Assembly: GCA_031276075.1 (NCBI GenBank)
Contig: JAISNU010000042.1
Span: 1-55,837, forward strand
Direction of reading: 5' to 3'
Length of the DNA: 55,837 nucleotides
Source of the DNA: Campylobacteraceae bacterium
GTDB lineage: Bacteria; Campylobacterota; Campylobacteria; Campylobacterales; Campylobacteraceae
Shown: positions 1 through 55,837 of the stretch, piece by piece
Position numbering within the stretch: the first letter of the stretch is position 1
How the letters are laid out: each line of letters begins with the position of its first letter
Notes under the pieces: generated by a model
Told to the model about the DNA's origin: nothing
Seen by the model: only the letters and a program-made list of their open reading frames with translations
Database searches by the model: none
Position numbers and translations under genes: made by a program

Positions 1-1854
1 GATACGGTAAACAGTACGGTATTTGCGAATACAACTTTGGATATAGAAAACAAAGAGTATCTGAATGTAACCGTAAGCGGCAATACAGCCGTATATAATG
101 ATAACAACGGTACATGGAACATCAACAAAACAAATGTATATGCTTCCAGCGCTCATGGTATTTATGCAGACAACAGCGCAGAAATCAATATAGGCGATAA
201 CTCAAATATATTGACAACAGGAAATCAGTTTTACGGAGTATATGCAAACGACGCCTCAAATATCACTTTGGGAAGCAATGCGACTGTATCTTCAAGCGTT
301 TACGCCATTTATGCCGCAGATAACTCAAATGTATTTAATAGCGGAGGTATTTTGAATATCACGGGCAATATATATTCGTCCGACAATTCGCATACAGAAT
401 TAACCTTTGCGGATAACTCAATATTCAAAGGTGCGGCAGCAACGGATAATAACGGCATAATTGATTTGAGTTTTAACGGTTTAAACTCTTTATGGGAACT
501 CAGCGGAAATTCAAACCTTACAAATCTTTATCTTGCAAACGGCGCGAAAATTGACCTCACAAGAGGCGGCGTATTTTTTGCATCAGCGGCTCCGACAACA
601 CTTTTCGTGGATAACTTGCATGGAGAGGGCGTATTTGATGTCAGATTTGATTTGAGAAATGAGATAAACGATATTATCAAAGTCTCAAACGCTTCATCAG
701 GAAACTACGGCGTAAGCTTCCATGACAAGACAAACGGAGCATATACGCTTGATCATAATATATCCTTGCTTGTAGTTGATCAAAGCAATCCTTTGGGAAA
801 CTACACGGCATCATATACGGGTAAAATAGATCTTGGAGGGTATGAATATAATTTGACAAAATCAGCAGCAGATGATAATTGGTATGTTAATCTGCATAAC
901 AATACAACGACAAGCGGCGGCAGCGGCGGCGGTGGTAGCGGCAGCGGCGGAACATTACCTCCATGCTCGTCTGCGCACTGCGCGGTAAAAAGCTTTTTGG
1001 GTATCAACTATTTAACCAATTATATGGATTCTCAAACATTGCTGCAAAGAGTAGGAGAATTGCGCGACGGCAGACATGACAGGGAAGATGTCTGGGCAAG
1101 AACATATTTTGGACAATTGGATTCATTTAAAGACGATACAAGGATAAATAAAGTTACATATTACGGCGTACAAGGCGGAGCTGACAGAGCCAATGAATAC
1201 GAATATGCTACAACTTATCTTGGATGGGCTTTTGGATATTCAAAATCCGATATAGATTATCTAAAAGGCAGCGGCAGAAGCGAGAATTTCTACGGCGGCG
1301 TATACGCGTCCGTGCTGTTCAAGTCAGATGTATATATGGATTTTATAACCAAATACAATTACAATAAAGATGAATTTGACACGGTAACTTCAAACGGCTT
1401 TGCCGTAAATGGAGGCGGAAGCACAAAAGGTTTCTCTTTTGATGCGGAAGTCGGCAGAAGATACGATATGTCAAAATTTTATGCCGAACCGCAAGTCGGT
1501 ATCTCATACGCCAGACAAAACGAAGCCGATGTCTATTCGTCAGACGGCATGAGAATTGTTTTGGGCGGCTATGAATCATATAAAGTAAAAGGCGGTCTGC
1601 TTTTGGGCTACAAGATAAAAGATATGATAAATGTATATCTCAAAGAAGTATATATCAAAGAGTTAAATTATGATGCGTCATATACCTTAAACGGCAATAA
1701 GATTAAATATAAACTAAATGAAAGTATGATAGACAGTGCATTAGGTTTGACAATAAGTACAGATATTCACCACTTGTATCTTGAAGGAAACTATCAAATC
1801 GGAGATGAATTTGACAACAAAAAGGTAAATCTCGGATATAGATACGACTTCTAA
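1..1854 (+). CDS. Autotransporter (type Va) outer-membrane protein, 5' end cut by window edge
   Basis: Frame 1 is open from base 1, the same frame as listed ORF 37..1854. Passenger-like degenerate repeats (N..YA..DNS..I). Gly/Ser linker TSGGSGGGGSGSGG. C-terminal beta-barrel-like region ending NLGYRYDF, with the terminal aromatic typical of OMP barrels. Confidence 0.8.
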   Translation, partial: DTVNSTVFANTTLDIENKEYLNVTVSGNTAVYNDNNGTWNINKTNVYASSAHGIYADNSAEINIGDNSNILTTGNQFYGVYANDASNITLGSNATVSSSVYAIYAADNSNVFNSGGILNITGNIYSSDNSHTELTFADNSIFKGAAATDNNGIIDLSFNGLNSLWELSGNSNLTNLYLANGAKIDLTRGGVFFASAAPTTLFVDNLHGEGVFDVRFDLRNEINDIIKVSNASSGNYGVSFHDKTNGAYTLDHNISLLVVDQSNPLGNYTASYTGKIDLGGYEYNLTKSAADDNWYVNLHNNTTTSGGSGGGGSGSGGTLPPCSSAHCAVKSFLGINYLTNYMDSQTLLQRVGELRDGRHDREDVWARTYFGQLDSFKDDTRINKVTYYGVQGGADRANEYEYATTYLGWAFGYSKSDIDYLKGSGRSENFYGGVYASVLFKSDVYMDFITKYNYNKDEFDTVTSNGFAVNGGGSTKGFSFDAEVGRRYDMSKFYAEPQVGISYARQNEADVYSSDGMRIVLGGYESYKVKGGLLLGYKIKDMINVYLKEVYIKELNYDASYTLNGNKIKYKLNESMIDSALGLTISTDIHHLYLEGNYQIGDEFDNKKVNLGYRYDF

Positions 1855-1862
1855 CTGCTCAT

Positions 1863-1892
1863 TTTCAGGGCTTTTAACCAAAAGCCCTGAAA
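1863..1892 (+). terminator. Perfect 13-bp stem hairpin just after the autotransporter stop
   Basis: TTTCAGGGCTTTT (1863-1875), loop AACC, AAAAGCCCTGAAA (1880-1892). No strong T-tract follows, so intrinsic termination is plausible but not certain. Confidence 0.5.
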
Positions 1893-2030
1893 CTTATTAA
1901 AGACTAAGCAAAATATATATAATTTTTCCAAGCTGCATGTAATCGCGGTATGTTCCAAATAACTGCCGTTTAAAGGTTAAATATTTTCTGATATAATTTT
2001 TTGCTTGATAAAAATATTTGAGGAGCAATT

Positions 2031-2492
2031 TTGGAGAATTTTTCTAAAAAACAACTTACTATGTCTATTTTGATGACGCCTGACATGGCAAATTTTAGTG
2101 GAAATGTACATGGAGGCGAGATTTTGAAAGCATTAGATCATGTGGCTTACGCTTTGGCTGCGAGATACAGCGGAAAAAATGTTGTTACGCTCTCTGTGGA
2201 CAGAGTGATATTTAAAAACCCCATGCATATAGGAACTTTGGTAACATTTTTGGCAAGCGTCAATTATGTCGGCAGAACTTCTATGGAGATAGGCATAAAA
2301 GTTATAGCCGAAGATATCAAAAACCACACGGTTACGCACACAAACAGCTGTTTTTTTACAATGGTGGCTGTTGATGAAAACGGCAGACCAACTCCGATTG
2401 AAGCTTTTGCGCCGCAAAGCGTTGATGAAAAAAGGCGATGGGAAAACGCAAAAATAAGAAGGCAGTATCTGCTTAAAGAAAATCCGACATAA
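2031..2492 (+). CDS. Acyl-CoA thioesterase, hotdog fold (YciA-like)
   Basis: 153 aa. ANFSGNVHGGEILKALDHVAYALAARYSG and later hotdog-type segments. TTG start is preceded by AGGAG at 2021-2025. Confidence 0.8.
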   Translation: MENFSKKQLTMSILMTPDMANFSGNVHGGEILKALDHVAYALAARYSGKNVVTLSVDRVIFKNPMHIGTLVTFLASVNYVGRTSMEIGIKVIAEDIKNHTVTHTNSCFFTMVAVDENGRPTPIEAFAPQSVDEKRRWENAKIRRQYLLKENPT

Positions 2493-2582
2493 GCGCACAT
2501 ATAAATAAAAAAGATTTGCGCGCGGCAAACGGTTTATAAGCTTTATGCGTTATAATTTTTGCAAAAATTCAGAGGTCAAAAA

Positions 2583-3737
2583 GTGATAAAAAATCCCAAA
2601 ATCAGCAAATTGGAAAGCGTCATAGAGCAGATACAAACGCCTTGTTATGTGTGCGAAGAGGCTCTTTTGGAAGAAAATCTCAAAAGACTGCGCTATGTTG
2701 GGCAGGAAAGCGGCGCGAAGATATTGTTGGCGCTGAAAGGTTTTGCGCTGCAAGATACATTTTATTTGGTCAAACGATATCTTGACGGCTGTACAGCAAG
2801 CGGACTTTACGAGGCAAAATTGGCGCGCAAAGCGTTTGATAAAGAGGTGCATACATACTCTCCCGCTTTTAAAGATGGCGACATGGACGAGATTATAAAC
2901 ATCAGCAATCATGTGGTTTTTAACTCTTTTTCGCAGTGGCAAAAGTTCAAATCAAAGGCTTTTGGGCGCGTTTCATGCGGTATCCGCGTAAATCCCGAAG
3001 TCTCATCGGCGCCTGCTGCATTATATGATCCATGCGCGAAATTCAGCCGTCTTGGAGTAACAAAAAAGGCTTTTGACGAAAAGCTGCTTGATGGACTTGA
3101 CGGGCTTCATTTTCACGCGCTTTGCGAACAAAATGCAGATGCGCTTGAGATGGTTTTGGAAGGATTTGAGAGGAATTTTAGCAAATATATTCCGCAGATG
3201 AAATGGGTAAATTTTGGCGGCGGACATCACATAACGCGCGAAGATTACGATATAGAGCGGTTAATATGCGCGATAAAAGAGTTTAAAAAAAGATATAACG
3301 GTATAACGGTATATTTGGAGCCGGGAGAGGCGGTCGGCTGGCAAAGCGGCGCGCTCGCGGCTTCAGTGCTTGATATAGTTGAAAACGGCATGCAAATAGC
3401 GATATTGGACACTTCCGCCGAAGCTCATATGCCTGATACTCTTGCCATGCCGTACCGCGCCGAGATAAGAAATGCGGACAGGGCAAATGTGAAAAAATAT
3501 ACATACAGGCTTGCGGGCAATACATGTTTGTCGGGCGATATCATAGGCGATTATAGTTTTGATGAGCCGCTGGAAGTCGGCGATAAACTCATATTTGAGG
3601 ATATGATACACTATACAATCGTAAAAAATACGACATTTAACGGCATAAAACTGCCCGATTTGGCATTGCTCAAAAAAGACGGCAGTTATAAAGTTTTGAA
3701 GCATTTTGGCTACGAAGAGTATAGAAGAAGAAACTGA
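2583..3737 (+). CDS. nspC: Carboxynorspermidine (carboxyspermidine) decarboxylase
   Basis: Strong family resemblance over the full length (GGGHHITR, LEPGEAV, NTCLSGD). I prefer the GTG at 2583 (AGAGG at 2571-2575) over the track start at 2559. A perfect TATAAT at 2551-2556 would place the transcript start after 2559. Confidence 0.85.
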   Translation: MIKNPKISKLESVIEQIQTPCYVCEEALLEENLKRLRYVGQESGAKILLALKGFALQDTFYLVKRYLDGCTASGLYEAKLARKAFDKEVHTYSPAFKDGDMDEIINISNHVVFNSFSQWQKFKSKAFGRVSCGIRVNPEVSSAPAALYDPCAKFSRLGVTKKAFDEKLLDGLDGLHFHALCEQNADALEMVLEGFERNFSKYIPQMKWVNFGGGHHITREDYDIERLICAIKEFKKRYNGITVYLEPGEAVGWQSGALAASVLDIVENGMQIAILDTSAEAHMPDTLAMPYRAEIRNADRANVKKYTYRLAGNTCLSGDIIGDYSFDEPLEVGDKLIFEDMIHYTIVKNTTFNGIKLPDLALLKKDGSYKVLKHFGYEEYRRRN

Positions 3738-3907
3738 AAAAACAGATAAAGTTTTTATTGTTTCAATTTTGATTTTATCCTCACATTTAATTAAAATACG
3801 AAAATTAACGAAATAATATATGAAAACACTTTAAGATATTTGTTTGGCGCGGCAATTTGAATGTGAAGTATTAAAACATAACATGTCATTGTATTTTTTA
3901 TTTCTAT

Positions 3908-4403
3908 TATTGGCGAGAAGCAAAATGGTGAAACAATCCAAAAAATGCGTCCCTTTCCGTCATTGAGAGGAGCAGAATCGCGCCTTTCTCCGTCATTGCG
4001 AGGCACGAAGTGCCGCGGCAATCCATTCTTTCTTGTAATTACGCCTTTTTTTTGTCATTGCAAGCAAAGTATAGCAATCTCCCCATTCCGTCATTGCGAG
4101 CCGCTTGCGGCGCGGCAATCCAGAATTTATAATAACAAAAAGAGTGTTATTTATAGAAAAATAGATAATCATTTTTTCTTGTTTATGTTATGGATTGCTT
4201 CGTCATACTGCGTATTCCTCGCAATGACGGAATTAGTGAGAAAAACGGCTTTGCTTCATTTTTTATTCTGGATTGCTTTGTCGCTATGCTCCTCGCAATG
4301 ACGGAGTATGGCAATAAATTGCTTCCTGCTTCGCAAGCTTGCGCTCGCAACGACGGAGAGAGAAGAGATTGTTGTGCCGGCTTTGTCAGTTTACAATGAC
4401 GGA
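3908..4403. repeat. Hairpin-repeat island A: about 5 forward arms then 4 reverse arms
   Basis: Forward arms at about 3908, 3957, 3990-4025, 4053-4080 and 4088-4122. Reverse arms at 4191-4231, 4268-4305, 4316-4347 and 4367-4403. Consensus is CCGTCATTGCGAG-[hairpin]-CGCGGCAATCCA or its reverse complement. Confidence 0.9.
4088..4231. mobile_element. MITE/BIME-like composite, core family 1 (about 70-bp AT-rich core between inverted arms)
   Basis: Forward arm 4088-4122, then core AATTTATAATAACAAAAAGAGTGTTATTTATAGAAAAATAGATAATCATTTTTTCTTGTTTATGTTA, then reverse arm 4191-4231. Related cores occur at 10083-10220, 25490-25635 and 25838-25992. Confidence 0.55.
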
Positions 4404-4701
4404 AAAATATACAATGCAAAATACTGTTGGCTCGTCTCTATCTTCGCGAACAGATGATTGTTGATGCAGACAATACTGTTAACTTGCAATGTTTGCGGTA
4501 ATGGAAAAAAATAGATAATAATGAAAAAAAGATATGATGGCATATATATGGTTGCAATAACAAGATGCAAGAGTTTTATTTTTGACAAGCAAATACAGTG
4601 CAGGTGAACTTTTTTATATTTTATTTTCGGAGAAACATCGCAAGAAGTATGAAAATTCAAAAACATTACAAACATACAGTCGGACAATTTTCATTTTTAC
4701 A

Positions 4702-4718
4702 CGGAACACTTTTTGCAT
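4702..4718 (+). promoter_or_regulatory. Sigma-54 (RpoN) -24/-12 promoter
   Basis: CGGAACACTTTTTGCAT, with GG at 4703-4704 and GC at 4715-4716 (exact GG-N10-GC spacing). It matches the epsilonproteobacterial GGAAC-N6-TTGC form. It lies about 30 nt upstream of the ATG at 4749, with AAAAGG at 4734-4739. Confidence 0.6.
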
Positions 4719-4748
4719 ATATAGCTAAAAAATAAAAGGCGTTATTTA

Positions 4749-5861
4749 ATGTACGCAACAAGCGAAGCGACTTACAGTTTTGCAAAAAAATTTTCCCATT
4801 ATAAAGATTTTTATATAAAACATAATGATTTGTATTTTTCAAAATTGGGATTTGGGACATTCAAAAAAGAGCCGTATAGAGAGGAAAATTATGATTTTGA
4901 CTACAAAGAGGCTTTAAAATCGGCGATTTTAGGCGGTATAAATGTCATAGACACGGCTATAAATTACAGATATCAGCAGAGCGAAAAAGAGATAGGCGAA
5001 GTTTTGCGTTTTTTGTTTGAAAGCGGCGAAGCAAAGCGTGATGAATTGATAGTGTGCTCAAAAGGGGGTTTTATACCGCTTGATTTTCCTTTTCCGAAAA
5101 ATCCATACGAATGGATAGCGGACAATATCATAAACAAAGGATTTGCAAATAAAGAGGATATAGAGTTAGACCAGCACTGCATGACAACGCCGTTTTTGAA
5201 AGCATCTTTGGATAAATCGCTTGAAAATCTCTCTTTAAAATGTATAGACATATATTTTTTGCATAATCCAGAAATGCAATTACAAAGACTTGGAACTAAA
5301 AAGTTTTTGAAGCAATTAAAAGATATTTTTGCGCTTTTTGAAGAGGCGGCGTTTATGGGTAAGATAAGAAATTACGGTATCGCCGTTTGGAATGCTTTTA
5401 CATACGACGAGAGCAACAGCGAATATATAAATTTGCAAAGCGTTTATGATGCGGCGCGGGAAGCGGGCGGCGAAAATCACCGCTTTAAATATATACAGCT
5501 TCCTTTCAACATAGCAAAAACCGAGAGTTACAGGGTAAAAAATCAAAAAATGGCAGACGGGAATTATTGCACCCTTTTGGAAGCCGCCAACAAGCTTAAT
5601 GTGGGCGTTATCGGCAGTTCGTCGCTTTTTCAAATGCATCTTTTCAGAAAATCTTTCAAAGCCGAAGTCGGTTATTTATTGAATGAGGACATGAGATTGA
5701 AAAGCGATATAGAGCTTGCTTTGCAGTTTGCCCGCTCTACAAGAGGTATTTTGACCTCTCTTTTTAGTTCAAAAACCCCGCTGCATGTAAAAAGCAATCT
5801 AAACATAGCTCATGTAAATGCGGCAAATGTATCAAAATACAATCTTTTATACAGGCTTTGA
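4749..5861 (+). CDS. Aldo/keto reductase family oxidoreductase (long, 370 aa)
   Basis: GINVIDTAINYRY (the DTA..Y motif), IYFLHNP, and TIM-barrel AKR-like spacing. The stop overlaps the start region of the next gene. Confidence 0.8.
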   Translation: MYATSEATYSFAKKFSHYKDFYIKHNDLYFSKLGFGTFKKEPYREENYDFDYKEALKSAILGGINVIDTAINYRYQQSEKEIGEVLRFLFESGEAKRDELIVCSKGGFIPLDFPFPKNPYEWIADNIINKGFANKEDIELDQHCMTTPFLKASLDKSLENLSLKCIDIYFLHNPEMQLQRLGTKKFLKQLKDIFALFEEAAFMGKIRNYGIAVWNAFTYDESNSEYINLQSVYDAAREAGGENHRFKYIQLPFNIAKTESYRVKNQKMADGNYCTLLEAANKLNVGVIGSSSLFQMHLFRKSFKAEVGYLLNEDMRLKSDIELALQFARSTRGILTSLFSSKTPLHVKSNLNIAHVNAANVSKYNLLYRL

Positions 5862-5863
5862 AA

Positions 5864-7501
5864 ATGATATATGACATTATCGTGGTAGGCGGCGGCGCGG
5901 CGGGACTTATGGCGGCAATTGAGGCAAAAGACGGCATGAACAGAGTCGCCGTTATAACAAAAGGCAATATTTTAAAATCAAACAGCGCGATGGCAAGCGG
6001 AGGAATTAACGCTGTACTTGATGAAAATGACAAAGATGGGACAGAAAAACATATAGACGATACGCTAAAAAGCGCCAAAGGTTTAGCCGATAAAAAATCA
6101 GTAAGTTATATGTGTGCCAAAGCTTGGCACATCATAAAAAAACTGACAGATTACGGCGTTAAATTTGACAGCGATGAAAATGGCGCTATTTTGCAGCGAA
6201 ATTTTGGCGGGAGCAGCGTAAACAGAACCTGTTTTGTGGGTGATAATACAGGCGCGGCTATAACTCAAACGCTCATTAAAAAAGCCAAGCAATCCGGCAT
6301 TGAGATTTTGCAGAATATTTTTGTCATGGATATAGTTCAAACAAAAGGGCGCATAAGCGGGATTGTAGTTTTGAAGAGGATTGACTCTTCCGTGGTTGTG
6401 TATCTTGCAAAAGCGGTGGTTTTTGCCGCGGGCGGATACGCGGGGATTTACAGAGGATTTAGCACAAATCCGCAGGATACCAACGGCGATATTTTGGCTG
6501 TTGCGCTTAGAAATGGTATGACGCTTGAAGATTTGGAGTTTGTGCAGTTTCATCCGACCGGTTTTGCTAAAAGCGGGGCTTTAATATCCGAAGCGGCAAG
6601 GGCTGAAGGCGGCTTGCTGGTAAACGCTTCGGGAGAAAGTATTGTTGATGAACTTAGTACGAGAGATGTGGTGTCAAGAGCTATTTTTAATGAAATACAA
6701 AAAGGTGAAAAAGTTTATATAGATATGCGTCATATCGCAAAGGAGAAGCTTCTTGCAAGAGTTCCTTCGCTTTATAAAAACGCTTTTAATCTTGCGGGCG
6801 TTGACATATCAAGCGAGCTTTTGGAGATTAGACCTGTCGCGCATTACAGTATGGGCGGTATCAAATCAAATTTTACGGCTACTGAAATAAAAGGGCTTTT
6901 TGTCTGCGGGGAGTGCGCGGCGCTTGGGGTTCATGGCGCAAACAGGCTTGGCGGCAATTCGCTGCTTGAAGGGTTAGTATTTGGAGAGCTTGCAGGTAAA
7001 AAAGCCAAAGAGTTTTCGCAAGGTAAGAGTTTTTTGCCGATCGATTACGATAAGGTTATCAAAAATATTAATCTTGTTGGGCGGATATTTGAGTGGGATT
7101 CTACAAAAAATTTTAATGCAATCAGAATAAGCGCAGGCAAGACAATGTATCTAAAAGCTGGTATTATAAGAGATAAAGCAAAGCTTGAAGAGGCGCTTGA
7201 TTATATAAAATATTTGCGCTTGGAGTCCGCGTCTTTACACTGTATGGATAAAAGCAGAGAAAATAATGTGGAGCTTATAGCGATATTGGAGTTGAGAAAT
7301 ATTTTACAGCTTAGCGAAGCGGTGATTTTAAGCGCGCTTTTTAGAGAAGAGAGCAGAGGGGCGCATTTTAGAAGTGATTTTGTAAATACAAACAAGGATA
7401 GGGATAGACATATATTGGTAAGACAACTTGAGGGGAGATTTTTTAAGTTGCAGTATGAAGATAACAGACTTGTAAGATTTTTAGCTAAAATTTTTCATTG
7501 A
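5864..7501 (+). CDS. FAD flavoprotein of the fumarate reductase / succinate dehydrogenase / L-aspartate oxidase family
   Basis: DIIVVGGGAAGLMAA dinucleotide fold, FVQFHPTG, AHYSMGGI, GANRLGGNSLLE, RGAHFR. An ATG at 5864 is preferred over the TTG at 5858. The exact subfamily cannot be assigned by eye. Confidence 0.8.
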   Translation: MIYDIIVVGGGAAGLMAAIEAKDGMNRVAVITKGNILKSNSAMASGGINAVLDENDKDGTEKHIDDTLKSAKGLADKKSVSYMCAKAWHIIKKLTDYGVKFDSDENGAILQRNFGGSSVNRTCFVGDNTGAAITQTLIKKAKQSGIEILQNIFVMDIVQTKGRISGIVVLKRIDSSVVVYLAKAVVFAAGGYAGIYRGFSTNPQDTNGDILAVALRNGMTLEDLEFVQFHPTGFAKSGALISEAARAEGGLLVNASGESIVDELSTRDVVSRAIFNEIQKGEKVYIDMRHIAKEKLLARVPSLYKNAFNLAGVDISSELLEIRPVAHYSMGGIKSNFTATEIKGLFVCGECAALGVHGANRLGGNSLLEGLVFGELAGKKAKEFSQGKSFLPIDYDKVIKNINLVGRIFEWDSTKNFNAIRISAGKTMYLKAGIIRDKAKLEEALDYIKYLRLESASLHCMDKSRENNVELIAILELRNILQLSEAVILSALFREESRGAHFRSDFVNTNKDRDRHILVRQLEGRFFKLQYEDNRLVRFLAKIFH

Positions 7502-7514
7502 TAAAGGAGTGCGA

Positions 7515-7724
7515 ATGGCGGCAGTGATGTTAAGAGAAGAGGGCGGAAATATCTATTTTTACATAGCGAAAAAGGATATGGAAGAGACTATTAAAACGAT
7601 AGAATTTAATTCTGAAGAAAATTGGGGAGGCGAAGTGTTATTAAGCAACGGTCAAATTTGGTGGATAGAGCCCGGAGTGAAAAAATTACCCAAAGAAGCA
7701 GTATGCAAGAAACTTTCTGACTAA
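7515..7724 (+). CDS. Small hypothetical protein (69 aa), third gene of the putative sigma-54 operon
   Basis: AAGGAG at 7504-7509 sits 5 nt before the ATG at 7515, and the ORF starts 14 nt after the flavoprotein stop. No recognisable family. Confidence 0.5.
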   Translation: MAAVMLREEGGNIYFYIAKKDMEETIKTIEFNSEENWGGEVLLSNGQIWWIEPGVKKLPKEAVCKKLSD

Positions 7725-7794
7725 AAAATATACAATTATTATATATATTTTATAATTAAATTGATGTATTATTTTTATACAAAACAAAAAGGGC

Positions 7795-9207
7795 GTGCCA
7801 ATGTTTGAATTTGATGATTTAAACTGCGGGGATTGCTTGAATACAAGAGAGCTTGCAATGCTGTATGAGATTGCTTTGGCGATGTCAAATTTAGTAGATA
7901 TTGCCGCATCTTTGGAAAAAGCTCTCTATATTTTGGAAAGCAAACTGCATCTTAAAAACTGTACCGTGCATACTATAAATGATGATAGTTTGCTTGTGGT
8001 TTACGCCTGTATCGGCTTAAATAAATTTCAAAGAGAGTCTTCCGTATATAAAATAGGCGAAGGCGTTACGGGATTTGCCGCTGAGAGTAAAGAACCTGTC
8101 GTTATAGAAAATATCCACAACAATATGATGTTTTTAAATAAAACGGGCAGCCGCGATAAAAACTCTATCTCATATATAGCTGTGCCGATGCTCCTAAATC
8201 AAAAATTAGTCGGCGTTTTGGGAGCAAATACTACAAAAATAACTCCAAATGATTTTAACAGTATAGTGCGTGTTTTAACGGTAATAAGCTCTATTTTTGC
8301 GCAAGCTGTGGAGTCGCATAATATTATTTTAAAAGAGAAAGAGAAATTAAAAGAGCTTAAACTTTATTATAAAATGGAGTGGGATTCGAAGGTGCATAAT
8401 TTCGGCGATATTATCGGCGAAAGCTCAAAAATGAAAGCTGTGTATAATATCGTCGAGCGCATAGCGCAAAGCAATGTTACAGTTTTGATAAGAGGCGAAA
8501 CGGGTACGGGTAAAGAGCTTGTAGCTGCCGCGATACATAAGCGCAGCAACAGAAAAGACGAACCTTTTGTTAAGTTAAATTGTGCCGCTATCGCCGATAC
8601 GCTTATTGAAAGCGAACTGTTCGGGCATGAAAGAGGGGCGTTTACCGACGCTAAAGAGATGAGAAAAGGGCGTTTTGAGCTGGCGGACGGCGGTACTCTC
8701 TTTTTGGATGAGATAGGCGATATATCGGCTTCGGCACAAGTAAAGCTTTTAAGAGTTTTGCAAGAAAGAGAGTTTGAGAGGGTAGGCGGAAACAAAACGA
8801 TAAAGGTAAATGTCAGGCTTATAGCTGCTACCAATAGAAATCTTGAAAATATGGTTGAAAAAGGGCTTTTCAGGGAGGATTTGTATTATCGTTTGAATGT
8901 GATACCGATAGATTTGCCCCCGCTTAGAGAACGCGGCGATGATATAGCTCTTTTGGTGAATTTTTTTCTTAAAAAATCCATGAACAATCATAAGAAAAAA
9001 GTTATCATAACAGACGAAGCTATGGATATTTTGTGTCAATATTCGTGGCCGGGCAATGTAAGAGAGCTTGAAAATACCGTTGAGAGGATAGTTTTGATGG
9101 GTAGTGAATACGGCATAAGCGCAGATGAAATGTTGCTGCTTTTACCTGCTTTCAATCAAAAATTGATGTGTCAAAGAAGGATATTTAGCAGTGAAAACGA
9201 GGTATGA
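7795..9207 (+). CDS. Sigma-54-dependent transcriptional activator (bEBP) with N-terminal GAF-like sensor and no recognisable C-terminal HTH
   Basis: AAA+ sigma-54 interaction domain: GETGTGKE (Walker A), GAFTDA (variant of GAFTGA), TLFLDEIGD (Walker B), RVIAATN-like RLIAATN, WPGNVRELEN. Only about 45 aa follow GNVREL. The start could be the GTG at 7795 or the ATG at 7801. Confidence 0.85.
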   Translation: MPMFEFDDLNCGDCLNTRELAMLYEIALAMSNLVDIAASLEKALYILESKLHLKNCTVHTINDDSLLVVYACIGLNKFQRESSVYKIGEGVTGFAAESKEPVVIENIHNNMMFLNKTGSRDKNSISYIAVPMLLNQKLVGVLGANTTKITPNDFNSIVRVLTVISSIFAQAVESHNIILKEKEKLKELKLYYKMEWDSKVHNFGDIIGESSKMKAVYNIVERIAQSNVTVLIRGETGTGKELVAAAIHKRSNRKDEPFVKLNCAAIADTLIESELFGHERGAFTDAKEMRKGRFELADGGTLFLDEIGDISASAQVKLLRVLQEREFERVGGNKTIKVNVRLIAATNRNLENMVEKGLFREDLYYRLNVIPIDLPPLRERGDDIALLVNFFLKKSMNNHKKKVIITDEAMDILCQYSWPGNVRELENTVERIVLMGSEYGISADEMLLLLPAFNQKLMCQRRIFSSENEV

Positions 9208-9386
9208 AATCAAGATAAAATAACCAAAACACTTTAAGATTGCGGTTTTTTTAAAAGTGTTACTAACAGTCGCAATGATGTTTAATTTTTATGATACTGC
9301 TTAAAAATTTGGCTGCTATTTAATCTCGCAATATTATTGTAAATCAAATCATATCAAAGCTCTGTCGATTTGCTTTTTCTGTTTAA

Positions 9387-9430
9387 CCGCACAAATATTT
9401 CAGCAGCTTTGTGCGGATTTTATCTTTTTA
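9387..9430 (+). terminator. Rho-independent terminator-like hairpin plus T-tract in an intergenic region
   Basis: CCGCACAAA (9387-9395), 12-nt loop, TTTGTGCGG (9408-9416), then ATTTTATCTTTTTA. It lies 180 nt after the bEBP stop. Confidence 0.55.
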
Positions 9431-9638
9431 TTTGTCCTCATAATGCTATTATAAACTTTATGATTGCAGCAAGGTTAAGAAACGGCAATAGTTCTTTAAG
9501 CTCATAATTTTATTATAAACCGTATGACTATCTATATTCATCGTGTTGTATGCGTTTTTGTTTGGGATCATAATGCCATTGCAAACTTTGCGATTACAAA
9601 GAAGTTAAAAAACAGTAATGACTTTTGCAAACCTTTTT

Positions 9639-9834
9639 GTCATTGCAAGGAGTGTGAAGCACGACTAAGCAATCCAGATACATGAAGCGTCATAAAAAAT
9701 ATTACAATGTAAAAACATGAAATAAATTAAATTTGGAGTTGATAATTTATACCTTTTGGGTATTTATATTTTTTGTATTGTTTCATTGAGTTTTTTGTTT
9801 TTCTTGGATTGCCGCACTTCGCTCGCAATGACGG
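9639..9834. mobile_element. MITE/BIME-like composite, core family 3 (core in inverted orientation)
   Basis: The roughly 125-bp core between arms 9639-9677 and 9805-9834 is the reverse complement of the cores at 20551-20753, 25260-25441, 30628-30812 and 48911-49117. Confidence 0.55.
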
Positions 9835-10082
9835 AAAGGCATGTTTTTTTATCTATTATTTTGTTGTTTCATTCCCTGCAAATGACACATGCACTTTGCT
9901 TGTTGCAAAAAATAGCAACTTTTTCCGTCATTGCGAGCTGACGAAGTCAGCGAAGCAATCCAGAAAAATATCTGTAAAAATAATAGTTTTTTAGTGCCAT
10001 ACATAGGCAAACAAAAAACAAAAACCTACTTCCAATACACATTATTTTCTATCACTCCCACGCGTTCAGCAATCCACTTTTT

Positions 10083-10220
10083 CCGTCATTGCGAGGCACG
10101 AAGTGCCGCGGCAATCCATACTTTAATAATAACAAAAAAGCGTCATTTTAAAAAAAATAGATAATTCTTTTTTATTTATAATTATGGATTGCTTCGCCGC
10201 AAACGGCTCGCAATGACGAA
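10083..10220. mobile_element. MITE/BIME-like composite, core family 1
   Basis: Forward arm (GGCAC-GAA-GTGCC variant), then core CTTTAATAATAACAAAAAAGCGTCATTTTAAAAAAAATAGATAATTC..., then reverse arm. Confidence 0.55.
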
Positions 10221-10612
10221 GGAGGAGCGTTTTTTTATTGCTTTGCCGTTTCATTTATTGCAATATTGGATTGCTTTGTCATATTGCGTATTCCTCGCAA
10301 TGACATAGAGGATAGCTGCATGATATAATATGGCAAATTGCTTCGTCGTGCTTTGCAAGCTTCGCACTTCTCGCAATGACAGAAGGGCGCATTTTCTTGA
10401 TTGCCGCGCAACACTTTTAATAGTGGAGGCAGTGAAGAAAGTAAAAATTCCGCGCATGCTACATATTACTATGCAACGCTTCCAACAACGGTAGGTGTTT
10501 TTTGGATTATTTTATTGTTTGATTTTTTTTGCTATTTTGGATTTTTACATTAAAATATACTTTTTAAAAAATTGCTTTCTATTTATAAATATGGCGGCAA
10601 TTTTTTCGTCTG

Positions 10613-11341
10613 TTATTTTTTTAATCTTCCGTATCCATTGCAGCCTTGCGGCAGTTTTAGTTTGCATGCCTTATCATAATATTCAAGCGCTTTTTTTGTA
10701 TTGCTTTTGACGCCTTTTCCTATCTCATGCATCAAGCCTAAACTCACGCAGCTTTCGGCGCTGTTTTGCGTGCAGAGTTTTTCAAAAATATCTATCGCTT
10801 TTGTCAAATCCTGTTTCGTGCCGTCTCCTTCGGCATACATGTAAGCCGTAGAATAGCAGCTGTTGATACTGCCGCCGTTGCAAGCTCTTGTGTAGAGTTC
10901 AAGCGCTTTAAAATAGTCCTGTTTTACGCCTACGCCCTGTTGGTACATATAAGCTAAAGAGTCGCAGCTGTCGGCATATTCATAATCGCATGATTTTTTA
11001 TAAAGTGCGGCGGCTTTTGCATAATCTTGCTCTACGCCCTTTCCTGTATCGTACATTACTCCAAGATTATGGCAGCCGTTTTCATTGCCGCTATTACATG
11101 ATTTTTCGAAAAATTCCAAAGCTTTTTTATAATCTTGCTCCACTCCCTCTCCCTCATTATACAAATAGCCAAGCACCGCGCATCCATCGCTGTTTCCGCT
11201 CTCACATGCGGTGCGGCTGAGTTCCGCAGTTTTATTCAAATCACCCTTTGCATAAGCCTCTTTGGCGTCGGCTATGGTATCTGCTTTGAGCATGAGCGTT
11301 AAAAATATGAATACGGCTGTAATTTTAAAAAAACTTTGCAT
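10613..11341 (-). CDS. Secreted Sel1-repeat, cysteine-rich protein (Helicobacter Hcp-like)
   Basis: Signal peptide MQSFFKITAVFIFLTLMLKA. Six tandem units of about 36 aa carrying the C-x-LG-x-MY-x-G-x-GV-x-QD-x-KA motif with paired Cys. Confidence 0.85.
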   Translation of the reverse strand: MQSFFKITAVFIFLTLMLKADTIADAKEAYAKGDLNKTAELSRTACESGNSDGCAVLGYLYNEGEGVEQDYKKALEFFEKSCNSGNENGCHNLGVMYDTGKGVEQDYAKAAALYKKSCDYEYADSCDSLAYMYQQGVGVKQDYFKALELYTRACNGGSINSCYSTAYMYAEGDGTKQDLTKAIDIFEKLCTQNSAESCVSLGLMHEIGKGVKSNTKKALEYYDKACKLKLPQGCNGYGRLKK

Positions 11342-11400
11342 TTTATCCCTTTGTTATGTGGTTTTTTTAGAAAATTTTATTATTATACTATTAAATAACT

Positions 11401-13050
11401 TTAAAAAACTTCACCCAATATCTTTTTTATTTTCTCTTTTGTTAAATTTTCCTCTTCCAAAAGCGTAGATATCAGCAAATCCAAAGGCTTTTTCATTCCT
11501 TCCAAAAACAGTTCCGTTTCTTTCAAAGCGTTTGAGAGGATATTTTCCATATCCTGCGCGGCAGGAAGCATTCTTTCGCCCATAGCGTACTTTTCTACCA
11601 TTTCATTTGCCATTTGTCTGGCTTTGGCTAAATCTTCGCTTGAATTTGAATATGTTTCATTAAAATAAATTTTTGAGGCGGCAATGCCGGCAAGAGCGAC
11701 TTTTATTTTTGTAATAATTTCGCTTTTAGACTCAATCTCTCTGTCCAACTCTTTTGCAAAATTACCCACAAGCGAAATTTTGTCAAAATCTATATCAAAC
11801 CAATAAGCGCACAAAGCTTTTGCGGCTTGATACACCGCTTGTATGTTTTTCTCTTTTTCGGAGTAGCTTGCAAGCCTTTTTTTGCCAAGCAAAACCTTAT
11901 CGCGCACAGCCAGAAAATCCTCCGTCTCAACTCTTTTGCCCCCACGCCTTAGCGCATTTATCGCGGCTTCATTGACCAAAGCGGAAAGCGCTGCGCCGCT
12001 GAAACCAACGCTCATTTTGGCAATTTCATTTATTTGGACATTATGATTTTTGTCGGCAAGATATGCAGTTATTATCTTTTCTCTATCATGTAAATCGGGC
12101 AAAGAGACAAAAATCCGCCTGTCAAATCTGCCTGACCTTAAAAGCGCTTCATCTATCATTTCAAGGCGGTTTGTAGCGGCTATAACGATAACGCCGGAGT
12201 TATCTTCAAAGCCGTCCATTTCTGCCAAAAGCTGGTTTAAAGTCGCTTCTCTCTCGTCGTTTCTAAATCCGCCTCTTGCTTTTCCAGCCGCATCAATTTC
12301 ATCTATAAATACAATTGACGGAGCGTTTTTTTTCGCCGTGGAGAATAATTCCCGCACCCTTTTTGCCCCCATGCCGACATATATCTGTACAAAACTTGCG
12401 CCGCTTTGGTAAAAAAACGGCACATTTGCTTCGCCTGCGACCGCTTTGGCTATCATTGTTTTTCCAACACCCGGAGGTCCGACCAATAAAACGCCGCGCG
12501 GAAGTTTGACGCCCATATTTTGATAAATAGACGGATTTTTTAGAAAATCTACTATTTCGCCAAGTTCCTCTTTGACGCTTTGAATACCTGCCACATCGGA
12601 GAATTTTAACTTTGAGACAGAAGGTACGATGATATTTGCCGTTTCATTTTCAAGCGCATTGTTTTTTGAAGGAATAAAAGGCTGAGATAGTGAAATTAAT
12701 TTGTTTTTTATATAATAAACAAAGCAAAAAACTGCTGCTGCCAACAATAAAAACAGTATTGCAAATTTGCCGATACCGCTTTCTTTATCCACGCTAATCG
12801 GCACAGAAGACATAAGTTCAGATATATTTACGCCGTCTTTGGCAACAGAGAAAACGCCTTTGTTGGTATAGAGTATAATTTCGCCGTTTGATATTTTCGC
12901 ATTTTTTATATGTTTGTGCGTCAAAAGATTGTTATAAAAGTGCAAATCTACCGCCTTTGGAGATTTAACGAACATGTATACCGTTAATGCCGCTAAAATA
13001 GTAAAAAGTACAATGACCGTTTGTAATTTGGTCGGTTTAAAAAATTGCAT
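11401..13050 (-). CDS. Membrane-anchored FtsH-like AAA+ ATPase lacking the HEXXH protease site
   Basis: Two TM segments. GPPGVGKT (Walker A), IVFIDEIDA (Walker B), SRH TNRLEMIDEALLRSGRFDRR. At the position of HEAGH the sequence reads AVYQAAKAL. Confidence 0.85.
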   Translation of the reverse strand: MQFFKPTKLQTVIVLFTILAALTVYMFVKSPKAVDLHFYNNLLTHKHIKNAKISNGEIILYTNKGVFSVAKDGVNISELMSSVPISVDKESGIGKFAILFLLLAAAVFCFVYYIKNKLISLSQPFIPSKNNALENETANIIVPSVSKLKFSDVAGIQSVKEELGEIVDFLKNPSIYQNMGVKLPRGVLLVGPPGVGKTMIAKAVAGEANVPFFYQSGASFVQIYVGMGAKRVRELFSTAKKNAPSIVFIDEIDAAGKARGGFRNDEREATLNQLLAEMDGFEDNSGVIVIAATNRLEMIDEALLRSGRFDRRIFVSLPDLHDREKIITAYLADKNHNVQINEIAKMSVGFSGAALSALVNEAAINALRRGGKRVETEDFLAVRDKVLLGKKRLASYSEKEKNIQAVYQAAKALCAYWFDIDFDKISLVGNFAKELDREIESKSEIITKIKVALAGIAASKIYFNETYSNSSEDLAKARQMANEMVEKYAMGERMLPAAQDMENILSNALKETELFLEGMKKPLDLLISTLLEEENLTKEKIKKILGEVF

Positions 13051-14302
13051 AATTTCCCTCTTTTTTTGGTTCGTATTTATTCACGCTAATCCACTTTCCG
13101 TTCAAATTTTGCGCCGTTTTAATAAAAATTCTATTATAAAACTGGTCAAATCCCGTAAAAAATCCCTCTTTTTGTTCTTCTATCAAGATTTTCAAAAGAG
13201 CTTTTTTTTGTCTGAAAAGAAAATTATTTTGCGCGGTTACCGCCTGAAGCTCTTTTAACCTTTTTTTCGCGCTCTTGCCGTCAACGCTTTGTTTCATTGA
13301 AGCTGAATGCGTGCCGTCTCTTTTTGAATAACAAAATGCATGCAGATGCGTTAATGGGAATTTTTTAAAATTCTCAAGCGCATTCTGCCAAATCTCTTCG
13401 CTTTCTCCCGGATGCCCCGTAATAAAATCAGTTCCAAGCGCAAATCCCAAAGACGAAAGTTCTAAAAAAAGTTCCAAATCTTTTTTGACGCTGTTTCTGC
13501 GCCTCATGATTTTCAGCATTTGCTCGTTTGTGTGTTGAAGCGCGATATGCAAATGCTTTTCAAGCCAGCTTTCTTTAAGTATCTCTTTAAAACTTTCATC
13601 AATCTGCACAGGTTCAATGCTGCCCATACGGACCCTTTTTACTCCATTTACGGCGCCTATTTTTTGAAGCAAATTTCCAAGCGTAACGCCGTTTTCCTTG
13701 CCGTAACTGCCGATATTTGTACCGGTTAGAACAAATTCGCCAAAACCGTTTTGCGCGAGTATTTTTACCTGTTCTATAATTTTATTTTCATTTTGGCTTC
13801 TTGCTTTGCCTCTTGCATGCGGAATGATGCAGTAACTGCAAGCGAAATCGCACCCTTCTTGTATTTTGATAAAGGCTTTGCTTTTGTTATGGTAGTTGGA
13901 TACGATATTTTTATCAAGATGCGTTAAAACGCCAATGTTTTTAAACGGCTCATGAGAGGAAAGCGCTGCGTTGATATTGCACTTTTCGGAATGCCCCAAA
14001 ACGCCGAATACCTTTTTTTGATTATACAGTTCGCTGCCGCGCGTCGGCGCTCCGCATCCTACAAAAATGATTTTTTTGCCTTCTCTGTTTTGTTTGGATA
14101 TATAATTTCGCACGCCGCTGTCTGCGCCGTTTGTTACCGTACATGAGTTTACTACGATAATATCGGCATACAGTTCATTGTCTGTTACTTCAAAATCTTT
14201 TAATGCCTCTATCATCATTTGCGTATCGTAAATGTTTGTTCTGCACCCAAATGTTTTAAAAAAAACTTTTGACTTCAAAGATTCACTCACCAATTTCTCC
14301 AT
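13037..14302 (-). CDS. Radical-SAM methylthiotransferase, MiaB/MtaB family
   Basis: N-terminal FKTFGCRTNIYDTQ (UPF0004 Cys). Radical-SAM CDFACSYC. 421 aa. It overlaps the downstream FtsH-like start by 14 nt. Confidence 0.8.
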   Translation of the reverse strand: MEKLVSESLKSKVFFKTFGCRTNIYDTQMMIEALKDFEVTDNELYADIIVVNSCTVTNGADSGVRNYISKQNREGKKIIFVGCGAPTRGSELYNQKKVFGVLGHSEKCNINAALSSHEPFKNIGVLTHLDKNIVSNYHNKSKAFIKIQEGCDFACSYCIIPHARGKARSQNENKIIEQVKILAQNGFGEFVLTGTNIGSYGKENGVTLGNLLQKIGAVNGVKRVRMGSIEPVQIDESFKEILKESWLEKHLHIALQHTNEQMLKIMRRRNSVKKDLELFLELSSLGFALGTDFITGHPGESEEIWQNALENFKKFPLTHLHAFCYSKRDGTHSASMKQSVDGKSAKKRLKELQAVTAQNNFLFRQKKALLKILIEEQKEGFFTGFDQFYNRIFIKTAQNLNGKWISVNKYEPKKEGNYAIF

Positions 14303-15848
14303 GTTTAACTTTCGGAGCCTGCTTCAAGTTCAGCGTCTGTGTAGGATACGCTATCATAATGTCGTCTTCTTTATTTACGGCGTCTATTATTTCACCGCTC
14401 AAAGTGCTTCTAAGCGCAAGCGCAGCGTAAGAGTTCGTCATATACCATACATGTATCGTAAGCCCATGCGGCTCTATAAATGAAAATATTTTCGGTTCTA
14501 CATTTGTATTTTTCAGATTGTATTTTTGTCTGAGTTGATTTAACTGCTTTCGCGCTATTTCCGTGTAGCCTTTTGAATATTTTTTTGTAATTTCCTTGAT
14601 GAGGTACATCGCTTTTTTATAATTGGAATCAAACGAAATAGTGATGTATATACCGTCCCATACAGTTTTTAGCGTTTCATGAGTGTAGTTTGAAATAAGC
14701 GTTGTAAAGATAAAATTGTTCGGTATAAACACCACTCGCCCCGCGCGCTTGTTTTCAAGATAAGTCGTAAGCGTTACATCTTCCAAAATAGTCATTCTCA
14801 TCAGCGATATATCAACTATATCGCCTACATACGAAAGTCCGTTTTGACAGACTTTTATTCTGTCTCCAACGCTGAAACTGCGCCCGAATGTTATAACGCT
14901 CCAGCCTAATATATTCATAAACATGTCTTTCATGGCAATGGCGATACCGGCTGACGCAAAACCCAAAACCGCAACAAGGTAAGTCATATTTTCAATATAT
15001 GCAAAAAGCAAAATCAGAATGATAATCGTAATGCTCGTGATATTTATCACTTTATTAACGATATAGCTTCGTTCGTTTGCCGACATGAAGCGCTTTGAGA
15101 AGAGTTTCAGCAAAAACGATATAAGTATGATGGAGACAATGATAGTCAAAATGAATAGCGAATGTTTAGTTTCGTCCTCTATTGCGTTTGTTGCGCGGGT
15201 AACGGCTTCGTTTACTTTTCGCTCATAAATGGAAGCCGATGTCAAAACTATATCATAAGCAGAGTTAAATTCTCTGATTAAAGCTCGGTTGTTCTCCTGC
15301 AAAACAGCATATGATTCGCTGCTGTCAAGCTCAACAAGCGCGTCCAGTATCGCGTCTTTTTCCCGTAAATTGCCTATCAAAGCGTCCAAATCGCGCGAAA
15401 GTTTATTGTACCCTTCCAAATCCTGTTTAATCTTTTTTATATATGAAAATCCTGAAAATATGGCAAAAGGATTGCTGATAGAAGGCAGAGGCGGGACATC
15501 GGGAGATTTTAAAAGTCCTGAAAACGGAGCGTTTTGAAATTCGCTTAACTGCTCTATCTGGCTCTCCAAAGTGTCGCGCTTTCTTTGCAAATCATCAAGT
15601 TTTGCCAAAGAACTTTTATTGGTTGTGTTTTTAATTTTTTTTATCTCTTGAAGCACTGTTTCAAATTCGGACTGTTTTATTTTGTAAATATTATAATTTT
15701 CATGCCTTGTAAACCATATATTATTTTTATTGGCGCTGTCAATCAATTCAATTTTTAGCTTATAGTCGCTAATCATTTGCGCCGTCTCATTTGCGTTTGC
15801 GCCAATCGCGCCTGCCAAAAAAATCAAAATTAAAAATATCTTTTTCAT
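14283..15848 (-). CDS. Mechanosensitive ion channel family protein (MscS-like) with long periplasmic coiled-coil N-domain
   Basis: Signal peptide and TM cluster around residues 225-300. MscS beta-domain motif VGDRIKV...GDIVDISLMRMTIL...VFIPNN. Confidence 0.8.
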   Translation of the reverse strand: MKKIFLILIFLAGAIGANANETAQMISDYKLKIELIDSANKNNIWFTRHENYNIYKIKQSEFETVLQEIKKIKNTTNKSSLAKLDDLQRKRDTLESQIEQLSEFQNAPFSGLLKSPDVPPLPSISNPFAIFSGFSYIKKIKQDLEGYNKLSRDLDALIGNLREKDAILDALVELDSSESYAVLQENNRALIREFNSAYDIVLTSASIYERKVNEAVTRATNAIEDETKHSLFILTIIVSIILISFLLKLFSKRFMSANERSYIVNKVINITSITIIILILLFAYIENMTYLVAVLGFASAGIAIAMKDMFMNILGWSVITFGRSFSVGDRIKVCQNGLSYVGDIVDISLMRMTILEDVTLTTYLENKRAGRVVFIPNNFIFTTLISNYTHETLKTVWDGIYITISFDSNYKKAMYLIKEITKKYSKGYTEIARKQLNQLRQKYNLKNTNVEPKIFSFIEPHGLTIHVWYMTNSYAALALRSTLSGEIIDAVNKEDDIMIAYPTQTLNLKQAPKVKHGEIGE

Positions 15849-16891
15849 CGTTTAAAAATCTTTAAAATTTTTTTTACAATATCCTCGCTTATGTCGTCTC
15901 TCATGGTAAAATTTCCTATACCGTGCGGTAAAATGAATGTTATTTTTGAGTTAGCGCTCTTTTTGTCAAGCAAAAACGCTTCATAAAAACTATCAATATT
16001 TATTATTTTATATCTTGTCGGAAGCGAAAATTTTTGCAGTATTTTTTCTATTTTAAACGCTTCATCTCTTTGTAAAAGCCCTAAATTTACGGCAAGTTCA
16101 TTTGCCATTACTATTCCGATAGCCACCGCTTCGCCGTGCAAAAATTTATGATAATGCGTCTTTTGCTCTATTGCATGCGCGAATGTATGTCCGTAATTTA
16201 AAACCGCTCTGATACCGCTCTCCTTTTCGTCCTGCGCTACGATATCGGCTTTTATTTTTATACTTTTGGCTATTGCCTCTTTCAGGTTTGCTTCATTGTT
16301 TAAATCGCTTTTTTCAAGCCACCCGTAAAACTCTTTGTTAAACATTACCGCCATTTTGACTATTTCGGCAATGCCTGCGTTAAATTCTCTTTTTGGCAGC
16401 GTTTTTAAAAATTCGCTTTCACAGTAAACGGCTTTGGGCTGGTAAAATGCGCCTATTAGATTTTTACCAAAAACGGTATTTACGCCCGTTTTTCCGCCGA
16501 CGCTTGCATCTACCTGCGCTAAAAGTGTAGTAGGAATCTGTATAAAATCTATGCCTCTTTGGTAAATAGCCGCCGCAAAACCCGTCATATCGCCGACAAC
16601 GCCGCCGCCTAAAGCTATAAGCGTGGATTTTCTATCAAGCTTAAATTTGAAAAGCTTGTTTAAAATATACTCTATTGTTTGCATATTTTTATGTTTTTCG
16701 CCGTCTTTTATCACAACTTCGTAAAGTTCTTTAGCTTTTATCTTTTTTTTAAACGCTTTAAGATGAAGCGGCGCGACAGTCTCATTTGTGATAACGGCGG
16801 CTTTGCCCGCAAGCGTAATCTCTTTAAGTTCGTCTATAAATATATCATAACCGTAACTTTTGGATGCGGCAAATTTTATGGATATTTTCAT
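15845..16891 (-). CDS. aroB: 3-dehydroquinate synthase
   Basis: GGGVVGDMTGFAAAIYQRGI, VDASVGGKTGVN, LNYGHTFAHAIE, HGEAVAIG. Confidence 0.9.
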   Translation of the reverse strand: MKISIKFAASKSYGYDIFIDELKEITLAGKAAVITNETVAPLHLKAFKKKIKAKELYEVVIKDGEKHKNMQTIEYILNKLFKFKLDRKSTLIALGGGVVGDMTGFAAAIYQRGIDFIQIPTTLLAQVDASVGGKTGVNTVFGKNLIGAFYQPKAVYCESEFLKTLPKREFNAGIAEIVKMAVMFNKEFYGWLEKSDLNNEANLKEAIAKSIKIKADIVAQDEKESGIRAVLNYGHTFAHAIEQKTHYHKFLHGEAVAIGIVMANELAVNLGLLQRDEAFKIEKILQKFSLPTRYKIINIDSFYEAFLLDKKSANSKITFILPHGIGNFTMRDDISEDIVKKILKIFKR

Positions 16892-16931
16892 GCGGTTCCT
16901 AAATTTTGTATCTTGTGATTATACTTCAAAT

Positions 16932-18335
16932 TTACTCCAATATCGGCAAAAAGAGTTGATATTTATCATTTAACAGAAAATAGATGCGGTTTAAGTCTTC
17001 GGAAAATATAGACGCTATTTTTGATTTTGTGAAGGATTCGTAAAACGGCACAAACTGCAATATGTCATTCTCTTTTTTAAGATTAAATATGGGATTTTTA
17101 TCATGACTTTTTATAATCTCTATCTGTTTTTCATAAAGTTTTGCGATGTTTTCAAAATGTTCGGTTAATTCTTGATTTTCAATTTCAGGGTCAAAATCAT
17201 AAAATTGCACTTTCAAATTAAGCTGCGCTGATAAATCAAATATAACTGAAGAGTGTTTTTCTATATCATCTGTATTTCCGCTGAAAACTATGCCGTTTTT
17301 CAGATTTTCAAATGCTGCGCCTCCGATTTTAAATATTGGCGTTTGAGCGTTGAAAAGTATTTTTATATTTGTTTTGAAAAAAAGTTTATCTACTATGCAA
17401 AGCCCGATATTCAGGTGGTTTACATCATTTATATAAATACTTTCGGGCGAAAAGCTATAATAATCCGCACTAACATCTATATCATCTGAAGCAAGATTTT
17501 TCATGTGATTGAACATAAAAGAGTAAGTCGGATTTATGATTTTGACATATAATTTTTTAGAATTTAATTTTTCATGAAGATTTAAGGCATTTGCAAGCAG
17601 TGCCTCCATTCTTTCGTTACTCATGTTTTTCATATCTATAAGGCAGTAGATATTTGAGCCGAACGGCTGCGGAAATTGCCCAAGCTCTTTTTTGATGCTT
17701 TTATACACATCTTGCAATACATCGGGCGCGCCGACAATAAGAAGGTTGTCGTTTGGCTGTATCATAAGATTTGGTTTTGGTAAAAAAAGCGTACTGTTTC
17801 TGTAAAGTGCGGCGATATGCCACTTTTTTTGCTCAATATTTCCTAAATGTCTATAAACATACGAACTTCCTACGGGTACTTGTATATCCATGACTTCGCC
17901 CAAAGCAAGTCCTATATTTTGCGCAAATATCGGCGTATTCGGTACAAAATCAGCAAGGCGGAAAGCCACTATTTTGCGTGAATTGATGAGTTTAAGATAT
18001 TTATCTTCAAACGCAAGATCCCATTTATCCACAAGGTAAATCGGTACTTTTTTGTCGAACTGTCTTATCGTTTTATAAGAGCCTTCCGCATCTATTTTTT
18101 TGCTGACGGCAATGATAACCTGATAGTAGTCTTTATTCATGACGCCTGTCATTTTTTCCATACTTGTCGGGTCAAACGAGTGAATTTTGAAGCTTTCGGG
18201 GAATGTTATATCTTTAATCGTTTTCTTTTTATAGCAGACTACGGTATATTCATTGTTGTCGCTGGAAACGCTGACAACTCTTTCTAAAAAATATTTTGCT
18301 AAAATACCGTCCGCTATGATTAAAACTTTTTTCAT
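16932..18335 (-). CDS. Conserved hypothetical protein (possible N-terminal Rossmann/TrkA-N-like fold)
   Basis: 467-aa ORF in the position between aroB and tgt that is occupied by a conserved hypothetical in C. jejuni and H. pylori (from memory). Starts MKKVLIIADGILAKYFLERV. Function unknown. Confidence 0.6.
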   Translation of the reverse strand: MKKVLIIADGILAKYFLERVVSVSSDNNEYTVVCYKKKTIKDITFPESFKIHSFDPTSMEKMTGVMNKDYYQVIIAVSKKIDAEGSYKTIRQFDKKVPIYLVDKWDLAFEDKYLKLINSRKIVAFRLADFVPNTPIFAQNIGLALGEVMDIQVPVGSSYVYRHLGNIEQKKWHIAALYRNSTLFLPKPNLMIQPNDNLLIVGAPDVLQDVYKSIKKELGQFPQPFGSNIYCLIDMKNMSNERMEALLANALNLHEKLNSKKLYVKIINPTYSFMFNHMKNLASDDIDVSADYYSFSPESIYINDVNHLNIGLCIVDKLFFKTNIKILFNAQTPIFKIGGAAFENLKNGIVFSGNTDDIEKHSSVIFDLSAQLNLKVQFYDFDPEIENQELTEHFENIAKLYEKQIEIIKSHDKNPIFNLKKENDILQFVPFYESFTKSKIASIFSEDLNRIYFLLNDKYQLFLPILE

Positions 18336-18373
18336 GCACTCTCCAAAAAAATTAAGAGGATATTATAACTAAA

Positions 18374-19498
18374 ATGGAATTTCACATAGATAAAACCGAT
18401 GCAAACGCGCGCGCATGCACGATAAAAACGGCTCACAGCATAATACAAACTCCGGTGTTTATGCCGGTTGGCACTGTTGGCAGCGTCAAGAGTCTCGACG
18501 CGTGCGATATGGCGGAGATTTTAAAAGCTAATATAATTTTGGGCAATACTTATCATCTTTATCTGCGCCCGAACGATAAAGTGATAAAAAATCTCGGCGG
18601 ACTTCACGGCTTTACGAAATATAACGGCAGTTTTTTGACGGACAGCGGCGGATTTCAGGCGTTTAGTTTGAGCGATATTTCAAAAGCCGATGAAAACGGC
18701 GTGAAATTTAAAAGCCATATTGACGGCTCCATGCACTATTTTACGCCCTCCAAAGTGCTTGACATAGAGTATAACTTAAATTCCGATATTATGATGGTGC
18801 TTGACGACCTTGTGGAACTTCCATCATCAAAAGAGCGGATAAATCTATCCGTAAATAGAACGATAAAATGGGCAAAAGAGTCTATAGAATATCACATGAA
18901 TGCAAAAGAAAATGCGCGCGCGGCAGGACAAAATATCTTTGCGATTATTCAAGGCGGTGTTGATAAAGAGTTTAGAAAAAAGTGCGCCCTTGAACTCTGC
19001 CAAATGCCTTTTGACGGTTTTGCGATAGGAGGGCTTAGCGTTGGCGAAGAAAATGCTTTGATGTATGATACGGTGGAGTTTACGACTGCTTTTATGCCGC
19101 AAAATAAACCAAGATATTTGATGGGAGTCGGTACGCCTGAGGATTTGGTGGAAAATGTAGAACGCGGCGTTGATATGTTTGACTGCGTTATGCCAACAAG
19201 AAATGCCAGAAACGGTACACTTTTTACTGCTTTTGGCAGGATAAATATCAAGGGAGCAGGTTTTATCAACGACAATGAACCAATAGATAAAGAGTGCGAT
19301 TGCTATACATGCAGACGATATTCAAGAGCTTATCTAAATCATCTTTATCGCGCAAAAGAGCTTACATTTTTCCGTTTGGCAAGTCTGCACAATCTTCACT
19401 ATTATTTAACTTTGGCAAGGCAGATGAGAAGCGCGATTTTGGCGGGCGAATTTGCAAAATTTAAAGCGGAGTTTTACGCTAAAAGAACACATGAATAA
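18374..19498 (+). CDS. tgt: Queuine tRNA-ribosyltransferase
   Basis: [38 protein letters not shown], and the zinc site CDCYTC...H. Confidence 0.95.
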
Positions 19499-19931
19499 TC
19501 CTGCCTTTTTGCCCCAAAAGCAAAGCTGCTTTTGAAATACCCAAATCTTGCGTATGTGTTTGAATATTTGTGTATGGAGATGACAAAGCGGGATACATGT
19601 AAATAACGAAAGTAAGAATTGTATGGAATTTGGCGTGAGTGTCAAACCGCAAAAATATGCGGCCAAAACAGCCTCATAATGCCGTATTTATCGCTATTGT
19701 ATAAAATTTTCTAAAATAACATAATTATCGCTTTTGACACATACGAACGAAAATAAAAGTCGTGCGAAATTTGGCGCAGGAATGACAAAAAATAGTAATG
19801 ACGGAAAGAGTATATGCGTTTTTGCTTGTCATTTTATGTTTCTTTTCGCCATTTTTGCGGTTGAATTAAGAGCGAAGCGCATTCCTGAAACACTTCCTAT
19901 GCAAAAAGTTCGCATAAAAAACCATACTGTT

Positions 19932-20286
19932 TTGTTGAGTTAATAAGCGTTGTATTGAAATTTGGTTACGCTTGCAAACAAAGAAATAATTTCTTAGTTG
20001 AACCAAAACAAGCATTGTATTAAAATTAAATAAAGTTTGGAAAATAGAGTGCATTATCTGCATGAACCAAAACAAGCGTTGTATTTAAATTTGATAAAAC
20101 CTCTTAGAGGATTAACTTCGTCTTTCATGAACGCAATGGCGGGCGCGGTGGGCGCGGGCGGACTTGGTTAGGGGATTAACTTCGTCTTTCATGAACCAAA
20201 ACAAGCGTCGTATTGAAATTGTCTCCTCTTTTTGTAAAATAATAAGCGAATAACTCCATGAACCGATACAAGCGTTGTATTTCCCC
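19932..20286 (+). CRISPR. Degenerate orphan CRISPR-like array (6 units, 30-nt repeat, 34-37-nt spacers)
   Basis: Repeat consensus is CATGAACCAAAACAAGCGTTGTATTGAAAT. Copies: 19932-19961 (only the 3' 17 nt conserved), 19997-20026, 20061-20090, 20126-20155 (only CATGAAC kept, the rest replaced by G-rich sequence), 20190-20219, and 20257-20286 (3' end degenerate). Spacers are 35, 34, 35, 34 and 37 nt. The repeat has an internal palindrome (CAAAACAA-GCG-TTGTATTG) and ends in ATTGAAAT. No cas genes are in the window and the repeats carry many SNPs, hence the low confidence. Confidence 0.4.
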
Positions 20287-20306
20287 CGTCATTTTTACGC
20301 CTGCCT

Positions 20307-20440
20307 CCGTCATTGCGAGGAGTGTAACGACGAAGCAATCCATAATCATGAATAAAACAATTATTTAGTTCCCTGCAATAAACTCTTTTTGTTATTGTAA
20401 GGTATGGATTGCCGCGACACTTTGTGTCTCGCAATGATGA
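20307..20440. mobile_element. MITE/BIME-like composite, core family 2 (short variant)
   Basis: The core ATAATCATGAATAAAACAATTATTTAG...TTATTGTAAGGTA aligns with the 3' part of the family-2 cores. It appears to lack the segment between two CAATCC direct repeats. Confidence 0.5.
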
Positions 20441-20550
20441 AAAAAAATGTCATTACAAAATTCTGTCATTGCGAGGAGTGCGAAGCACAACGAAGCAATC
20501 CATAACTGCGCATAAGACAAATTTCCGTTTTTACAGGAATAACAACCTCT

Positions 20551-20753
20551 GTCATTGCGAGCTTACGAAGTCAGCGCGGCAATCCAGAAGAATAAAAAAA
20601 TCAACAAAACAATACAAAAAAATCCAAATATTCAAAAATATAATTATCAACCAAAAATTTAAATTATTTCATATTTTTTTTAATTGTAATATTTCGATGT
20701 TTATAATACTTCGCGTATTTGGATTGCTGCGCCGCAAGCGGCTCGCAATGATG
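20551..20753. mobile_element. MITE/BIME-like composite, core family 3
   Basis: Forward arm, then core AATAAAAAAATCAACAAAACAATACAAAAAAATCCAAATATTCAAAAATATAATTATCAACC...TTATAATACTTCGCGTATT, then reverse arm. Confidence 0.55.
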
Positions 20754-20776
20754 AAAAAAACTAAACCTCCTCCCTT

Positions 20777-20936
20777 CCGTCATTGCGAGGAGTGTAACGA
20801 CGAAGCAATCCAGAAATAATATAAAAACAATCCATAATCATAAACAAAGGCAGTTATTCATTTTTCTAAAATGGTGCTATTTCATTATTGTAAAATATGG
20901 ATTGCCGCGCCAATTATATTGGTTCGCAATGACGGA
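20777..20936. mobile_element. MITE/BIME-like composite, core family 2
   Basis: Forward arm, then core AAATAATATAAAAACAATCCATAATCATAAACAAAGGCAGTTATTCATTTTTCTAAAATGGTGCTATTTCATTATTGTAAAATA, then reverse arm. Confidence 0.55.
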
Positions 20937-21173
20937 GGAAGTGCTTTTTGCTTCATTATTTTTTTCTACAATGACAAAAAAAGAACTTCTATGAAAGGTA
21001 TAGATTGCTTCGTCCTACCACGCTTCGCTCGTAGTCCTCGCAATGACGGAGAAAAATTGTCATTACAAAATTTCATCATTGCGAGCTGACGAAGTCAGCG
21101 CGGCAATCTAGTTATTGCTATAAATGAAATGGCGACGCAATCCGCACTTTTCATCATGTAAGCGTCCCCTTCT

Positions 21174-21308
21174 GTCATTGCGAGGAGTGCGAAGCACAAC
21201 GAAGCAATCCAGAAAAACAGCATAAAAACAATCCATAATCATAAATAAAAATAGCTATTCATTTTTTTAAATGATACTATTTCATTATTGTAAAGTGCGG
21301 CAATCCAG
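21174..21308. mobile_element. Core family 2 composite, right arm replaced or truncated
   Basis: Same core as 20777-20936 and 54395-54552. It ends ...TTGTAAAGTGCGGCAATCCAG, a forward-arm 3' half, instead of a reverse arm. Confidence 0.45.
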
Positions 21309-21417
21309 AACCTAAAAAGGCAAAAATATTATTGATAATATAAAGAGTGTCGATTTTAATCGTAATTTATCCCTTTTTTGATAAAATCGCAGCTTATCTA
21401 CTTTCAAAGGAAAAATT

Positions 21418-22269
21418 TTGCAGGCGAAAATCCAAAAAGCGCAAATCCTCCTTGACGCGCTCCCTTACATAAAGCAGTTCAGAAACAAAACGATAGTCAT
21501 AAAATACGGCGGCGCAGCGCAGGTAAATGCGGATTTGAAAGACAAATTTGCGCAGGATATCGTGCTTTTGTATCTTGTAGGTATCCGTATCATCATAGTC
21601 CATGGCGGCGGGAAAAGTATAAATTCTATTTTGGACAGGCTGAATATCAAAAGCGGCTTCGTGGACGGACTTCGCGTAACGGACGAAAAAGTCATGGAAG
21701 TGGTTGAAATGGTTTTAAGCGGAAATATCAACAAAGAAATCACAACGCTTTTGAACCATCACGGCGCGAAAGCTATCGGCATCACGGGAAAAGATGCCAA
21801 TTTTATAAAAGCGCGCGCGGTTGATGGCGGGAAATACGGACTTGTCGGGCAGATAACGGAAGTTGATGATAGCGTTTTAAACAATCTCATAGATGAAAAA
21901 TTTGTACCCGTTATTGCTCCTATAGCTTCCGGTGATGAGCCTTCGCATCCGGGATATAATATAAACGCAGATTTGGCGGCAAGCAAAATCGCCGTTAGCG
22001 TGCGGGCGAAAAAAGTGATATTTTTGACCGATACTTTGGGAGTTTTGGACAAAAACGGAAAGCTTTTGTCAAAACTTGAGCGCACGGAAATAGAGGCTTT
22101 GAAAGAAAACGGCACGATAAGCGGCGGGATGATACCTAAAATCGACGCTTGCATGGAGGCGATAAAAGGCGGCGTGGAAAATGCCCACATCATTGACGGA
22201 CGCATAGAACACTCCATACTTTTGGAGCTTTTTACAAACGAAGGCATAGGAACCATAATAAAACAATGA
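21418..22269 (+). CDS. argB: Acetylglutamate kinase
   Basis: IVIKYGG, VHGGG, GLVG.I..V, NINAD. TTG start. Confidence 0.9.
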   Translation: MQAKIQKAQILLDALPYIKQFRNKTIVIKYGGAAQVNADLKDKFAQDIVLLYLVGIRIIIVHGGGKSINSILDRLNIKSGFVDGLRVTDEKVMEVVEMVLSGNINKEITTLLNHHGAKAIGITGKDANFIKARAVDGGKYGLVGQITEVDDSVLNNLIDEKFVPVIAPIASGDEPSHPGYNINADLAASKIAVSVRAKKVIFLTDTLGVLDKNGKLLSKLERTEIEALKENGTISGGMIPKIDACMEAIKGGVENAHIIDGRIEHSILLELFTNEGIGTIIKQ

Positions 22270-22583
22270 GTTATATCATAATTTTTACGACAACTCCCGA
22301 TAAGGAGTCGGCGCAGAAAATAGCAGACAAACTGCTTGAAAAAAATTTAGCCGCATGTATTGGTTTTGCGAGCGTTTTTTCAAATTATAAATGGCATGGG
22401 CGCATTTGCAAAGAAGAAGAGATAGAGCTTCATATCAAAACAAAAGCTAAAAACTATAAAAAAGTTGAAAAACTTGTCAAATCTCTTCATTCATACGAAA
22501 CGCCGCAAATCATAGCTGTGAAGATAGCGCGAGGTTTTGACGGCTATCTTAAATGGATTGATAAAACTTTAAAGGCTGATTGA
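22266..22583 (+). CDS. cutA: Divalent-cation tolerance protein CutA
   Basis: 105 aa. LAACI, W.G....EE..L.IKT, HSYETPQIIA. Confidence 0.8.
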   Translation: MSYIIIFTTTPDKESAQKIADKLLEKNLAACIGFASVFSNYKWHGRICKEEEIELHIKTKAKNYKKVEKLVKSLHSYETPQIIAVKIARGFDGYLKWIDKTLKAD

Positions 22584-24055
22584 TGATGTTTACAGGAACA
22601 AGAGGAAACGACGGGAAAAATCCCGAAAAAGTTGATTTTTCATACGCAATGTTAAATCCGAGTGCGGGCTTCGGCGGGCTTTATTCGCCTGAAATTTTGC
22701 CAAAATTTGATAAAGATTTTTTTACGCGCGCGGCAAAGAAAAACTATAAAGAGCTGGCGTTAGAGATTTTGAAACTTTTTAGCGTGGATGTGGAAGAGGG
22801 CGTTTTAAAAGAGGCTTTGGATTTATACGACAAATTTGACGACAAAAATTCTCCTGCGCCGCTTGTTAAAGTCAAATCAGACCTCTTTGTAAACGAGCTT
22901 TATCATGGACCAACGCGCGCTTTTAAGGATATGGCGCTTCAGCCTTTCGGGTATATTTTTTCATATTTGGCAAAAAAACGAGATGAAAAATATTTGATTT
23001 TGGCAGCGACAAGCGGCGACACAGGACCAGCAACGCTTAATACTTTTGAAAATAAGGAAAATATAAAAGTAGTCTGCTTGTATCCAAGCGGCGGCACAAG
23101 CGATGTACAGCGGCTGCAAATGGTAACGGCAGCGGGTAAAAATTTGAAAGTTATCGGCATTAAAGGCAATTTTGACGATGCGCAAAACGCGCTAAAATCG
23201 TTGCTTGCATCAGAAACTTTCAAAGAGGATTTAAAAAAACAAAACATAAACCTGAGCGCGGCAAATTCGGTAAACTTTGGACGGATAATATTTCAAATAA
23301 TTTACCATGTATCAAGTTATATTGAACTGCTAAAGCGAAATGAGCTGAAAGAGGGCGAAAAATTTTACATAACAGTTCCAAGCGGGAATTTCGGCAATGC
23401 TTTGGGGGCTTATTATGCAAAAAAGATGGGCTTGCCTGTGGAAAAGATTTTGATAGCTTCAAATATCAACAATATACTGACCGAGCTTTTCACAACCGGC
23501 GTTTATGATATCAGCAAAAAAGAGCTTTTGCAAAGCGTCTCTCCCGCGATGGATATCTTGATATCCTCAAATGTAGAGCGAGTTTTATTTGATAAATTTG
23601 GCGCAAAAAGATGTAAAGAATTAATGAGCGAGCTGTCTTGCAAAAGATTATATTCATTAAGCAAAGAGGAGTTGGAAGCGCTAAGAGAAGATTTTGATGC
23701 GGTATATTCGGATGATGAGTTTGCGCTGAAAACCATAGCCGAATTTGCCAAAAAGGGTTATGTGTTAGACCCGCACACGGCTGCATGCGTCAAAGCGTAT
23801 AGAACAATAAAACAAAAAGATATCCCATGCGTCATATGTTCGACGGCGGAATGGACAAAATTTGCGCCCACGATGTGGAATGCTTTGCAAAATAATAAAT
23901 GCGGCGACAAAGAAGCTCTTGAAAATTTCAGCAAAACCTTGAAAGTAGGTATCCCTGAGTGTATAAGTTCACTTTTTGAAAAAGAGATAAAACACACTGA
24001 TGTTATTGACAAATCTCAAATCCAAAAGTATATAACAGATTTTTTAAAAGGCTAA
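22583..24055 (+). CDS. thrC: Threonine synthase (long form)
   Basis: HGPTRAFKDMALQ (PLP lysine), SGDTGPA, VPSGNFGN. An ATG at 22583 or 22586 is preferred over the TTG at 22580. Confidence 0.9.
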   Translation: MMFTGTRGNDGKNPEKVDFSYAMLNPSAGFGGLYSPEILPKFDKDFFTRAAKKNYKELALEILKLFSVDVEEGVLKEALDLYDKFDDKNSPAPLVKVKSDLFVNELYHGPTRAFKDMALQPFGYIFSYLAKKRDEKYLILAATSGDTGPATLNTFENKENIKVVCLYPSGGTSDVQRLQMVTAAGKNLKVIGIKGNFDDAQNALKSLLASETFKEDLKKQNINLSAANSVNFGRIIFQIIYHVSSYIELLKRNELKEGEKFYITVPSGNFGNALGAYYAKKMGLPVEKILIASNINNILTELFTTGVYDISKKELLQSVSPAMDILISSNVERVLFDKFGAKRCKELMSELSCKRLYSLSKEELEALREDFDAVYSDDEFALKTIAEFAKKGYVLDPHTAACVKAYRTIKQKDIPCVICSTAEWTKFAPTMWNALQNNKCGDKEALENFSKTLKVGIPECISSLFEKEIKHTDVIDKSQIQKYITDFLKG

Positions 24056-24058
24056 ATT

Positions 24059-24775
24059 ATGATAATCATTCCCGCCCGTCTCGCCTCTACAAGATTTCCA
24101 AATAAAATTTTGACCGATATATTCGGGCTTCCGATGGTCATAAAAACGGCTAAAGCGGTTGAACAAATAGATGATGCAGTTATTGCAGCGGATAACGAAG
24201 AGGTGGTAAAAATTGCGCAAAAGTACGGCATAAAGGCGATTTTAACAAGCGTAAACCACCAAAGCGGCACGGACAGGATAAATGAAGCCGCGCAAAAACT
24301 AAATCTAAGCGAAAACGAGATAGTTATAAATGTGCAGGCTGACGAGCCGTTTATAGAAAAAGAAGCGGTTTTAGCTCTGCGAAAAAGAGTTGAAGAGTTG
24401 AGAGAAAAAAGCGAATGGGTTATGGCGAGCTGTTATAAAAAAATCACCAAAAATGAAGCGTTTGATGCAAATCTTGTCAAAGTAGTAGTAGGCGAAAATC
24501 AAAACGCGCTTTATTTTTCAAGGTCGCTTATCCCGTACGATAGAGAAAATGCAGGCGCGCAATATTTTGGGCATTTGGGGCTTTACGGCTTTACATTCCG
24601 CTCTTTGCAGAGCTTTTGCAAATTTCCTCCCGCTTTGCTTGAACAGATAGAAAAATTGGAACAATTACGCGCTTTATATCACAATAAAACGATAAGTATG
24701 GTGGAAGTTGAAAGTAAAAGCTTCGGCATAGATACAAAAGAGGATTTAACGCGGGCGTTGGAGATATTTGCTTGA
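24059..24775 (+). CDS. kdsB: 3-deoxy-manno-octulosonate cytidylyltransferase
   Basis: MIIIPARLASTRFPNK, SGTDRI, NVQADEPFI. Confidence 0.9.
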   Translation: MIIIPARLASTRFPNKILTDIFGLPMVIKTAKAVEQIDDAVIAADNEEVVKIAQKYGIKAILTSVNHQSGTDRINEAAQKLNLSENEIVINVQADEPFIEKEAVLALRKRVEELREKSEWVMASCYKKITKNEAFDANLVKVVVGENQNALYFSRSLIPYDRENAGAQYFGHLGLYGFTFRSLQSFCKFPPALLEQIEKLEQLRALYHNKTISMVEVESKSFGIDTKEDLTRALEIFA

Positions 24776-25031
24776 GATAGCGAAATGGCAAGAGGATTTG
24801 CTTAAAGTGACTGTTTTATTGATAATAGCGTTTATTATTTGCATTCTATTTTTCAGGATAATCGCAGGTATAGCTTTGATTATTTTGGGAATTTGGCTCG
24901 AGATAGTATGGCTTGGGATATGCTTTGGCAGCATTATACTCGGCATCGTTTTACTGTTGTGCGCTCCTCATATATTAACATTACCTCTTATCGTTTGTGA
25001 AATTGGCTTGGAAGTGATGAAGGGCAACTAA
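24768..25031 (+). CDS. Small hydrophobic membrane protein (hypothetical)
   Basis: Three predicted TM helices. Only TTG (24768) or GTG start codons are available, and the ORF overlaps the kdsB stop. No family recognised. Confidence 0.45.
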   Translation: MLEIAKWQEDLLKVTVLLIIAFIICILFFRIIAGIALIILGIWLEIVWLGICFGSIILGIVLLLCAPHILTLPLIVCEIGLEVMKGN

Positions 25032-25259
25032 TGAAAGTTTAAGGATTGAAATGCGGCTACGAGGCTGCTATTTATTATTTCTGCGGCTGAAGCGAAGCGC
25101 ATATTGTGATGGCAAGCCAGAATCCAGTCGTTATAATAAATAAGCCGAAAAATTTCCTTTCAGTCATTGCGAGCTGCTGAAAAGAAGCGAAAGTTTTTTG
25201 CAAAGCAAAATGTTTCCTATGCAAAATATATTCTATAAAGCAGTGCGGCAGTTTCTCTT

Positions 25260-25441
25260 CCGTCATTGCGAGCGAAGCGCGGCAATCCAAAAATAAAAAA
25301 ATCAACGAAATAATACAGAGAAATTCAAATATCCAAACATGTAAATTATCAACTTCAAATTTAAGTCTTTCATGTTTCATAACGCTTCGCGCATGTGGAT
25401 TGCTTCGTCAGTCGTTACACTCCTTCCCTCGCAATGACGGA
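25260..25441. mobile_element. MITE/BIME-like composite, core family 3
   Basis: Core AAAATAAAAAAATCAACGAAATAATACAGAGAAATTCAAATATCCAAACATGTAAATTATCAAC...CATAACGCTTCGCGCATG lies between inverted arms. Confidence 0.55.
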
Positions 25442-25489
25442 ATTACCGCTTTATTTACATGGTAGAATCCATGCAGACACAATCTTTTT

Positions 25490-25635
25490 CGTCATTGCGA
25501 GGGAAGCGCGGCAATCTAGAATTTACAATAATAAAAAAGTATTAATAATACATAAAACCGACTTTTTGTTTACATGTATGGATTGTTTTATATTATTTTC
25601 TGGATTGTCGCGCCGCAAGCGGCTCGCAATGACGA
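25490..25635. mobile_element. MITE/BIME-like composite, core family 1 variant
   Basis: Core AATTTACAATAATAAAAAAGTATTAATAATACATAAAACCGACTTTTTGTTTACATGTA. It is near-identical to 25838-25992. Confidence 0.55.
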
Positions 25636-25837
25636 AAAAGAGGACTTGAATGATGAAAAATATGGATTGTTTTGTTATTGTATTTTTCGCAATAGATGGA
25701 TTGCTTCGTTGCGTTTCGCACTCCTCGCAATGGCGGAACAATGTTATTTTTGTTTGCATGGATTAAATTTTACACAATGACCTATTTTTTGTTATACCCG
25801 CGCAGGCGGGAATCCAGAAAACAAGAAAACATATTTT

Positions 25838-25992
25838 GTCATTGCGAGCTGACGAAGTCAGCGTAACAATCTAGAATTTACAATAATAAAAAAGTATTAA
25901 TAATACATAAAACCGACTTTTTTGTTTACATGTATGGATTGTTTTATATTATTTTCTGGATTGCCGCGCCACAAGCGGCTTGCAATGACGGA
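25838..25992. mobile_element. MITE/BIME-like composite, core family 1 variant (duplicate of 25490-25635)
   Basis: The core and right arm are almost identical to the copy about 350 bp upstream. Confidence 0.55.
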
Positions 25993-26368
25993 AGGGTATT
26001 TACAAATAATAAATGGATTGCTTCGTCGTGCTTCGCACTCCTCGCAATGACGGAATCGATTATTATTATTTTTGTTTGTGTGGATTATTTCTTGTTCGGT
26101 ACTTATCGCAATAATAAAAGGAATGTTCGCATGATGAAAAGTGTGGATTGTTTTGTTATTACATTTCCCGCAATAACAAAATAGAAAAAGATAAAACTCC
26201 GATGATATTAATATTCTTAGCAGACTGCGCTTCGCTCGCAATGACTGAGGAAAGGACTTGCATGATGAAAGGAGTGGATTATTTCGTTATTTTATTGTAA
26301 TGACGCAAAAATGAATACATGTTCATGTAAGAGTGTAAAAATGCAGAATATAATTTGAAAATTTAGCT

Positions 26369-26980
26369 TTATCCGTCTTGATTTACGGCTATCAATTCGT
26401 CTCTTAGCCTATCCAAAAACTCCTGTTTTGTTTCGCCCTCTTTTAATTTTACGGCATTTCCGACAGTAAGAGCGCAAAGAAAAGGCAGAGGGATAAAATG
26501 TCCCTTGGGCATAACTCTTTTTAAATTATCGAGCCAAATCGGAACTATCTCAATATCGGGATTTTCTTTTGCCAACAAGTAAATTCCCGCCTTAAAAGGC
26601 AGCAAGTTATCCTCCTTATTTCTTGTGCCCTCAGGAAATATGATAATGGAATAACCGTCTTTTAACGCTTCAAATACGGGTTTTAGCGGGTTTATGGTTT
26701 TTGCGTTTCTATCAACCAAAACCGCGTTGAACATTTTATGTATCATAAATCTATGAATGGGCGTTTTTGTCCAATAATCCGCCGCCGCAATAGCCCTTGT
26801 GTTTTCTCGTATCCGTTTTGGAAGAGCCGACCAAATAAGCACAAAGTCGGCATGAGAGCTGTGATTGGCGTAATATATCCGCTGTTTTTCAAGAGGTTCG
26901 CATCCTCTCCAGATGAGCCTTACGCCTGTGAGAATTTTTGCAAAAGTTATCAGCAAAACTACGCAAACTTTATCAAACAT
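26369..26980 (-). CDS. Lysophospholipid (1-acyl-glycerol-3-phosphate-type) acyltransferase family protein
   Basis: HX4D motif NHSSHADF. FPEGTR motif IIIFPEGTRNK. 203 aa. Confidence 0.8.
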   Translation of the reverse strand: MFDKVCVVLLITFAKILTGVRLIWRGCEPLEKQRIYYANHSSHADFVLIWSALPKRIRENTRAIAAADYWTKTPIHRFMIHKMFNAVLVDRNAKTINPLKPVFEALKDGYSIIIFPEGTRNKEDNLLPFKAGIYLLAKENPDIEIVPIWLDNLKRVMPKGHFIPLPFLCALTVGNAVKLKEGETKQEFLDRLRDELIAVNQDG

Positions 26981-26989
26981 AAAAATCCT

Positions 26990-28744
26990 TTAATTGCGCA
27001 CAGCGATGGAAACCGTAAAAATTCCCCAAATATCAATACGCATCGTTATCTTTGTAAATCCCGCGTTTTGCACTAACTGATCCAACTCTCTTGTCGTTCG
27101 TCTGCGCATAACCCACGGTTTACCGCCTTGATGGCTCGGTAAAACTCTTGCTATATATTCAAGCTGCGGATGCCACGGCTGTCCCGTGTATATAAGAAAA
27201 CTGCCGCTTTGCATTGAAGAGGCTAAACCTTCAAGAGAGTTTTTTATCATGTCGTTATCGCTGAACAATTCATACAAGCCCGAAACTATCGCAAGCGTTG
27301 GTTTAGTTTCTAAAGACGCAAGAGAGTTTTTGTCAAATGCGTCTCCATGTTCAAACTTCACAACTTTGTCAAGATTTTTAGCTTTTATTAACTCTTGTCC
27401 GTTTTTGACATTTATTTCGCTAAAATCTCTAAGCAAAACGGAATTTGGCAAAGGTTTCATTTGGCTGACGCTGTCCAACACATATCTTCCTCCGCCTGCG
27501 GCTATATCAACGATATCTACGCTTTTGCCTTCATCTCTTAACTTTTTTACGCAAAATCTTAAAAGCTCTTCCAAGTGGATTTTGCGTACTCTGATGCCGC
27601 GCCAGCCGATTGACCTTAGATAGATAAAATCCACAAACGCGCCAAATTCAGTATCGCCTGAGGGTTGGTTTTTATAAACATAATCAAGCGAACTTCCGGA
27701 GTCAAATCCTCTCTCAAAGCCCAATTTAACGCCGTCTGATACCAAGCTTGCGTATTTGACAAGAGATCTGTTAATGTCCCAATAAATGTTTTTAAAAAAT
27801 CCCGCGCTCATGGACAACTTGTCAGCCTCCGCTCTTGTATAGCCTATCTTGTCGGCGTCCAAAAGAGACGGAAATTCAGGCGCGCTTTCAAAACATTTCA
27901 GTATAAATCTTTTTATCTTTTCCATTGCCAAGCGCCGCTCTTTTTCGCTGAAAATATCGTGATAAAAGCCGGGCATTTCATGGCATTCTTTTTGCGGGCT
28001 GCTTAAATTATTAAAAAATCTTTTTTGCGCGCCTTTTTTTACCACAAAATCCTTTCCGGCTATGAACATTTGTATCGGCGTATAGATAGCGTTTGCGTCT
28101 TCAACGACTCTTTTTGAAGCTGCGTTTGCTCCCAATAAAATCTTTACGGGTATATCTTTTGTGATTTCTTCATCTTTGTTATAAGAGTCTATTCTATCTT
28201 TATCATGCGTTAAATACGAAGCTTTGACATAGCTTTTGACTTTGAAATTGCCTCTTAAATTGTATAATAAATTCAATCCGCTCAAAGCAAACGGCACAAA
28301 AAGTCTGATATTAAACGCGCATGCTCCCAAAACCAAAGCCCTTATGTTCGGCGCATAATCATGCGCCCACAAAGCCGCCGCAACCGCGCCGATACTTTGC
28401 GCTATAACGGCTATATTTTCTTCTTTTATGTTATAACTGTTTTTGATATGCTCTACGAAATATTGCAAATCTTTGGCAAAGTCGGCAAACTCCGCGTTAT
28501 CAGCATTTTGCGATTTTGATTTGCCGCATCCTCTCATATCCCATGCGAAAAATTCAAACTCGTCAAGTTCCAATTCGTCTGTTAAATGCGCAATTCTCAA
28601 AGAGTGTTCATGCCCTCTATGAAGCAAAATAACGGCTTTTTTACCGCCGCTTTGCGTTTTGCCCGCCCAATATTTGTAATGTATATCGCTTCCATCGAAG
28701 CTTTTAAAACTAGCACTATTCATTTTCCGCCTTTTTAAGAGCAT
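26990..28744 (-). CDS. Fusion protein: N-terminal alpha/beta-hydrolase (lysophospholipase-like) and C-terminal class I SAM-dependent methyltransferase
   Basis: N-half: HRGHEHS, nucleophile-elbow-like IAQSIGAV, late HD (FYHDIF). C-half: motif I VDIAAGGGRY, plus DFSE, HGDAFD and SGLYELF. The start may instead be the internal ATG (MNSASF...). Confidence 0.75.
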   Translation of the reverse strand: MLLKRRKMNSASFKSFDGSDIHYKYWAGKTQSGGKKAVILLHRGHEHSLRIAHLTDELELDEFEFFAWDMRGCGKSKSQNADNAEFADFAKDLQYFVEHIKNSYNIKEENIAVIAQSIGAVAAALWAHDYAPNIRALVLGACAFNIRLFVPFALSGLNLLYNLRGNFKVKSYVKASYLTHDKDRIDSYNKDEEITKDIPVKILLGANAASKRVVEDANAIYTPIQMFIAGKDFVVKKGAQKRFFNNLSSPQKECHEMPGFYHDIFSEKERRLAMEKIKRFILKCFESAPEFPSLLDADKIGYTRAEADKLSMSAGFFKNIYWDINRSLVKYASLVSDGVKLGFERGFDSGSSLDYVYKNQPSGDTEFGAFVDFIYLRSIGWRGIRVRKIHLEELLRFCVKKLRDEGKSVDIVDIAAGGGRYVLDSVSQMKPLPNSVLLRDFSEINVKNGQELIKAKNLDKVVKFEHGDAFDKNSLASLETKPTLAIVSGLYELFSDNDMIKNSLEGLASSMQSGSFLIYTGQPWHPQLEYIARVLPSHQGGKPWVMRRRTTRELDQLVQNAGFTKITMRIDIWGIFTVSIAVRN

Positions 28745-29318
28745 TTTTTACTCTGTTGAAAATTGTTAAACAAAGCAGTATTGCAACCGCTAAAAGTATA
28801 TAGTCTATAAAATTTAAAAATATGCCGGCTCCTGCTATAACGCCTAAAACCCCAAATACAAAAGCCCTGTCGCTTTTCCCCATAGGTCCGTCATATCTGC
28901 GCTCTTTTCCTATCAAAGGCGCCATAACGCCCGCATATTCGCTGATAATAGATAAAATAACAACGGCTGCGACAAGCTGCGCGTTTGCCGTTAAAGCAAA
29001 AATAATATACAAAGCGCAGTCCGATACCACATCGCAAAGTTCGTTCAGATATGCTCCAAGATCGCTTTTTTGATTAAATTCGCGAGCCAGCATCCCGTCG
29101 ATTGCATTCAGTGCCATTCGTATAAACATCCAAACAGGAATGAGATAAAAAAGCCATTTTATTTGGGCGTTTTGCCAGATAATAAAACTCACTGCCAAAG
29201 AGCCGAAAAGCGCGAAAAGCGTTACATGATTTGCGGTAATTTTTATTTTATATAACCGCTTCACCAGAGGACGAAGCAGATTTTGGAATTTCTGTTTTAA
29301 TTGATATATTGATGCCAA
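28716..29318 (-). CDS. CDP-alcohol phosphatidyltransferase family protein
   Basis: Signature D-G-x2-A-R-x8-G-x3-D-x3-D is present as DGMLAREFNQKSDLGAYLNELCDVVSD. 200 aa, multi-TM. Confidence 0.85.
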   Translation of the reverse strand: MASIYQLKQKFQNLLRPLVKRLYKIKITANHVTLFALFGSLAVSFIIWQNAQIKWLFYLIPVWMFIRMALNAIDGMLAREFNQKSDLGAYLNELCDVVSDCALYIIFALTANAQLVAAVVILSIISEYAGVMAPLIGKERRYDGPMGKSDRAFVFGVLGVIAGAGIFLNFIDYILLAVAILLCLTIFNRVKNALKKAENE

Positions 29319-29342
29319 CTTTACTCTCCTTAATAAAAAAAT

Positions 29343-30269
29343 CTATGCCCACCAAAAACGGACTATATGAAAAAATATCGGAGCGGCAAAACAGACAGAG
29401 TCAAATCTATCCAATATTCCGCCATGCCCTTCTATCATATACCCCCAATCTTTTATTCCTCTGTCTCTTTTGATAGCCGACATCACAAGCCCGCCCAAAA
29501 ATCCCAAAAGCGTCAAAAGAAGCGATATAGCAAAAGCCTGTAAAAAATTAAACGGCGTAATCCACCATAAAAAGCCTCCGATTAAAGACGCGCTAAGCGT
29601 TCCCAAAACAAAACCCTCAACAGTTTTGGACGGAGAGAGGTTTGGAGCTATTTTGTGCCGCCCGAAAAGTTTACCGAAAACATATTGAAGCACATCGGAA
29701 ATTTGCACTACGATTATTAAAAACGCTATTAAAAGCAAATTTTTGCCCTCAAATCCGTTTATGCGTAATGTTAAAAGCGCGGGGACGCAAGATATGCAGT
29801 AAATGCTTATCATAACTCCCCATTGAGTTTTTGCGCATCTTTCCAGAAAATTTTTCACATCTGCCTTGAAAGATGAAAGTATTGGCAGAACCAAAAATAC
29901 ATAAACGGGGATAAATATGCTAAACATTCCGTACCATTGTATAAAAACAAAAATATACTGAACGGGTAAAACTATATAAAAGGCAAATAAAAGAGCGTAA
30001 TAATCGTTTTGATTTACAGGAGTTATCGTGATAAATTCTCTCAAAGCAAGCGCGGATACAAGTAAAAATAAGATTATTACCGCCGTGTATCCAAGAATAA
30101 AAGCCGTCCCGATAATAGCAGTCATAATCCACCATGAATAAATTCTGGCGTTTAGATTTTCTATCATAGCGTTTGGTTCTTTTGCTTTGATTTTTAACGC
30201 AAAACCGACTATGGAGGCAAAAACCAAAGCTGTAATTATACCTATAAATAAAATTGCGATACTATTCAT
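29343..30269 (-). CDS. Phosphatidate cytidylyltransferase (CdsA) family protein, long accessory-type paralogue
   Basis: C-terminal CTP-transferase signature SAIKRDRGIKDWGYMIEGHGGILDRFDS. 308 aa, polytopic. Confidence 0.85.
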   Translation of the reverse strand: MNSIAILFIGIITALVFASIVGFALKIKAKEPNAMIENLNARIYSWWIMTAIIGTAFILGYTAVIILFLLVSALALREFITITPVNQNDYYALLFAFYIVLPVQYIFVFIQWYGMFSIFIPVYVFLVLPILSSFKADVKNFLERCAKTQWGVMISIYCISCVPALLTLRINGFEGKNLLLIAFLIIVVQISDVLQYVFGKLFGRHKIAPNLSPSKTVEGFVLGTLSASLIGGFLWWITPFNFLQAFAISLLLTLLGFLGGLVMSAIKRDRGIKDWGYMIEGHGGILDRFDSVCFAAPIFFHIVRFWWA

Positions 30270-30514
30270 AAATTTTCTTAAAAATTAAATTTTGTTTGAT
30301 ATTCTAACCCAATGTTCTTTAAATTATCTTCAATATTGACAATTTTTACATTGCAGCGAGCAAGGCGTATCAGGTTAATGCGAGGAACACATATAGCGCG
30401 CAGTCAGGATAAGTCATCAAAAAGTGGCAAGATGGAATTTTGTTTGATGCGGTTTTTTGGATTTTTCATTTGTAGCATTAAATTTGAGGATACTTCATGC
30501 TGCTGAATTACTGT

Positions 30515-30968
30515 GTCGCTCCTTGCAATATCTGGATTGCCGCGCTCCCTCAATGACGGAATTGGTGGAATGATAAAGGGCATAGGAATATGATCAATTT
30601 CACTATTGCATGAAATTCTCCAGCTCTGTCATTGCGAGGAGTGCGAGCGAAGCGTGGCAGGACGAAGCAATCCAGAAAAAAATACAACCATGAGAAGTCC
30701 AACAATCAAAAAATATAAATTATTCCATGTTTTTTAATTGCAATATTCTTTCATAACGCTTCGCGTCTGAATTGCTTCGTCAGTCGTTACACTCCCTCCT
30801 CGCAATGACGAAGAGATGCGCATGTGCTTTGTGTGCGCAGTTAATAAGAGCGTTTTTTGGATTGCTTCGTCGTTGCACTCCTCGCAATGACAGAAGATGA
30901 GTTTTGGTTTGCCAAAGTATGCGGGAATGACATTTTTCCCGTCATTGCGAGCGAAGCGCGGCAATCCG
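30515..30968. repeat. Hairpin-repeat island E (about 6 arms)
   Basis: Reverse arms at 30532-30560, 30767-30812 and 30858-30896. Forward arms at 30628-30675 and 30949-30968. Confidence 0.9.
30628..30812. mobile_element. MITE/BIME-like composite, core family 3
   Basis: Core AAAAAAATACAACCATGAGAAGTCCAACAATCAAAAAATATAAATTATTCC...TTCATAACGCTTCGCGTCTG lies between inverted arms. Confidence 0.55.
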
Positions 30969-31148
30969 CATTTTGCATAACAAAAAGAGCGCATTCATAA
31001 TGAATAAACACTTTGCTGCATGCACGGATTGTTTTAGTGCGGCAATAAGTTTGCTAAAAACCAAGCGCTTTTAAAACGGATAGTTGCTAAAAGTGTTCTA
31101 TCGTTTTTTGCATCGTGAAAAAACGCCGCGCAGAGTTTTTTGCACAGG

Positions 31149-32450
31149 CTAAAGCCATTCAAGCGCCATTTTTAAAATGCTTTTTCTTGGAAATATGATT
31201 TTGCTGCCCTCTCCATTTACGCTGTGAAAAATTATTGCGTTATTTTTAGCGGCATATAATGAGAGCATCAAATTTTGCATTGTCGGCTCTATGGACGGCA
31301 GGAACCATGCGTTATTGCTTACAACGCTAAGCAATTGCGGAGCGCCTTCATAAATCTCTTTTCTGCTGCCTTCAAAACATACCGCGCTTCTGATTTTCAC
31401 GCCGTCTATTACAAAATCGCTCGCATGAGGAGCTTCGGAAAAGTCGCTTGCCCCTTCAAAAAAGAGTTCGTTTATATAGCGCGATACGAAAGAGGGTAAC
31501 GGAACTTTTTCGGCAAATGGCACAAGCACCACTTTATCGGCTCTTTGCATAACGCCTTTGTCAAAAAAATATGCGGAGTTGTAATATTTATCGTCTTCAT
31601 AACCAAGCCCGCCCGCGATAATGGCAATATCTCGCGAATACTCCAGCAGTTTGTTTACGATAACTTCGTTTTTATTAAGATATAACGCAAATGAGGTCTC
31701 AGGCATGATAATGAGCCGCTTTTTTTCCGCTATCGCAGTCTCTATATCTTTGAAATTTTCCTGTACATGCTTTATGATGGAGTTTGTCTCCCATTTGCTG
31801 TCTTGAGAGATATGTGTTTGAACTATTTTTATATCAAAATTCGGCATTTTCGGCGGCTCTTTATTGGAAAAATCAAACGCCGCGATAAAGCAGACAAAAG
31901 CTAAAAAATAGTATCCTTTGCGGGAATTTTGCACAAGCAGTATGGAAATGATTAGAAATATTACATGAAAACTTGTAAGCCCAAACGGCGTATAATAAAA
32001 TATCAATTCAAAATTAAACCAATTAAAACCAAGCGGTGCAATCTGCGAAAGCAAAACGAGTGCGATAGCGTGCAGATACGGCGAATTTGTCAAAAGCGAA
32101 GGGATAAGAAACAAAAGTCCGTAAATAACACCGATGCCGATAATTACAACAGGTATCAGCCATGATAAACCGCCGTAATACCTAAAACTGAGCGCAATCC
32201 AATAAAACCAAAAAATTCCCAGAAAAAAGCCCGTAAAAAAATAACCCGCGCGGCTTGACTTGAAAAGCAGCCAAAGCCCCGCGCATGCCAAAATAGAGTG
32301 CAAAAAATAGTTTGTGATATTAAAATGCGCTAAATAGATAAAACTTGACAGCGCCAATGCGGTTACAAAGGCTTTTATTATAATAGAAGTGATAAAATAC
32401 CTACTCAAATTTTTATTTTTAAAGGATTTACATGCAAGGTTTCGAGTCAT
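31149..32450 (-). CDS. lnt: Apolipoprotein N-acyltransferase
   Basis: N-terminal polytopic domain plus C-terminal nitrilase-like CN-hydrolase domain (LIIMPETSF, ICFEG-like VCFEG). The ATG at 32450 would overlap the divergent yajC start by 19 nt, so the TTG at 32408 is a plausible alternative start. Confidence 0.85.
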   Translation of the reverse strand: MTRNLACKSFKNKNLSRYFITSIIIKAFVTALALSSFIYLAHFNITNYFLHSILACAGLWLLFKSSRAGYFFTGFFLGIFWFYWIALSFRYYGGLSWLIPVVIIGIGVIYGLLFLIPSLLTNSPYLHAIALVLLSQIAPLGFNWFNFELIFYYTPFGLTSFHVIFLIISILLVQNSRKGYYFLAFVCFIAAFDFSNKEPPKMPNFDIKIVQTHISQDSKWETNSIIKHVQENFKDIETAIAEKKRLIIMPETSFALYLNKNEVIVNKLLEYSRDIAIIAGGLGYEDDKYYNSAYFFDKGVMQRADKVVLVPFAEKVPLPSFVSRYINELFFEGASDFSEAPHASDFVIDGVKIRSAVCFEGSRKEIYEGAPQLLSVVSNNAWFLPSIEPTMQNLMLSLYAAKNNAIIFHSVNGEGSKIIFPRKSILKMALEWL

Positions 32451-32701
32451 TTTTACCTCTTCTTGTGCTTATAGCAATTGTTTATTTTCTTCTCATTTTG
32501 CCTCAACAGCGTCAAGCAAAAGCTCACAAGCAGATGCTTTCCGAACTGAAAAGAGGCGATAAAATTATCACCAGCGGCGGTTTAGTCGGTGAAGTGACAA
32601 ATGTTGAAGGTGATTTTATCAAAATAAAACTTAGTGATGATGTAATTGTGAAAATAGTGCGGGAATATATATTAAAAAAAGTAAGTGCAGATGAAAAATA
32701 A
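32432..32701 (+). CDS. yajC: Preprotein translocase subunit YajC
   Basis: 89 aa. Single TM followed by QQRQAKAHKQMLSELKRGDKIITSGGLVGEV. AAAGGA lies 5 nt upstream. Confidence 0.85.
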   Translation: MQGFESFLPLLVLIAIVYFLLILPQQRQAKAHKQMLSELKRGDKIITSGGLVGEVTNVEGDFIKIKLSDDVIVKIVREYILKKVSADEK

Positions 32702-34280
32702 AGGCTTAAATTACCGCCTTGTCATTTTTTTTGCTGTAACTTTGTTTGGCATTATATTTAGCGCGCCGACTTTTTTGCAGACGGAAAAAGGGGCGAAAGT
32801 ATCTTTGGGACTTGATTTGCAGGGCGGTTTATACATGCTGCTCGGCGTGAAAACGGACGAAGCGATAGTTTCTAAAATAAAATCCACAGCAATAAGTATC
32901 AAATACCATGCAGATGATAATAATATCGTCATAGATACGCCAAAAGTCAAAGACGATGTGATTACCGTAACGCTTTTGGACAGCGAGGAAGAGAAAAATT
33001 TTGACTCCATACTTAACGACATGGAAGGAGTTGTCGTAAATAAGCAGGGGCTTGATTACTCTATCAGTCTGAGCGAAGAAGAGAAACAAAGCGTGCGCGC
33101 CCTCGCTGTTACGCAGGCTGTGGAGACTATCAGAAACAGGCTTGATCAATTCGGACTTGCCGAACCGACGGTTGCAAAACAGAGCGACGAGGATATATTG
33201 GTAGAAATTCCCGGCGTAAAAACAAGAGAAGATAACCAGCGCGTGAAGGAGCTTATTGCAAAAGCGGCGCATCTTCAATTGATGGCTGTTGATGAAGATA
33301 GAAATGCAAAAGCCAATTTTATGAGCGCTCAAGAGGCGGCGGCTTATGGAGATGTGATATATGCAGATAAAGATGGAAGCAGAAAATATCTTTTAAAAGC
33401 AGTGCCTATCCTTGACGGTTCCATGCTTACAGATGCAAGAGTAGGGTACGACCAGACTAACCGTCCCATGATAACTTTTTCATTAAACCCGCAGGGAGCA
33501 AAAATATTCGGTGATTTTACTGGTAAAAATATCGGCAAAAAACTTGCGATAGTGCTTGATAATATGGTCTATTCCGCGCCTGTCATACAAAGCCGTATCG
33601 GCGGCGGAAGCGGTCAAATCACAGGCGCGTTTAGTAGTAAGGAAGCAAGCGATTTGGCTATAGCATTAAGAAGCGGCGCGCTTTTGGCTCCAGTAACAAT
33701 ATTGGAAGAGCGCAGCGTTGGACCGTCTTTGGGCGCTGACAGTGTAAGGGCAAGCTCTATCGCTTTGGCGTTTGGATTTGTATCGGTAGCTTTGTTCATG
33801 TGTTTTTATTATAGATTGGCGGGCGTTATAGCGTCAATTGCGCTTGTGAGCAATCTTTTTATTTTGATAGCTCTTATCGCATTCTTGGGCGCGACTTTAA
33901 CGCTTCCTGGAATGGCAGGCATTATTTTAACCGTTGGTATGGGAATAGACGCCAATGTTATCATAAACGAGCGCATAAGAGAACTGCTGCGTGCTGGCGC
34001 GGGCGTGAAAGCCGCGATAGAACACGGCTATGAAAACGCCATGAGCGCAATTGTGGATTCTAACCTTACGACCGTTATAGTGGCTATAGTTTTGTATATC
34101 TACGGCACGGGACCGATTAAGGGTTTTGCTATTACGCTAAGTTTTGGCGTATTTATATCCATGCTTACGGCAATACTCGGCACGCATGGCATTTATGATT
34201 TTCTTGCTAATAGAATTGAAAAAAGCAAAAATCTTGTATTTTGGTTTGGCATAAAAAGGGCTAATAATGGAAATCTTTAA
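32691..34280 (+). CDS. secD: Protein translocase subunit SecD
   Basis: LGLDLQGG, IRNRLD..G..EP, GPSLG, and the C-terminal 6-TM block. An ATG at 32691 is preferred over the GTG at 32685. Confidence 0.9.
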   Translation: MKNKGLNYRLVIFFAVTLFGIIFSAPTFLQTEKGAKVSLGLDLQGGLYMLLGVKTDEAIVSKIKSTAISIKYHADDNNIVIDTPKVKDDVITVTLLDSEEEKNFDSILNDMEGVVVNKQGLDYSISLSEEEKQSVRALAVTQAVETIRNRLDQFGLAEPTVAKQSDEDILVEIPGVKTREDNQRVKELIAKAAHLQLMAVDEDRNAKANFMSAQEAAAYGDVIYADKDGSRKYLLKAVPILDGSMLTDARVGYDQTNRPMITFSLNPQGAKIFGDFTGKNIGKKLAIVLDNMVYSAPVIQSRIGGGSGQITGAFSSKEASDLAIALRSGALLAPVTILEERSVGPSLGADSVRASSIALAFGFVSVALFMCFYYRLAGVIASIALVSNLFILIALIAFLGATLTLPGMAGIILTVGMGIDANVIINERIRELLRAGAGVKAAIEHGYENAMSAIVDSNLTTVIVAIVLYIYGTGPIKGFAITLSFGVFISMLTAILGTHGIYDFLANRIEKSKNLVFWFGIKRANNGNL

Positions 34281-35241
34281 TCGCAATAAAACATATAAAT
34301 TTATGAAACTCAGTGTGGTAATGAACGCTTTATCCATTATTTTTGCTGTGCTGACAGCAGGTCTGCTGCTGACTAAAGGATTGAATTTTGGTATTGATTT
34401 TGTTGGCGGTACGGTTGTACAGGTTAAATATCTAAATTCCGATGCGCCGATAGATGAAATACGCAGTAAAATAGACGGGGAGCCGCTTTTCCGCGGAGCA
34501 AGCGTAACAGAGTTCGGCGCGAAAGACGAGATAACTATCCGTTTCCAAGGAAGCAGCGAAAGCATAGGCGAAGATGTGGGCAATTTGATGGCTGCGACAT
34601 TACATGGTACCGGAGAGTTTGAAATACGCCGTGTAGATATGGTGGGACCTAAAGTCGGCAATGAGTTAAAACAAAAAGGCATAATGGCAATAATTGTATC
34701 TTTGATTGCTATGTTAATATATGTTGCGTTCAGATTTGAGTGGCGTTTTGGCGTTGCGGCAATAATTTCGGAATTTCATGATGTTATATTGATAGTCGGC
34801 GTCATAGCGCTTTTGCAAATAGATGTCAATCTTGAAATATTAGGCGCGGTTTTAACGCTTGTCGGATACTCCATCAATGATACGATAGTTGTATTTGATA
34901 GAATCAGAGATGAATTAAAAAGCTCAAAAAATACAAATCTTTTTGGAATTATAGACTCTTCCATTTCAAAAACACTTTCGCGCACAACGCTTACTTCTTT
35001 GACGACGCTTTTTGTCGTAGTAGCATTACTGTTTTTCGGCGGAGAATCCATATATGGATTTTCGCTGGTATTGACTATCGGCATTATCATAGGCACTTAC
35101 AGTTCTATATTTATCGCCGCGCCGCTTTTGAAATGGCTTAAATTTGATGTTGCCGAATACAGGGCAAATATCGCCAAAAAAGAGAAAATGAGAATCGAAA
35201 AAGCTAAAATGCGTGCTCAATACGAGCATGGAAGAATTTAA
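34267..35241 (+). CDS. secF: Protein translocase subunit SecF
   Basis: GLNFGIDFVGGT, YSINDTIVVFDRIRE-like YSINDTIVVFDRIRD. Overlaps the secD stop. Confidence 0.9.
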   Translation: MEIFNRNKTYKFMKLSVVMNALSIIFAVLTAGLLLTKGLNFGIDFVGGTVVQVKYLNSDAPIDEIRSKIDGEPLFRGASVTEFGAKDEITIRFQGSSESIGEDVGNLMAATLHGTGEFEIRRVDMVGPKVGNELKQKGIMAIIVSLIAMLIYVAFRFEWRFGVAAIISEFHDVILIVGVIALLQIDVNLEILGAVLTLVGYSINDTIVVFDRIRDELKSSKNTNLFGIIDSSISKTLSRTTLTSLTTLFVVVALLFFGGESIYGFSLVLTIGIIIGTYSSIFIAAPLLKWLKFDVAEYRANIAKKEKMRIEKAKMRAQYEHGRI

Positions 35242-35250
35242 GGAGTAAGT

Positions 35251-35589
35251 ATGGATTGGGGTAAAGTCATATATATATTTTTTGCTCTGATGAGCCTTAC
35301 GACAACGGCAGGTTTTTTGTATGAGCAAAATGAGATTGCTCTATTTATAGCCATGAGTATCAATCTCATATCCACATTTTTAAAAATAGGCATCAAAAAT
35401 ACGCTCTCCGCCGAGCTTCTTGCAAGCTCTTTGGTGGCTGATTTGCACTTGATACCCGCGTTTTTGATATTAGAGATTTCGGGGAATATAAATGTGGTTA
35501 TGGCTCTGTCTATCGGCGCGATAATCGCAAGCTTGTTCTCTATGATACTTGTTATTGTGGAGTCTGCAAGAACAAGAGATGAGTTTTAA
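35251..35589 (+). CDS. Small conserved membrane protein (hypothetical)
   Basis: AAGGAG lies upstream. Four hydrophobic helices, tightly packed between secF and leuS. Confidence 0.6.
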   Translation: MDWGKVIYIFFALMSLTTTAGFLYEQNEIALFIAMSINLISTFLKIGIKNTLSAELLASSLVADLHLIPAFLILEISGNINVVMALSIGAIIASLFSMILVIVESARTRDEF

Positions 35590-35592
35590 ATT

Positions 35593-38046
35593 ATGGAATA
35601 CAAACCTTTAGAAGTTGAAAAAAAGTGGCAGAAGAAGTGGCTTGAAACAGACGCTTTTGAACCTTTGGAAGATTTTTTGCGCCCTAAAAAATATATTTTA
35701 AGCATGTTTCCGTATCCGAGTGGACGCATACACATGGGACATGTGCGAAATTATGCGATTAGCGATGCTATCGCCAGACATTACAGAAAGCAGGGATTTA
35801 ATGTATTGCATCCGATTGGGTGGGACTCTTTTGGCATGCCTGCTGAAAATGCCGCTATCAAAAACGGCGTTCATCCTAAAAAATGGACTTATGAAAATAT
35901 AGATTATATGCGCAATGAAATTAGCTCTTTGGGGTTTTCATTTTCAAAAACAAGAGAGTTTGCCACAAGTGATCCTCTATATACAAAACACGAACAGAAC
36001 ATCTTTCTTAAAATGTATGAAAAATCTCTTGTATATAGAAAAAACGCAGCGTTAAATTGGTGCGCAAGCTGTCAAACCGTTTTGGCAAACGAACAAGTGG
36101 AAGAGGGCAGATGCTGGAGATGCGGCAATACCGTAGAGCAGCGCGAAATGCCCGGGTATTACCTGAAAATCACAAATTATGCCGAAGAGCTTTTGGAGGA
36201 TTTGAAAAGGCTTGAGAGTTATTGGCCTTCGCAGGTTTTGACAATGCAGGAAAATTGGATAGGAAAGAGCGAAGGATTGGAGTTTAGCTTTGAATTGTCG
36301 TCCAAATCCAAAGAGCTTTTAGGCGGAAAATTTGATAGTTATAAAGTGTTTACTACGCGCCCTGATACGATTTTTGGCGTAACATATTCTGCGCTTGCTC
36401 CAAACCACCCAATTGTAAATGAGATTTTAGAACGAAAATTATTAGACGAGCAGAAAATATTAATTATCAAAAATATGCAAAGACAAAGCGCAAAAGAACG
36501 CCAATCAAGTGAAAAAGAGGGGTTGGATTTGGGCATATGGGTTATCCATCCGCTTACAAAAAAAGCCATTCCCGTGTGGGTTGCAAATTTTGTCCTGCTT
36601 GAATACGGCGGCGGCGCGGTTATGGCTGTGCCTGCGCATGACGAGAGAGATTTTGAATTTGCAAAAAAGTATAACCTTTCTATAATTCAAACGATAAAAT
36701 CAAACGCAAACGAAACAATGCTGCCGTTTACCGAATACGGCGTGTTGGTAAATTCTGCAAATTTTAGCGGCTTAACTTCCGCGTCTGCCAAAAAAGAGAT
36801 AATAAACTATTTTGAAAAAAACGGCATAGGTAAAAAAACTGTAAATTATAAACTTCGCGATTGGGGGATAAGCCGTCAGCGTTATTGGGGCGCGCCGATA
36901 CCTGTCGTTTTATGTCCAAAGTGCGGCGCGGTAGTCGAAAAAGAGGAAAATTTACCCGTAACGCTTCCTGACGATATAGAGATAACAGGCGAGGGCAATC
37001 CGCTTGACAAGCACCCGACATGGAAATTTACAAAATGTCCTAAATGCGGCTGCGATGCAAAAAGAGAAACCGACACGATGGATACTTTTGTACAGTCGAG
37101 CTGGTATTTTCTGCGTTATACAACGCCGAAAAAATTATGGCAAAACGCGCCGTTTGATAGAGAAAGCGTCAAATATTGGATGAATGTGGATCAATACATC
37201 GGCGGTATTGAGCATGCTATTTTACACCTTTTGTATTCAAGGTTTTTTACAAAAGCTCTGAGAGATTTAGGTTTTATAGAAGCAATTGACGAGCCGTTTG
37301 CCAATCTTTTGACGCAAGGAATGGTGCTTAAAGACGGCGTGAAGATGAGCAAGTCGAAAGGCAATACCGTTGATCCAGACAATATCATTGAAAAATACGG
37401 CGCAGATACGGCAAGACTTTTTATACTTTTTGCCGCACCGGTACAAAAAGAGTTGGAATGGAATGAGAGCGCAGTAGAAGGCGCTTTTAAATTTATCAAA
37501 AGATTATGCGATAGAAGCGATAATGCCGATGTTTGCCGATGTTTGCCCAAAATTGAACATAGCGCGCTTACAAAAGAGGAGCGGTATGCGAGAAAAAAAG
37601 TCTATGAAGCTTTTAAAAAAAGCGAAGAGAGTTACAAAAACGGTTCATATTCGTTCAATACGCTTATAGCCGCATCCATGGAAGCTTTTAACGCTTTAAG
37701 CGCGCAGATAAATAGAGCCGTTTGGAGCGAAGGGTATTTTATATTATTAAATATTTTAGAGCCGATTATACCGCATATTGCCAGCGAGATAAGCGAAAAG
37801 CTTTTTGAGTGCAAAAATTTTACGCAGCAAATCAAAATAGACGAAAGAGTTTTTGAAGCTGAGAGTATGATTTTAGCCGTTACCGTAAACGGTAAAAGAA
37901 GGGCTGAGTTTGAGATAAGCGTAAATGCAAGCAAAGAGGAGATTTTAGCTGCGGGAAAAGCGGCGGCGGCGAAGTGGATAGAGGGCTTAAATCTTAAAAA
38001 AGAGATATATGTGGATAAAAAACTTGTCAATTTGGTAGTGGCATGA
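35593..38046 (+). CDS. leuS: Leucyl-tRNA synthetase
   Basis: [11 protein letters not shown] (HIGH motif), VKMSKSKGN (KMSKS motif), Zn-type CxxC pairs. 817 aa. Confidence 0.95.
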
Positions 38047-38552
38047 GAATAGTTTCGCTATTTATTTTGCTGTTTTTTATCATTGGCTGCGGATATAGGC
38101 CAAGTGCGCAGTTAGCTAAAAGTATTATCGGCGAGAGCGTATATGTATATGTTGCCATGAGCAGGATAGACCCGCAAAATACCGTTTTGATTAAAGACGC
38201 GATACAAGCGGCGTTTGTGGATAGATTTGGTTCAAAAATAACTTCGCGCATAAAAGCCGCAAGCATTTTGGAAGTCTCTTTGGCAGGTGTTGATTTTAAG
38301 CCGCTTGTATATGACGCCAACGGTTATGTTATCTCTTACAGGACTGTTGCAAAGTTGAAAATTGATTATGTTTTGAGTTCAGGCGAAAAAGGGAGTGTTG
38401 CAACAAGCGGCGAATACGATTTTCCGATAGAAGCTGACAGTATTATATCCGATACCAAAAGATTTGAAGCGATAAGATACGCTTGTGTTGACGCTATTGA
38501 CGAATTTACGGCTATTATCGCCGTAAAAGGTTTACAGCGGGAGCAGAAATAA
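38043..38552 (+). CDS. lptE: LptE-like LPS-assembly lipoprotein
   Basis: Lipobox FFIIGC followed by GYRP. It occupies the conserved position immediately after leuS. 169 aa. Confidence 0.6.
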
Positions 38553-38556
38553 ATTT

Positions 38557-39702
38557 ATGAGTGTTTTATTGAAATATCTTGAAAAAAAACCGCCATATTA
38601 CGACCATATAGACTATGGGCGGATGCCACGCATTTTCCGCGCCGTATCGCATAATTTTCATTTCCCGAAAATCGTACATATCATAGGCACGAACGGCAAA
38701 GGTTCAACGGGCAGGTTTTTGGCGCAGATATTTGAGAGTGCGGGGCTGAGAGTCGGACATTATACATCGCCGCATATTTTGGAATTTAACGAACGATTTT
38801 ACAAAAACGGTGCGCACATGGCGTATGATGAATTGGACGCGCTTCATGAGAAGCTTTTGAAAATACTTGGCGCGTATGAAAGCGAGCTTTCATATTTTGA
38901 GTATGCAACAATTTTAGCATTTTTAGCTTACGAAGAGTGCGATTATATGATTTTAGAGGCTGGTGTTGGAGGCGAATTTGACGCTACAAATATTGCGCCC
39001 AAAGAGTTATCTATCGTTACTCCCATCTCTTTAGACCATCAGGATTTATTGGGCAAAACAATCAAAGAGATAGCTTTTACAAAGCTTCAAAGCGTAAATA
39101 ACGCAGCTGTTATCGCACCGCAGGAGTTTTACGAAGCGGTTGAGATAATAAAACAAAGAGAAGCTATTTTAAGACTTGAATTTATATATGTGAAAAAAAA
39201 CGAATATAACAGCGGCGTAGAAAAATATGCCGCCTTGCATAATTTGCCGCCGTTTTTAAAAGAAAATCTGCTTACCGCACTTCATGCAGCCGCCGCGCTT
39301 GGTTTTGAGGCAGATTTGAGTAAGATAAAAAAGTTAAACTTAAAAGGAAGATTTGAAAAAATAGCTGCAAATATTACGATAGATGCAGGACATAATATAA
39401 GCGCGGCAAAAGTTGCAGCGGAATTTTTTAAAGATAAAAAAGTAATTTTAGTTTATAATTCCTACAAAGATAAAGATTATAAAACTATTTTGAATATTTT
39501 GTCGCCAATTATAAAAAGAGTAGAGATTATAGAAATTAAAAATCCGCACCGTTCAAGCGCAGAAAAAGAGATAAAAGCCGCTCTCGCAGATATGGGCATA
39601 GAGGCAAAAGATTTTGATAAAATTGACAAAAATAACGAGTATCTTGTATTCGGTTCGTTTAGCGTTGTAGAGAAATTTTTAAGGTATTTTCATGAAAAAT
39701 AA
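38557..39702 (+). CDS. folC: Folylpolyglutamate synthase / dihydrofolate synthase
   Basis: GTNGKGST P-loop, SPHI, EAGVGGEFDATN. Confidence 0.85.
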   Translation: MSVLLKYLEKKPPYYDHIDYGRMPRIFRAVSHNFHFPKIVHIIGTNGKGSTGRFLAQIFESAGLRVGHYTSPHILEFNERFYKNGAHMAYDELDALHEKLLKILGAYESELSYFEYATILAFLAYEECDYMILEAGVGGEFDATNIAPKELSIVTPISLDHQDLLGKTIKEIAFTKLQSVNNAAVIAPQEFYEAVEIIKQREAILRLEFIYVKKNEYNSGVEKYAALHNLPPFLKENLLTALHAAAALGFEADLSKIKKLNLKGRFEKIAANITIDAGHNISAAKVAAEFFKDKKVILVYNSYKDKDYKTILNILSPIIKRVEIIEIKNPHRSSAEKEIKAALADMGIEAKDFDKIDKNNEYLVFGSFSVVEKFLRYFHEK

Positions 39703-40552
39703 ATTTACGATAACAATTTCAGATGTCAAAGGTTCGCGCCATTATACGATAGACGAAATACTAAAACGCATAGTCGCCGTATTTTTGGCATTTGTCGTTT
39801 TGCTGTTTGCAGGCGGCATCATATATATTACGATTTTAAATTACAAGGTAGAACAGCTTGATATTAAAAAAGATGAGCTTCAAAATGAATTGAACGACAA
39901 AATAGCCTATTACGAAGTGATAAAAGAGAAAATTGATGAGATAGAGTCCATTATCGGCATCGCGCATGAAGAAGATGATAACAGTACTCATGAAGCGCGG
40001 CTTTCCAATATCACTCTTACAACAGTTCAGCAGTCTTTGCTTTTGCAGTTTATACCAAACGGTGAAGTTACGCAGCATAACGGCATTTCTGATAAATTTG
40101 GCATGAGAAAACACCCCGTAAAAGGCACAGATGAGTTTCATAGCGGTTTGGATTTTAGAACGCCTTTACAAACGCCGATTTATGCGCCCGCGCTTGGCAT
40201 TATAGAGTATGCGGGAAGCAGTTCGTCTGGATACGGTTCGCTGGTTATCGTAGATCATGGATTTGGATTTAAAAGCTATTATGCACACTTGGATAAAACG
40301 ATGATGGTTAAAGTGGGACAATTCGTCAAAAAAGGAGACCATATTGCAAATTCGGGCAACAGCGGTATTTCGACGGGTCCGCATTTGCATTATGAAGTGC
40401 GCTTTTTAGGACGCGCGTTAAATCCTATAAATTTTGTCAATTGGGATTTAAATAATTTTTCACAAATTTTTGAGAAGGAGACAAATGTACAATGGGACTC
40501 TTTGTTAGAGGTGATGAGCATATTATTAGCAAACAAACAGAATCCACAATAG
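39692..40552 (+). CDS. M23 family metallopeptidase (Csd1/Csd2-like)
   Basis: N-terminal TM and coiled coil. HSGLDF (HxxxD), GNSGISTGPHLHYEV (HxH). Confidence 0.85.
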   Translation: MKNKFTITISDVKGSRHYTIDEILKRIVAVFLAFVVLLFAGGIIYITILNYKVEQLDIKKDELQNELNDKIAYYEVIKEKIDEIESIIGIAHEEDDNSTHEARLSNITLTTVQQSLLLQFIPNGEVTQHNGISDKFGMRKHPVKGTDEFHSGLDFRTPLQTPIYAPALGIIEYAGSSSSGYGSLVIVDHGFGFKSYYAHLDKTMMVKVGQFVKKGDHIANSGNSGISTGPHLHYEVRFLGRALNPINFVNWDLNNFSQIFEKETNVQWDSLLEVMSILLANKQNPQ

Positions 40553-40902
40553 TCGCTAACGGCGCGAAACTTGAGGGAGTTTTTGAACTCTCTACATATC
40601 TTTATGTGGATGGCGTGGTTTTGGGTAAAGTTTACTCCACAAGCACTATTGTTATCGGTAAACGAGGTCTTATAAAAGGCGAAGTTGAAGCGCCGAAAAT
40701 GATTATTAACGGCAAATTTGAAGGCAAAGCCACATGCGAAGGCGTTGAAATTTTGGAAGGCGGCATACTTTTGGGCGTAGTTTACAGCAATGAATTGGTG
40801 ATTGAACAAAAGTCCCACTTTGAAGGCGAAAGCCACAAAAAAGATGCAATTGAGCAGCATTTGATAACCGTGGAAGAGACAGAAGAAGAGGTTAAAGAAT
40901 AG
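40492..40902 (+). CDS. ccmA: Bactofilin (CcmA-like polymer-forming cytoskeletal protein)
   Basis: 136 aa. Beta-helical repeats (GVFELSTYLYVDGVVLGKVYS..IVIGKRGLIKGEVEA..MIINGKFEGK) with an acidic tail. Overlaps the M23 gene by 61 nt. Confidence 0.8.
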   Translation: MGLFVRGDEHIISKQTESTIVANGAKLEGVFELSTYLYVDGVVLGKVYSTSTIVIGKRGLIKGEVEAPKMIINGKFEGKATCEGVEILEGGILLGVVYSNELVIEQKSHFEGESHKKDAIEQHLITVEETEEEVKE

Positions 40903-40905
40903 AGT

Positions 40906-43884
40906 TTGCAAGCGGCGGTTTTTGAATTTTTAAAACAAGATAACGAAACTGAAATTATCATTTGTAAAGATGATAAAGATGCTTTTGTTATCTCAAATGC
41001 CGCCATGTTTTCAGGTAGAGAAACATTTACTTTACCTGATTTTCGCGCTTCCTTCGGCGATGATTTACGATCGTATCGAAGCGAGCTTTTTGAGCTTATC
41101 AATGTATTGGGCAGATATCACAAAGAAGTTTCTGCAAAAAAAATTTTGATATCTCCATTAAGAACGCTACTTCATTCGCTCCCAAAACCGTATCTTTTTG
41201 AAACTGCCGTTGTGGGATTCGGCGATACGGTAAAACTTGATGAATTTAAAGAGAAACTTTTGCGCTGGGGATACAGCTTTGTAGATATTGTTGAAGAACG
41301 CGGCGAAGCCTCTTTTCGCGGCGATATAGTGGACATTTATCCTACGAATTTTGAAAGCGCCGTTCGTATCTGTTTTTTTGACAATCAAATAGAAAGCATT
41401 AGATATTTTTCCGTGCAGACGCAAAAAAGCCAAAAAGAAGAATTGGATAGCGTTGCGATAACGCCCGCACTCTTTTCGCTTGATGGCGGTTCTTATGAAA
41501 AGATGAATGAGGAGATTAAAAGACTAAACTCTGATAGTATCAGTCAAGATATAGAGTCTTTAGGTTTTTGGACTTTGGGTGAAAATGCGCAAAATTATAT
41601 ATCCGAAAAAAAGTGTATTTATGCTTATAAAATGGAAAGCGAGCTTGAAGAGGCGTCGCAGTTTTATAATGCCGACCAAAATCTTTTAAAAGCCATTCCG
41701 ATTATACCTGAACCCTTTGTTTATAAAGATTTACAGATATCGGCTATAAAGCCTTTTTTGGAGTTTCATAAAGAACAGAAAGTCAAGATTTTAGCGCGCA
41801 GCGAAGCGCTTATAAAACAGGCGGATATAGAACTTGGCGGCAATATTGAATTTGTACAAAGTCCGCTGATAATTAATCTTGTTTCGCAAAATGAGATAAT
41901 CATCTCTCTAAACCGCCCGACTCAAAAAAAACGCAAAAAACATCCATCTATTCTGCTTGACGAGCTTAAAATCGGCGATTATGTAGTGCATGAAAATTAC
42001 GGCGTAGGTATTTTCAGAGGTTTGCAAAATACAACGGTTTTAGGCGCGAAAAAGGATTTTATCTTTATAGAGTATCAAGACGGCGACAAACTTCTTTTAC
42101 CTGTTGAAAATCTAAATCTTGTAGACCGCTATATCGCAGACAGCGGCTCTGTAGCGGTTCTTGACAGACTCGGCAAAGGAAGTTTTTTAAAACTGAAAGA
42201 AAAAACGCGCGCGAAACTTTTTGAAATAGCAAAAGAGATTGTAGATATAGCGGCAAAAAGGGAGCTTATAGACGGTTTTAAGATGGAAGTTTCAAATGCG
42301 CCCGTAGAAGAGTTTTGGAATAGCGCGGGCTTTACATATACGGCTGACCAAAAAAGGAGCGTTGAAGATATTTTTAAAGATTTGAGTTCGGGTAAAGTTA
42401 TGGACAGACTGCTTAGCGGCGATGTGGGATTTGGTAAAACGGAAGTTGCCATGAATGCTATCCTTTGCGCCGCAAAAAACGGCTTCCAATCCCTCTTTAT
42501 TGTACCTACGACGCTTTTATCCTTGCAGCATTTCAAAAGCGTTTCTAAAAGATTTGAGCATTTTGGCGTTAAAACGGCGAAACTTGACAGATTTTCGTCT
42601 GCCAAAGATAAAAATGCGGTTTTGAAAGGACTGAAAGACGGCACGATTGATGTTTGTATAGGCACTCATGCGCTTTTAGGGGTGGATTGTAAAAATTTAG
42701 CACTTTTGATTATAGATGAAGAACATAAGTTCGGCGTTAAACAAAAAGAGAAATTAAAAAATATGCGCGAAAACATACATATTTTATCCATGAGCGCGAC
42801 GCCGATTCCGCGAAGTTTAAATATGGCTTTAAGCTCGATAAAACAATATTCGCAGATTCTAACTCCGCCAAACGACAGAGAAGATGTGCGGACATTTGTA
42901 AAAGAGTATGATGAAAAAATCGTGCGCGAAGTGATATTAAGGGAGCTTAGGCGCGGCGGGCAGGTATTTTATATCCATAACCGCATAGCCACGATAAATC
43001 TAAAAGTCAAAGAGTTAAAAAAGACAGTCCCAAATCTTCGCATTTTAGTGCTGCATTCTGAAATAAGCGATTCTATCAGCGAAGATGAGATACTGAAATT
43101 TGAAAACAGAGAGTATGATGTGCTGCTTTCAACTTCTATCGTTGAGTCTGGTATTCACCTGCCTAACGCCAATACTGTTATTATAGAGTCTGCCCATCGT
43201 TTCGGTATGGCGGATTTGCATCAATTGCGCGGCAGGGTAGGGCGCGCTCACAATCAAGGCTTTTGTTATTTTTTGGTAGACAGTAAAGAGGAGCTTAACG
43301 ATAGTAGCCGTAAAAGACTTTTAGCTTTGGAATCCAACTCATTTTTAGGCAGCGGTTCGGTATTGGCTTATCATGACTTGGAGATACGAGGCGGCGGCAA
43401 TTTGATAGGCGAAGCTCAAAGCGGACATATAAAGCATATAGGTTACTCTTTGTATCTTAAAATGTTAGAAGATGCAATCAACGAGCTTATGAATAAAACG
43501 CCTCTTAAAAAACATGATGTAGAGATAAAACTTTCCGTAAGCGCATATCTGAATGAACGATTTATCAGTGAAGATAGACTCCGCCTTGAAATTTACCGTC
43601 GTTTGAGCAAGTGCAAAAATATCGGCGAGGTTTATATGATAGAAGAGGAGATGGAGGATAGATTTGGTCGGCTTGACAAGCCCTCATCGCAGTTTTTATC
43701 GCTTATCATTATAAAGATTTTAGCTTCTGATTTGGGATTTAAGAGTATTATAAATTATAAAGAGAATATCACTTTTGCAGACGAAAATGATAAGAGGATT
43801 TATATTAAGGCTGCAAGTTTTGACGATGATGATATAATATCCTCTATTCTTGGATTTTTGCGCGCACAAAAGGAGAAAAAATGA
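40906..43884 (+). CDS. mfd: Transcription-repair coupling factor
   Basis: 992 aa. CarD-like HENYGVG, helicase motifs GDVGFGKTEVA, DEEHKFG, SATPIPR, QLRGRVGR. Confidence 0.9.
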   Translation: MQAAVFEFLKQDNETEIIICKDDKDAFVISNAAMFSGRETFTLPDFRASFGDDLRSYRSELFELINVLGRYHKEVSAKKILISPLRTLLHSLPKPYLFETAVVGFGDTVKLDEFKEKLLRWGYSFVDIVEERGEASFRGDIVDIYPTNFESAVRICFFDNQIESIRYFSVQTQKSQKEELDSVAITPALFSLDGGSYEKMNEEIKRLNSDSISQDIESLGFWTLGENAQNYISEKKCIYAYKMESELEEASQFYNADQNLLKAIPIIPEPFVYKDLQISAIKPFLEFHKEQKVKILARSEALIKQADIELGGNIEFVQSPLIINLVSQNEIIISLNRPTQKKRKKHPSILLDELKIGDYVVHENYGVGIFRGLQNTTVLGAKKDFIFIEYQDGDKLLLPVENLNLVDRYIADSGSVAVLDRLGKGSFLKLKEKTRAKLFEIAKEIVDIAAKRELIDGFKMEVSNAPVEEFWNSAGFTYTADQKRSVEDIFKDLSSGKVMDRLLSGDVGFGKTEVAMNAILCAAKNGFQSLFIVPTTLLSLQHFKSVSKRFEHFGVKTAKLDRFSSAKDKNAVLKGLKDGTIDVCIGTHALLGVDCKNLALLIIDEEHKFGVKQKEKLKNMRENIHILSMSATPIPRSLNMALSSIKQYSQILTPPNDREDVRTFVKEYDEKIVREVILRELRRGGQVFYIHNRIATINLKVKELKKTVPNLRILVLHSEISDSISEDEILKFENREYDVLLSTSIVESGIHLPNANTVIIESAHRFGMADLHQLRGRVGRAHNQGFCYFLVDSKEELNDSSRKRLLALESNSFLGSGSVLAYHDLEIRGGGNLIGEAQSGHIKHIGYSLYLKMLEDAINELMNKTPLKKHDVEIKLSVSAYLNERFISEDRLRLEIYRRLSKCKNIGEVYMIEEEMEDRFGRLDKPSSQFLSLIIIKILASDLGFKSIINYKENITFADENDKRIYIKAASFDDDDIISSILGFLRAQKEKK

Positions 43885-44648
43885 TAGATTGGAAAAATAC
43901 AAAAGCAGCCGTTTATAGAGCGAAAAAAGAGAGTTTAAAGCCCGTTTTAGATATAGATGCTATCACTTTGGAAGATTTGCTTCATATTGACGAACAAAAA
44001 CGCGCTCTTTGCGAAAATACACAGAGATTTTTAGACGGCAAGAAAGCTTCGCACGCACTTTTGTGGGGTTCAAGGGGTACGGGCAAATCATCTTTAATAA
44101 AAGCTGTTTTAAACCGTTTTTATAAAGACGGGCTTAGAGTTATAGAGATATCCAAAGACGATTTAAGCGCGCTTACCGATATAAGCGATGAGATAAGGGA
44201 ATTGCCGTATAAATTTATCATATTTTGCGACGATATCTCTTTTGAATCTGGAGACGCGAGTTACAAAGCTTTAAAAAGCGTTATTGAAGGTTCGATAGAA
44301 CTGCCGCCCAAAAATGTTTTGGTATATGCCACTTCAAACCGCCGCCATTTGATACCGGAATTTCACACGGACAATGAAGGTACGATAGTAAAAAGCGGTG
44401 AAATTCACTACTCGGATAATGTGGAAGAGAAGATTTCGCTTTCGGATAGATTTGGGCTTTGGCTTTCGTTTTATCAAGGTACGCTTGATGAGTATTTGCA
44501 GATAGTTGAGGGTTATTTTCCGAATTTAAACGGCGAAAAACGCGCTTTAATGCATGAAGAGGCGAAACGATACGCCGCTTTGCGGGCTTCCAGAAGCGGA
44601 CGCACGGCAAAACAGTTTTTTCAGCTTTTTGGAGATAAATTTTTATGA
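43881..44648 (+). CDS. DUF815-type ATP-binding protein
   Basis: LLWGSRGTGKSSLIKAV P-loop, FCDDISF. 255 aa. Confidence 0.75.
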   Translation: MIDWKNTKAAVYRAKKESLKPVLDIDAITLEDLLHIDEQKRALCENTQRFLDGKKASHALLWGSRGTGKSSLIKAVLNRFYKDGLRVIEISKDDLSALTDISDEIRELPYKFIIFCDDISFESGDASYKALKSVIEGSIELPPKNVLVYATSNRRHLIPEFHTDNEGTIVKSGEIHYSDNVEEKISLSDRFGLWLSFYQGTLDEYLQIVEGYFPNLNGEKRALMHEEAKRYAALRASRSGRTAKQFFQLFGDKFL

Positions 44649-45451
44649 AGACAGGTTTTATAGGCGATATAGTCGGCAAGCCCGGGCGCGATATGATAAA
44701 GGCGCATTTAAGGGAGTTAAGAAAAGAGTTTGGTATAGATTTTGTGATAGCAAATACCGAAAATGCTTCGCATGGATTTGGCATTAACGCAAAAAATGCG
44801 GCTGAGCTTTTTAACAGCGGTATTGATGTAATGAGCGGCGGAAACCATACATGGGATAGAGGCGAAATAGTAGAATGCATGAAGACGATGCCGATTTTGC
44901 GTCCTTACAATCTGCCCGATATTGTTCCCGGACGAGGCGCCATTGTATTTGATATTAACGGCGTGAAACTTGGCGTTATAAACCTCATGGGGCATTTCAC
45001 GATGCCTATGTGTGACAATCCATTTTTAAAAGCAAAAGAGGCTGTTAGTTTCGTCAAAGGGCAGGGGGCTGAGGCTGTTTTTATAGACTTTCATGCAGAG
45101 TCCACAAGCGAAAAAACGGCTCTTTTTGCGATGTTAAAAGGCGAAGTTTCGGGTATTGTCGGTACTCATACGCACATTGGAACGGACGATTTGACGATAG
45201 ATAAGGGAACGCTTTTTTTGTGCGATATAGGATTGACAGGCTGTCGCGACGGCGTCATAGGCGTGGACAAAGAAGCGCCGATAAAGCGTTTTACGAGCGG
45301 GTTGAATTATCCTTTTGAGATACCAAAAGAGTGCAAAAAAATCTTCCAAATGGTGGTTTTTGAACTCAAAAACGCAAAATGTACGGATGCTTTTAAGATT
45401 AAAATTTACGATGAAAACGAACGGGAGATAACAAAAGCGCGTCATGAATAG
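44645..45451 (+). CDS. YmdB-like metallophosphoesterase (TIGR00282 type)
   Basis: FIGDIVGKPGR, NTENASHGFGI, GNHTWD, DFHAE, GTHTH. Confidence 0.8.
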   Translation: MKTGFIGDIVGKPGRDMIKAHLRELRKEFGIDFVIANTENASHGFGINAKNAAELFNSGIDVMSGGNHTWDRGEIVECMKTMPILRPYNLPDIVPGRGAIVFDINGVKLGVINLMGHFTMPMCDNPFLKAKEAVSFVKGQGAEAVFIDFHAESTSEKTALFAMLKGEVSGIVGTHTHIGTDDLTIDKGTLFLCDIGLTGCRDGVIGVDKEAPIKRFTSGLNYPFEIPKECKKIFQMVVFELKNAKCTDAFKIKIYDENEREITKARHE

Positions 45452-46109
45452 CTTTGAGCTTTTATCTGCATTAAAACGGCTTGGATATTTAAAAAAAGAG
45501 TGCGGGACGCTTTGGTGGCCGAGAAGCGGTTCATTTGAAGTGGTTATCGGGGCTGTTTTGACGCAGCAGGCAAAATGGAACAGCGTAGAGATTTCGCTTG
45601 CCAATCTTAAAAACCGCTCTTTGCTTGAACCGCGCGCTTTGGCGTGCGCCGATGAATACGAACTTGGCATTCTCATAGAAAAATCGGGCTTTAAAACTCA
45701 AAAAGCTTCAAGGCTGAAAAAACTTGCACGCAATATAGTAAACGAGTTCGGCGATTTTGAAGCGTTCAAACAAAATGTTGACAGAGAGTGGCTTTTAGCG
45801 CAGAAAGGCATCGGTTTGGAGAGTGCGGATGCGATACTTTGCTATGCATGTTTAAGACCTGTCATGGTTATGGACAGTTATACAAGCAGGCTTTTAGAGA
45901 ATTTCGGATATGAGTTTGAAAGTTACGATGAGGTTGCGGAGTGGTTTTACGACGGGATTTTCAGCAGTTGGGAGAAAGTGCGCGCGCTGTATGATTTTGA
46001 TATTGATGAAAACACACTCTTCGCGCGCTTTCATGGTAAGATAGTAGAGTTTTGCAAGGATAATTCAAAGGGGCGCAGGATTGATATAAGCGCGCTTGCA
46101 GAGCAGTAA
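45444..46109 (+). CDS. Endonuclease III-like HhH-GPD domain protein
   Basis: LTQQAKW, GIGLESADAILCYA, VMDSYTSRL. No C-terminal 4Fe-4S Cys cluster seen. Confidence 0.7.
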   Translation: MNSFELLSALKRLGYLKKECGTLWWPRSGSFEVVIGAVLTQQAKWNSVEISLANLKNRSLLEPRALACADEYELGILIEKSGFKTQKASRLKKLARNIVNEFGDFEAFKQNVDREWLLAQKGIGLESADAILCYACLRPVMVMDSYTSRLLENFGYEFESYDEVAEWFYDGIFSSWEKVRALYDFDIDENTLFARFHGKIVEFCKDNSKGRRIDISALAEQ

Positions 46110-46110
46110 A

Positions 46111-46953
46111 ATGAAATTTTCGCGCGTTTATGTGGAAATTACCAATGTTTGCGCGCTTAAATGCAGTTTTTGTCCGAGTAAGTCTGAGAGTAAGCGCATG
46201 ATGGATTTGGCGTTATTTGAAAAAATCGCGCGGGAGTTAAAAGGCAAAACCAAAGAGATAGCGCTGCATGTGATGGGCGACCCGCTTTTAAATAAAAACC
46301 TGCGCGCATATCTTGACACAGCGGCTAAATTTTCGCACAAAGTATCGCTTACTACGAGCGGTTTTTATCTTCGCGCGCATGAGAAATCAACGCTTTTGCA
46401 TGAGGCTGTGAGGCAGATTAATATTTCGCTGAACAGTTTCAATAAAAACGCTAAGAAGCTAAGTTTTGAAAAGTATTTGGAGGCGGTTTTTGAACTGATT
46501 GATTATAAGCTTATAAAAGACGGCGGCGAATTTATAAATCTCAGACTTTGGAATTTGGACGCTAAAAACAGCGAAACGGCTTTTAATGAGTCGGTTTTTC
46601 GCGCGCTTTATGAGAGATACGGCGTAAAAATAGACCAAAACAGTACCCGAATAGCCAAAAAAGTACTTGTTCATTTTGACGAACTTTTTCAATGGGCAAG
46701 TTTGGACGCGCCTGTCATAGAAAATACTAAATGTTACGGTTTGAACGCTCAAATAGCCATTTTATCGGACGGCAGAGTAACGCCTTGCTGTTTTGATTAT
46801 GAAGCGAAAATTTTACTCGGAGACGCTAACGGCGAGAGTCTTGGAAAAATACTCCGCCGCGCCGCGCCAATGGCAAATGCGCTGAAAAACGGTATTATTA
46901 CCGAAGAACTTTGTAAAAGGTGTTCGTATAGATTGAGATTTAAGGAGATTTGA
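46111..46953 (+). CDS. Radical SAM protein (possible SPASM/twitch C-terminus)
   Basis: CALKCSFCP (CxxxCxxC). C-terminal CCFDYE...CKRCSY. An ATG at 46111, just after the upstream stop, is preferred over the TTG at 46096. Confidence 0.75.
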   Translation: MKFSRVYVEITNVCALKCSFCPSKSESKRMMDLALFEKIARELKGKTKEIALHVMGDPLLNKNLRAYLDTAAKFSHKVSLTTSGFYLRAHEKSTLLHEAVRQINISLNSFNKNAKKLSFEKYLEAVFELIDYKLIKDGGEFINLRLWNLDAKNSETAFNESVFRALYERYGVKIDQNSTRIAKKVLVHFDELFQWASLDAPVIENTKCYGLNAQIAILSDGRVTPCCFDYEAKILLGDANGESLGKILRRAAPMANALKNGIITEELCKRCSYRLRFKEI

Positions 46954-46963
46954 TGTGTTTTTT

Positions 46964-46997
46964 GTCATTGCAAGGAGCGTTAGAGACGAAGCAATCC
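46964..46997. repeat. Solo forward hairpin-repeat arm 11 nt after the radical SAM stop
   Basis: GTCATTGCAAGGAGCGTTAGAGACGAAGCAATCC. Confidence 0.85.
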
Positions 46998-47116
46998 GAA
47001 AAGAAAAACAATCCAAAACATACAAAAAAACTGCAAAAATATTTTATCTACCTTGATTTTAGCTTTGGAATTGATTAAAATAATATTCTGTATAAAAAAA
47101 TATTTAAGGAAATATA

Positions 47117-47629
47117 GTGAAAACAGTCTTAAAGTTATTAATCAGTACAGTACTGCTTGGCAGTTTAGCTTTTGCCAATGATTTTGGTGAAGCTTTTAAA
47201 GCTTATGAAAAAGGCGATTATAAAAAAGCCTCCGAACTTTTTAAAAAATCATGCGATGGGGGAGATGCCGGGAGTTGCGGTGCTTTAGGATATATGTATG
47301 AACAAGGCAAAGGTGTTAAGCAAGACTATTTTAAAGCGGCAGAACTTTATAAAAAGGGTTGCGATGGAAGAAATACTTGGAGCTGCGGTAATTTAGGATT
47401 AATGTATGAATACGGCAAAGGTGTTAAGCAAAACTATTTCAAAGCTGTTAAACTTTATAAAAAAGGTTGCGATGGAGGAAATGCTGGGAGTTGCGGTAAG
47501 TTAGGAGTTTCTTATGAATCAGGCAAAGGCGTGAAAAAAGACATAAATAAAGCTCTTGAATACTACGGTAAAGCGTGTGATTTGAAAGAGCAAAAAGGGT
47601 GTGAAGATTACGCGAGATTGAAAAAATAG
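47117..47629 (+). CDS. Secreted Sel1-repeat, cysteine-rich protein (Hcp-like), 4 repeats
   Basis: GTG start after AAGGAAA. Signal peptide. Repeats C.GG.A.SCG.LG.MYE.GKGVKQ.YFKA..LYKK. Confidence 0.85.
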   Translation: MKTVLKLLISTVLLGSLAFANDFGEAFKAYEKGDYKKASELFKKSCDGGDAGSCGALGYMYEQGKGVKQDYFKAAELYKKGCDGRNTWSCGNLGLMYEYGKGVKQNYFKAVKLYKKGCDGGNAGSCGKLGVSYESGKGVKKDINKALEYYGKACDLKEQKGCEDYARLKK

Positions 47630-47670
47630 CAATATTTGAAAGTAATTGCTGTTGTTTTATATATTTTTGT
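47628..47670 (+). terminator. Weak terminator-like hairpin plus T-rich tail
   Basis: AGCAAT (47628-47633), 11-nt loop, ATTGCT (47645-47650), then GTTGTTTTATATATTTTTG. Confidence 0.35.
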
Positions 47671-47697
47671 TCTCATATAAAGCGCATGTATCCGCTT

Positions 47698-47771
47698 TGT
47701 CATTCCCGCGGCTGAACGACAAGTTCTGTGAAGCGCATATCGTGAAATTGCGGCAAGAATGCGGCAATCCA
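47698..47771. repeat. Expanded forward-type repeat arm just upstream of the HIT gene
   Basis: TTTGTCATTCCCGCGGCTGAACGAC...GAATGCGGCAATCCA. Confidence 0.6.
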
Positions 47772-47799
47772 AAAGAATTTGAAATTTTTAGGAGTTTTG

Positions 47800-48171
47800 A
47801 TGATGGTATTTAAAAATGAATTTATTACGATATTTAAAGAAGAGTCGCATATCCCATGGCTGAAAATTTTCACGACCGCGCCGTACAAAGAGCTGACCGA
47901 TTGCCCCGAAAACCTGAGAGCGGCGCTTTACCGCGCTATGGAGACAGTAGAAAAATGTATGAGAAATTATTACAATCCCGCAAAAATCAATATAGCGATG
48001 TTTGGTAATTATCTGCCGCATCTGCATGTGCATGTTATGGCGCGTTTTGAAAATGATGCGTTTTTTCCCGAGTCCATGTGGGGCAAAAAACAGCGTGAAT
48101 CCTCCGTCATACTGCCTGACGAAAAACCATTTTTGGAAGAGTTGATAAAAGAGCTGAAAAAAGGTTTTTAA
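47800..48171 (+). CDS. HIT family hydrolase
   Basis: Histidine triad LPHLHVHVM. AGGAG at 47790-47794 sits 5 nt before the ATG at 47800. Confidence 0.8.
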   Translation: MMVFKNEFITIFKEESHIPWLKIFTTAPYKELTDCPENLRAALYRAMETVEKCMRNYYNPAKINIAMFGNYLPHLHVHVMARFENDAFFPESMWGKKQRESSVILPDEKPFLEELIKELKKGF

Positions 48172-48332
48172 GATTTTGTGAAACGCCGTTTTATTTATAA
48201 GTACAACTTTTTATTAACAACAAATACATTGGTATTTCAGCAATTATTTATATTTGAAATAGAACACAACAGAGTTAGCGGTAAAAATCCGAATGATTTT
48301 TGATTGGTTGAAATTATTTTTGCATTTTTGTT

Positions 48333-49312
48333 GAGCGTTCGGCAATCCACCTTTTCATCATTGCGAGGAGTGTAGAGATGAAGCAATCCAAAACACATCT
48401 CACTTCGTTATTACGAGCTGACGAAGTCAGCGCGGCAATCTACGCCTTTCATTACACAAGTTCTCTTTTTAATTATTGCGAAACACAAAGTGTCGTAATA
48501 ATTCAGAAAATGCCTGTTCCTCCGTCATTGCGAGCCATTGAAAACGGCGCGGCAATCTATATAAAATAAGACAGTAATAATGACCAATTTCACCATTGCA
48601 TGAAATTTTCCAGCTCCGTCATTGTGAGGACTGCGAACAAAGCGTGGGCAGGATAAAGCATCCGTCATTGCGAGGAGCATTAGCGACGAAGCAATCCATT
48701 AAGACGCTTGCGTTTTTATTTTTTAACCTAAGGGTTGAAAATTGAAATTCAAAGTTTGTGCGAATAAAGAAAAATTCTGGATTGCCGCGCTTCGCTCGCA
48801 ATGACGGAATGGAATTCCTGCGCCTTACCTTGTAAGTTTATCGTTTGGTAGAGAGAATGACATAAGAAGGGATATGAATGGCAGAAAAGGAAAACGGGAA
48901 TCCATTTTTTTCATCATTGCGAGGAACGCAGAGATGAAACAATCCAGAGAAATAAAAAAATTAACCAAGCAATACAGAAAATCCAAATATCAAAAAATGT
49001 AAACTATCAACCCCAAATTTAATTTTTTTATTCTTTCTATTACAATATCTTGATGTTTTATAACGCTTCGCGTATCTGGATTGCTTTGTCATACTGCGTA
49101 TTCCTCGCAATGACGGAGAGGCGTGTTTTTTTGGTTGTGAATTTTTTGCTGTACTTATAATAATTGGATTGCTTTGTCCTGCCGCGCTTCGCTTGCACTC
49201 CTCGCAATGACAAAAGGATAAATTGCTTCACTTTTTTGTTTTCATACAATGATAGAAAGTTGGTTTTTGCCGCTTCCTTACAATGACAGAGAGAAATCGC
49301 GGGAATGACAAA
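48333..49312. repeat. Hairpin-repeat island H (about 13 arms)
   Basis: Forward arms at 48355, 48405, 48470, 48522, 48616, 48661 and 48911. Reverse arms at 48778, 49076, 49163, about 49270 and about 49300. Confidence 0.9.
48911..49117. mobile_element. MITE/BIME-like composite, core family 3
   Basis: Core AGAAATAAAAAAATTAACCAAGCAATACAGAAAATCCAAATATCAAAAAATGTAAACTATCAACCCCAAATTTAA...TTTTATAACGCTTCGCGTATC lies between inverted arms. Confidence 0.55.
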
Positions 49313-49470
49313 GGAGGGCGTATATTTACATAGCAAAAAGGGTATATTTTCTCATGTATGACTTATACAAATGCTGCGGTTTGTGATTTTTTACCGCGCC
49401 AAGTCAATCCTCAATCGTAAGCCGTTTACCAACAAAAATTAACAAGCGCCCCTGCTAAAATATCCAAGTC

Positions 49471-50235
49471 TCAATCCCCAATCGTAACAGCTACCCTAAA
49501 TCCTAAATTATTCGCGCTGTAACTTGACGGCTGTAAAGCCCTTACGGAAGAGCGTAAAAATTCCGCGCTATTGTAAGAGCTGCCGCCTTTGATAATATTT
49601 GCATTTCCTGTGTTTTGTATGGTATCAATTTTGTTTTTTGCATAAAAATTTTTATTATATATAGTCTCTACCCACTCCCAAACATTTCCATGCATGTCAT
49701 AAAGACCCCATTGATTGGGTAGTTTTTGACCTGTTGCCTGCGGCGGTAATATTTTTTTCTTACTGTTTTTGTCGTAATACCATGCGTATTTTTTTAGCTC
49801 TGCTTCATCGCTGCCGAATGAATAGGTATCATTAGACGCGGCTGATGCGGCATATTCCCACTCTGCTTCTGTTGGAAGGCGGTATTTGGTCGTATTTTCA
49901 AGCGCGTTAAGTCTTGAAATAAACAGTTTGACATCATACCAAGAGACAGAATCTACAGGATTTGCCGCTGCTTTTATTTCGCTTGGATTGTTATTTACTA
50001 CCTTCTCCCACTGTTCTTGCGTTACTTCGGTTACGCCTAAATAAAAGCTTTCCGTAAGCGTTATTTCGCGTCTTGGTTTTTCATTGATATTATTTGAGCC
50101 CATCATAAAAGAGCCCGCATCTATCAGTACAAATTTCATACCGATGCTGTTTGTATAAGTTTTGCTTAATTCCTGCTCTTTTTCAGAACAGCCTATAAAT
50201 ATTAAAGCGATTAAATATAAAAAGTACTTTCTCAT
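49471..50235 (-). CDS. Formylglycine-generating-enzyme (SUMF1/FGE) domain lipoprotein
   Basis: Lipobox LIFIGC. MHGNVWEWV, IKGGS, LGFRVA. Confidence 0.8.
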   Translation of the reverse strand: MRKYFLYLIALIFIGCSEKEQELSKTYTNSIGMKFVLIDAGSFMMGSNNINEKPRREITLTESFYLGVTEVTQEQWEKVVNNNPSEIKAAANPVDSVSWYDVKLFISRLNALENTTKYRLPTEAEWEYAASAASNDTYSFGSDEAELKKYAWYYDKNSKKKILPPQATGQKLPNQWGLYDMHGNVWEWVETIYNKNFYAKNKIDTIQNTGNANIIKGGSSYNSAEFLRSSVRALQPSSYSANNLGFRVAVTIGD

Positions 50236-50534
50236 TTTTGCTCCGTTTTTATGGGATTTTGCGCGTCTTTACCGATAACTGTCGTCCATGGCAAAAGTTT
50301 ATACGAACGAATAAGCCCGCCTTTAAAATACGGGTCGTTTTTTACGAAATCTTCGGCGGTTTTAGGCTCGCTTATGCAAAATAAAAATGCCGAACCATGC
50401 GTTCCAAGTGCGCCCGCAAGTATCAATTCACCCCTGCTTTCAGCTTCTTGCGCAAGTTTTAAATGTTCGTCTCTAAACTCCGCGCGTCTTGTCATGTAGT
50501 CGTCCACTGCTTCATATATCAGTAAATAGTGCAT
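50232..50534 (-). CDS. YciI family protein
   Basis: 100 aa. Overall pattern Y.L.Y......R...R..H......G.....G....DP(Y/F). Confidence 0.7.
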   Translation of the reverse strand: MHYLLIYEAVDDYMTRRAEFRDEHLKLAQEAESRGELILAGALGTHGSAFLFCISEPKTAEDFVKNDPYFKGGLIRSYKLLPWTTVIGKDAQNPIKTEQK

Positions 50535-52115
50535 TTAAACCCCTTTATACTCTTCATAATTGCCTTTAAAGTCCGTTATCGCGCCGTTTTCTTCTATCTT
50601 GATAATGCGGTTTGCAAAAGCGTCTATAAGTTCTCTATCGTGCGTTACGCAGATAACGACGCCTTCGAATTTATACAAAGCTTCGCCCAAAGCGATAATC
50701 GCTTCCAAATCAAGATGGTTGTTAGGTTCGTCAAGAATTAGAAAATTACCTTTTTCAAGCATAATTTTTGAAAGCATCATGCGGTGTTTTTCGCCGCCGC
50801 TTATGGATTTGACGCTTTTTTTCTGCTCTTCGCCCGAAAAGAGCATGCGTCCCAAACACTTTCGTATCTCGTCCAAATCTTTTTTGTCGTCAAACTGCCC
50901 AAGCCATTCAAAAAGTTCCATATCGCCTTTGATGATATCGGTCGTATCCTGCGGGAAATAGCTTGTTTCTATAGTCGCACCCCATGATATTTTGCCCTCT
51001 TTGGGAAAAAGCTCATGCGTTAAAAGTTTGCAAAGCGTGCTTTTACCAACGCCGTTTGTGCCGATGAGAGCTATCTTATCGCCTTTTTCAACTTTAAAGC
51101 TGATATTTTTTAAGACATCTTTGCCTTCGTATGAAAAAAAGAGATTTTCTATATTTAAAACCTCATTGCCAATATCGCGTTTTTTGCGGAAAACTATGCT
51201 CGGTTCTCTGCGCGAAGAGGTCTGAATATCTGAGATATCTATCTTTTCAAGCTGTTTTTGCCTGCTTGTAGCCTGTTTTGCTTTTGAGGCATTTGCGCTA
51301 AATCGGCGTATAAAACTCTCTAAATCCTCTTTTTCTTTAAGTTTTCTTTCCCGTTCCGTTTCAAGCTGTTTTTGCATAAGCGTAGAAGCCATGTACCAAT
51401 CGTCATAATTGCCGCTAAACTCTCTTATGGTTTTAAAATCTATATCTAAAATATTTGTAACCACAGAGTTTAAAAAGTGCCTGTCATGCGATATGACAAC
51501 CATAGTGCCGTTGTGGCGGTTGAGTTCATTTTCGAGCCATGAGATGGCTTCTATGTCAAGATTGTTTGTAGGTTCGTCTAAAAATAGAATATCAGGCTTT
51601 GGAAAAAGTACCTGCGCCAACAGTACTTTAAACTTTTCGGCGCTTGTGATTTCGCGCATAAAAGCGTCGTGGACTTCAAAACCCAAATTTTCCAATATCT
51701 TTTCTATAGCCGTTTCATATTCGTAGTTTGGATCTTCCTCGGCGCATATTATTTCAAGTTCGGCTAAGCGGTTATTTATGTTCTCATCTTCAAAATCGCC
51801 GTTTTCATATAACTTCTCTTTCTCTTTTACCGCGTCATAAAGTCTTTTATTGCCGTATAATACCGCGTCTTTTATACTGAAATCTTCAAAAGCAAATTGG
51901 TTTTGTCCTAAAACGCCGACTTTTAAAGCGCTGTTTATCGCTATATTGCCGGAGTTCGGCTCTATTTCGCCTGATAAAATTTTCAAAAAAGTACTTTTAC
52001 CCGCGCCGTTTGCACCGATAAGTCCGTATCGTTTTCCACTGTCAAGTTTTAAATTTATATCCTCAAATAAAATCTGTCCCGCAAATCTCATCGTAACGCT
52101 GTTTATTTGTACCAT
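50535..52115 (-). CDS. ABC-F family ATPase (two tandem ABC domains, no TM domain)
   Basis: GANGAGKST and GTNGVGKST Walker A motifs. LSGGEKHR signature. ILFLDEPTNNLD and LILDEPNNHLD Walker B motifs. The linker is rich in K/E/R. Confidence 0.9.
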   Translation of the reverse strand: MVQINSVTMRFAGQILFEDINLKLDSGKRYGLIGANGAGKSTFLKILSGEIEPNSGNIAINSALKVGVLGQNQFAFEDFSIKDAVLYGNKRLYDAVKEKEKLYENGDFEDENINNRLAELEIICAEEDPNYEYETAIEKILENLGFEVHDAFMREITSAEKFKVLLAQVLFPKPDILFLDEPTNNLDIEAISWLENELNRHNGTMVVISHDRHFLNSVVTNILDIDFKTIREFSGNYDDWYMASTLMQKQLETERERKLKEKEDLESFIRRFSANASKAKQATSRQKQLEKIDISDIQTSSRREPSIVFRKKRDIGNEVLNIENLFFSYEGKDVLKNISFKVEKGDKIALIGTNGVGKSTLCKLLTHELFPKEGKISWGATIETSYFPQDTTDIIKGDMELFEWLGQFDDKKDLDEIRKCLGRMLFSGEEQKKSVKSISGGEKHRMMLSKIMLEKGNFLILDEPNNHLDLEAIIALGEALYKFEGVVICVTHDRELIDAFANRIIKIEENGAITDFKGNYEEYKGV

Positions 52116-52144
52116 CGTACTCCTTTAATTTTAAAAATCGTATT

Positions 52145-52474
52145 TTACCCTCTCGGAGCAAAATAGATAATAAAAACGCCGATTAAAACTATAAATATGC
52201 CGATTGCGTCATATCTGTCTGGCAAAAAACCGTCAAATTTCATGCCCCAAAGTACAGACATTAAGATAAAAATTCCGCCGTAAGCCGCGTAAACTCTTGC
52301 AAAATTTGAAGGCTGCAAAGTTGCCATAACTCCGTAAAGTGCAAGTATAATCCCGCCCAAAAGCCCGTAACTCCAATGCTTGCCGCTTCTTAGCCAAAGC
52401 CAGATAAGATATCCGCCGCCTATTTCGCAAAGTCCCGCCAAAAAGAATATGGATAATGTTTTTACAGCCAGCAT
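52145..52474 (-). CDS. ynfA: YnfA (UPF0060) family small membrane protein
   Basis: 109 aa. CEIGGGYLIWLWLR, RVYAAYGGIFI. Aligns by eye with E. coli YnfA. Confidence 0.8.
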   Translation of the reverse strand: MLAVKTLSIFFLAGLCEIGGGYLIWLWLRSGKHWSYGLLGGIILALYGVMATLQPSNFARVYAAYGGIFILMSVLWGMKFDGFLPDRYDAIGIFIVLIGVFIIYFAPRG

Positions 52475-52480
52475 AAAATT

Positions 52481-53932
52481 TTAAAACTCTTTTAAAGGTA
52501 CATAACCAATATCTTCTATAAGCGCCTGCCCTTGTTCGCTCAAAAACCAATCAATCAGTTTTTGTCCTTCATGAGAGATATTTTGCGTGCTTACGATGTA
52601 AAATTCAGCCGTGAACGGATATGCGCCGCTTTTGATATTTTCAATGTTTGGCTCTATATCCTCAATGCTTAAAAGTTTAATATTTTCGCTTTCATTCATA
52701 ACTGTTGCGTAATATCTGAACGAATATCCTATCGCGTTTTTGGCGTTTCTGTAATCTGCAACTCCTTCTATCATGCCGCCCATACTGCCGTAAAATTCCT
52801 CTTTTATCGGTTCTGTAAACGGCGTATCTTTCATGACATATTTTTGCATGGCGGTTTGAGAACCTGAATTTTCATTGCGCTGAAATGCCAATATCTTTTC
52901 ATTTTCTCCGCCAAATTCACGCCAATTTTTGATTTTGCCCGAGTAGATATCTCTGATATTTTGCACGCTTAGCGAATTTACGGGATTGTTTTTATTTACC
53001 AAAAATACAAAAGCTTCTTTGCCAATCGGCGTTAAAGTAAGTTTTACGCCTTTATCTGCGGCGTTTTGCAATTGTTCATCTGAGGGAGCGGCGGCAAATA
53101 TAAGTTCTGCTTCGCCGCCGATAAGATTTTCATAAGCATGCGGCGTTGTTGAGCAGCCAAGATAGTCATACTTGTTTTCAATCTTAGGATACAAGGCTTC
53201 GTATGCGGAGTAAAATATCGGACAAAGCGCGGTTGCGCCGTCAATTTTGGCGGCATTATATTCAAATTTTAAAGTTGGCTCGCCTCTTAAAGGAGTATAG
53301 TTTTCATATTTGCTCCACTCTGTAAAACTTTGAAGTTTGATTGTATTTAATGGTAAAAACATGGAGTTTCTGTACACACATTGAACTGCGGCGGCAAGAG
53401 CCAATATCAAAGTTACGAAGATTAAAATTTTTAAATGTTTATCAGGTTTTAACAATCCTTTTTTCCAAAGCGCCAAAGCAACTCCCGCGCCGAATCCGCC
53501 ATAAACTATGATTTGCACTATGAAGGTATATATTGGCGTACCGCTGAATGCAAAAACAAAATTGATAATTAAAAACAAAGGATTTGAAAAAAGAGCAATC
53601 AGATTAAAAATCTCGCTTGAATATTGCCACCCCGATAAAACAAAAGCTAAATTCATGCAAAAAAAGGCGTATATCGCAAGTGCGAAAATCGCAAAATATG
53701 CTGCGTAATCCATCTTATTTATGAATTTTTTACCCCAAAAATATCCAAGATATATAAAAGGCAGCAGCAAAATAACGCAGCATATAACAGTTTCGCTAAT
53801 CTCCACCCAATCGCTATCTCCGCCGATGCCGATACTCAATATAAGCATATACAATAACCCTGTTGCATGTGCGAGCAGCGGAATGCATAAAAACAGAGCC
53901 ATATAAACGCTTGTAAATATTTTTTTTAGCAT
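52481..53932 (-). CDS. Polytopic membrane domain fused to a PstS/PBP-like-2 substrate-binding domain
   Basis: The first 190 aa or so contain 5-6 hydrophobic helices. The C-terminal domain has NIRDIYSGKIKNWREFGG, ENSGSQTAMQ and AIGYSFRYY, typical of PstS-family binding proteins. Confidence 0.7.
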   Translation of the reverse strand: MLKKIFTSVYMALFLCIPLLAHATGLLYMLILSIGIGGDSDWVEISETVICCVILLLPFIYLGYFWGKKFINKMDYAAYFAIFALAIYAFFCMNLAFVLSGWQYSSEIFNLIALFSNPLFLIINFVFAFSGTPIYTFIVQIIVYGGFGAGVALALWKKGLLKPDKHLKILIFVTLILALAAAVQCVYRNSMFLPLNTIKLQSFTEWSKYENYTPLRGEPTLKFEYNAAKIDGATALCPIFYSAYEALYPKIENKYDYLGCSTTPHAYENLIGGEAELIFAAAPSDEQLQNAADKGVKLTLTPIGKEAFVFLVNKNNPVNSLSVQNIRDIYSGKIKNWREFGGENEKILAFQRNENSGSQTAMQKYVMKDTPFTEPIKEEFYGSMGGMIEGVADYRNAKNAIGYSFRYYATVMNESENIKLLSIEDIEPNIENIKSGAYPFTAEFYIVSTQNISHEGQKLIDWFLSEQGQALIEDIGYVPLKEF

Positions 53933-54180
53933 AATTGTTCCTTAGCTTGCTGTAGAGGTTGTTATAATACCCAAAACCGCATTAAAAAGTCAAAAAGAAA
54001 CGACTTTTTTATTATTGCGAACAGGTCGCGGCAAAAATCTGTTTTTTCGTCATTGTGAGCCATTGGAAACGGCGCGGCAGAAATCTGGTCTTTCATAATT
54101 GTGAGCTTCAACTTTTTTTCAAGTTCAGAGTAGATATTCTTCTCTTTGTCATTGTGAGCTTGCGAAATCAGCGCGGCAAT

Positions 54181-54412
54181 CTGGAAAATAAAAAGATAAA
54201 ATAATTCATTCCTCTCCATCATTGCGAGGAATACGCAGTATGACGAAGCAATCCAGAAAACCAGCTGCTCTGCCGCTAAACCTTTTTTACTGTATATATT
54301 CCCTTTTTCGTCATTGTAAGACATGCAGTATTGTGGCGTTCCAGAAAAACACCCTTATATTCTTATACCACATAGCAAAGTTCACACACTCCTTCGTCAT
54401 TGCGAGGAGTAT
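54181..54412. repeat. Copy 1 of an approximately 232-bp direct segmental duplication inside island I
   Basis: Near-identical to 54784-55014 (offset 603 bp), with only a handful of substitutions. This is visible as the two near-identical spurious ORFs at 54222 and 54825. Confidence 0.9.
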
Positions 54413-54552
54413 GGCGACGAAGCAATCCAGAAAATAGCATAAAAACAATCCATATTCATGAACAAAAGCAGCTATTCATTTTTCTAAATGATAACCATTT
54501 CATTATTATAAAGTATGGATTGCCGCGGCACTTCGTGCCTCGCAATGACGGA
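54395..54552. mobile_element. MITE/BIME-like composite, core family 2
   Basis: Core AAAATAGCATAAAAACAATCCATATTCATGAACAAAAGCAGCTATTCATTTTTCTAAATGATAACCATTTCATTATTATAAAGTA lies between inverted arms. Confidence 0.55.
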
Positions 54553-54783
54553 GACGGGAATTTTATGAATTGCTTCATAATACTTCCAATGACAGAATTA
54601 GTGAAAAAACGGCTTTGTTTTCTTTTTTATTTTGGATTGCTTCGTCCTGCCGCACTTTGCTTGCACTCCTCGCAATGACGGAGCAATAGTTTTTTGATCT
54701 GGATTGCTTCGTTGTTGCATTTCTTGCAATGATGAAGAAAGTGTCTATTTGCATAAAATCTATTGCGAGCGAAGCGCGGTAAT

Positions 54784-55014
54784 CTGGAAAATAAAAAGAT
54801 AAAATAATTCATTCCTCTCCGTCATTGCGAGGAATACGCAGTATGACGAAGCAATCCAGAAAACCAGCTGCTCTGCCGCTAAACCTTTTTTACTGTATAT
54901 ATTCCCTTTTTCATCATTGTGGGACATGCAGTATTGTGGCGTTCCAGAAAAACACCCTTATATTCCTATACCACATAGCAAAGTTCACACACTCCTTCGT
55001 CATTGCGAGCCGTT
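54784..55014. repeat. Copy 2 of the approximately 232-bp direct segmental duplication
   Basis: See 54181-54412. Confidence 0.9.
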
Positions 55015-55167
55015 GAAGCGATAAAACAATCGCTATTATAAGTGCAATGAAATAATTCGCAACTAAAAAGCACTCTCTTTGTCATTGGAGACACGGAGCG
55101 TCGCGGCAATCCATAATTTACTATTAAAAAAATATTGCTGCAAAGAAATAAAACTTACCAAACCGTT

Positions 55168-55638
55168 TTATATGCACTCAATAGAAATTTTTGTATTATT
55201 TGGAATTTCTGATAATACATCAAGCCCTGATTCAACTTTGCCCAAATAGAGCAAACCGTCTGCGTATGGGGAATCGCGGTAAAATACCGCCAAATTGCCC
55301 CACGGCGCATAGAGTGCAATATCGCCGATATTCGGGTCGTAACCGACGACGGATTTTGCTCCTGCCAAAGTTCGCGGCGGCATGAGGATTTTTTCGGCAT
55401 TGTTGAAGTCTCTGGCGAATAAATCAAGAGGCAAAAGCGATAACAAATCCGCTGTGGTCGGATTATCCATGAGCGAAATAATAACTTCGCCGCTTTCAAA
55501 AGTCATTTTAATTTTTACAGCTGACATGGTTGCTTCTTTATTGTTGGCGTTTTGAATTTCAGCCGCGATACTAACCGCGCTTACTGTTAAAAGCAAGATA
55601 GCGGCGAGTATCCGACCGATGATTTTATTTGATTTCAT
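55168..55638 (-). CDS. Secreted cyclophilin-like-fold protein (hypothetical)
   Basis: Signal peptide. The pattern ...F.A.L.DN.T...L..LLPL......N..EK......L......GDIALYAPWGNLAVFY resembles the cyclophilin-like (DUF) family as I remember it. Confidence 0.6.
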   Translation of the reverse strand: MKSNKIIGRILAAILLLTVSAVSIAAEIQNANNKEATMSAVKIKMTFESGEVIISLMDNPTTADLLSLLPLDLFARDFNNAEKILMPPRTLAGAKSVVGYDPNIGDIALYAPWGNLAVFYRDSPYADGLLYLGKVESGLDVLSEIPNNTKISIECI

Positions 55639-55682
55639 ACTGTTTTTCGATCAACGGCTTCAATTTTTTAAATTAAACGGTT

Positions 55683-55837
55683 TCACCAATTGACCGATTT
55701 TTTATCTCCGACTTTTCCGATAACGCTCTCCTCTTCCCATACGGCAAGTCCGTTTTTAAGGTTTGTAAGCGTAAGTTGAAAATAAAATTCCACCAGTTTG
55801 TTTTTATCAATCGTTTTTGATTGCTGTATTATCTTGC
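55683..55837 (-). CDS. 3' end of an unidentified ORF running off the window
   Basis: My own translation of the minus strand gives an open frame ...KIIQQSKTIDKNKLVEFYFQLTLTNLKNGLAVWEEESVIGKVGDKKSVNW* ending near 55683. No family assigned. Confidence 0.3.
   Translation of the reverse strand, partial: KIIQQSKTIDKNKLVEFYFQLTLTNLKNGLAVWEEESVIGKVGDKKSVNW

Follow-up and report, generated by a model that had tools for sequence, protein, structure and literature searches.

The intergenic DNA of this 55,837-nt stretch from an uncultured Campylobacteraceae bacterium (hereafter the window) raises the question of what a hairpin repeat, whose inner stem changes from copy to copy while staying complementary, is for, and which enzyme acts on it. 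A preliminary description had regarded the repeat as functionally unexplained and named Y1/RAYT transposases as the enzymes to seek. We find instead that ATTGCGAG-type copies flank Ssn-like genes for small GIY-YIG nucleases in other genomes, and that the frame of the repeat is that of CGTC-tagged REPs (Di Nocera 2013, PMC3733652) and of Ssn-related motifs (SRM), whose NTS prototype is cut by the nuclease SsnA (Chenal 2025, PMC11893778). By analogy with that system, we consider it probable (roughly 0.7) that the repeats are Ssn-related hairpin motifs of the CGTC-tagged super-family, functional as single-stranded DNA (ssDNA) hairpins and the expected substrate of a small Ssn-family GIY-YIG nuclease.

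The window does contain a single family of oriented hairpins, whose flanks are conserved and whose inner stem varies yet stays complementary: GTCATTGCGAG has 55 matches at no more than one mismatch where 0.76 are expected, a count reached by none of 100 shuffles, and every stem variant listed in the preliminary description is present at or beside its reported place. Pairing of left and right arms across the whole window gave 52 complete units, 26 per strand. Matches to the left arm only number 13, of which about six are whole copies whose right arm has diverged and two or three are due to chance, and about six orphan right arms persist as relics inside islands. Complete units, rescored left-arm matches and orphan right arms together give about 60 copies, or about 70 recognisable pieces, rather than the roughly 90 copies first counted; the accompanying estimate of 6 kb, or 11% of the window, falls between the 1.9 kb (3.5%) taken up by units alone and the 9.5 kb (17%) of the eight intergenic islands. 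The unit consensus reads YY-GTC, then ATTGC-GA-G[variable hairpin]C-GNR-GCAAT, then CC-A, with (C/T)GTC as the tag of the family. Islands and catalogued units are given below by position and, for units, strand.

Island 1, 3738-4748: between two + genes, PLP decarboxylase and aldo/keto reductase; 5 full and 2 diverged units
3992-4024, +, unit, apex GGCAC-GAA-GTGCC, tail CGCG
4054-4080, +, degenerate unit (GCAAG ... GCAATCT)
4090-4121, +, unit, apex CCG-CTTG-CGG
4192-4228, -, long-type unit, GA-ATAC-GCA-GTAT-GA
4270-4302, -, long-type unit, GA-GC-ATA-GC-GA
4317-4354, -, diverged unit (GTCGTTGCGAG ... GCAATT)
Island 2, 9208-10612: between convergent sigma-54 activator (+) and Sel1 protein (-) genes; 7 units and 1 diverged
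9639-9675, +, long-type unit, GTGTG-AA-GCAC
9806-9832, -, minimal unit (CGAAGTG)
9927-9961, +, unit, apex CTGAC-GAA-GTCAG
10085-10117, +, unit, apex GGCAC-GAA-GTGCC
10186-10217, -, unit, apex CCG-TTTG-CGG
10268-10304, -, long-type unit, ATAC-GCA-ATAT
10336-10380, -, diverged long unit, right arm GCAATT
Island 3, 19499-21417: between tgt (+) and argB (+); 10 full units
20309-20341, +, long-type unit, GA-GT-GTA-AC-GA
20406-20438, -, unit, apex GACAC-AAA-GTGTC, tag ATC
20465-20501, +, long-type unit, GTGC-GAA-GCAC
20551-20585, +, unit, apex CTTAC-GAA-GTCAG
20721-20752, -, unit, apex CCG-CTTG-CGG
20779-20933, composite module: + unit 20779-20811, 87-nt spacer, - unit 20899-20933 (apex CCAAT-ATA-ATTGG)
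21002-21047, -, nested unit, second core ACGAG-CGAAG-CGTGGT in apex
21075-21109, +, unit, apex CTGAC-GAA-GTCAG
21174-21210, +, long-type unit, GTGC-GAA-GCAC
Island 4, 24776-26368: between kdsB (+) and an acyltransferase gene (-); 9 full and 3 partial units
25262-25288, +, minimal unit, GCGAAGC mini-hairpin
25397-25438, -, unit with extended apex
25491-25517, +, minimal unit
25602-25633, -, unit, apex CCG-CTTG-CGG
25698-25734, -, long-type unit, GTGCG-AAA-CGCA
25838-25872, +, diverged unit, apex CTGAC-GAA-GTCAG, right arm ACAATCT
25958-25989, -, unit, apex CCG-CTTG-TGG
26015-26051, -, long-type unit, GTGC-GAA-GCAC
26145-26177, -, decayed unit (GTTATTGCGGG ... ACAATCC)
Island 5, 30270-31148: between cdsA (-) and lnt (-); 5 full units
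30534-30557, -, truncated unit
30628-30673, +, nested unit, TGCGAG-CGAAG-CGTGGCA in apex
30769-30809, -, unit with extended apex
30859-30891, -, long-type unit, GT-GCA-AC
30941-30967, +, minimal unit
Island 6, 46954-47116: short gap past radical-SAM/SPASM gene; one unit
46964-46997, +, long-type unit
Island 7, 48172-49470: between HIT gene (+) and FGE-sulfatase gene (-); 8 full and 2 partial units
48357-48389, +, long-type unit, tag ATC
48407-48441, +, unit, apex CTGAC-GAA-GTCAG, left arm decayed
48524-48558, +, unit, apex CCATT-GAAAA-CGG
48664-48697, +, long-type unit
48779-48805, -, minimal unit
48913-48945, +, long-type unit, tag ATC
49078-49114, -, long-type unit, ATAC-GCA-GTAT
49166-49211, -, nested unit
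Island 8, 53933-55154: between two - genes; 8 full and 3 partial units
54049-54085, +, diverged unit (GTCATTGTGAG ... GCAGAAATC)
54148-54182, +, unit, apex CTTGC-GAA-ATCAG
54218-54254, +, long-type unit, ATAC-GCA-GTAT
54396-54428, +, long-type unit, GT-ATG-GC
54517-54549, -, unit, apex GGCAC-GAA-GTGCC
54567-54593, -, decayed unit
54634-54679, -, nested unit
54701-54733, -, long-type unit, tag ATC
54821-54857, +, long-type unit, ATAC-GCA-GTAT
54999-55031, +, diverged unit, right arm ACAATC

Over 51 window copies the foot of the hairpin is strongly conserved, with the TC of GTC kept in 49-50, the first C past the helix in 49, and ATT and CAAT in all 51, in keeping with the outer ATTGC/GCAAT helix proposed earlier. 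The islands sit at gene 3' ends, in five co-directional, three convergent and 0 of 2 divergent gaps, and each mixes both orientations of the unit. The equal strand counts (26:26) and the absence of tight dimers in the window fit accumulation within islands and recombination, and are uninformative on the mode of spread. Repeated spacer modules of 80-130 nt accompany the hairpins, and 24% of spacer DNA is duplicated between islands, so that local duplication and recombination clearly contribute. Island 8 contains an internal duplication of 247 nt (54160-54406 and 54763-55009, 96% identical), and the spacer of the composite module in island 3 is found again, with other apical stems, at 21174-21306 and 54396-54549; among the three copies of this 165-nt composite, the spacer is 85% identical while the apices are unrelated.

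The Campylobacter-type affiliation of the window is borne out by Tgt and ThrC, which are 85-93% identical to ‘Campylobacteraceae bacterium’ MAG proteins. Over 12-21 kb of syntenic DNA, sister MAGs have 0-1 copies, against 52 in 56 kb here. At island 3, nucleotide synteny with one relative (L242) stops exactly at the tgt stop, and the same spot in sister MAGs carries NTS-type copies instead; the site of island 4 has a single copy in one relative (L367) and no island in another (L368). On these sequence comparisons, the family has undergone a recent lineage-specific burst in this Campylobacteraceae lineage, into mosaic islands at synteny breakpoints. Island 5 also has one CGTC-1/NTS-type half copy (30921-30931, -), and the 5' part of island 3 holds a decayed CRISPR-like array.

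Covariation of the inner stem is massive. In 39 sequences selected on length alone, pairing holds at the two apical positions in 37 and 38 sequences, with four pair types each, a result reached by none of 500 shuffles. The earlier proposal that the hairpin rather than its sequence is selected holds in the sense that a folded nucleic acid is the target of selection or of a mechanism. Among distinct inserts from other genomes, 149 of 193 zip perfectly, with 47 different stems of 3 bp or longer. The hairpins are also asymmetric between strands: of 104 distinct triloop hairpins, 63 have a GNA loop and none a TNC loop, and 89 close with a 5'C-G3' pair; the purine G.A internal loop is confined to the GTC strand. 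Part of the loop bias could be a legacy of a GCGAAGC founder. Only the GTC strand has optimised loops and an optimised internal loop, and the units are oriented without regard to transcription (22 single copies between co-directional genes lie with it and 18 against). The folded functional form is therefore most likely the GTC strand as an ssDNA hairpin, a narrower reading than the DNA or RNA hairpin first envisaged.

The wide distribution first proposed from translated peptides holds at the DNA level, where the 18-nt frame is found in phage contigs and in bacteria of at least 11 phyla; the named peptides do arise from the repeats, but a protein-level search gave only one such spurious ORF at E≤1e-3. 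Among 360 loci (2.7 Mb of DNA) gathered solely for containing the repeat, seven have a 92-99 aa GIY-YIG gene, which in four (L216, L285, L340, L359) has a ATTGCGAG-type copy ∼6-56 nt away on either side. With L385, five loci have such a gene between ATTGCGAG-type hairpins, four of them found via the repeat itself and to that extent subject to ascertainment bias. A protein-first scan of viral contigs produced 31 loci with Ssn-like genes, with tagged hairpins within 250 nt in 29 of the 30 examined and L385 as the sole ATTGCGAG-type locus among them. The linked proteins match Pfam PF01541 (E 2e-13 to 4e-16), and in a neighbour-joining tree without support values the five with ATTGCGAG hairpins on both sides make up a single clade, apart from the groups that have NTS-, CGTC-3- and GGTCCC-type hairpins as neighbours. 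Invariant Y7, Y18 and E64 in a 94-aa linked protein parallel Y6, Y17 and E64 of SsnA, also of 94 aa, where mutation abolishes cleavage (PMC11893778). Neither an Ssn-like gene nor a relic of one was found in the 55.8 kb window or in seven related-MAG loci (∼116 kb, two loci being the same region).

An RNA element acting in cis, as a 3'-UTR hairpin for mRNA stability, termination/attenuation or RNase recognition of the kind proposed for classical REPs, would suit the placement at gene 3' ends, the copies in successive intergenic gaps of phage contigs, and RNA folding, which predicts the same two-helix hairpin. It is nevertheless highly improbable, given the unbiased orientation relative to transcription, the mixed orientations in every island, the absence at copies of a T-run or an excess of terminator-like sites, the lack of a matching family in Rfam and the unremarkable fold energies (z ∼-2.3 to +0.6). 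The two-pair GNA mini-hairpin, as in the minimal unit, is moreover a specially stable motif for DNA. SsnA ignores RNA, binding neither it nor dsDNA (PMC11893778). We give still less credence to a classical REP/REPIN moved by RAYT (a Y1 HUH transposase of IS200/IS605 type), although the general look is alike, an imperfect hairpin preceded on its 5' side by an unpaired 4-nt tag, and inverted pairs with a 20-24 nt spacer make up 135 of 181 adjacent pairs in other genomes. The tag is (C/T)GTC rather than GTAG; the window has no Y1 or other transposase, as the preliminary description had observed, its long ORFs all being housekeeping genes; genes bracketed by copies are housekeeping genes too; and no gene family recurs beside copies in 240 non-viral loci, the GIY-YIG gene of the seven loci having come from a separate search of all 360. 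Di Nocera et al. likewise saw no transposase association for CGTC repeats (PMC3733652).

A more serious contender, though still an unlikely one, is that mutation mechanics maintain apical complementarity, through intra-strand template switching within quasi-palindromes or inter-copy exchange at the conserved arms, whereby one arm is copied onto the other or entire apices are swapped, leaving covariation that needs no function. Mutation by template-switch correction is well established for quasi-palindromes, and the three composites with unrelated apices, the ∼15 apex types each shared across different flanks in the window, and the second cores nested within the apices of some units all count in its favour. 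Against it stand the 47 or more different stems, 3-11 bp long, of unrelated genomes and the strand-specific C(GNA)G loop design that all of them share (63 GNA, 0 TNC), which strand-neutral copying does not predict; it is in any case compatible with an Ssn-type hairpin rather than exclusive of it. We think it doubtful that the copies are orphan selfish or neutral relics, that is, decaying miniatures shuffled by homologous recombination in intergenic DNA that can be dispensed with, and inert today, whose hairpin-ssn-hairpin element was lost from this genome or never present in it. Such relics would accord with the absence of a nuclease gene from the window and the related-MAG loci, the many copies that are decayed, truncated or arm-only, the spacer duplication between islands, the ATC that replaces GTC in seven copies at a position important to SsnA cleavage, and the lack of an SsnA homologue in 19% of genomes with >200 SRM (Chenal et al., PMC11893778). 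However, comparison with sister MAGs shows the burst to be recent, and a foot conserved at 96-100% while apices and flanks differ is unexpected for old neutral DNA.

If the repeats are indeed Ssn-type hairpins, the functional strand would read GTC-ATTGC...GCAAT-CC and fold in ssDNA, and the cognate nuclease in this genome would be a single-domain GIY-YIG protein of ∼95 aa from an Ssn clade specific to the ATTGCGAG hairpin type. By analogy with SsnA on NTS, it is predicted to bind the invariant foot (GTC tag, ATTGC/GCAAT helix, GA/GNR internal loop and its single bulged purine, and post-helix C) and to nick the ssDNA a few nucleotides 5' of the tag. The stem-loop at the apex would go unread and, as it would only have to pair, both its length and its sequence could change freely. 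A hairpin-ssn gene-hairpin arrangement may be the autonomous form, with gene-less inverted pairs and single hairpins as its putative miniatures. In this Campylobacteraceae lineage the family has multiplied recently and built up with the spacer modules at gene 3' ends and synteny breakpoints. Should the N. meningitidis analogy hold, incoming or otherwise exposed ssDNA would likely be cut at the repeats, which would modulate transformation and recombination near the gene blocks that they flank.

The window repeat has the same defining frame as the CGTC-tagged REP super-family (PMC3733652) and the NTS/dRS3 motifs of Neisseria, which SsnA, a GIY-YIG nuclease, binds and cuts solely in ssDNA form (PMC11893778). 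Cleavage of NTS is governed by the three nucleotides 5' of the palindrome, and binding depends most on the C directly past it (PMC11893778); the conserved GTC tag and post-helix C of the window repeat match these positions. SsnA accepts any loop, even one replaced by added stem. It loses activity when the sequence of the NTS palindrome is altered (PMC11893778), so the specificity for NTS is not transferable to the ATTGCGAG-type hairpin. In kind, then, the element matches one already characterised, given the CGTC/SRM frame and the ATTGCGAG copies flanking Ssn-like genes, whereas the exact family does not: besides the Rfam result, its translated peptides match none of those listed for four published CGTC families, and the published SRM search pattern misses it. 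The repeat is a previously uncatalogued family within a known class, not a new kind of element, and its islands resemble the mosaic regions of Neisseria built of dRS3/NTS.

All real copies of the ATTGCGAG-type hairpin repeat in the window lie within eight intergenic islands, which total 9.5 kb (17% of the window) and of which the hairpin units alone make up 1.9 kb:

3738-4748, island 1
9208-10612, island 2
19499-21417, island 3
24776-26368, island 4
30270-31148, island 5
46954-47116, island 6
48172-49470, island 7
53933-55154, island 8

GTCATTGCGAG occurs 55 times in the window with at most one mismatch, against 0.76 expected, and pairing of left with right arms gave 52 complete hairpin units, 26 per strand. 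A further 13 left-arm-only hits (about six of them complete copies with a decayed right arm, two or three of them chance matches) and about six orphan right arms inside the islands complete the inventory. The preliminary description had put the number of copies at about 90, which is too high; each of the stem variants that it listed is present where it placed them. Five islands occupy gaps between co-directional genes and three lie between convergent genes, and both divergent gaps are short and copy-free. Within every island the two hairpin orientations are mixed at an irregular spacing of 9-359 nt, the spacers are repeated, and the window holds no tight hairpin dimers; a CRISPR array reading of the islands was rejected on the irregular spacing, the two orientations and the repeated spacers.

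Once the hairpins are masked, 24% of the spacer DNA is found again in other islands, in modules of 80-130 nt. A 165-nt composite (+ unit, 87-nt spacer, - unit) is present three times with ∼85% identical spacers and unrelated apices, and the same ∼15 apex types are found in differing flanks. The islands are thus mosaics whose apices have been turned over or exchanged faster than their surroundings. Some units contain a second core inside the apex (e.g. TGCGAG-CGAAG-CGTGGCA) and look as though one unit formed or inserted within another:

21002-21047, nested unit
30628-30673, nested unit
49166-49211, nested unit
54634-54679, nested unit

The three tandem 108-nt repeats (71-77% identical) at 47216-47539, inside the Sel1-repeat gene at 47117-47629, are ordinary 36-residue Sel1 periodicity and bear no relation to the hairpins.

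Read on the tagged strand, a unit consists of YY-GTC / ATTGC / GA / G-[apex]-C / G-N-R / GCAAT / CC-A, in which ATTGC and GCAAT form a 5-bp basal helix and a G...C pair closes an apical hairpin with a variable stem of 2-11 bp and a loop mostly of 3 nt. Across the internal loop A stands opposite G, and the preceding G stands opposite A (CGAA tail) or C/T (CGCG and CGTG tails), with one purine bulged between the two helices; tail types AA or YG account for 158 of the 171 viral-contig copies among the matches listed. A longer unit type carries a second GA/GA step (GAG-GA-[stem]-GA-CGAA). Among 51 window copies ATT and CAAT are invariant, the T and C of the tag are conserved in 50 and 49 copies respectively, and the first and second C directly 3' of the helix in 49 and 44; the most variable foot positions are the tag G (A in seven), the internal-loop G (A in six) and the second tail C (T in seven). 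An A follows CC in 47 of these 51 copies and in 76 of the 171 viral copies among the matches listed, where T is rare, and the base before the tag G is C or T in 156 of the same 171. We put the size of a unit at ∼35-50 nt because similarity in a subfamily alignment extends no further than a few pyrimidines before the tag and 2-3 nt past CC; neither that alignment nor the single filled-versus-empty site available shows a flanking direct repeat of the kind that a MITE would leave as a target-site duplication. In the GAATACGCAGTATGACGAA subfamily (4192-4228, 49078-49114, 54218-54254 and 54821-54857) the best predicted fold has the tag CGTCAT paired to an internal ATGACG in place of the basal helix; under DNA parameters it gives -8.4 kcal/mol (z = -3.8).

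The two-helix hairpin is predicted under both DNA and RNA folding parameters. The energies are ordinary and the thermodynamic z-scores of single units weak, so the case for the hairpin rests on covariation and not on stability. Perfect pairing down to a loop of at most six bases is found in 149 of 193 distinct inserts from other genomes, which present 47 different stems of 3-11 bp and bear out the earlier observation of an inner stem that varies and stays complementary. Of the 39 distinct 33-nt units in a subset selected by length only, 37 have one and 38 the other of the two apical pairs, with four pair types each, and the next two positions are Watson-Crick or form a G.A/A.G step; this apical pairing was approached by none of 500 shuffles and by no slid register. 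The outer helix also covaries now and then (ATCGC/GCGAT, ATGGC/GCCAT).

The fold is designed for one strand. Among 104 distinct hairpins with three-base loops (47 stems), 63 have the loop G-N-A and none has T-N-C, and 89 have 5'C-G3' as the closing pair; tetraloops are chiefly G-N-N-A. C(GNA)G mini-hairpins are unusually stable as DNA. The internal loop is purine-purine on the tagged strand and pyrimidine-pyrimidine on its complement, and since both loop and internal-loop forms are strand-specific, the design suits the tagged strand alone. Of the single copies located between co-directional genes, 22 are oriented along transcription and 18 against it, no T-run was found 3' of the hairpins, and terminator-like sites number 1 against 2.0 expected. 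Comparison with Rfam, which the preliminary description had proposed, gave no family match, neither at gathering score for the whole window nor, among anything relevant, at E ≤ 10 for island 3. Together, a strand-specific fold and an indifference to transcription point to single-stranded DNA as the probable functional form of the hairpin. The few mismatches comprise seven G.T and two A.C, and neighbouring single copies show a weak trend towards the same orientation (39 versus 23 opposite, p = 0.056). Several other identities were dropped: a K-turn or hammerhead-like GA motif, whose geometry does not fit; an integron attC site, whose GTTRRRY boxes are absent; a tRNA-like CCA minihelix, CCA being unconserved outside the Campylobacteraceae lineage; and a double-stranded DNA operator, as variable arm spacing and an obligatory self-complementary insert favour a folded form.

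The window carries ordinary chromosomal genes, with no transposase among them, from a Campylobacteraceae lineage that is uncultured. An 8.2-kb block that is syntenic with a sister MAG (84% nucleotide identity) reaches precisely to the stop of tgt, the point at which island 3 starts. At this spot the sister MAGs carry another tagged hairpin, YCGTCATTCCCGCGNAGGCGGGAATCCA, and no ATTGCGAG-type copy is present in 12-21 kb of their syntenic DNA. The sister MAGs L242 and L243 have intact copies directly downstream of tgt of the NTS/CGTC-1 type, NTS being the target hairpin of the Neisseria nuclease SsnA. Just three or four half copies of the sisters' type occur in the window, as left-arm-only relics (GTCATTCCCGC) of NTS/CGTC-1 type:

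30921-30931, - strand, left-arm relic
47699-47709, + strand, left-arm relic
49299-49309, - strand, left-arm relic
19776-19786, - strand, left-arm relic

With intact copies in L242 and L243 and only relics in the window, closely related genomes evidently hold different hairpin families at the same spot. In the related MAG locus L368 kdsB and lnt are 46 nt apart; in the window they are separated by island 4, a phospholipid block of four genes and island 5. At the position of island 4 the related locus L367 has one copy. The block is as follows:

26369-30269, phospholipid block (acyltransferase, hydrolase/methyltransferase, CDP-alcohol phosphatidyltransferase, CdsA), between islands 4 and 5

It is missing between kdsB and lnt in L366 and L368, lies in another context in L367, and is bracketed in the window by islands 4 and 5 as a relocated gene block. 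As the sister MAGs differ at these spots, we conclude that the repeat underwent a recent, lineage-specific burst here and that the islands mark rearrangements. Separately, a decayed CRISPR-like array at 19935-20285 comprises five repeats of ∼30 nt (ATTTAAATACAACGCTTGTTTTGGTTCATG, - strand) spaced ∼64-130 nt apart, scoring 28.3 and 25.1 bits with Rfam CRISPR-DR3, under its gathering score of 41; the window has no cas genes. At 1040-2000 of L242, upstream of an FtsH-like gene, lies an intact CRISPR array of ∼14 36-nt repeats (ATCTACAACAGTAGAAATTAATTTGAGAGTCTAGAC), in the position of the window's island 2 and Sel1 gene.

Beyond the window, the exact frame GTCATTGCGAG-N5-32-GCAATCC, or a narrower pattern for metagenomes, matched at least 120 stretches each in viral contigs, a one-genome-per-species set and metagenomes. 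A few hundred matches would be expected by chance in 596 Gb. However, among the matches listed 92% of inserts end in CGAA, CGTG or CGCG, most inserts are self-complementary and many loci hold several copies, which argues that they are not chance. The 80 genome records listed include Alpha-, Beta- and Gammaproteobacteria, 'delta' lineages, Campylobacterota (Helicobacter rodentium), Bacteroidota, Chloroflexota, Cyanobacteria, Melainabacteria, Bacillota, Patescibacteria, Zixibacteria, Planctomycetota and Armatimonadota, so that among these matches the host range covers at least 11 phyla and phage contigs, and the GC content of repeat-bearing contigs spans 26-72%. The ATTGCGAG family is among the most widespread small repeats. 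It had been suggested that peptides translated from the motif appear as spurious proteins in several phyla; a protein search with a repeat-derived ORF returned a single match, and the breadth of the claim rests instead on the wide spread of the DNA, since the protein search was too stringent for 10-residue motifs. A text search of the literature for the DNA words and peptides of the repeat found only primers and blood-group papers, and the contigs listed by the metagenome scan, which was aimed at more of this genome, are unrelated.

Outside the window the usual form is an inverted pair, often a short and a long unit joined, with the CC-A tails facing across a non-conserved spacer of 20-24 or 30 nt; such pairs make up 135 of 181 adjacent pairs. 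Copies also lie in frame within genes. For example, at 4707-4780 of phage contig L046 a portal protein gene carries an in-frame insertion of 57 nt, made of a heads-facing hairpin pair (peptide ...ATPSARNDSPFVSLRGAEHRSNL...), that is missing from the homologues L005 and L120; no target duplication is visible at this site, the sole informative case of our empty-site search. The genes bracketed by copies are ordinary (5'-nucleotidase, MurB, amidase, PQQ dehydrogenase, luciferase-like and phage proteins), and clustering of neighbouring ORFs of at least 90 aa yielded phage structural genes, generic families and a small cluster, of four loci, of the Ssn family of small GIY-YIG nucleases, whose prototype is SsnA.

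In 360 loci (2.7 Mb) collected solely for containing the repeat, tblastn located a GIY-YIG gene of 92-99 aa in seven. At four of these (L216, L285, L340 and L359) ATTGCGAG-type copies lie ∼6-56 nt from both gene ends, and PF01541 is the sole Pfam match of the protein (E 2e-13 to 4e-16). The linked proteins have invariant Y7, Y18 and E64, which correspond to Y6, Y17 and E64 of SsnA, share 44-60% identity with proteins whose flanks carry canonical NTS, and on their sequences appear to parallel the pattern of the Ssn family (cd10448), namely ∼94 aa, a single GIY-YIG domain and Tyr-Tyr-Glu. A protein-first scan of viral contigs revealed 31 further loci with Ssn-like genes, and tagged hairpins lie within 250 nt of the gene in 29 of the 30 of these examined; the types are NTS, CGTC-3, two GGTCCC types and, at L385, ATTGCGAG. 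In a neighbour-joining tree the proteins of the five loci with ATTGCGAG-type flanks (L216, L285, L340, L359, L385) form one clade apart from those of the other hairpin types, and nuclease and hairpin type thus go together. In L216 and L359 a + copy and a - copy enclose the gene, and because the gene takes exactly the position of the 20-24-nt spacer in the common inverted pair, that pair looks like a gene-less miniature of the hairpin-gene unit. GGTC-tagged hairpins (GGTCCCGG...CCGGGAT and GGTCCCAGCTTTCGCTGGGAT) flank Ssn-like genes on viral contigs L370, L372-L379, L382, L396 and L399, apparently additional nuclease/hairpin pairs with a frame other than CGTC. An Ssn profile scored best in the window (E 0.016) on the peptide translated from the hairpin itself, VIARSVRDEAIRKEKQSK, at 46964-46997; this hit was rejected as a relic of an Ssn gene, being a weak chance resemblance of VIARSVRDEAIRKEKQSK to the Ssn motif AIxREKQIK.

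We propose that the conserved foot is the recognition and cleavage module, as predicted for a cognate nuclease of the Ssn clade, and that the enzyme would act on the tagged strand in its single-stranded state, such as during transformation, replication, repair or conjugation. The apex would need only to pair, which would explain why it covaries freely. Copies would spread, gather in dispensable 3' intergenic DNA and be shuffled there along with spacer modules. The data themselves establish the unit's anatomy, its covariation and strand-specific design, its distribution, its linkage elsewhere to Ssn-like genes, the clade of those proteins and the burst in this lineage. By the proposal the enzyme would be present in this genome; its cut site, the route by which copies multiply and any effect on transformation are likewise what we infer. 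Going further, we see roughly one chance in four that the ATTGCGAG hairpin and its own clade of ∼95-aa GIY-YIG proteins form an autonomous cross-phylum mobile unit (hairpin-ssn-hairpin), with gene-less pairs and singles copied or moved in trans by single-strand nicking. Were this so, a GIY-YIG single-stranded DNA nuclease would be the engine of a REPIN-like system, parallel to RAYT/REP with another fold; the apex, being unread, would evolve fast as a free payload; and the Campylobacteraceae burst, replacing the sisters' NTS type, would be a live example of one nuclease/hairpin pair displacing another.

The copies may instead be orphan relics, a less probable reading; no Ssn-like gene or relic was found in the window or the sister-MAG loci, and five loci elsewhere have the gene between copies. 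The complementarity of the apex may owe more to template switching or inter-copy exchange than to selection, an explanation compatible with recognition of the foot by a nuclease, and the sharing of apex types across differing flanks belongs to the same picture. That the copies act in RNA is less likely: the hairpin folds under RNA parameters too, but its orientation ignores transcription, T-runs are absent and Rfam has no match. Dependence on RAYT, which would suit the inverted doublets and lineage-specific expansions, is also less likely, as the tag is GTC and no Y1 transposase or RAYT is present in the window, in agreement with the preliminary description, or beside the copies in the 360 loci.

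If a cognate Ssn-clade nuclease reads the foot, a common source of spurious 'hypothetical proteins' and broken assemblies is linked to a defined enzyme family, and the hairpin adds a second natural class of nuclease/hairpin specificity, whose modular site joins a short invariant foot to a free apex; this class would bear directly on the suggestion that Ssn enzymes be used as programmable single-stranded DNA cutters. Many Campylobacterota are naturally transformable. A region with 17% of its length given over to such sites, at synteny breakpoints, offers a good setting for a possible Ssn/hairpin role in recombination beyond Neisseria.

The repeat had been described as widespread and functionally unexplained, and only the first part stands (at least 11 phyla): the family belongs to a kind that was described in 2013 and whose prototype was explained mechanistically in 2025. 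Di Nocera, De Gregorio and Rocco (2013, BMC Genomics 14:522; PMC3733652) defined CGTC-tagged REPs in four families, CGTC-1 to CGTC-4, from five phyla, with CGTC-1 comprising Neisseria dRS3 and Rickettsia RPE-6. These have an unpaired CGTC (or TGTC/CCTC), a stem of 8-9 bp starting A-T, T-A, a loop of 4-5 nt and a CCA tail, and occur mostly as inverted dimers between co-directional or convergent genes, occasionally intragenic, without a transposase. The ATTGCGAG hairpin shares the unpaired (C/T)GTC tag, the A-T, T-A stem start, the unpaired CCA tail, the co-directional and convergent gaps, the predominance of inverted dimers in most genomes, some in-frame intragenic copies and the lack of an adjoining transposase. 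In contrast, its stem is bipartite with a conserved internal loop instead of 8-9 continuous pairs with a 4-5-nt loop, its peptides (VIARS..EAIQ, RHCE.., LRFARNDG, SLAMT) are absent from the CGTC-1 to CGTC-4 peptide lists, and its range of at least 11 phyla and phage contigs exceeds the five phyla reported. The authors of the survey noted that bulged types may have escaped it.

Chenal et al. (2025, Nat Commun 16:2388; PMC11893778) identified NTS (CGTCATTCCCGCGMAVGCGGGAATCYRG), the long and oriented version of dRS3, as a motif that SsnA binds and cleaves. This GIY-YIG protein has 94 aa and a single domain, acts only on single-stranded DNA of the tagged strand and is inactive on the reverse strand, double-stranded DNA and RNA. 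SsnA cuts a few nt 5' of the motif; cleavage is governed by the three bases before the palindrome, the key binding base is the C after it, the loop is dispensable, an extra stem can substitute, and mutation of Y6, Y17 or E64 abolishes cleavage. An ssn gene typically has its motifs on its flanks, SsnA lowers transformation of N. meningitidis by NTS-bearing DNA, and the thousands of Ssn homologues differ in specificity (PMC11893778). The ATTGCGAG hairpin is likewise oriented, starts H-GTC-WY and ends R-N-C-Y, conserves the tag and the C after the helix, the bases that SsnA requires, and leaves its loop free to vary; its copies lie on both sides of a ∼94-aa single-domain GIY-YIG gene at five loci elsewhere, cluster in hundreds round gene blocks and extend to many phyla. 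However, NTS has a continuous 8-bp stem (ATTCCCGC) and a 4-nt loop, whereas the ATTGCGAG type has ATTGC, a GA/GNR internal loop and an apical hairpin of 2-11 bp, and the linked nucleases are a clade of their own whose pairing with these hairpins is known from sequence. The Ssn-related motif (SRM) string HGTCWYN(0-2)YYVSBRHN(0-5)WNVSBRGN(0-2)RNCYNB, built from 29 genomes (PMC11893778), is its authors' search tool and no biological definition. It has no match in the window: canonical ATTGCGAG units fail at YY, where the string demands pyrimidines and the family has GC, and an NTS control passes. The published pattern thus under-counts such elements.

The mosaics of pathogenic Neisseria (NIME-type, dRS3/NTS) resemble the islands in organisation: long intergenic islands consist of numerous tagged hairpins facing either way, and between these lie 80-130-nt modules shared with other islands. 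The islands of the window likewise flank gene blocks and coincide with rearrangement points, although the hairpin family differs and only three or four dRS3/NTS-type half copies are present. With GTAG REPs, BIMEs and REPINs the family shares a tagged, imperfect single-stranded DNA hairpin, lineage-specific expansions and gene-less inverted doublets resembling miniatures of the hairpin-gene-hairpin unit, but the tag is GTC instead of GTAG (or GTGG) and the fold of the associated protein GIY-YIG instead of HUH-Y1. Integron attC sites resemble it in principle only, with conserved feet, a variable self-complementary centre, extrahelical bases and recognition of one folded strand; the R''/R' GTTRRRY boxes, integrase and cassette organisation are missing. 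Against these systems, what is new is a bipartite-stem, unread-apex family that the published search pattern missed and that has its own nuclease clade, together with the burst that spread it through mosaic islands in one Campylobacteraceae lineage, the sisters of which carry NTS-type hairpins.

Follow-up and report, generated by a model that had tools for sequence, protein, structure and literature searches.

Known REP-Type Repeat Arrays

CGTC-tagged REPs form a described superfamily (Di Nocera, De Gregorio and Rocco, 2013, BMC Genomics 14:522; PMC3733652), listed from Proteobacteria (mostly alpha), Chlorobi, Bacteroidetes, Spirochaetes, and Thermotogae, with neither Campylobacter nor Sulfurospirillum named. 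The same survey places dRS3 (a CGTC-1 REP) and the Rickettsia palindromic elements RPE-4 and RPE-6 among the CGTC REPs, for which it knows of no RAYT-like gene (PMC3733652). Together with RS elements, dRS3 makes up the NIMEs of Neisseria, for which recombination-built arrays have been described and hypothesized (Bentley et al., 2007; PMC1797815). Mosaics of other REPs include the Escherichia coli BIMEs (REP Y and Z with S, L, s, l, and r linkers) and the REPINs of Pseudomonas (Bertels and Rainey), whose replicating unit is the inverted REP doublet.

Here, we compare with these systems a 55,837-nt stretch (hereafter, the window) of contig JAISNU010000042.1 from an uncultured termite-gut Campylobacterota (assembly GCA_031276075.1). 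An earlier note had described inverted repeat arms that bracket three conserved AT-rich core families (F1, F2, and F3) as MITE-like or BIME-like mosaics.

Arms, Cores, and Composites

The window holds 55 copies of GTCATTGCGAG (≤1 mismatch, both strands) against 0.76 ± 0.88 in shuffled sequence, and 59 copies of the tail CAATCCA against 7.3 expected. All arms fall within eight intergenic clusters that sum to ~6.7 kb (12% of the window) and occupy all three convergent, five unidirectional, and neither of the two divergent intergenic regions. Each arm (27–46 nt) has an unpaired 5′ (Y)CGTC tag (CGTC in 35 and TGTC in 11 of 46 arms), an outer ATTGC/GCAAT stem that begins AT, an internal loop, a variable inner hairpin mostly closed by a GNA triloop (GAA in 8 arms, GCA in 5), and an unpaired 3′ CCA tail (42 of 46 arms). 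The inner stems vary while remaining complementary (GCAC/GTGC, ACAC/GTGT, CTGAC/GTCAG, CCAAT/ATTGG, ATAC/GTAT, and GTGC/GCAC). When folded with nearest-neighbor DNA parameters, arms ending ...GCGCGGCAATCC keep tag and tail unpaired and those with ...GACGAAGCAATCC ends give no convincing fold; tandem G.A pairs may stabilize the latter. A second arm type (GTCATTCCCGC...) and further degenerate arms are also present, and arms that stand solo, in tandem, or paired across other spacers are common. Four open reading frames that overlap arms (3945-4301, 20409-20819, 25075-25380, and 25897-26241) lack Pfam matches and seem spurious.

All 13 composites listed in the earlier note are present, with boundaries shifted by at most 1–3 nt; they lie on the plus strand except where marked. 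Cluster A (3885-4400), a unidirectional region between two plus-strand genes, has four forward and then three reverse arms around one F1 composite (4090-4228), composed of a forward arm (4090-4121, CCGC/GCGG stem), a core (4122-4191), and a reverse arm (4192-4228, ATAC-GCA-GTAT stem). Cluster B (9622-10381), between convergent genes for a sigma-54 activator (+) and a Sel1 protein (-), holds an F3 composite in inverted orientation (9639-9832, minus strand; core 9676-9805) and an F1 composite (10085-10217; core 10118-10185). Four composites and solo arms fill cluster C (19786-21344), between tgt (+) and an amino-acid kinase gene (+): a short F2 variant (20309-20438; core 20342-20405), an F3 composite (20551-20752; core 20586-20720), an F2 composite (20779-20933; core 20812-20898), and an F2 copy at 21174-21307 (earlier given as 21174-21308) that lacks a reverse arm and whose core ends instead in the inverted tail GCGGCAATCCAG.

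Cluster D (25163-26304) separates the convergent kdsB (+) and an acyltransferase gene (-) and contains an F3 composite (25262-25438; core 25289-25396) and two F1 composites (25491-25633 and 25838-25989), whose cores (25518-25601 and 25873-25957) are 100% identical while their left arms differ in the inner hairpin. Cluster E (30534-31040), between cdsA (-) and lnt (-), has one F3 composite (30628-30809; core 30674-30768). Between clusters E and G lie a solo forward arm (46964-46997, plus strand), 11 nt past the stop codon of a SPASM-domain gene, and, just upstream of the HIT gene, a forward arm of the second type with a long loop (47699-47772, plus strand; GTCATTCCCGCG...GCGGCAATCCA). Cluster G (48343-49309), between the convergent HIT (+) and FGE-sulfatase (-) genes, and cluster H (54003-55150), between a PstS-like (-) and a cyclophilin-like gene (-), hold an F3 (48913-49114; core 48946-49077) and an F2 composite (54396-54549; core 54429-54516), respectively.

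Core lengths are 68–85 nt (F1), 64–90 nt (F2), and 95–135 nt (F3), with pairwise identities of 55–100, 67–83, and 71–84% and nhmmer E-values of 1e-9 to 1e-29. Of the 13 cores, 12 are flanked by a forward arm to their left and a reverse arm to their right, as the forward-core-reverse order proposed earlier would have it; i.e., each such composite is a head-to-head (HH) dimer whose spacer is conserved. The two arms of a composite had been said to carry different stem variants, and this holds for 11 of 12 HH pairs. An nhmmer search for cores without arms, suggested in the earlier note, returned none in the window. Each family is spread over 2–5 separate loci, and in the source run the word depth of core bins (contigs ≥90% alike) is 4–12× that of unique DNA. 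Arms are far commoner than these cores, their depth being hundreds of times that of the cores, and thus copying may act on the arm and not on the composite.

A promoter, which the earlier note had ventured for the F3 core, is not supported. The TTGATA-N17-ATTTAT sequence is present at 9740-9768, but its -10 element is weak and the remaining four F3 copies do not conserve it; of the five F3 copies, four lie in convergent regions or have flanking genes on the opposite strand, and cluster C shows no enrichment of sigma-70-like sites (9 vs 6.8 ± 2.9).

Distribution and Remodeling

Judged by their sequence, the arms belong to the CGTC-tagged REPs (PMC3733652), an assignment based on the tag, the CCA tail, the AT stem start, the HH heterodimers with conserved spacers, and the listed taxa. 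Arms of the window type occur in Bradyrhizobium, Rhodopseudomonas, Micavibrio, Novosphingobium aromaticivorans pNL2, and Rickettsia. The arm is conserved across genomes of 32 to 72% GC, with short unrelated spacers. At least 120 viral contigs carry arms, as do Helicobacter canis prophages and megaplasmids. One arm type is thus found across phyla, plasmids, and viral contigs.

Closer relatives differ in whether they have arms at all. In genomes L123, L124, and L125 (LeuRS identity 85–88%), 16–22 kb of syntenic DNA held no convincing arms, and the junctions occupied here by clusters D, E, and F are only 0–46 bp long in L122–L125 (cdsA/lnt: 31 bp in L122). The HIT/FGE-sulfatase junction measures 495 bp in L125 vs 1300 bp here with cluster G. 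The presence/absence polymorphism anticipated in the earlier note therefore exists, at the genus level. L122 has arms similar to the long-loop arm at 47699-47772, and also dRS3-like arms (ATTCCCGC-N4-GCGGGAAT) around AT-rich cores of ~120 nt, which are different from the cores of the window.

Recent duplications have reshaped two arrays. In cluster H, three of the four ends of a 237-nt duplication (54170-54406 = 54773-55009; 97%) fall within arms; in cluster D, a tandem duplication of ~350 bp (25440-25790 vs 25787-26110) has copies that differ by indels, one of them in the inner hairpin of an arm.

Explanations for the Arrays

The account that we favor, with moderate confidence, is that these are non-autonomous selfish CGTC REP units that spread in trans and whose arrays were then remodeled via breakpoints in arms. 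Two tag-outward arms and their spacer form a REPIN-like doublet able to fold as one long hairpin (the whole F3 composite 48913-49114, as single-stranded DNA, is predicted to do so at -35 kcal/mol, z = -6.2), and in this lineage several loci have received copies of a few AT-rich spacers of 65–135 nt (F1/F2 and F3) along with their arms. We infer mobility in trans through an enzyme that would act on single-stranded DNA by recognizing the arm hairpin and would leave no target duplication; target-site duplications, a check proposed in the earlier note, are indeed absent (summed direct match 3 vs 1.0 ± 1.5 by permutation). The window encodes no transposase or recombinase domain, and among 120 loci that carry arms, the sole IS200-like gene has GTAG-type rather than CGTC REPs on its flanks; a dedicated transposase for CGTC REPs was likewise not found in the 2013 survey (PMC3733652). 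Units may settle where little harm is done, i.e., downstream of genes and beside or within older copies. Local duplication and exchange may then have reshaped the arrays with breakpoints inside arm hairpins, which would explain near-identical cores with different arm variants, and the instability of perfect long palindromes may let heterodimers persist.

Array growth could also have proceeded by recombination alone. In a NIME-type model, possible but in our judgment unlikely, chromosomal arms recombine repeatedly with arms on incoming DNA, AT-rich cores are spacers retained for their physical properties, and array-flanked genes are exchanged as cassettes. The window matches NIMEs in its architecture and GC wave (arms 54.9%, cores 20.8%, window overall 38.8% GC), the duplication breakpoints fall inside arms, and viral contigs, prophages, and megaplasmids carry arms. 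Arms also flank displaced gene blocks: clusters D and E enclose a four-gene block (26369-30269) while kdsB and lnt adjoin in L123 and L124, and a Sel1 gene (47117-47629) flanked by two arms is elsewhere and inverted in those genomes. However, at ~75–86% gene DNA identity the relatives are too distant to link rearrangements to arms. Moreover, neither the window nor the surroundings of arms in the loci inspected contain a recombinase gene, the viral contigs checked have arms merely between structural genes (portal, capsid, terminase), and the presence of core families at 2–5 chromosomal loci is more readily explained via copying within a genome.

Improbable is the proposal, parallel to one made for E. 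coli REPs and BIMEs, that arms or composites are kept as functional 3′ elements that would end or stabilize transcripts or organize supercoiling, as RNA or DNA. Stable hairpins are predicted, and clusters lie in convergent and unidirectional regions only, often near stop codons (as at 46964), a bias also reported for CGTC REPs (PMC3733652) that we count in favor of this proposal. Yet sister genomes have the same genes entirely without arms, so no essential function is tied to them; a 5′ pyrimidine and a 3′ purine tract flank the arms with no 3′ T-run, cluster C has no excess of terminator-like sites (1 vs 1.6 ± 1.4), no Rfam family was found, and arrays of up to 1.5 kb far exceed what a terminator needs. 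Classical MITEs, i.e., deletion derivatives of a DDE-transposase IS with arms as terminal inverted repeats, would account for short non-coding cores with inverted termini in several dispersed copies per family, but this part of the earlier reading is very improbable given the lack of target-site duplications, of a parent IS, or of any longer element with arm ends, given arms that are also solo, tandem, and far deeper than cores, given their conservation beside unrelated spacers at contrasting GC, and given termini that mostly differ within a copy, as the earlier note itself saw in rejecting copies of a single MITE with identical TIRs.

Comparison With Described Systems

CGTC REPs share with the window the unpaired CGTC/TGTC tag, AT-starting stem, and CCA tail; mainly HH dimers, with tags outside, heterodimers, and conserved spacers; convergent or unidirectional positions; and no flanking transposase, and the arm core GTCATTGCGAG...GCAATCCA is identical in taxa listed in PMC3733652. 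On the other hand, the host differs, the arms are longer and bipartite (vs a tabulated 8–9-bp stem and 4–5-nt loop), the spacers are very AT-rich and at the long end (64–135 nt), and the units are strongly clustered, which is rare for CGTC REPs outside Neisseria and Wolbachia (PMC3733652). A likeness to RPE-4 and RPE-6 is seen in a termite-gut Bacteroidales MAG (L064), where a window-type arm sits in frame within a purL-like gene; in the window, by contrast, all arms are intergenic.

REPINs resemble the composites as inverted REP doublets with a long hairpin, no target-site duplication, and a non-autonomous nature, but have GTAG tags and a RAYT gene, present in single copy with the same REPs on its flanks; no such gene was seen here. 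E. coli BIMEs likewise alternate REPs with few conserved linkers between genes and 3′ of them, so the BIME-like organization noted earlier (oppositely oriented REP-type hairpins with a small set of linkers) holds; their REPs, unlike the arms here, are of the GTAG-tagged superfamily with a cognate RAYT and short linkers. To our knowledge, binding by IHF, gyrase, and Pol I has been established for the E. coli elements alone.

In NIMEs, as in the window, short inverted-repeat hairpin units flank repeat families (50–150 bp) in long intergenic arrays with GC-rich units and AT-richer spacers. The NIME arm is ATTCCC-N8-GGGAAT vs mainly ATTGCGAG...GCAAT here, the window has only ~3 core families in 56 kb, host and habitat differ, and a tie to phage integration or variable surface-protein genes is no part of the likeness. 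The nearest known array architecture is nonetheless the Neisseria NIME, with the E. coli BIME comparable by analogy, and the window, whose repeats resemble the mosaic arrays of both, adds a new example to a known kind of repeat array.

Arm anatomy and intergenic distribution

We are confident that the repeats of the window are CGTC-type REP units arranged as head-to-head (HH) dimers with conserved long spacers, in NIME/BIME-like arrays. From 5' to 3' each hairpin unit (hereafter "arm") consists of a pyrimidine-rich lead-in, a tag of C/T plus GTC, ATTGCGAG, a variable insert of 9-28 nt, G(C/A)(G/A)GCAAT and CC(A). Among the 46 complete arms parsed in the window, the base before GTC is C in 35 and T in 11, the ATTGC...GCAAT outer stem is present in every one (46/46), and an A follows GCAATCC (i.e., the tail is CCA) in 42. 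Arms measure 27-46 nt, with an outer stem of 5-6 bp followed by an internal loop and a variable inner stem of 2-5 bp. The insert is a small hairpin whose stem sequence varies between arms with complementarity retained (variants include GCAC/GTGC, ACAC/GTGT, CTGAC/GTCAG, CCAAT/ATTGG, CCG/CGG, ATAC/GTAT and GTGC/GCAC), usually closed by a GAA (8 arms) or GCA (5 arms) loop. For arms ending in ...GCGCGGCAATCC, the predicted single-stranded DNA fold leaves tag and tail unpaired. Arms ending in ...GACGAAGCAATCC fold poorly in prediction under standard parameters, and their layout (G, GA, stem, GNA, stem, GA, C) suggests tandem G.A pairs, on our own reading rather than as the output of a folding tool. 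The window also contains a second type of arm, GTCATTCCCGC....

The longest arms, of 46 nt (21002-21047, 30628-30673, 48618-48663, 49166-49211 and 54634-54679), resemble the inner hairpin GAGCGAAGCGYG of one arm placed inside the loop of another (GAGTGC...GCAGGAC). In addition, ~38 nt of 5' flank is common to the copies at 30590-30669 and 48580-48660 (86% identity). Tandem arms occur at 890-1030 of a Eubacteriales termite-gut MAG locus (L056), where four same-orientation copies, including a perfect-hairpin variant GTCATTGCGGGCTCCGACCCGCAATCCA, follow one another with a period of ~35 nt, an arrangement absent from the window.

Arms are strongly over-represented and confined to intergenic DNA. 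The 11-mer GTCATTGCGAG occurs 55 times on both strands with at most one mismatch, against 0.76 +/- 0.88 in dinucleotide-preserving shuffles, and the tail heptamer CAATCCA 59 times against 7.3 expected. Every copy is intergenic, in eight clusters totaling 6.7 kb: A (about 3885-4400), B (about 9622-10381), C (about 19786-21344), D (about 25163-26304), E (about 30534-31040), F (about 46964-47772), G (about 48343-49309) and H (about 54003-55150). On the window gene map, whose genes are ordinary housekeeping ones, each of the three convergent intergenic regions holds an array, as do five unidirectional regions, and both divergent regions are free of arrays. Arrays reach 1.5 kb, and many of their arms are solo, tandem or paired about other spacers. 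GC content is 54.9% in arms and 20.8% in cores (the AT-rich spacers of the composites), against 38.8% for the window overall. We make no claim of nested insertion from bracket-balanced arm orientations, FF, FR, RF and RR adjacencies being roughly equal in number, and we dropped a CRISPR reading of the arrays because the arms stand in inverted orientation and form hairpins, and the sequences between them are repeats too. An Rfam search with the window gave no match at gathering thresholds and only chance hairpin-like matches at E <= 1, and a literal literature search for GTCATTGCGAG and CTCGCAATGAC returned only unrelated primer sequences.

Within cluster C, the interval 19991-20290 holds a ~30-nt direct repeat, (C)ATGAACCAAAACAAGCGTTGTATT..., in four copies starting at 19998, 20062, 20191 and 20258 (spacings 64, 129 and 67; none expected by chance), as well as two copies of GGATTAACTTCGTCTTTCATGAAC. 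The direct repeat has a weak Rfam CRISPR-DR3 match (E 0.59), and in the source run a bin with one copy has a word depth of 3,763, against ~25 for unique DNA; a CRISPR-like remnant is one possible reading, some other high-copy repeat the second.

The arrays, 12% of the window, also have a practical effect. Source-run Logan contigs matching cluster C are only about 120-190 nt long, which suggests that the repeats break up short-read assemblies. The repeats further give rise to ORFs of 100-136 aa made mostly of repeat sequence and with no Pfam match (3945-4301, 20409-20819, 25075-25380, 25897-26241 and 53962-54324), likely spurious proteins from gene callers.

Composites and their conserved cores

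The composites proposed in the earlier note (forward arm, core, reverse arm; that is, HH dimers with tags outward) all exist within a few bases of where it had placed them, and its three core families hold, since the members align family by family. With arms removed, F1 cores span 68-85 nt (pairwise identity 55-100%), F2 cores 64-90 nt (67-83%) and F3 cores 95-135 nt (71-84%). Core profile searches of the window return exactly these copies, at E 1e-9 to 1e-29, and find no core without arms. The window thus has 12 HH dimers with conserved cores and spacers of 64-135 nt, 11 of them heterodimers, in agreement with the suggestion that the two arms of a composite differ in stem variant; the composite at 21174 lacks its reverse arm. 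On the opposite strand, F1 cores are also matched by F2 profiles, at E 1e-5 to 1.5e-3, and by this profile similarity F1 and F2 are probably a single older family in two orientations. The F3 composite at 48909-49118 is predicted to form one long hairpin (-35.1 kcal/mol, z = -6.19), and no shuffle folded as well.

Some of the copying is recent. In cluster D two F1 cores are 100% identical and belong to a ~350-bp tandem duplication whose copies differ by an 8-nt indel in the inner hairpin of the left arm and a 39-nt indel in a spacer. Cluster H contains a duplicated 237-nt segment (97% identity), and of its four ends three fall within arms: the right ends of both copies lie just past the GTCATTGCGAG head, and on the left one copy begins within the 3' half of an arm.

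The promoter motif cited for F3 does exist (TTGATA at 9740-9745, 17 nt, ATTTAT). Its -10 part is a poor match and unconserved in other F3 copies, and in our reading of the F3 alignment the opposite strand carries a better conserved TATAAA / TGTAAAT box. Neither sigma-70-like sites (9 vs 6.8 +/- 2.9) nor terminator-like sites (1 vs 1.6 +/- 1.4) are enriched in cluster C, and most F3 copies face gene 3' ends. A search for RNA runs that cover the region returned none. A putative promoter in the F3 core is currently unsupported.

Comparison with related genomes

The window was found in a single run, a termite-gut metagenome, and its LeuRS is 85-89% identical to proteins of Campylobacteraceae bacterium MAGs and 72% to Sulfurospirillum. 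We compared four relatives around leuS (L122, L123, L124 and L125). No convincing arms were present in 16-22 kb of syntenic DNA from L123, L124 and L125, and junctions that hold arrays in the window are shorter in relatives: kdsB/lnt is 46 bp in L124 and 6.4 kb in the window (cluster D, four genes, cluster E), cdsA/lnt 31 bp in L122 and 880 bp in the window (cluster E), SPASM/HIT 0 bp in L123-L125 and 826 bp in the window (a solo arm, a Sel1 gene and a long arm), and HIT/FGE-sulfatase 495 bp in L125 and 1300 bp in the window (cluster G). L122 (86% LeuRS identity) has arrays of its own at 1132-1600 and 21583-22454, built of dRS3-like CGTC-1 arms (GTCATTCCCGCGCAGGCGGGAATCC). As the sisters are either arm-free or carry a different CGTC arm type and different cores, the window arrays are lineage-specific and evolutionarily young. 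The presence/absence polymorphism that the earlier note had looked for is therefore seen at the genus level; at ~75-86% DNA identity in genes, the relatives have diverged too far to supply exact empty sites.

The AT-rich cores of L122 (~120 nt) were considered as F3 relatives, and their alignment to F3 is unconvincing. A long-loop arm variant of L122, with a conserved ~30-nt insert CCGAACGACAAGCGGAGCGCATATCGTGAGG, is also found at 47699-47772 of the window.

Gene order around the arrays differs as well. Arrays D and E enclose a four-gene phospholipid block (26369-30269: acyltransferase, hydrolase/methyltransferase, CDP-alcohol phosphatidyltransferase and cdsA); in L123 and L124 kdsB is the immediate neighbor of lnt, and the phospholipid block of L122 abuts lnt without repeats, so that synteny breakpoints coincide with arrays D and E. 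At the SPASM/HIT junction (46964-47772), a Sel1-repeat gene (47117-47629, + strand) with three 108-nt internal repeats (47216-47539) sits between the solo arm and the long-loop arm; in L123 and L124 the Sel1 gene is downstream of HIT on the other strand.

Arms in other genomes, phages and plasmids

A scan for the arm pattern CGTCATTGCGAG-N8-34-GCAATCCA, with one genome per species, returned at least 120 stretches. Carriers among the matches listed include Bradyrhizobium and other Hyphomicrobiales, sphingomonads, Rhodospirillales, Micavibrio, Rickettsia, Tisiphia, Coxiellaceae, Legionellales, Solimonas and Azoarcus, together with MAGs labeled Bacteroidales, Muribaculaceae, Fibrobacter, Chitinispirillales, Lachnospiraceae, Eubacteriales, Melainabacteria and Absconditabacterales; the GC content of these listed genomes runs from 32% to 72%. 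Nearly every match listed consists of a forward arm and, 15-60 nt on, a reverse arm (total 67-120 bp). The N. aromaticivorans plasmid pNL2, from one of the reference strains of the 2013 paper that defined the CGTC superfamily, carries the window-type arm as an HH heterodimer right after a stop codon.

One window-type arm lies within a gene: at 5290-5322 of L064 (Bacteroidales termite-gut MAG, WQWI01000025.1) it is in frame in a 1296-aa purL-like ORF, within the residue run ...SCRHCEGESPKQSRLRQ..., and is thus an RPE-like in-gene insertion outside Rickettsia.

Word depths separate arms from cores. In the source run the depth is ~25 for unique flanks, 100-300 for core bins and 1,000-20,500 for arm bins. 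A second termite run lacks the window genome, yet its arm bins have depths of up to 300-1,000, against about 0-2 for core bins. This contrast indicates that arms are common to other genomes of these communities and cores private to the lineage. Termite-gut MAGs with the same arm are labeled Eubacteriales, Lachnospiraceae, Bacteroidales, Chitinispirillales and Azoarcus.

Mobile DNA carries the arm too: at least 120 IMG/VR contigs have it, as do Helicobacter canis prophage records and megaplasmids of Novosphingobium, Methylosinus, Methylocystis, Aulosira, Halomonas and Legionella. We counted 107 short HH dimers in the 120 viral loci listed, and in the viral contigs checked the spacers that separate portal, capsid and terminase genes are where these lie. 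In three alphaproteobacterial-type IMG/VR contigs (L216, L234 and L260) a portal gene has complete HH dimers on both sides, 1291-1305 bp apart. Clusters of phage or GTA-like structural genes are thus evidently home to REP dimers.

Mobilization and competing explanations

To our knowledge, neither CGTC REPs nor Neisseria dRS3/NIMEs nor Rickettsia RPE-4/RPE-6 have a known mobilizing enzyme. Set beside the anatomy, distribution, lack of target-site duplications, polymorphism and breakpoints observed here, the most likely reading is that the units are non-autonomous selfish DNA, which a hairpin-recognizing enzyme would copy in trans on single-stranded DNA with no target duplication, which would be tolerated downstream of genes, and which local duplication and exchange inside arm hairpins would afterwards remodel; the enzyme and the transposition are what we infer. 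No transposase or recombinase domain is encoded in the window, and no gene-sized element bounded by single arms and encoding a transposase was found in the viral loci listed. The F3 right end (ATAACGCTTCGCG-N2-6-GRATTGC), used in a metagenome scan, matched 34 times, always by chance and in unrelated DNA that was mostly coding; the scan yielded no further F3 copies or parent element.

Arm-bounded genes in viral contigs proved to be the portal, capsid and terminase genes, with no mobilizing enzyme. A regular expression for HUH (Y1) transposases, applied to all ORFs of the window and of the 120 arm-bearing loci listed, had a single match, an IS200-like gene in L104 (Bacteroidales termite-gut MAG) that is bracketed by GTAG-type REPs, not CGTC arms. 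With its inverted GTAG-type REPs, this Y1 gene (7140-7800) is a typical REPtron; a CGTC HH dimer lies at 3453-3522 of the same 8-kb stretch, and hence both REP superfamilies coexist in that genome.

The main rival is a recombinase model of the kind proposed for NIMEs, in which the units would serve as integration sites for phage or IS110-type recombinases. It has some support, in that array-flanked gene blocks are positioned differently from relatives and arms are found on phages and plasmids. A purely functional reading, in which the units serve as 3' elements, is weakened by the arm-free sister genomes. A classical MITE reading fails on target-site duplications, as the best direct matches flanking the 12 composites sum to 3 nt, against 1.0 +/- 1.5 with permuted flanks, and the flanks themselves are the generic 5' pyrimidine and 3' purine tracts that belong to every arm.

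Trans-copying of selfish units, our preferred reading, has a bolder extension that we regard as rather unlikely: that the arm is a REP system now moving between phyla in the termite-gut community on phages and plasmids, by way of a hairpin-cutting and -rejoining enzyme. Points in its favor are arm-bin word depths of 8,000-20,500 in the source run, the arm depths of the second termite run and the range of termite-gut MAGs with the arm. If an enzyme acted within the arm hairpin and moved modules from hairpin to hairpin, this would account for the chimeric arms, the heterodimers and the breakpoints that fall within arms, and discovery of the enzyme would, if the idea is true, answer the 2013 question of how CGTC REPs, dRS3/NIMEs and RPE-4/RPE-6 spread. 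With arm-bearing and arm-free sisters and young arrays, this clade is a good natural experiment for the superfamily's mobilization problem.

Comparison with known repeat systems

E. coli BIMEs combine GTAG-superfamily REPs (Y, Z1 and Z2) with S, L, s, l and r linkers and are bound by IHF, DNA gyrase or Pol I. The window arrays follow an analogous logic, but their tag is CGTC and their linkers are unrelated AT-rich cores. In REPIN/RAYT systems a cognate single-copy RAYT gene is bracketed by the same REPs, and an inverted doublet folds into one long hairpin, as is predicted for the F3 composite at 48909-49118; no RAYT gene occurs in the 56-kb window.

The closest architectural match is to Neisseria NIMEs, in which dRS3 inverted repeats bracket more than 100 families of 50-150-bp RS elements, cluster in arrays with a regular GC wave and have been hypothesized to be sites for a phage-borne recombinase (Bentley 2007, PMC1797815). 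The window shows the same wave, with cores of 64-135 nt in two to three families and arrays of up to 1.5 kb. The dRS3 unit is ATTCCC-N8-GGGAAT, whereas window arms read ATTGCGAG...GCAAT; dRS3 units are present in the sister genome L122, and ATTCCCGC-type remnants are few in the window (25797-25820, 30906-30931, 47699 and 49309). Since the NIME wave is shared and the GTAG-based BIMEs are only analogous, the "BIME-like mosaic" of the earlier note was essentially right, the exact name being a NIME-like array of CGTC REP dimers.

The unit itself belongs to the CGTC-tagged REP superfamily defined by Di Nocera, De Gregorio and Rocco (2013; PMC3733652). That paper describes an unpaired terminal CGTC tag (often TGTC, also CCTC), stems of 8-9 bp that begin with A/T pairs and have complementary first two positions, loops of 4-5 nt (larger ones being allowed in Bradyrhizobium) and a CCA tail. 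It also describes mainly HH dimers, frequently heterodimers, with conserved spacers of 20-100 bp, located where the neighboring genes are convergent or unidirectional, now and then in frame within genes, and without a dedicated transposase; CGTC-1 is equated with Neisseria dRS3 and Rickettsia RPE-6, and CGTC-4 is RPE-4 (PMC3733652). The window arms likewise have the unpaired CGTC/TGTC tag, the A/T stem start and the CCA tail, and likewise form HH heterodimers with conserved spacers at convergent or unidirectional intergenic sites; they appear to differ in their length of 27-46 nt and bipartite stem. The repeat unit and its architecture are thus already known, and a landscape that falls within a described family does not warrant presentation as a new class of element. 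What is new is the host clade, the long and very AT-rich spacer families, the way the sister genomes contrast and the breakpoints inside arms, along with a hint of community-wide arm sharing in termite guts. The window extends CGTC REPs and NIME-like array architecture to an uncultured termite-gut Campylobacterota.
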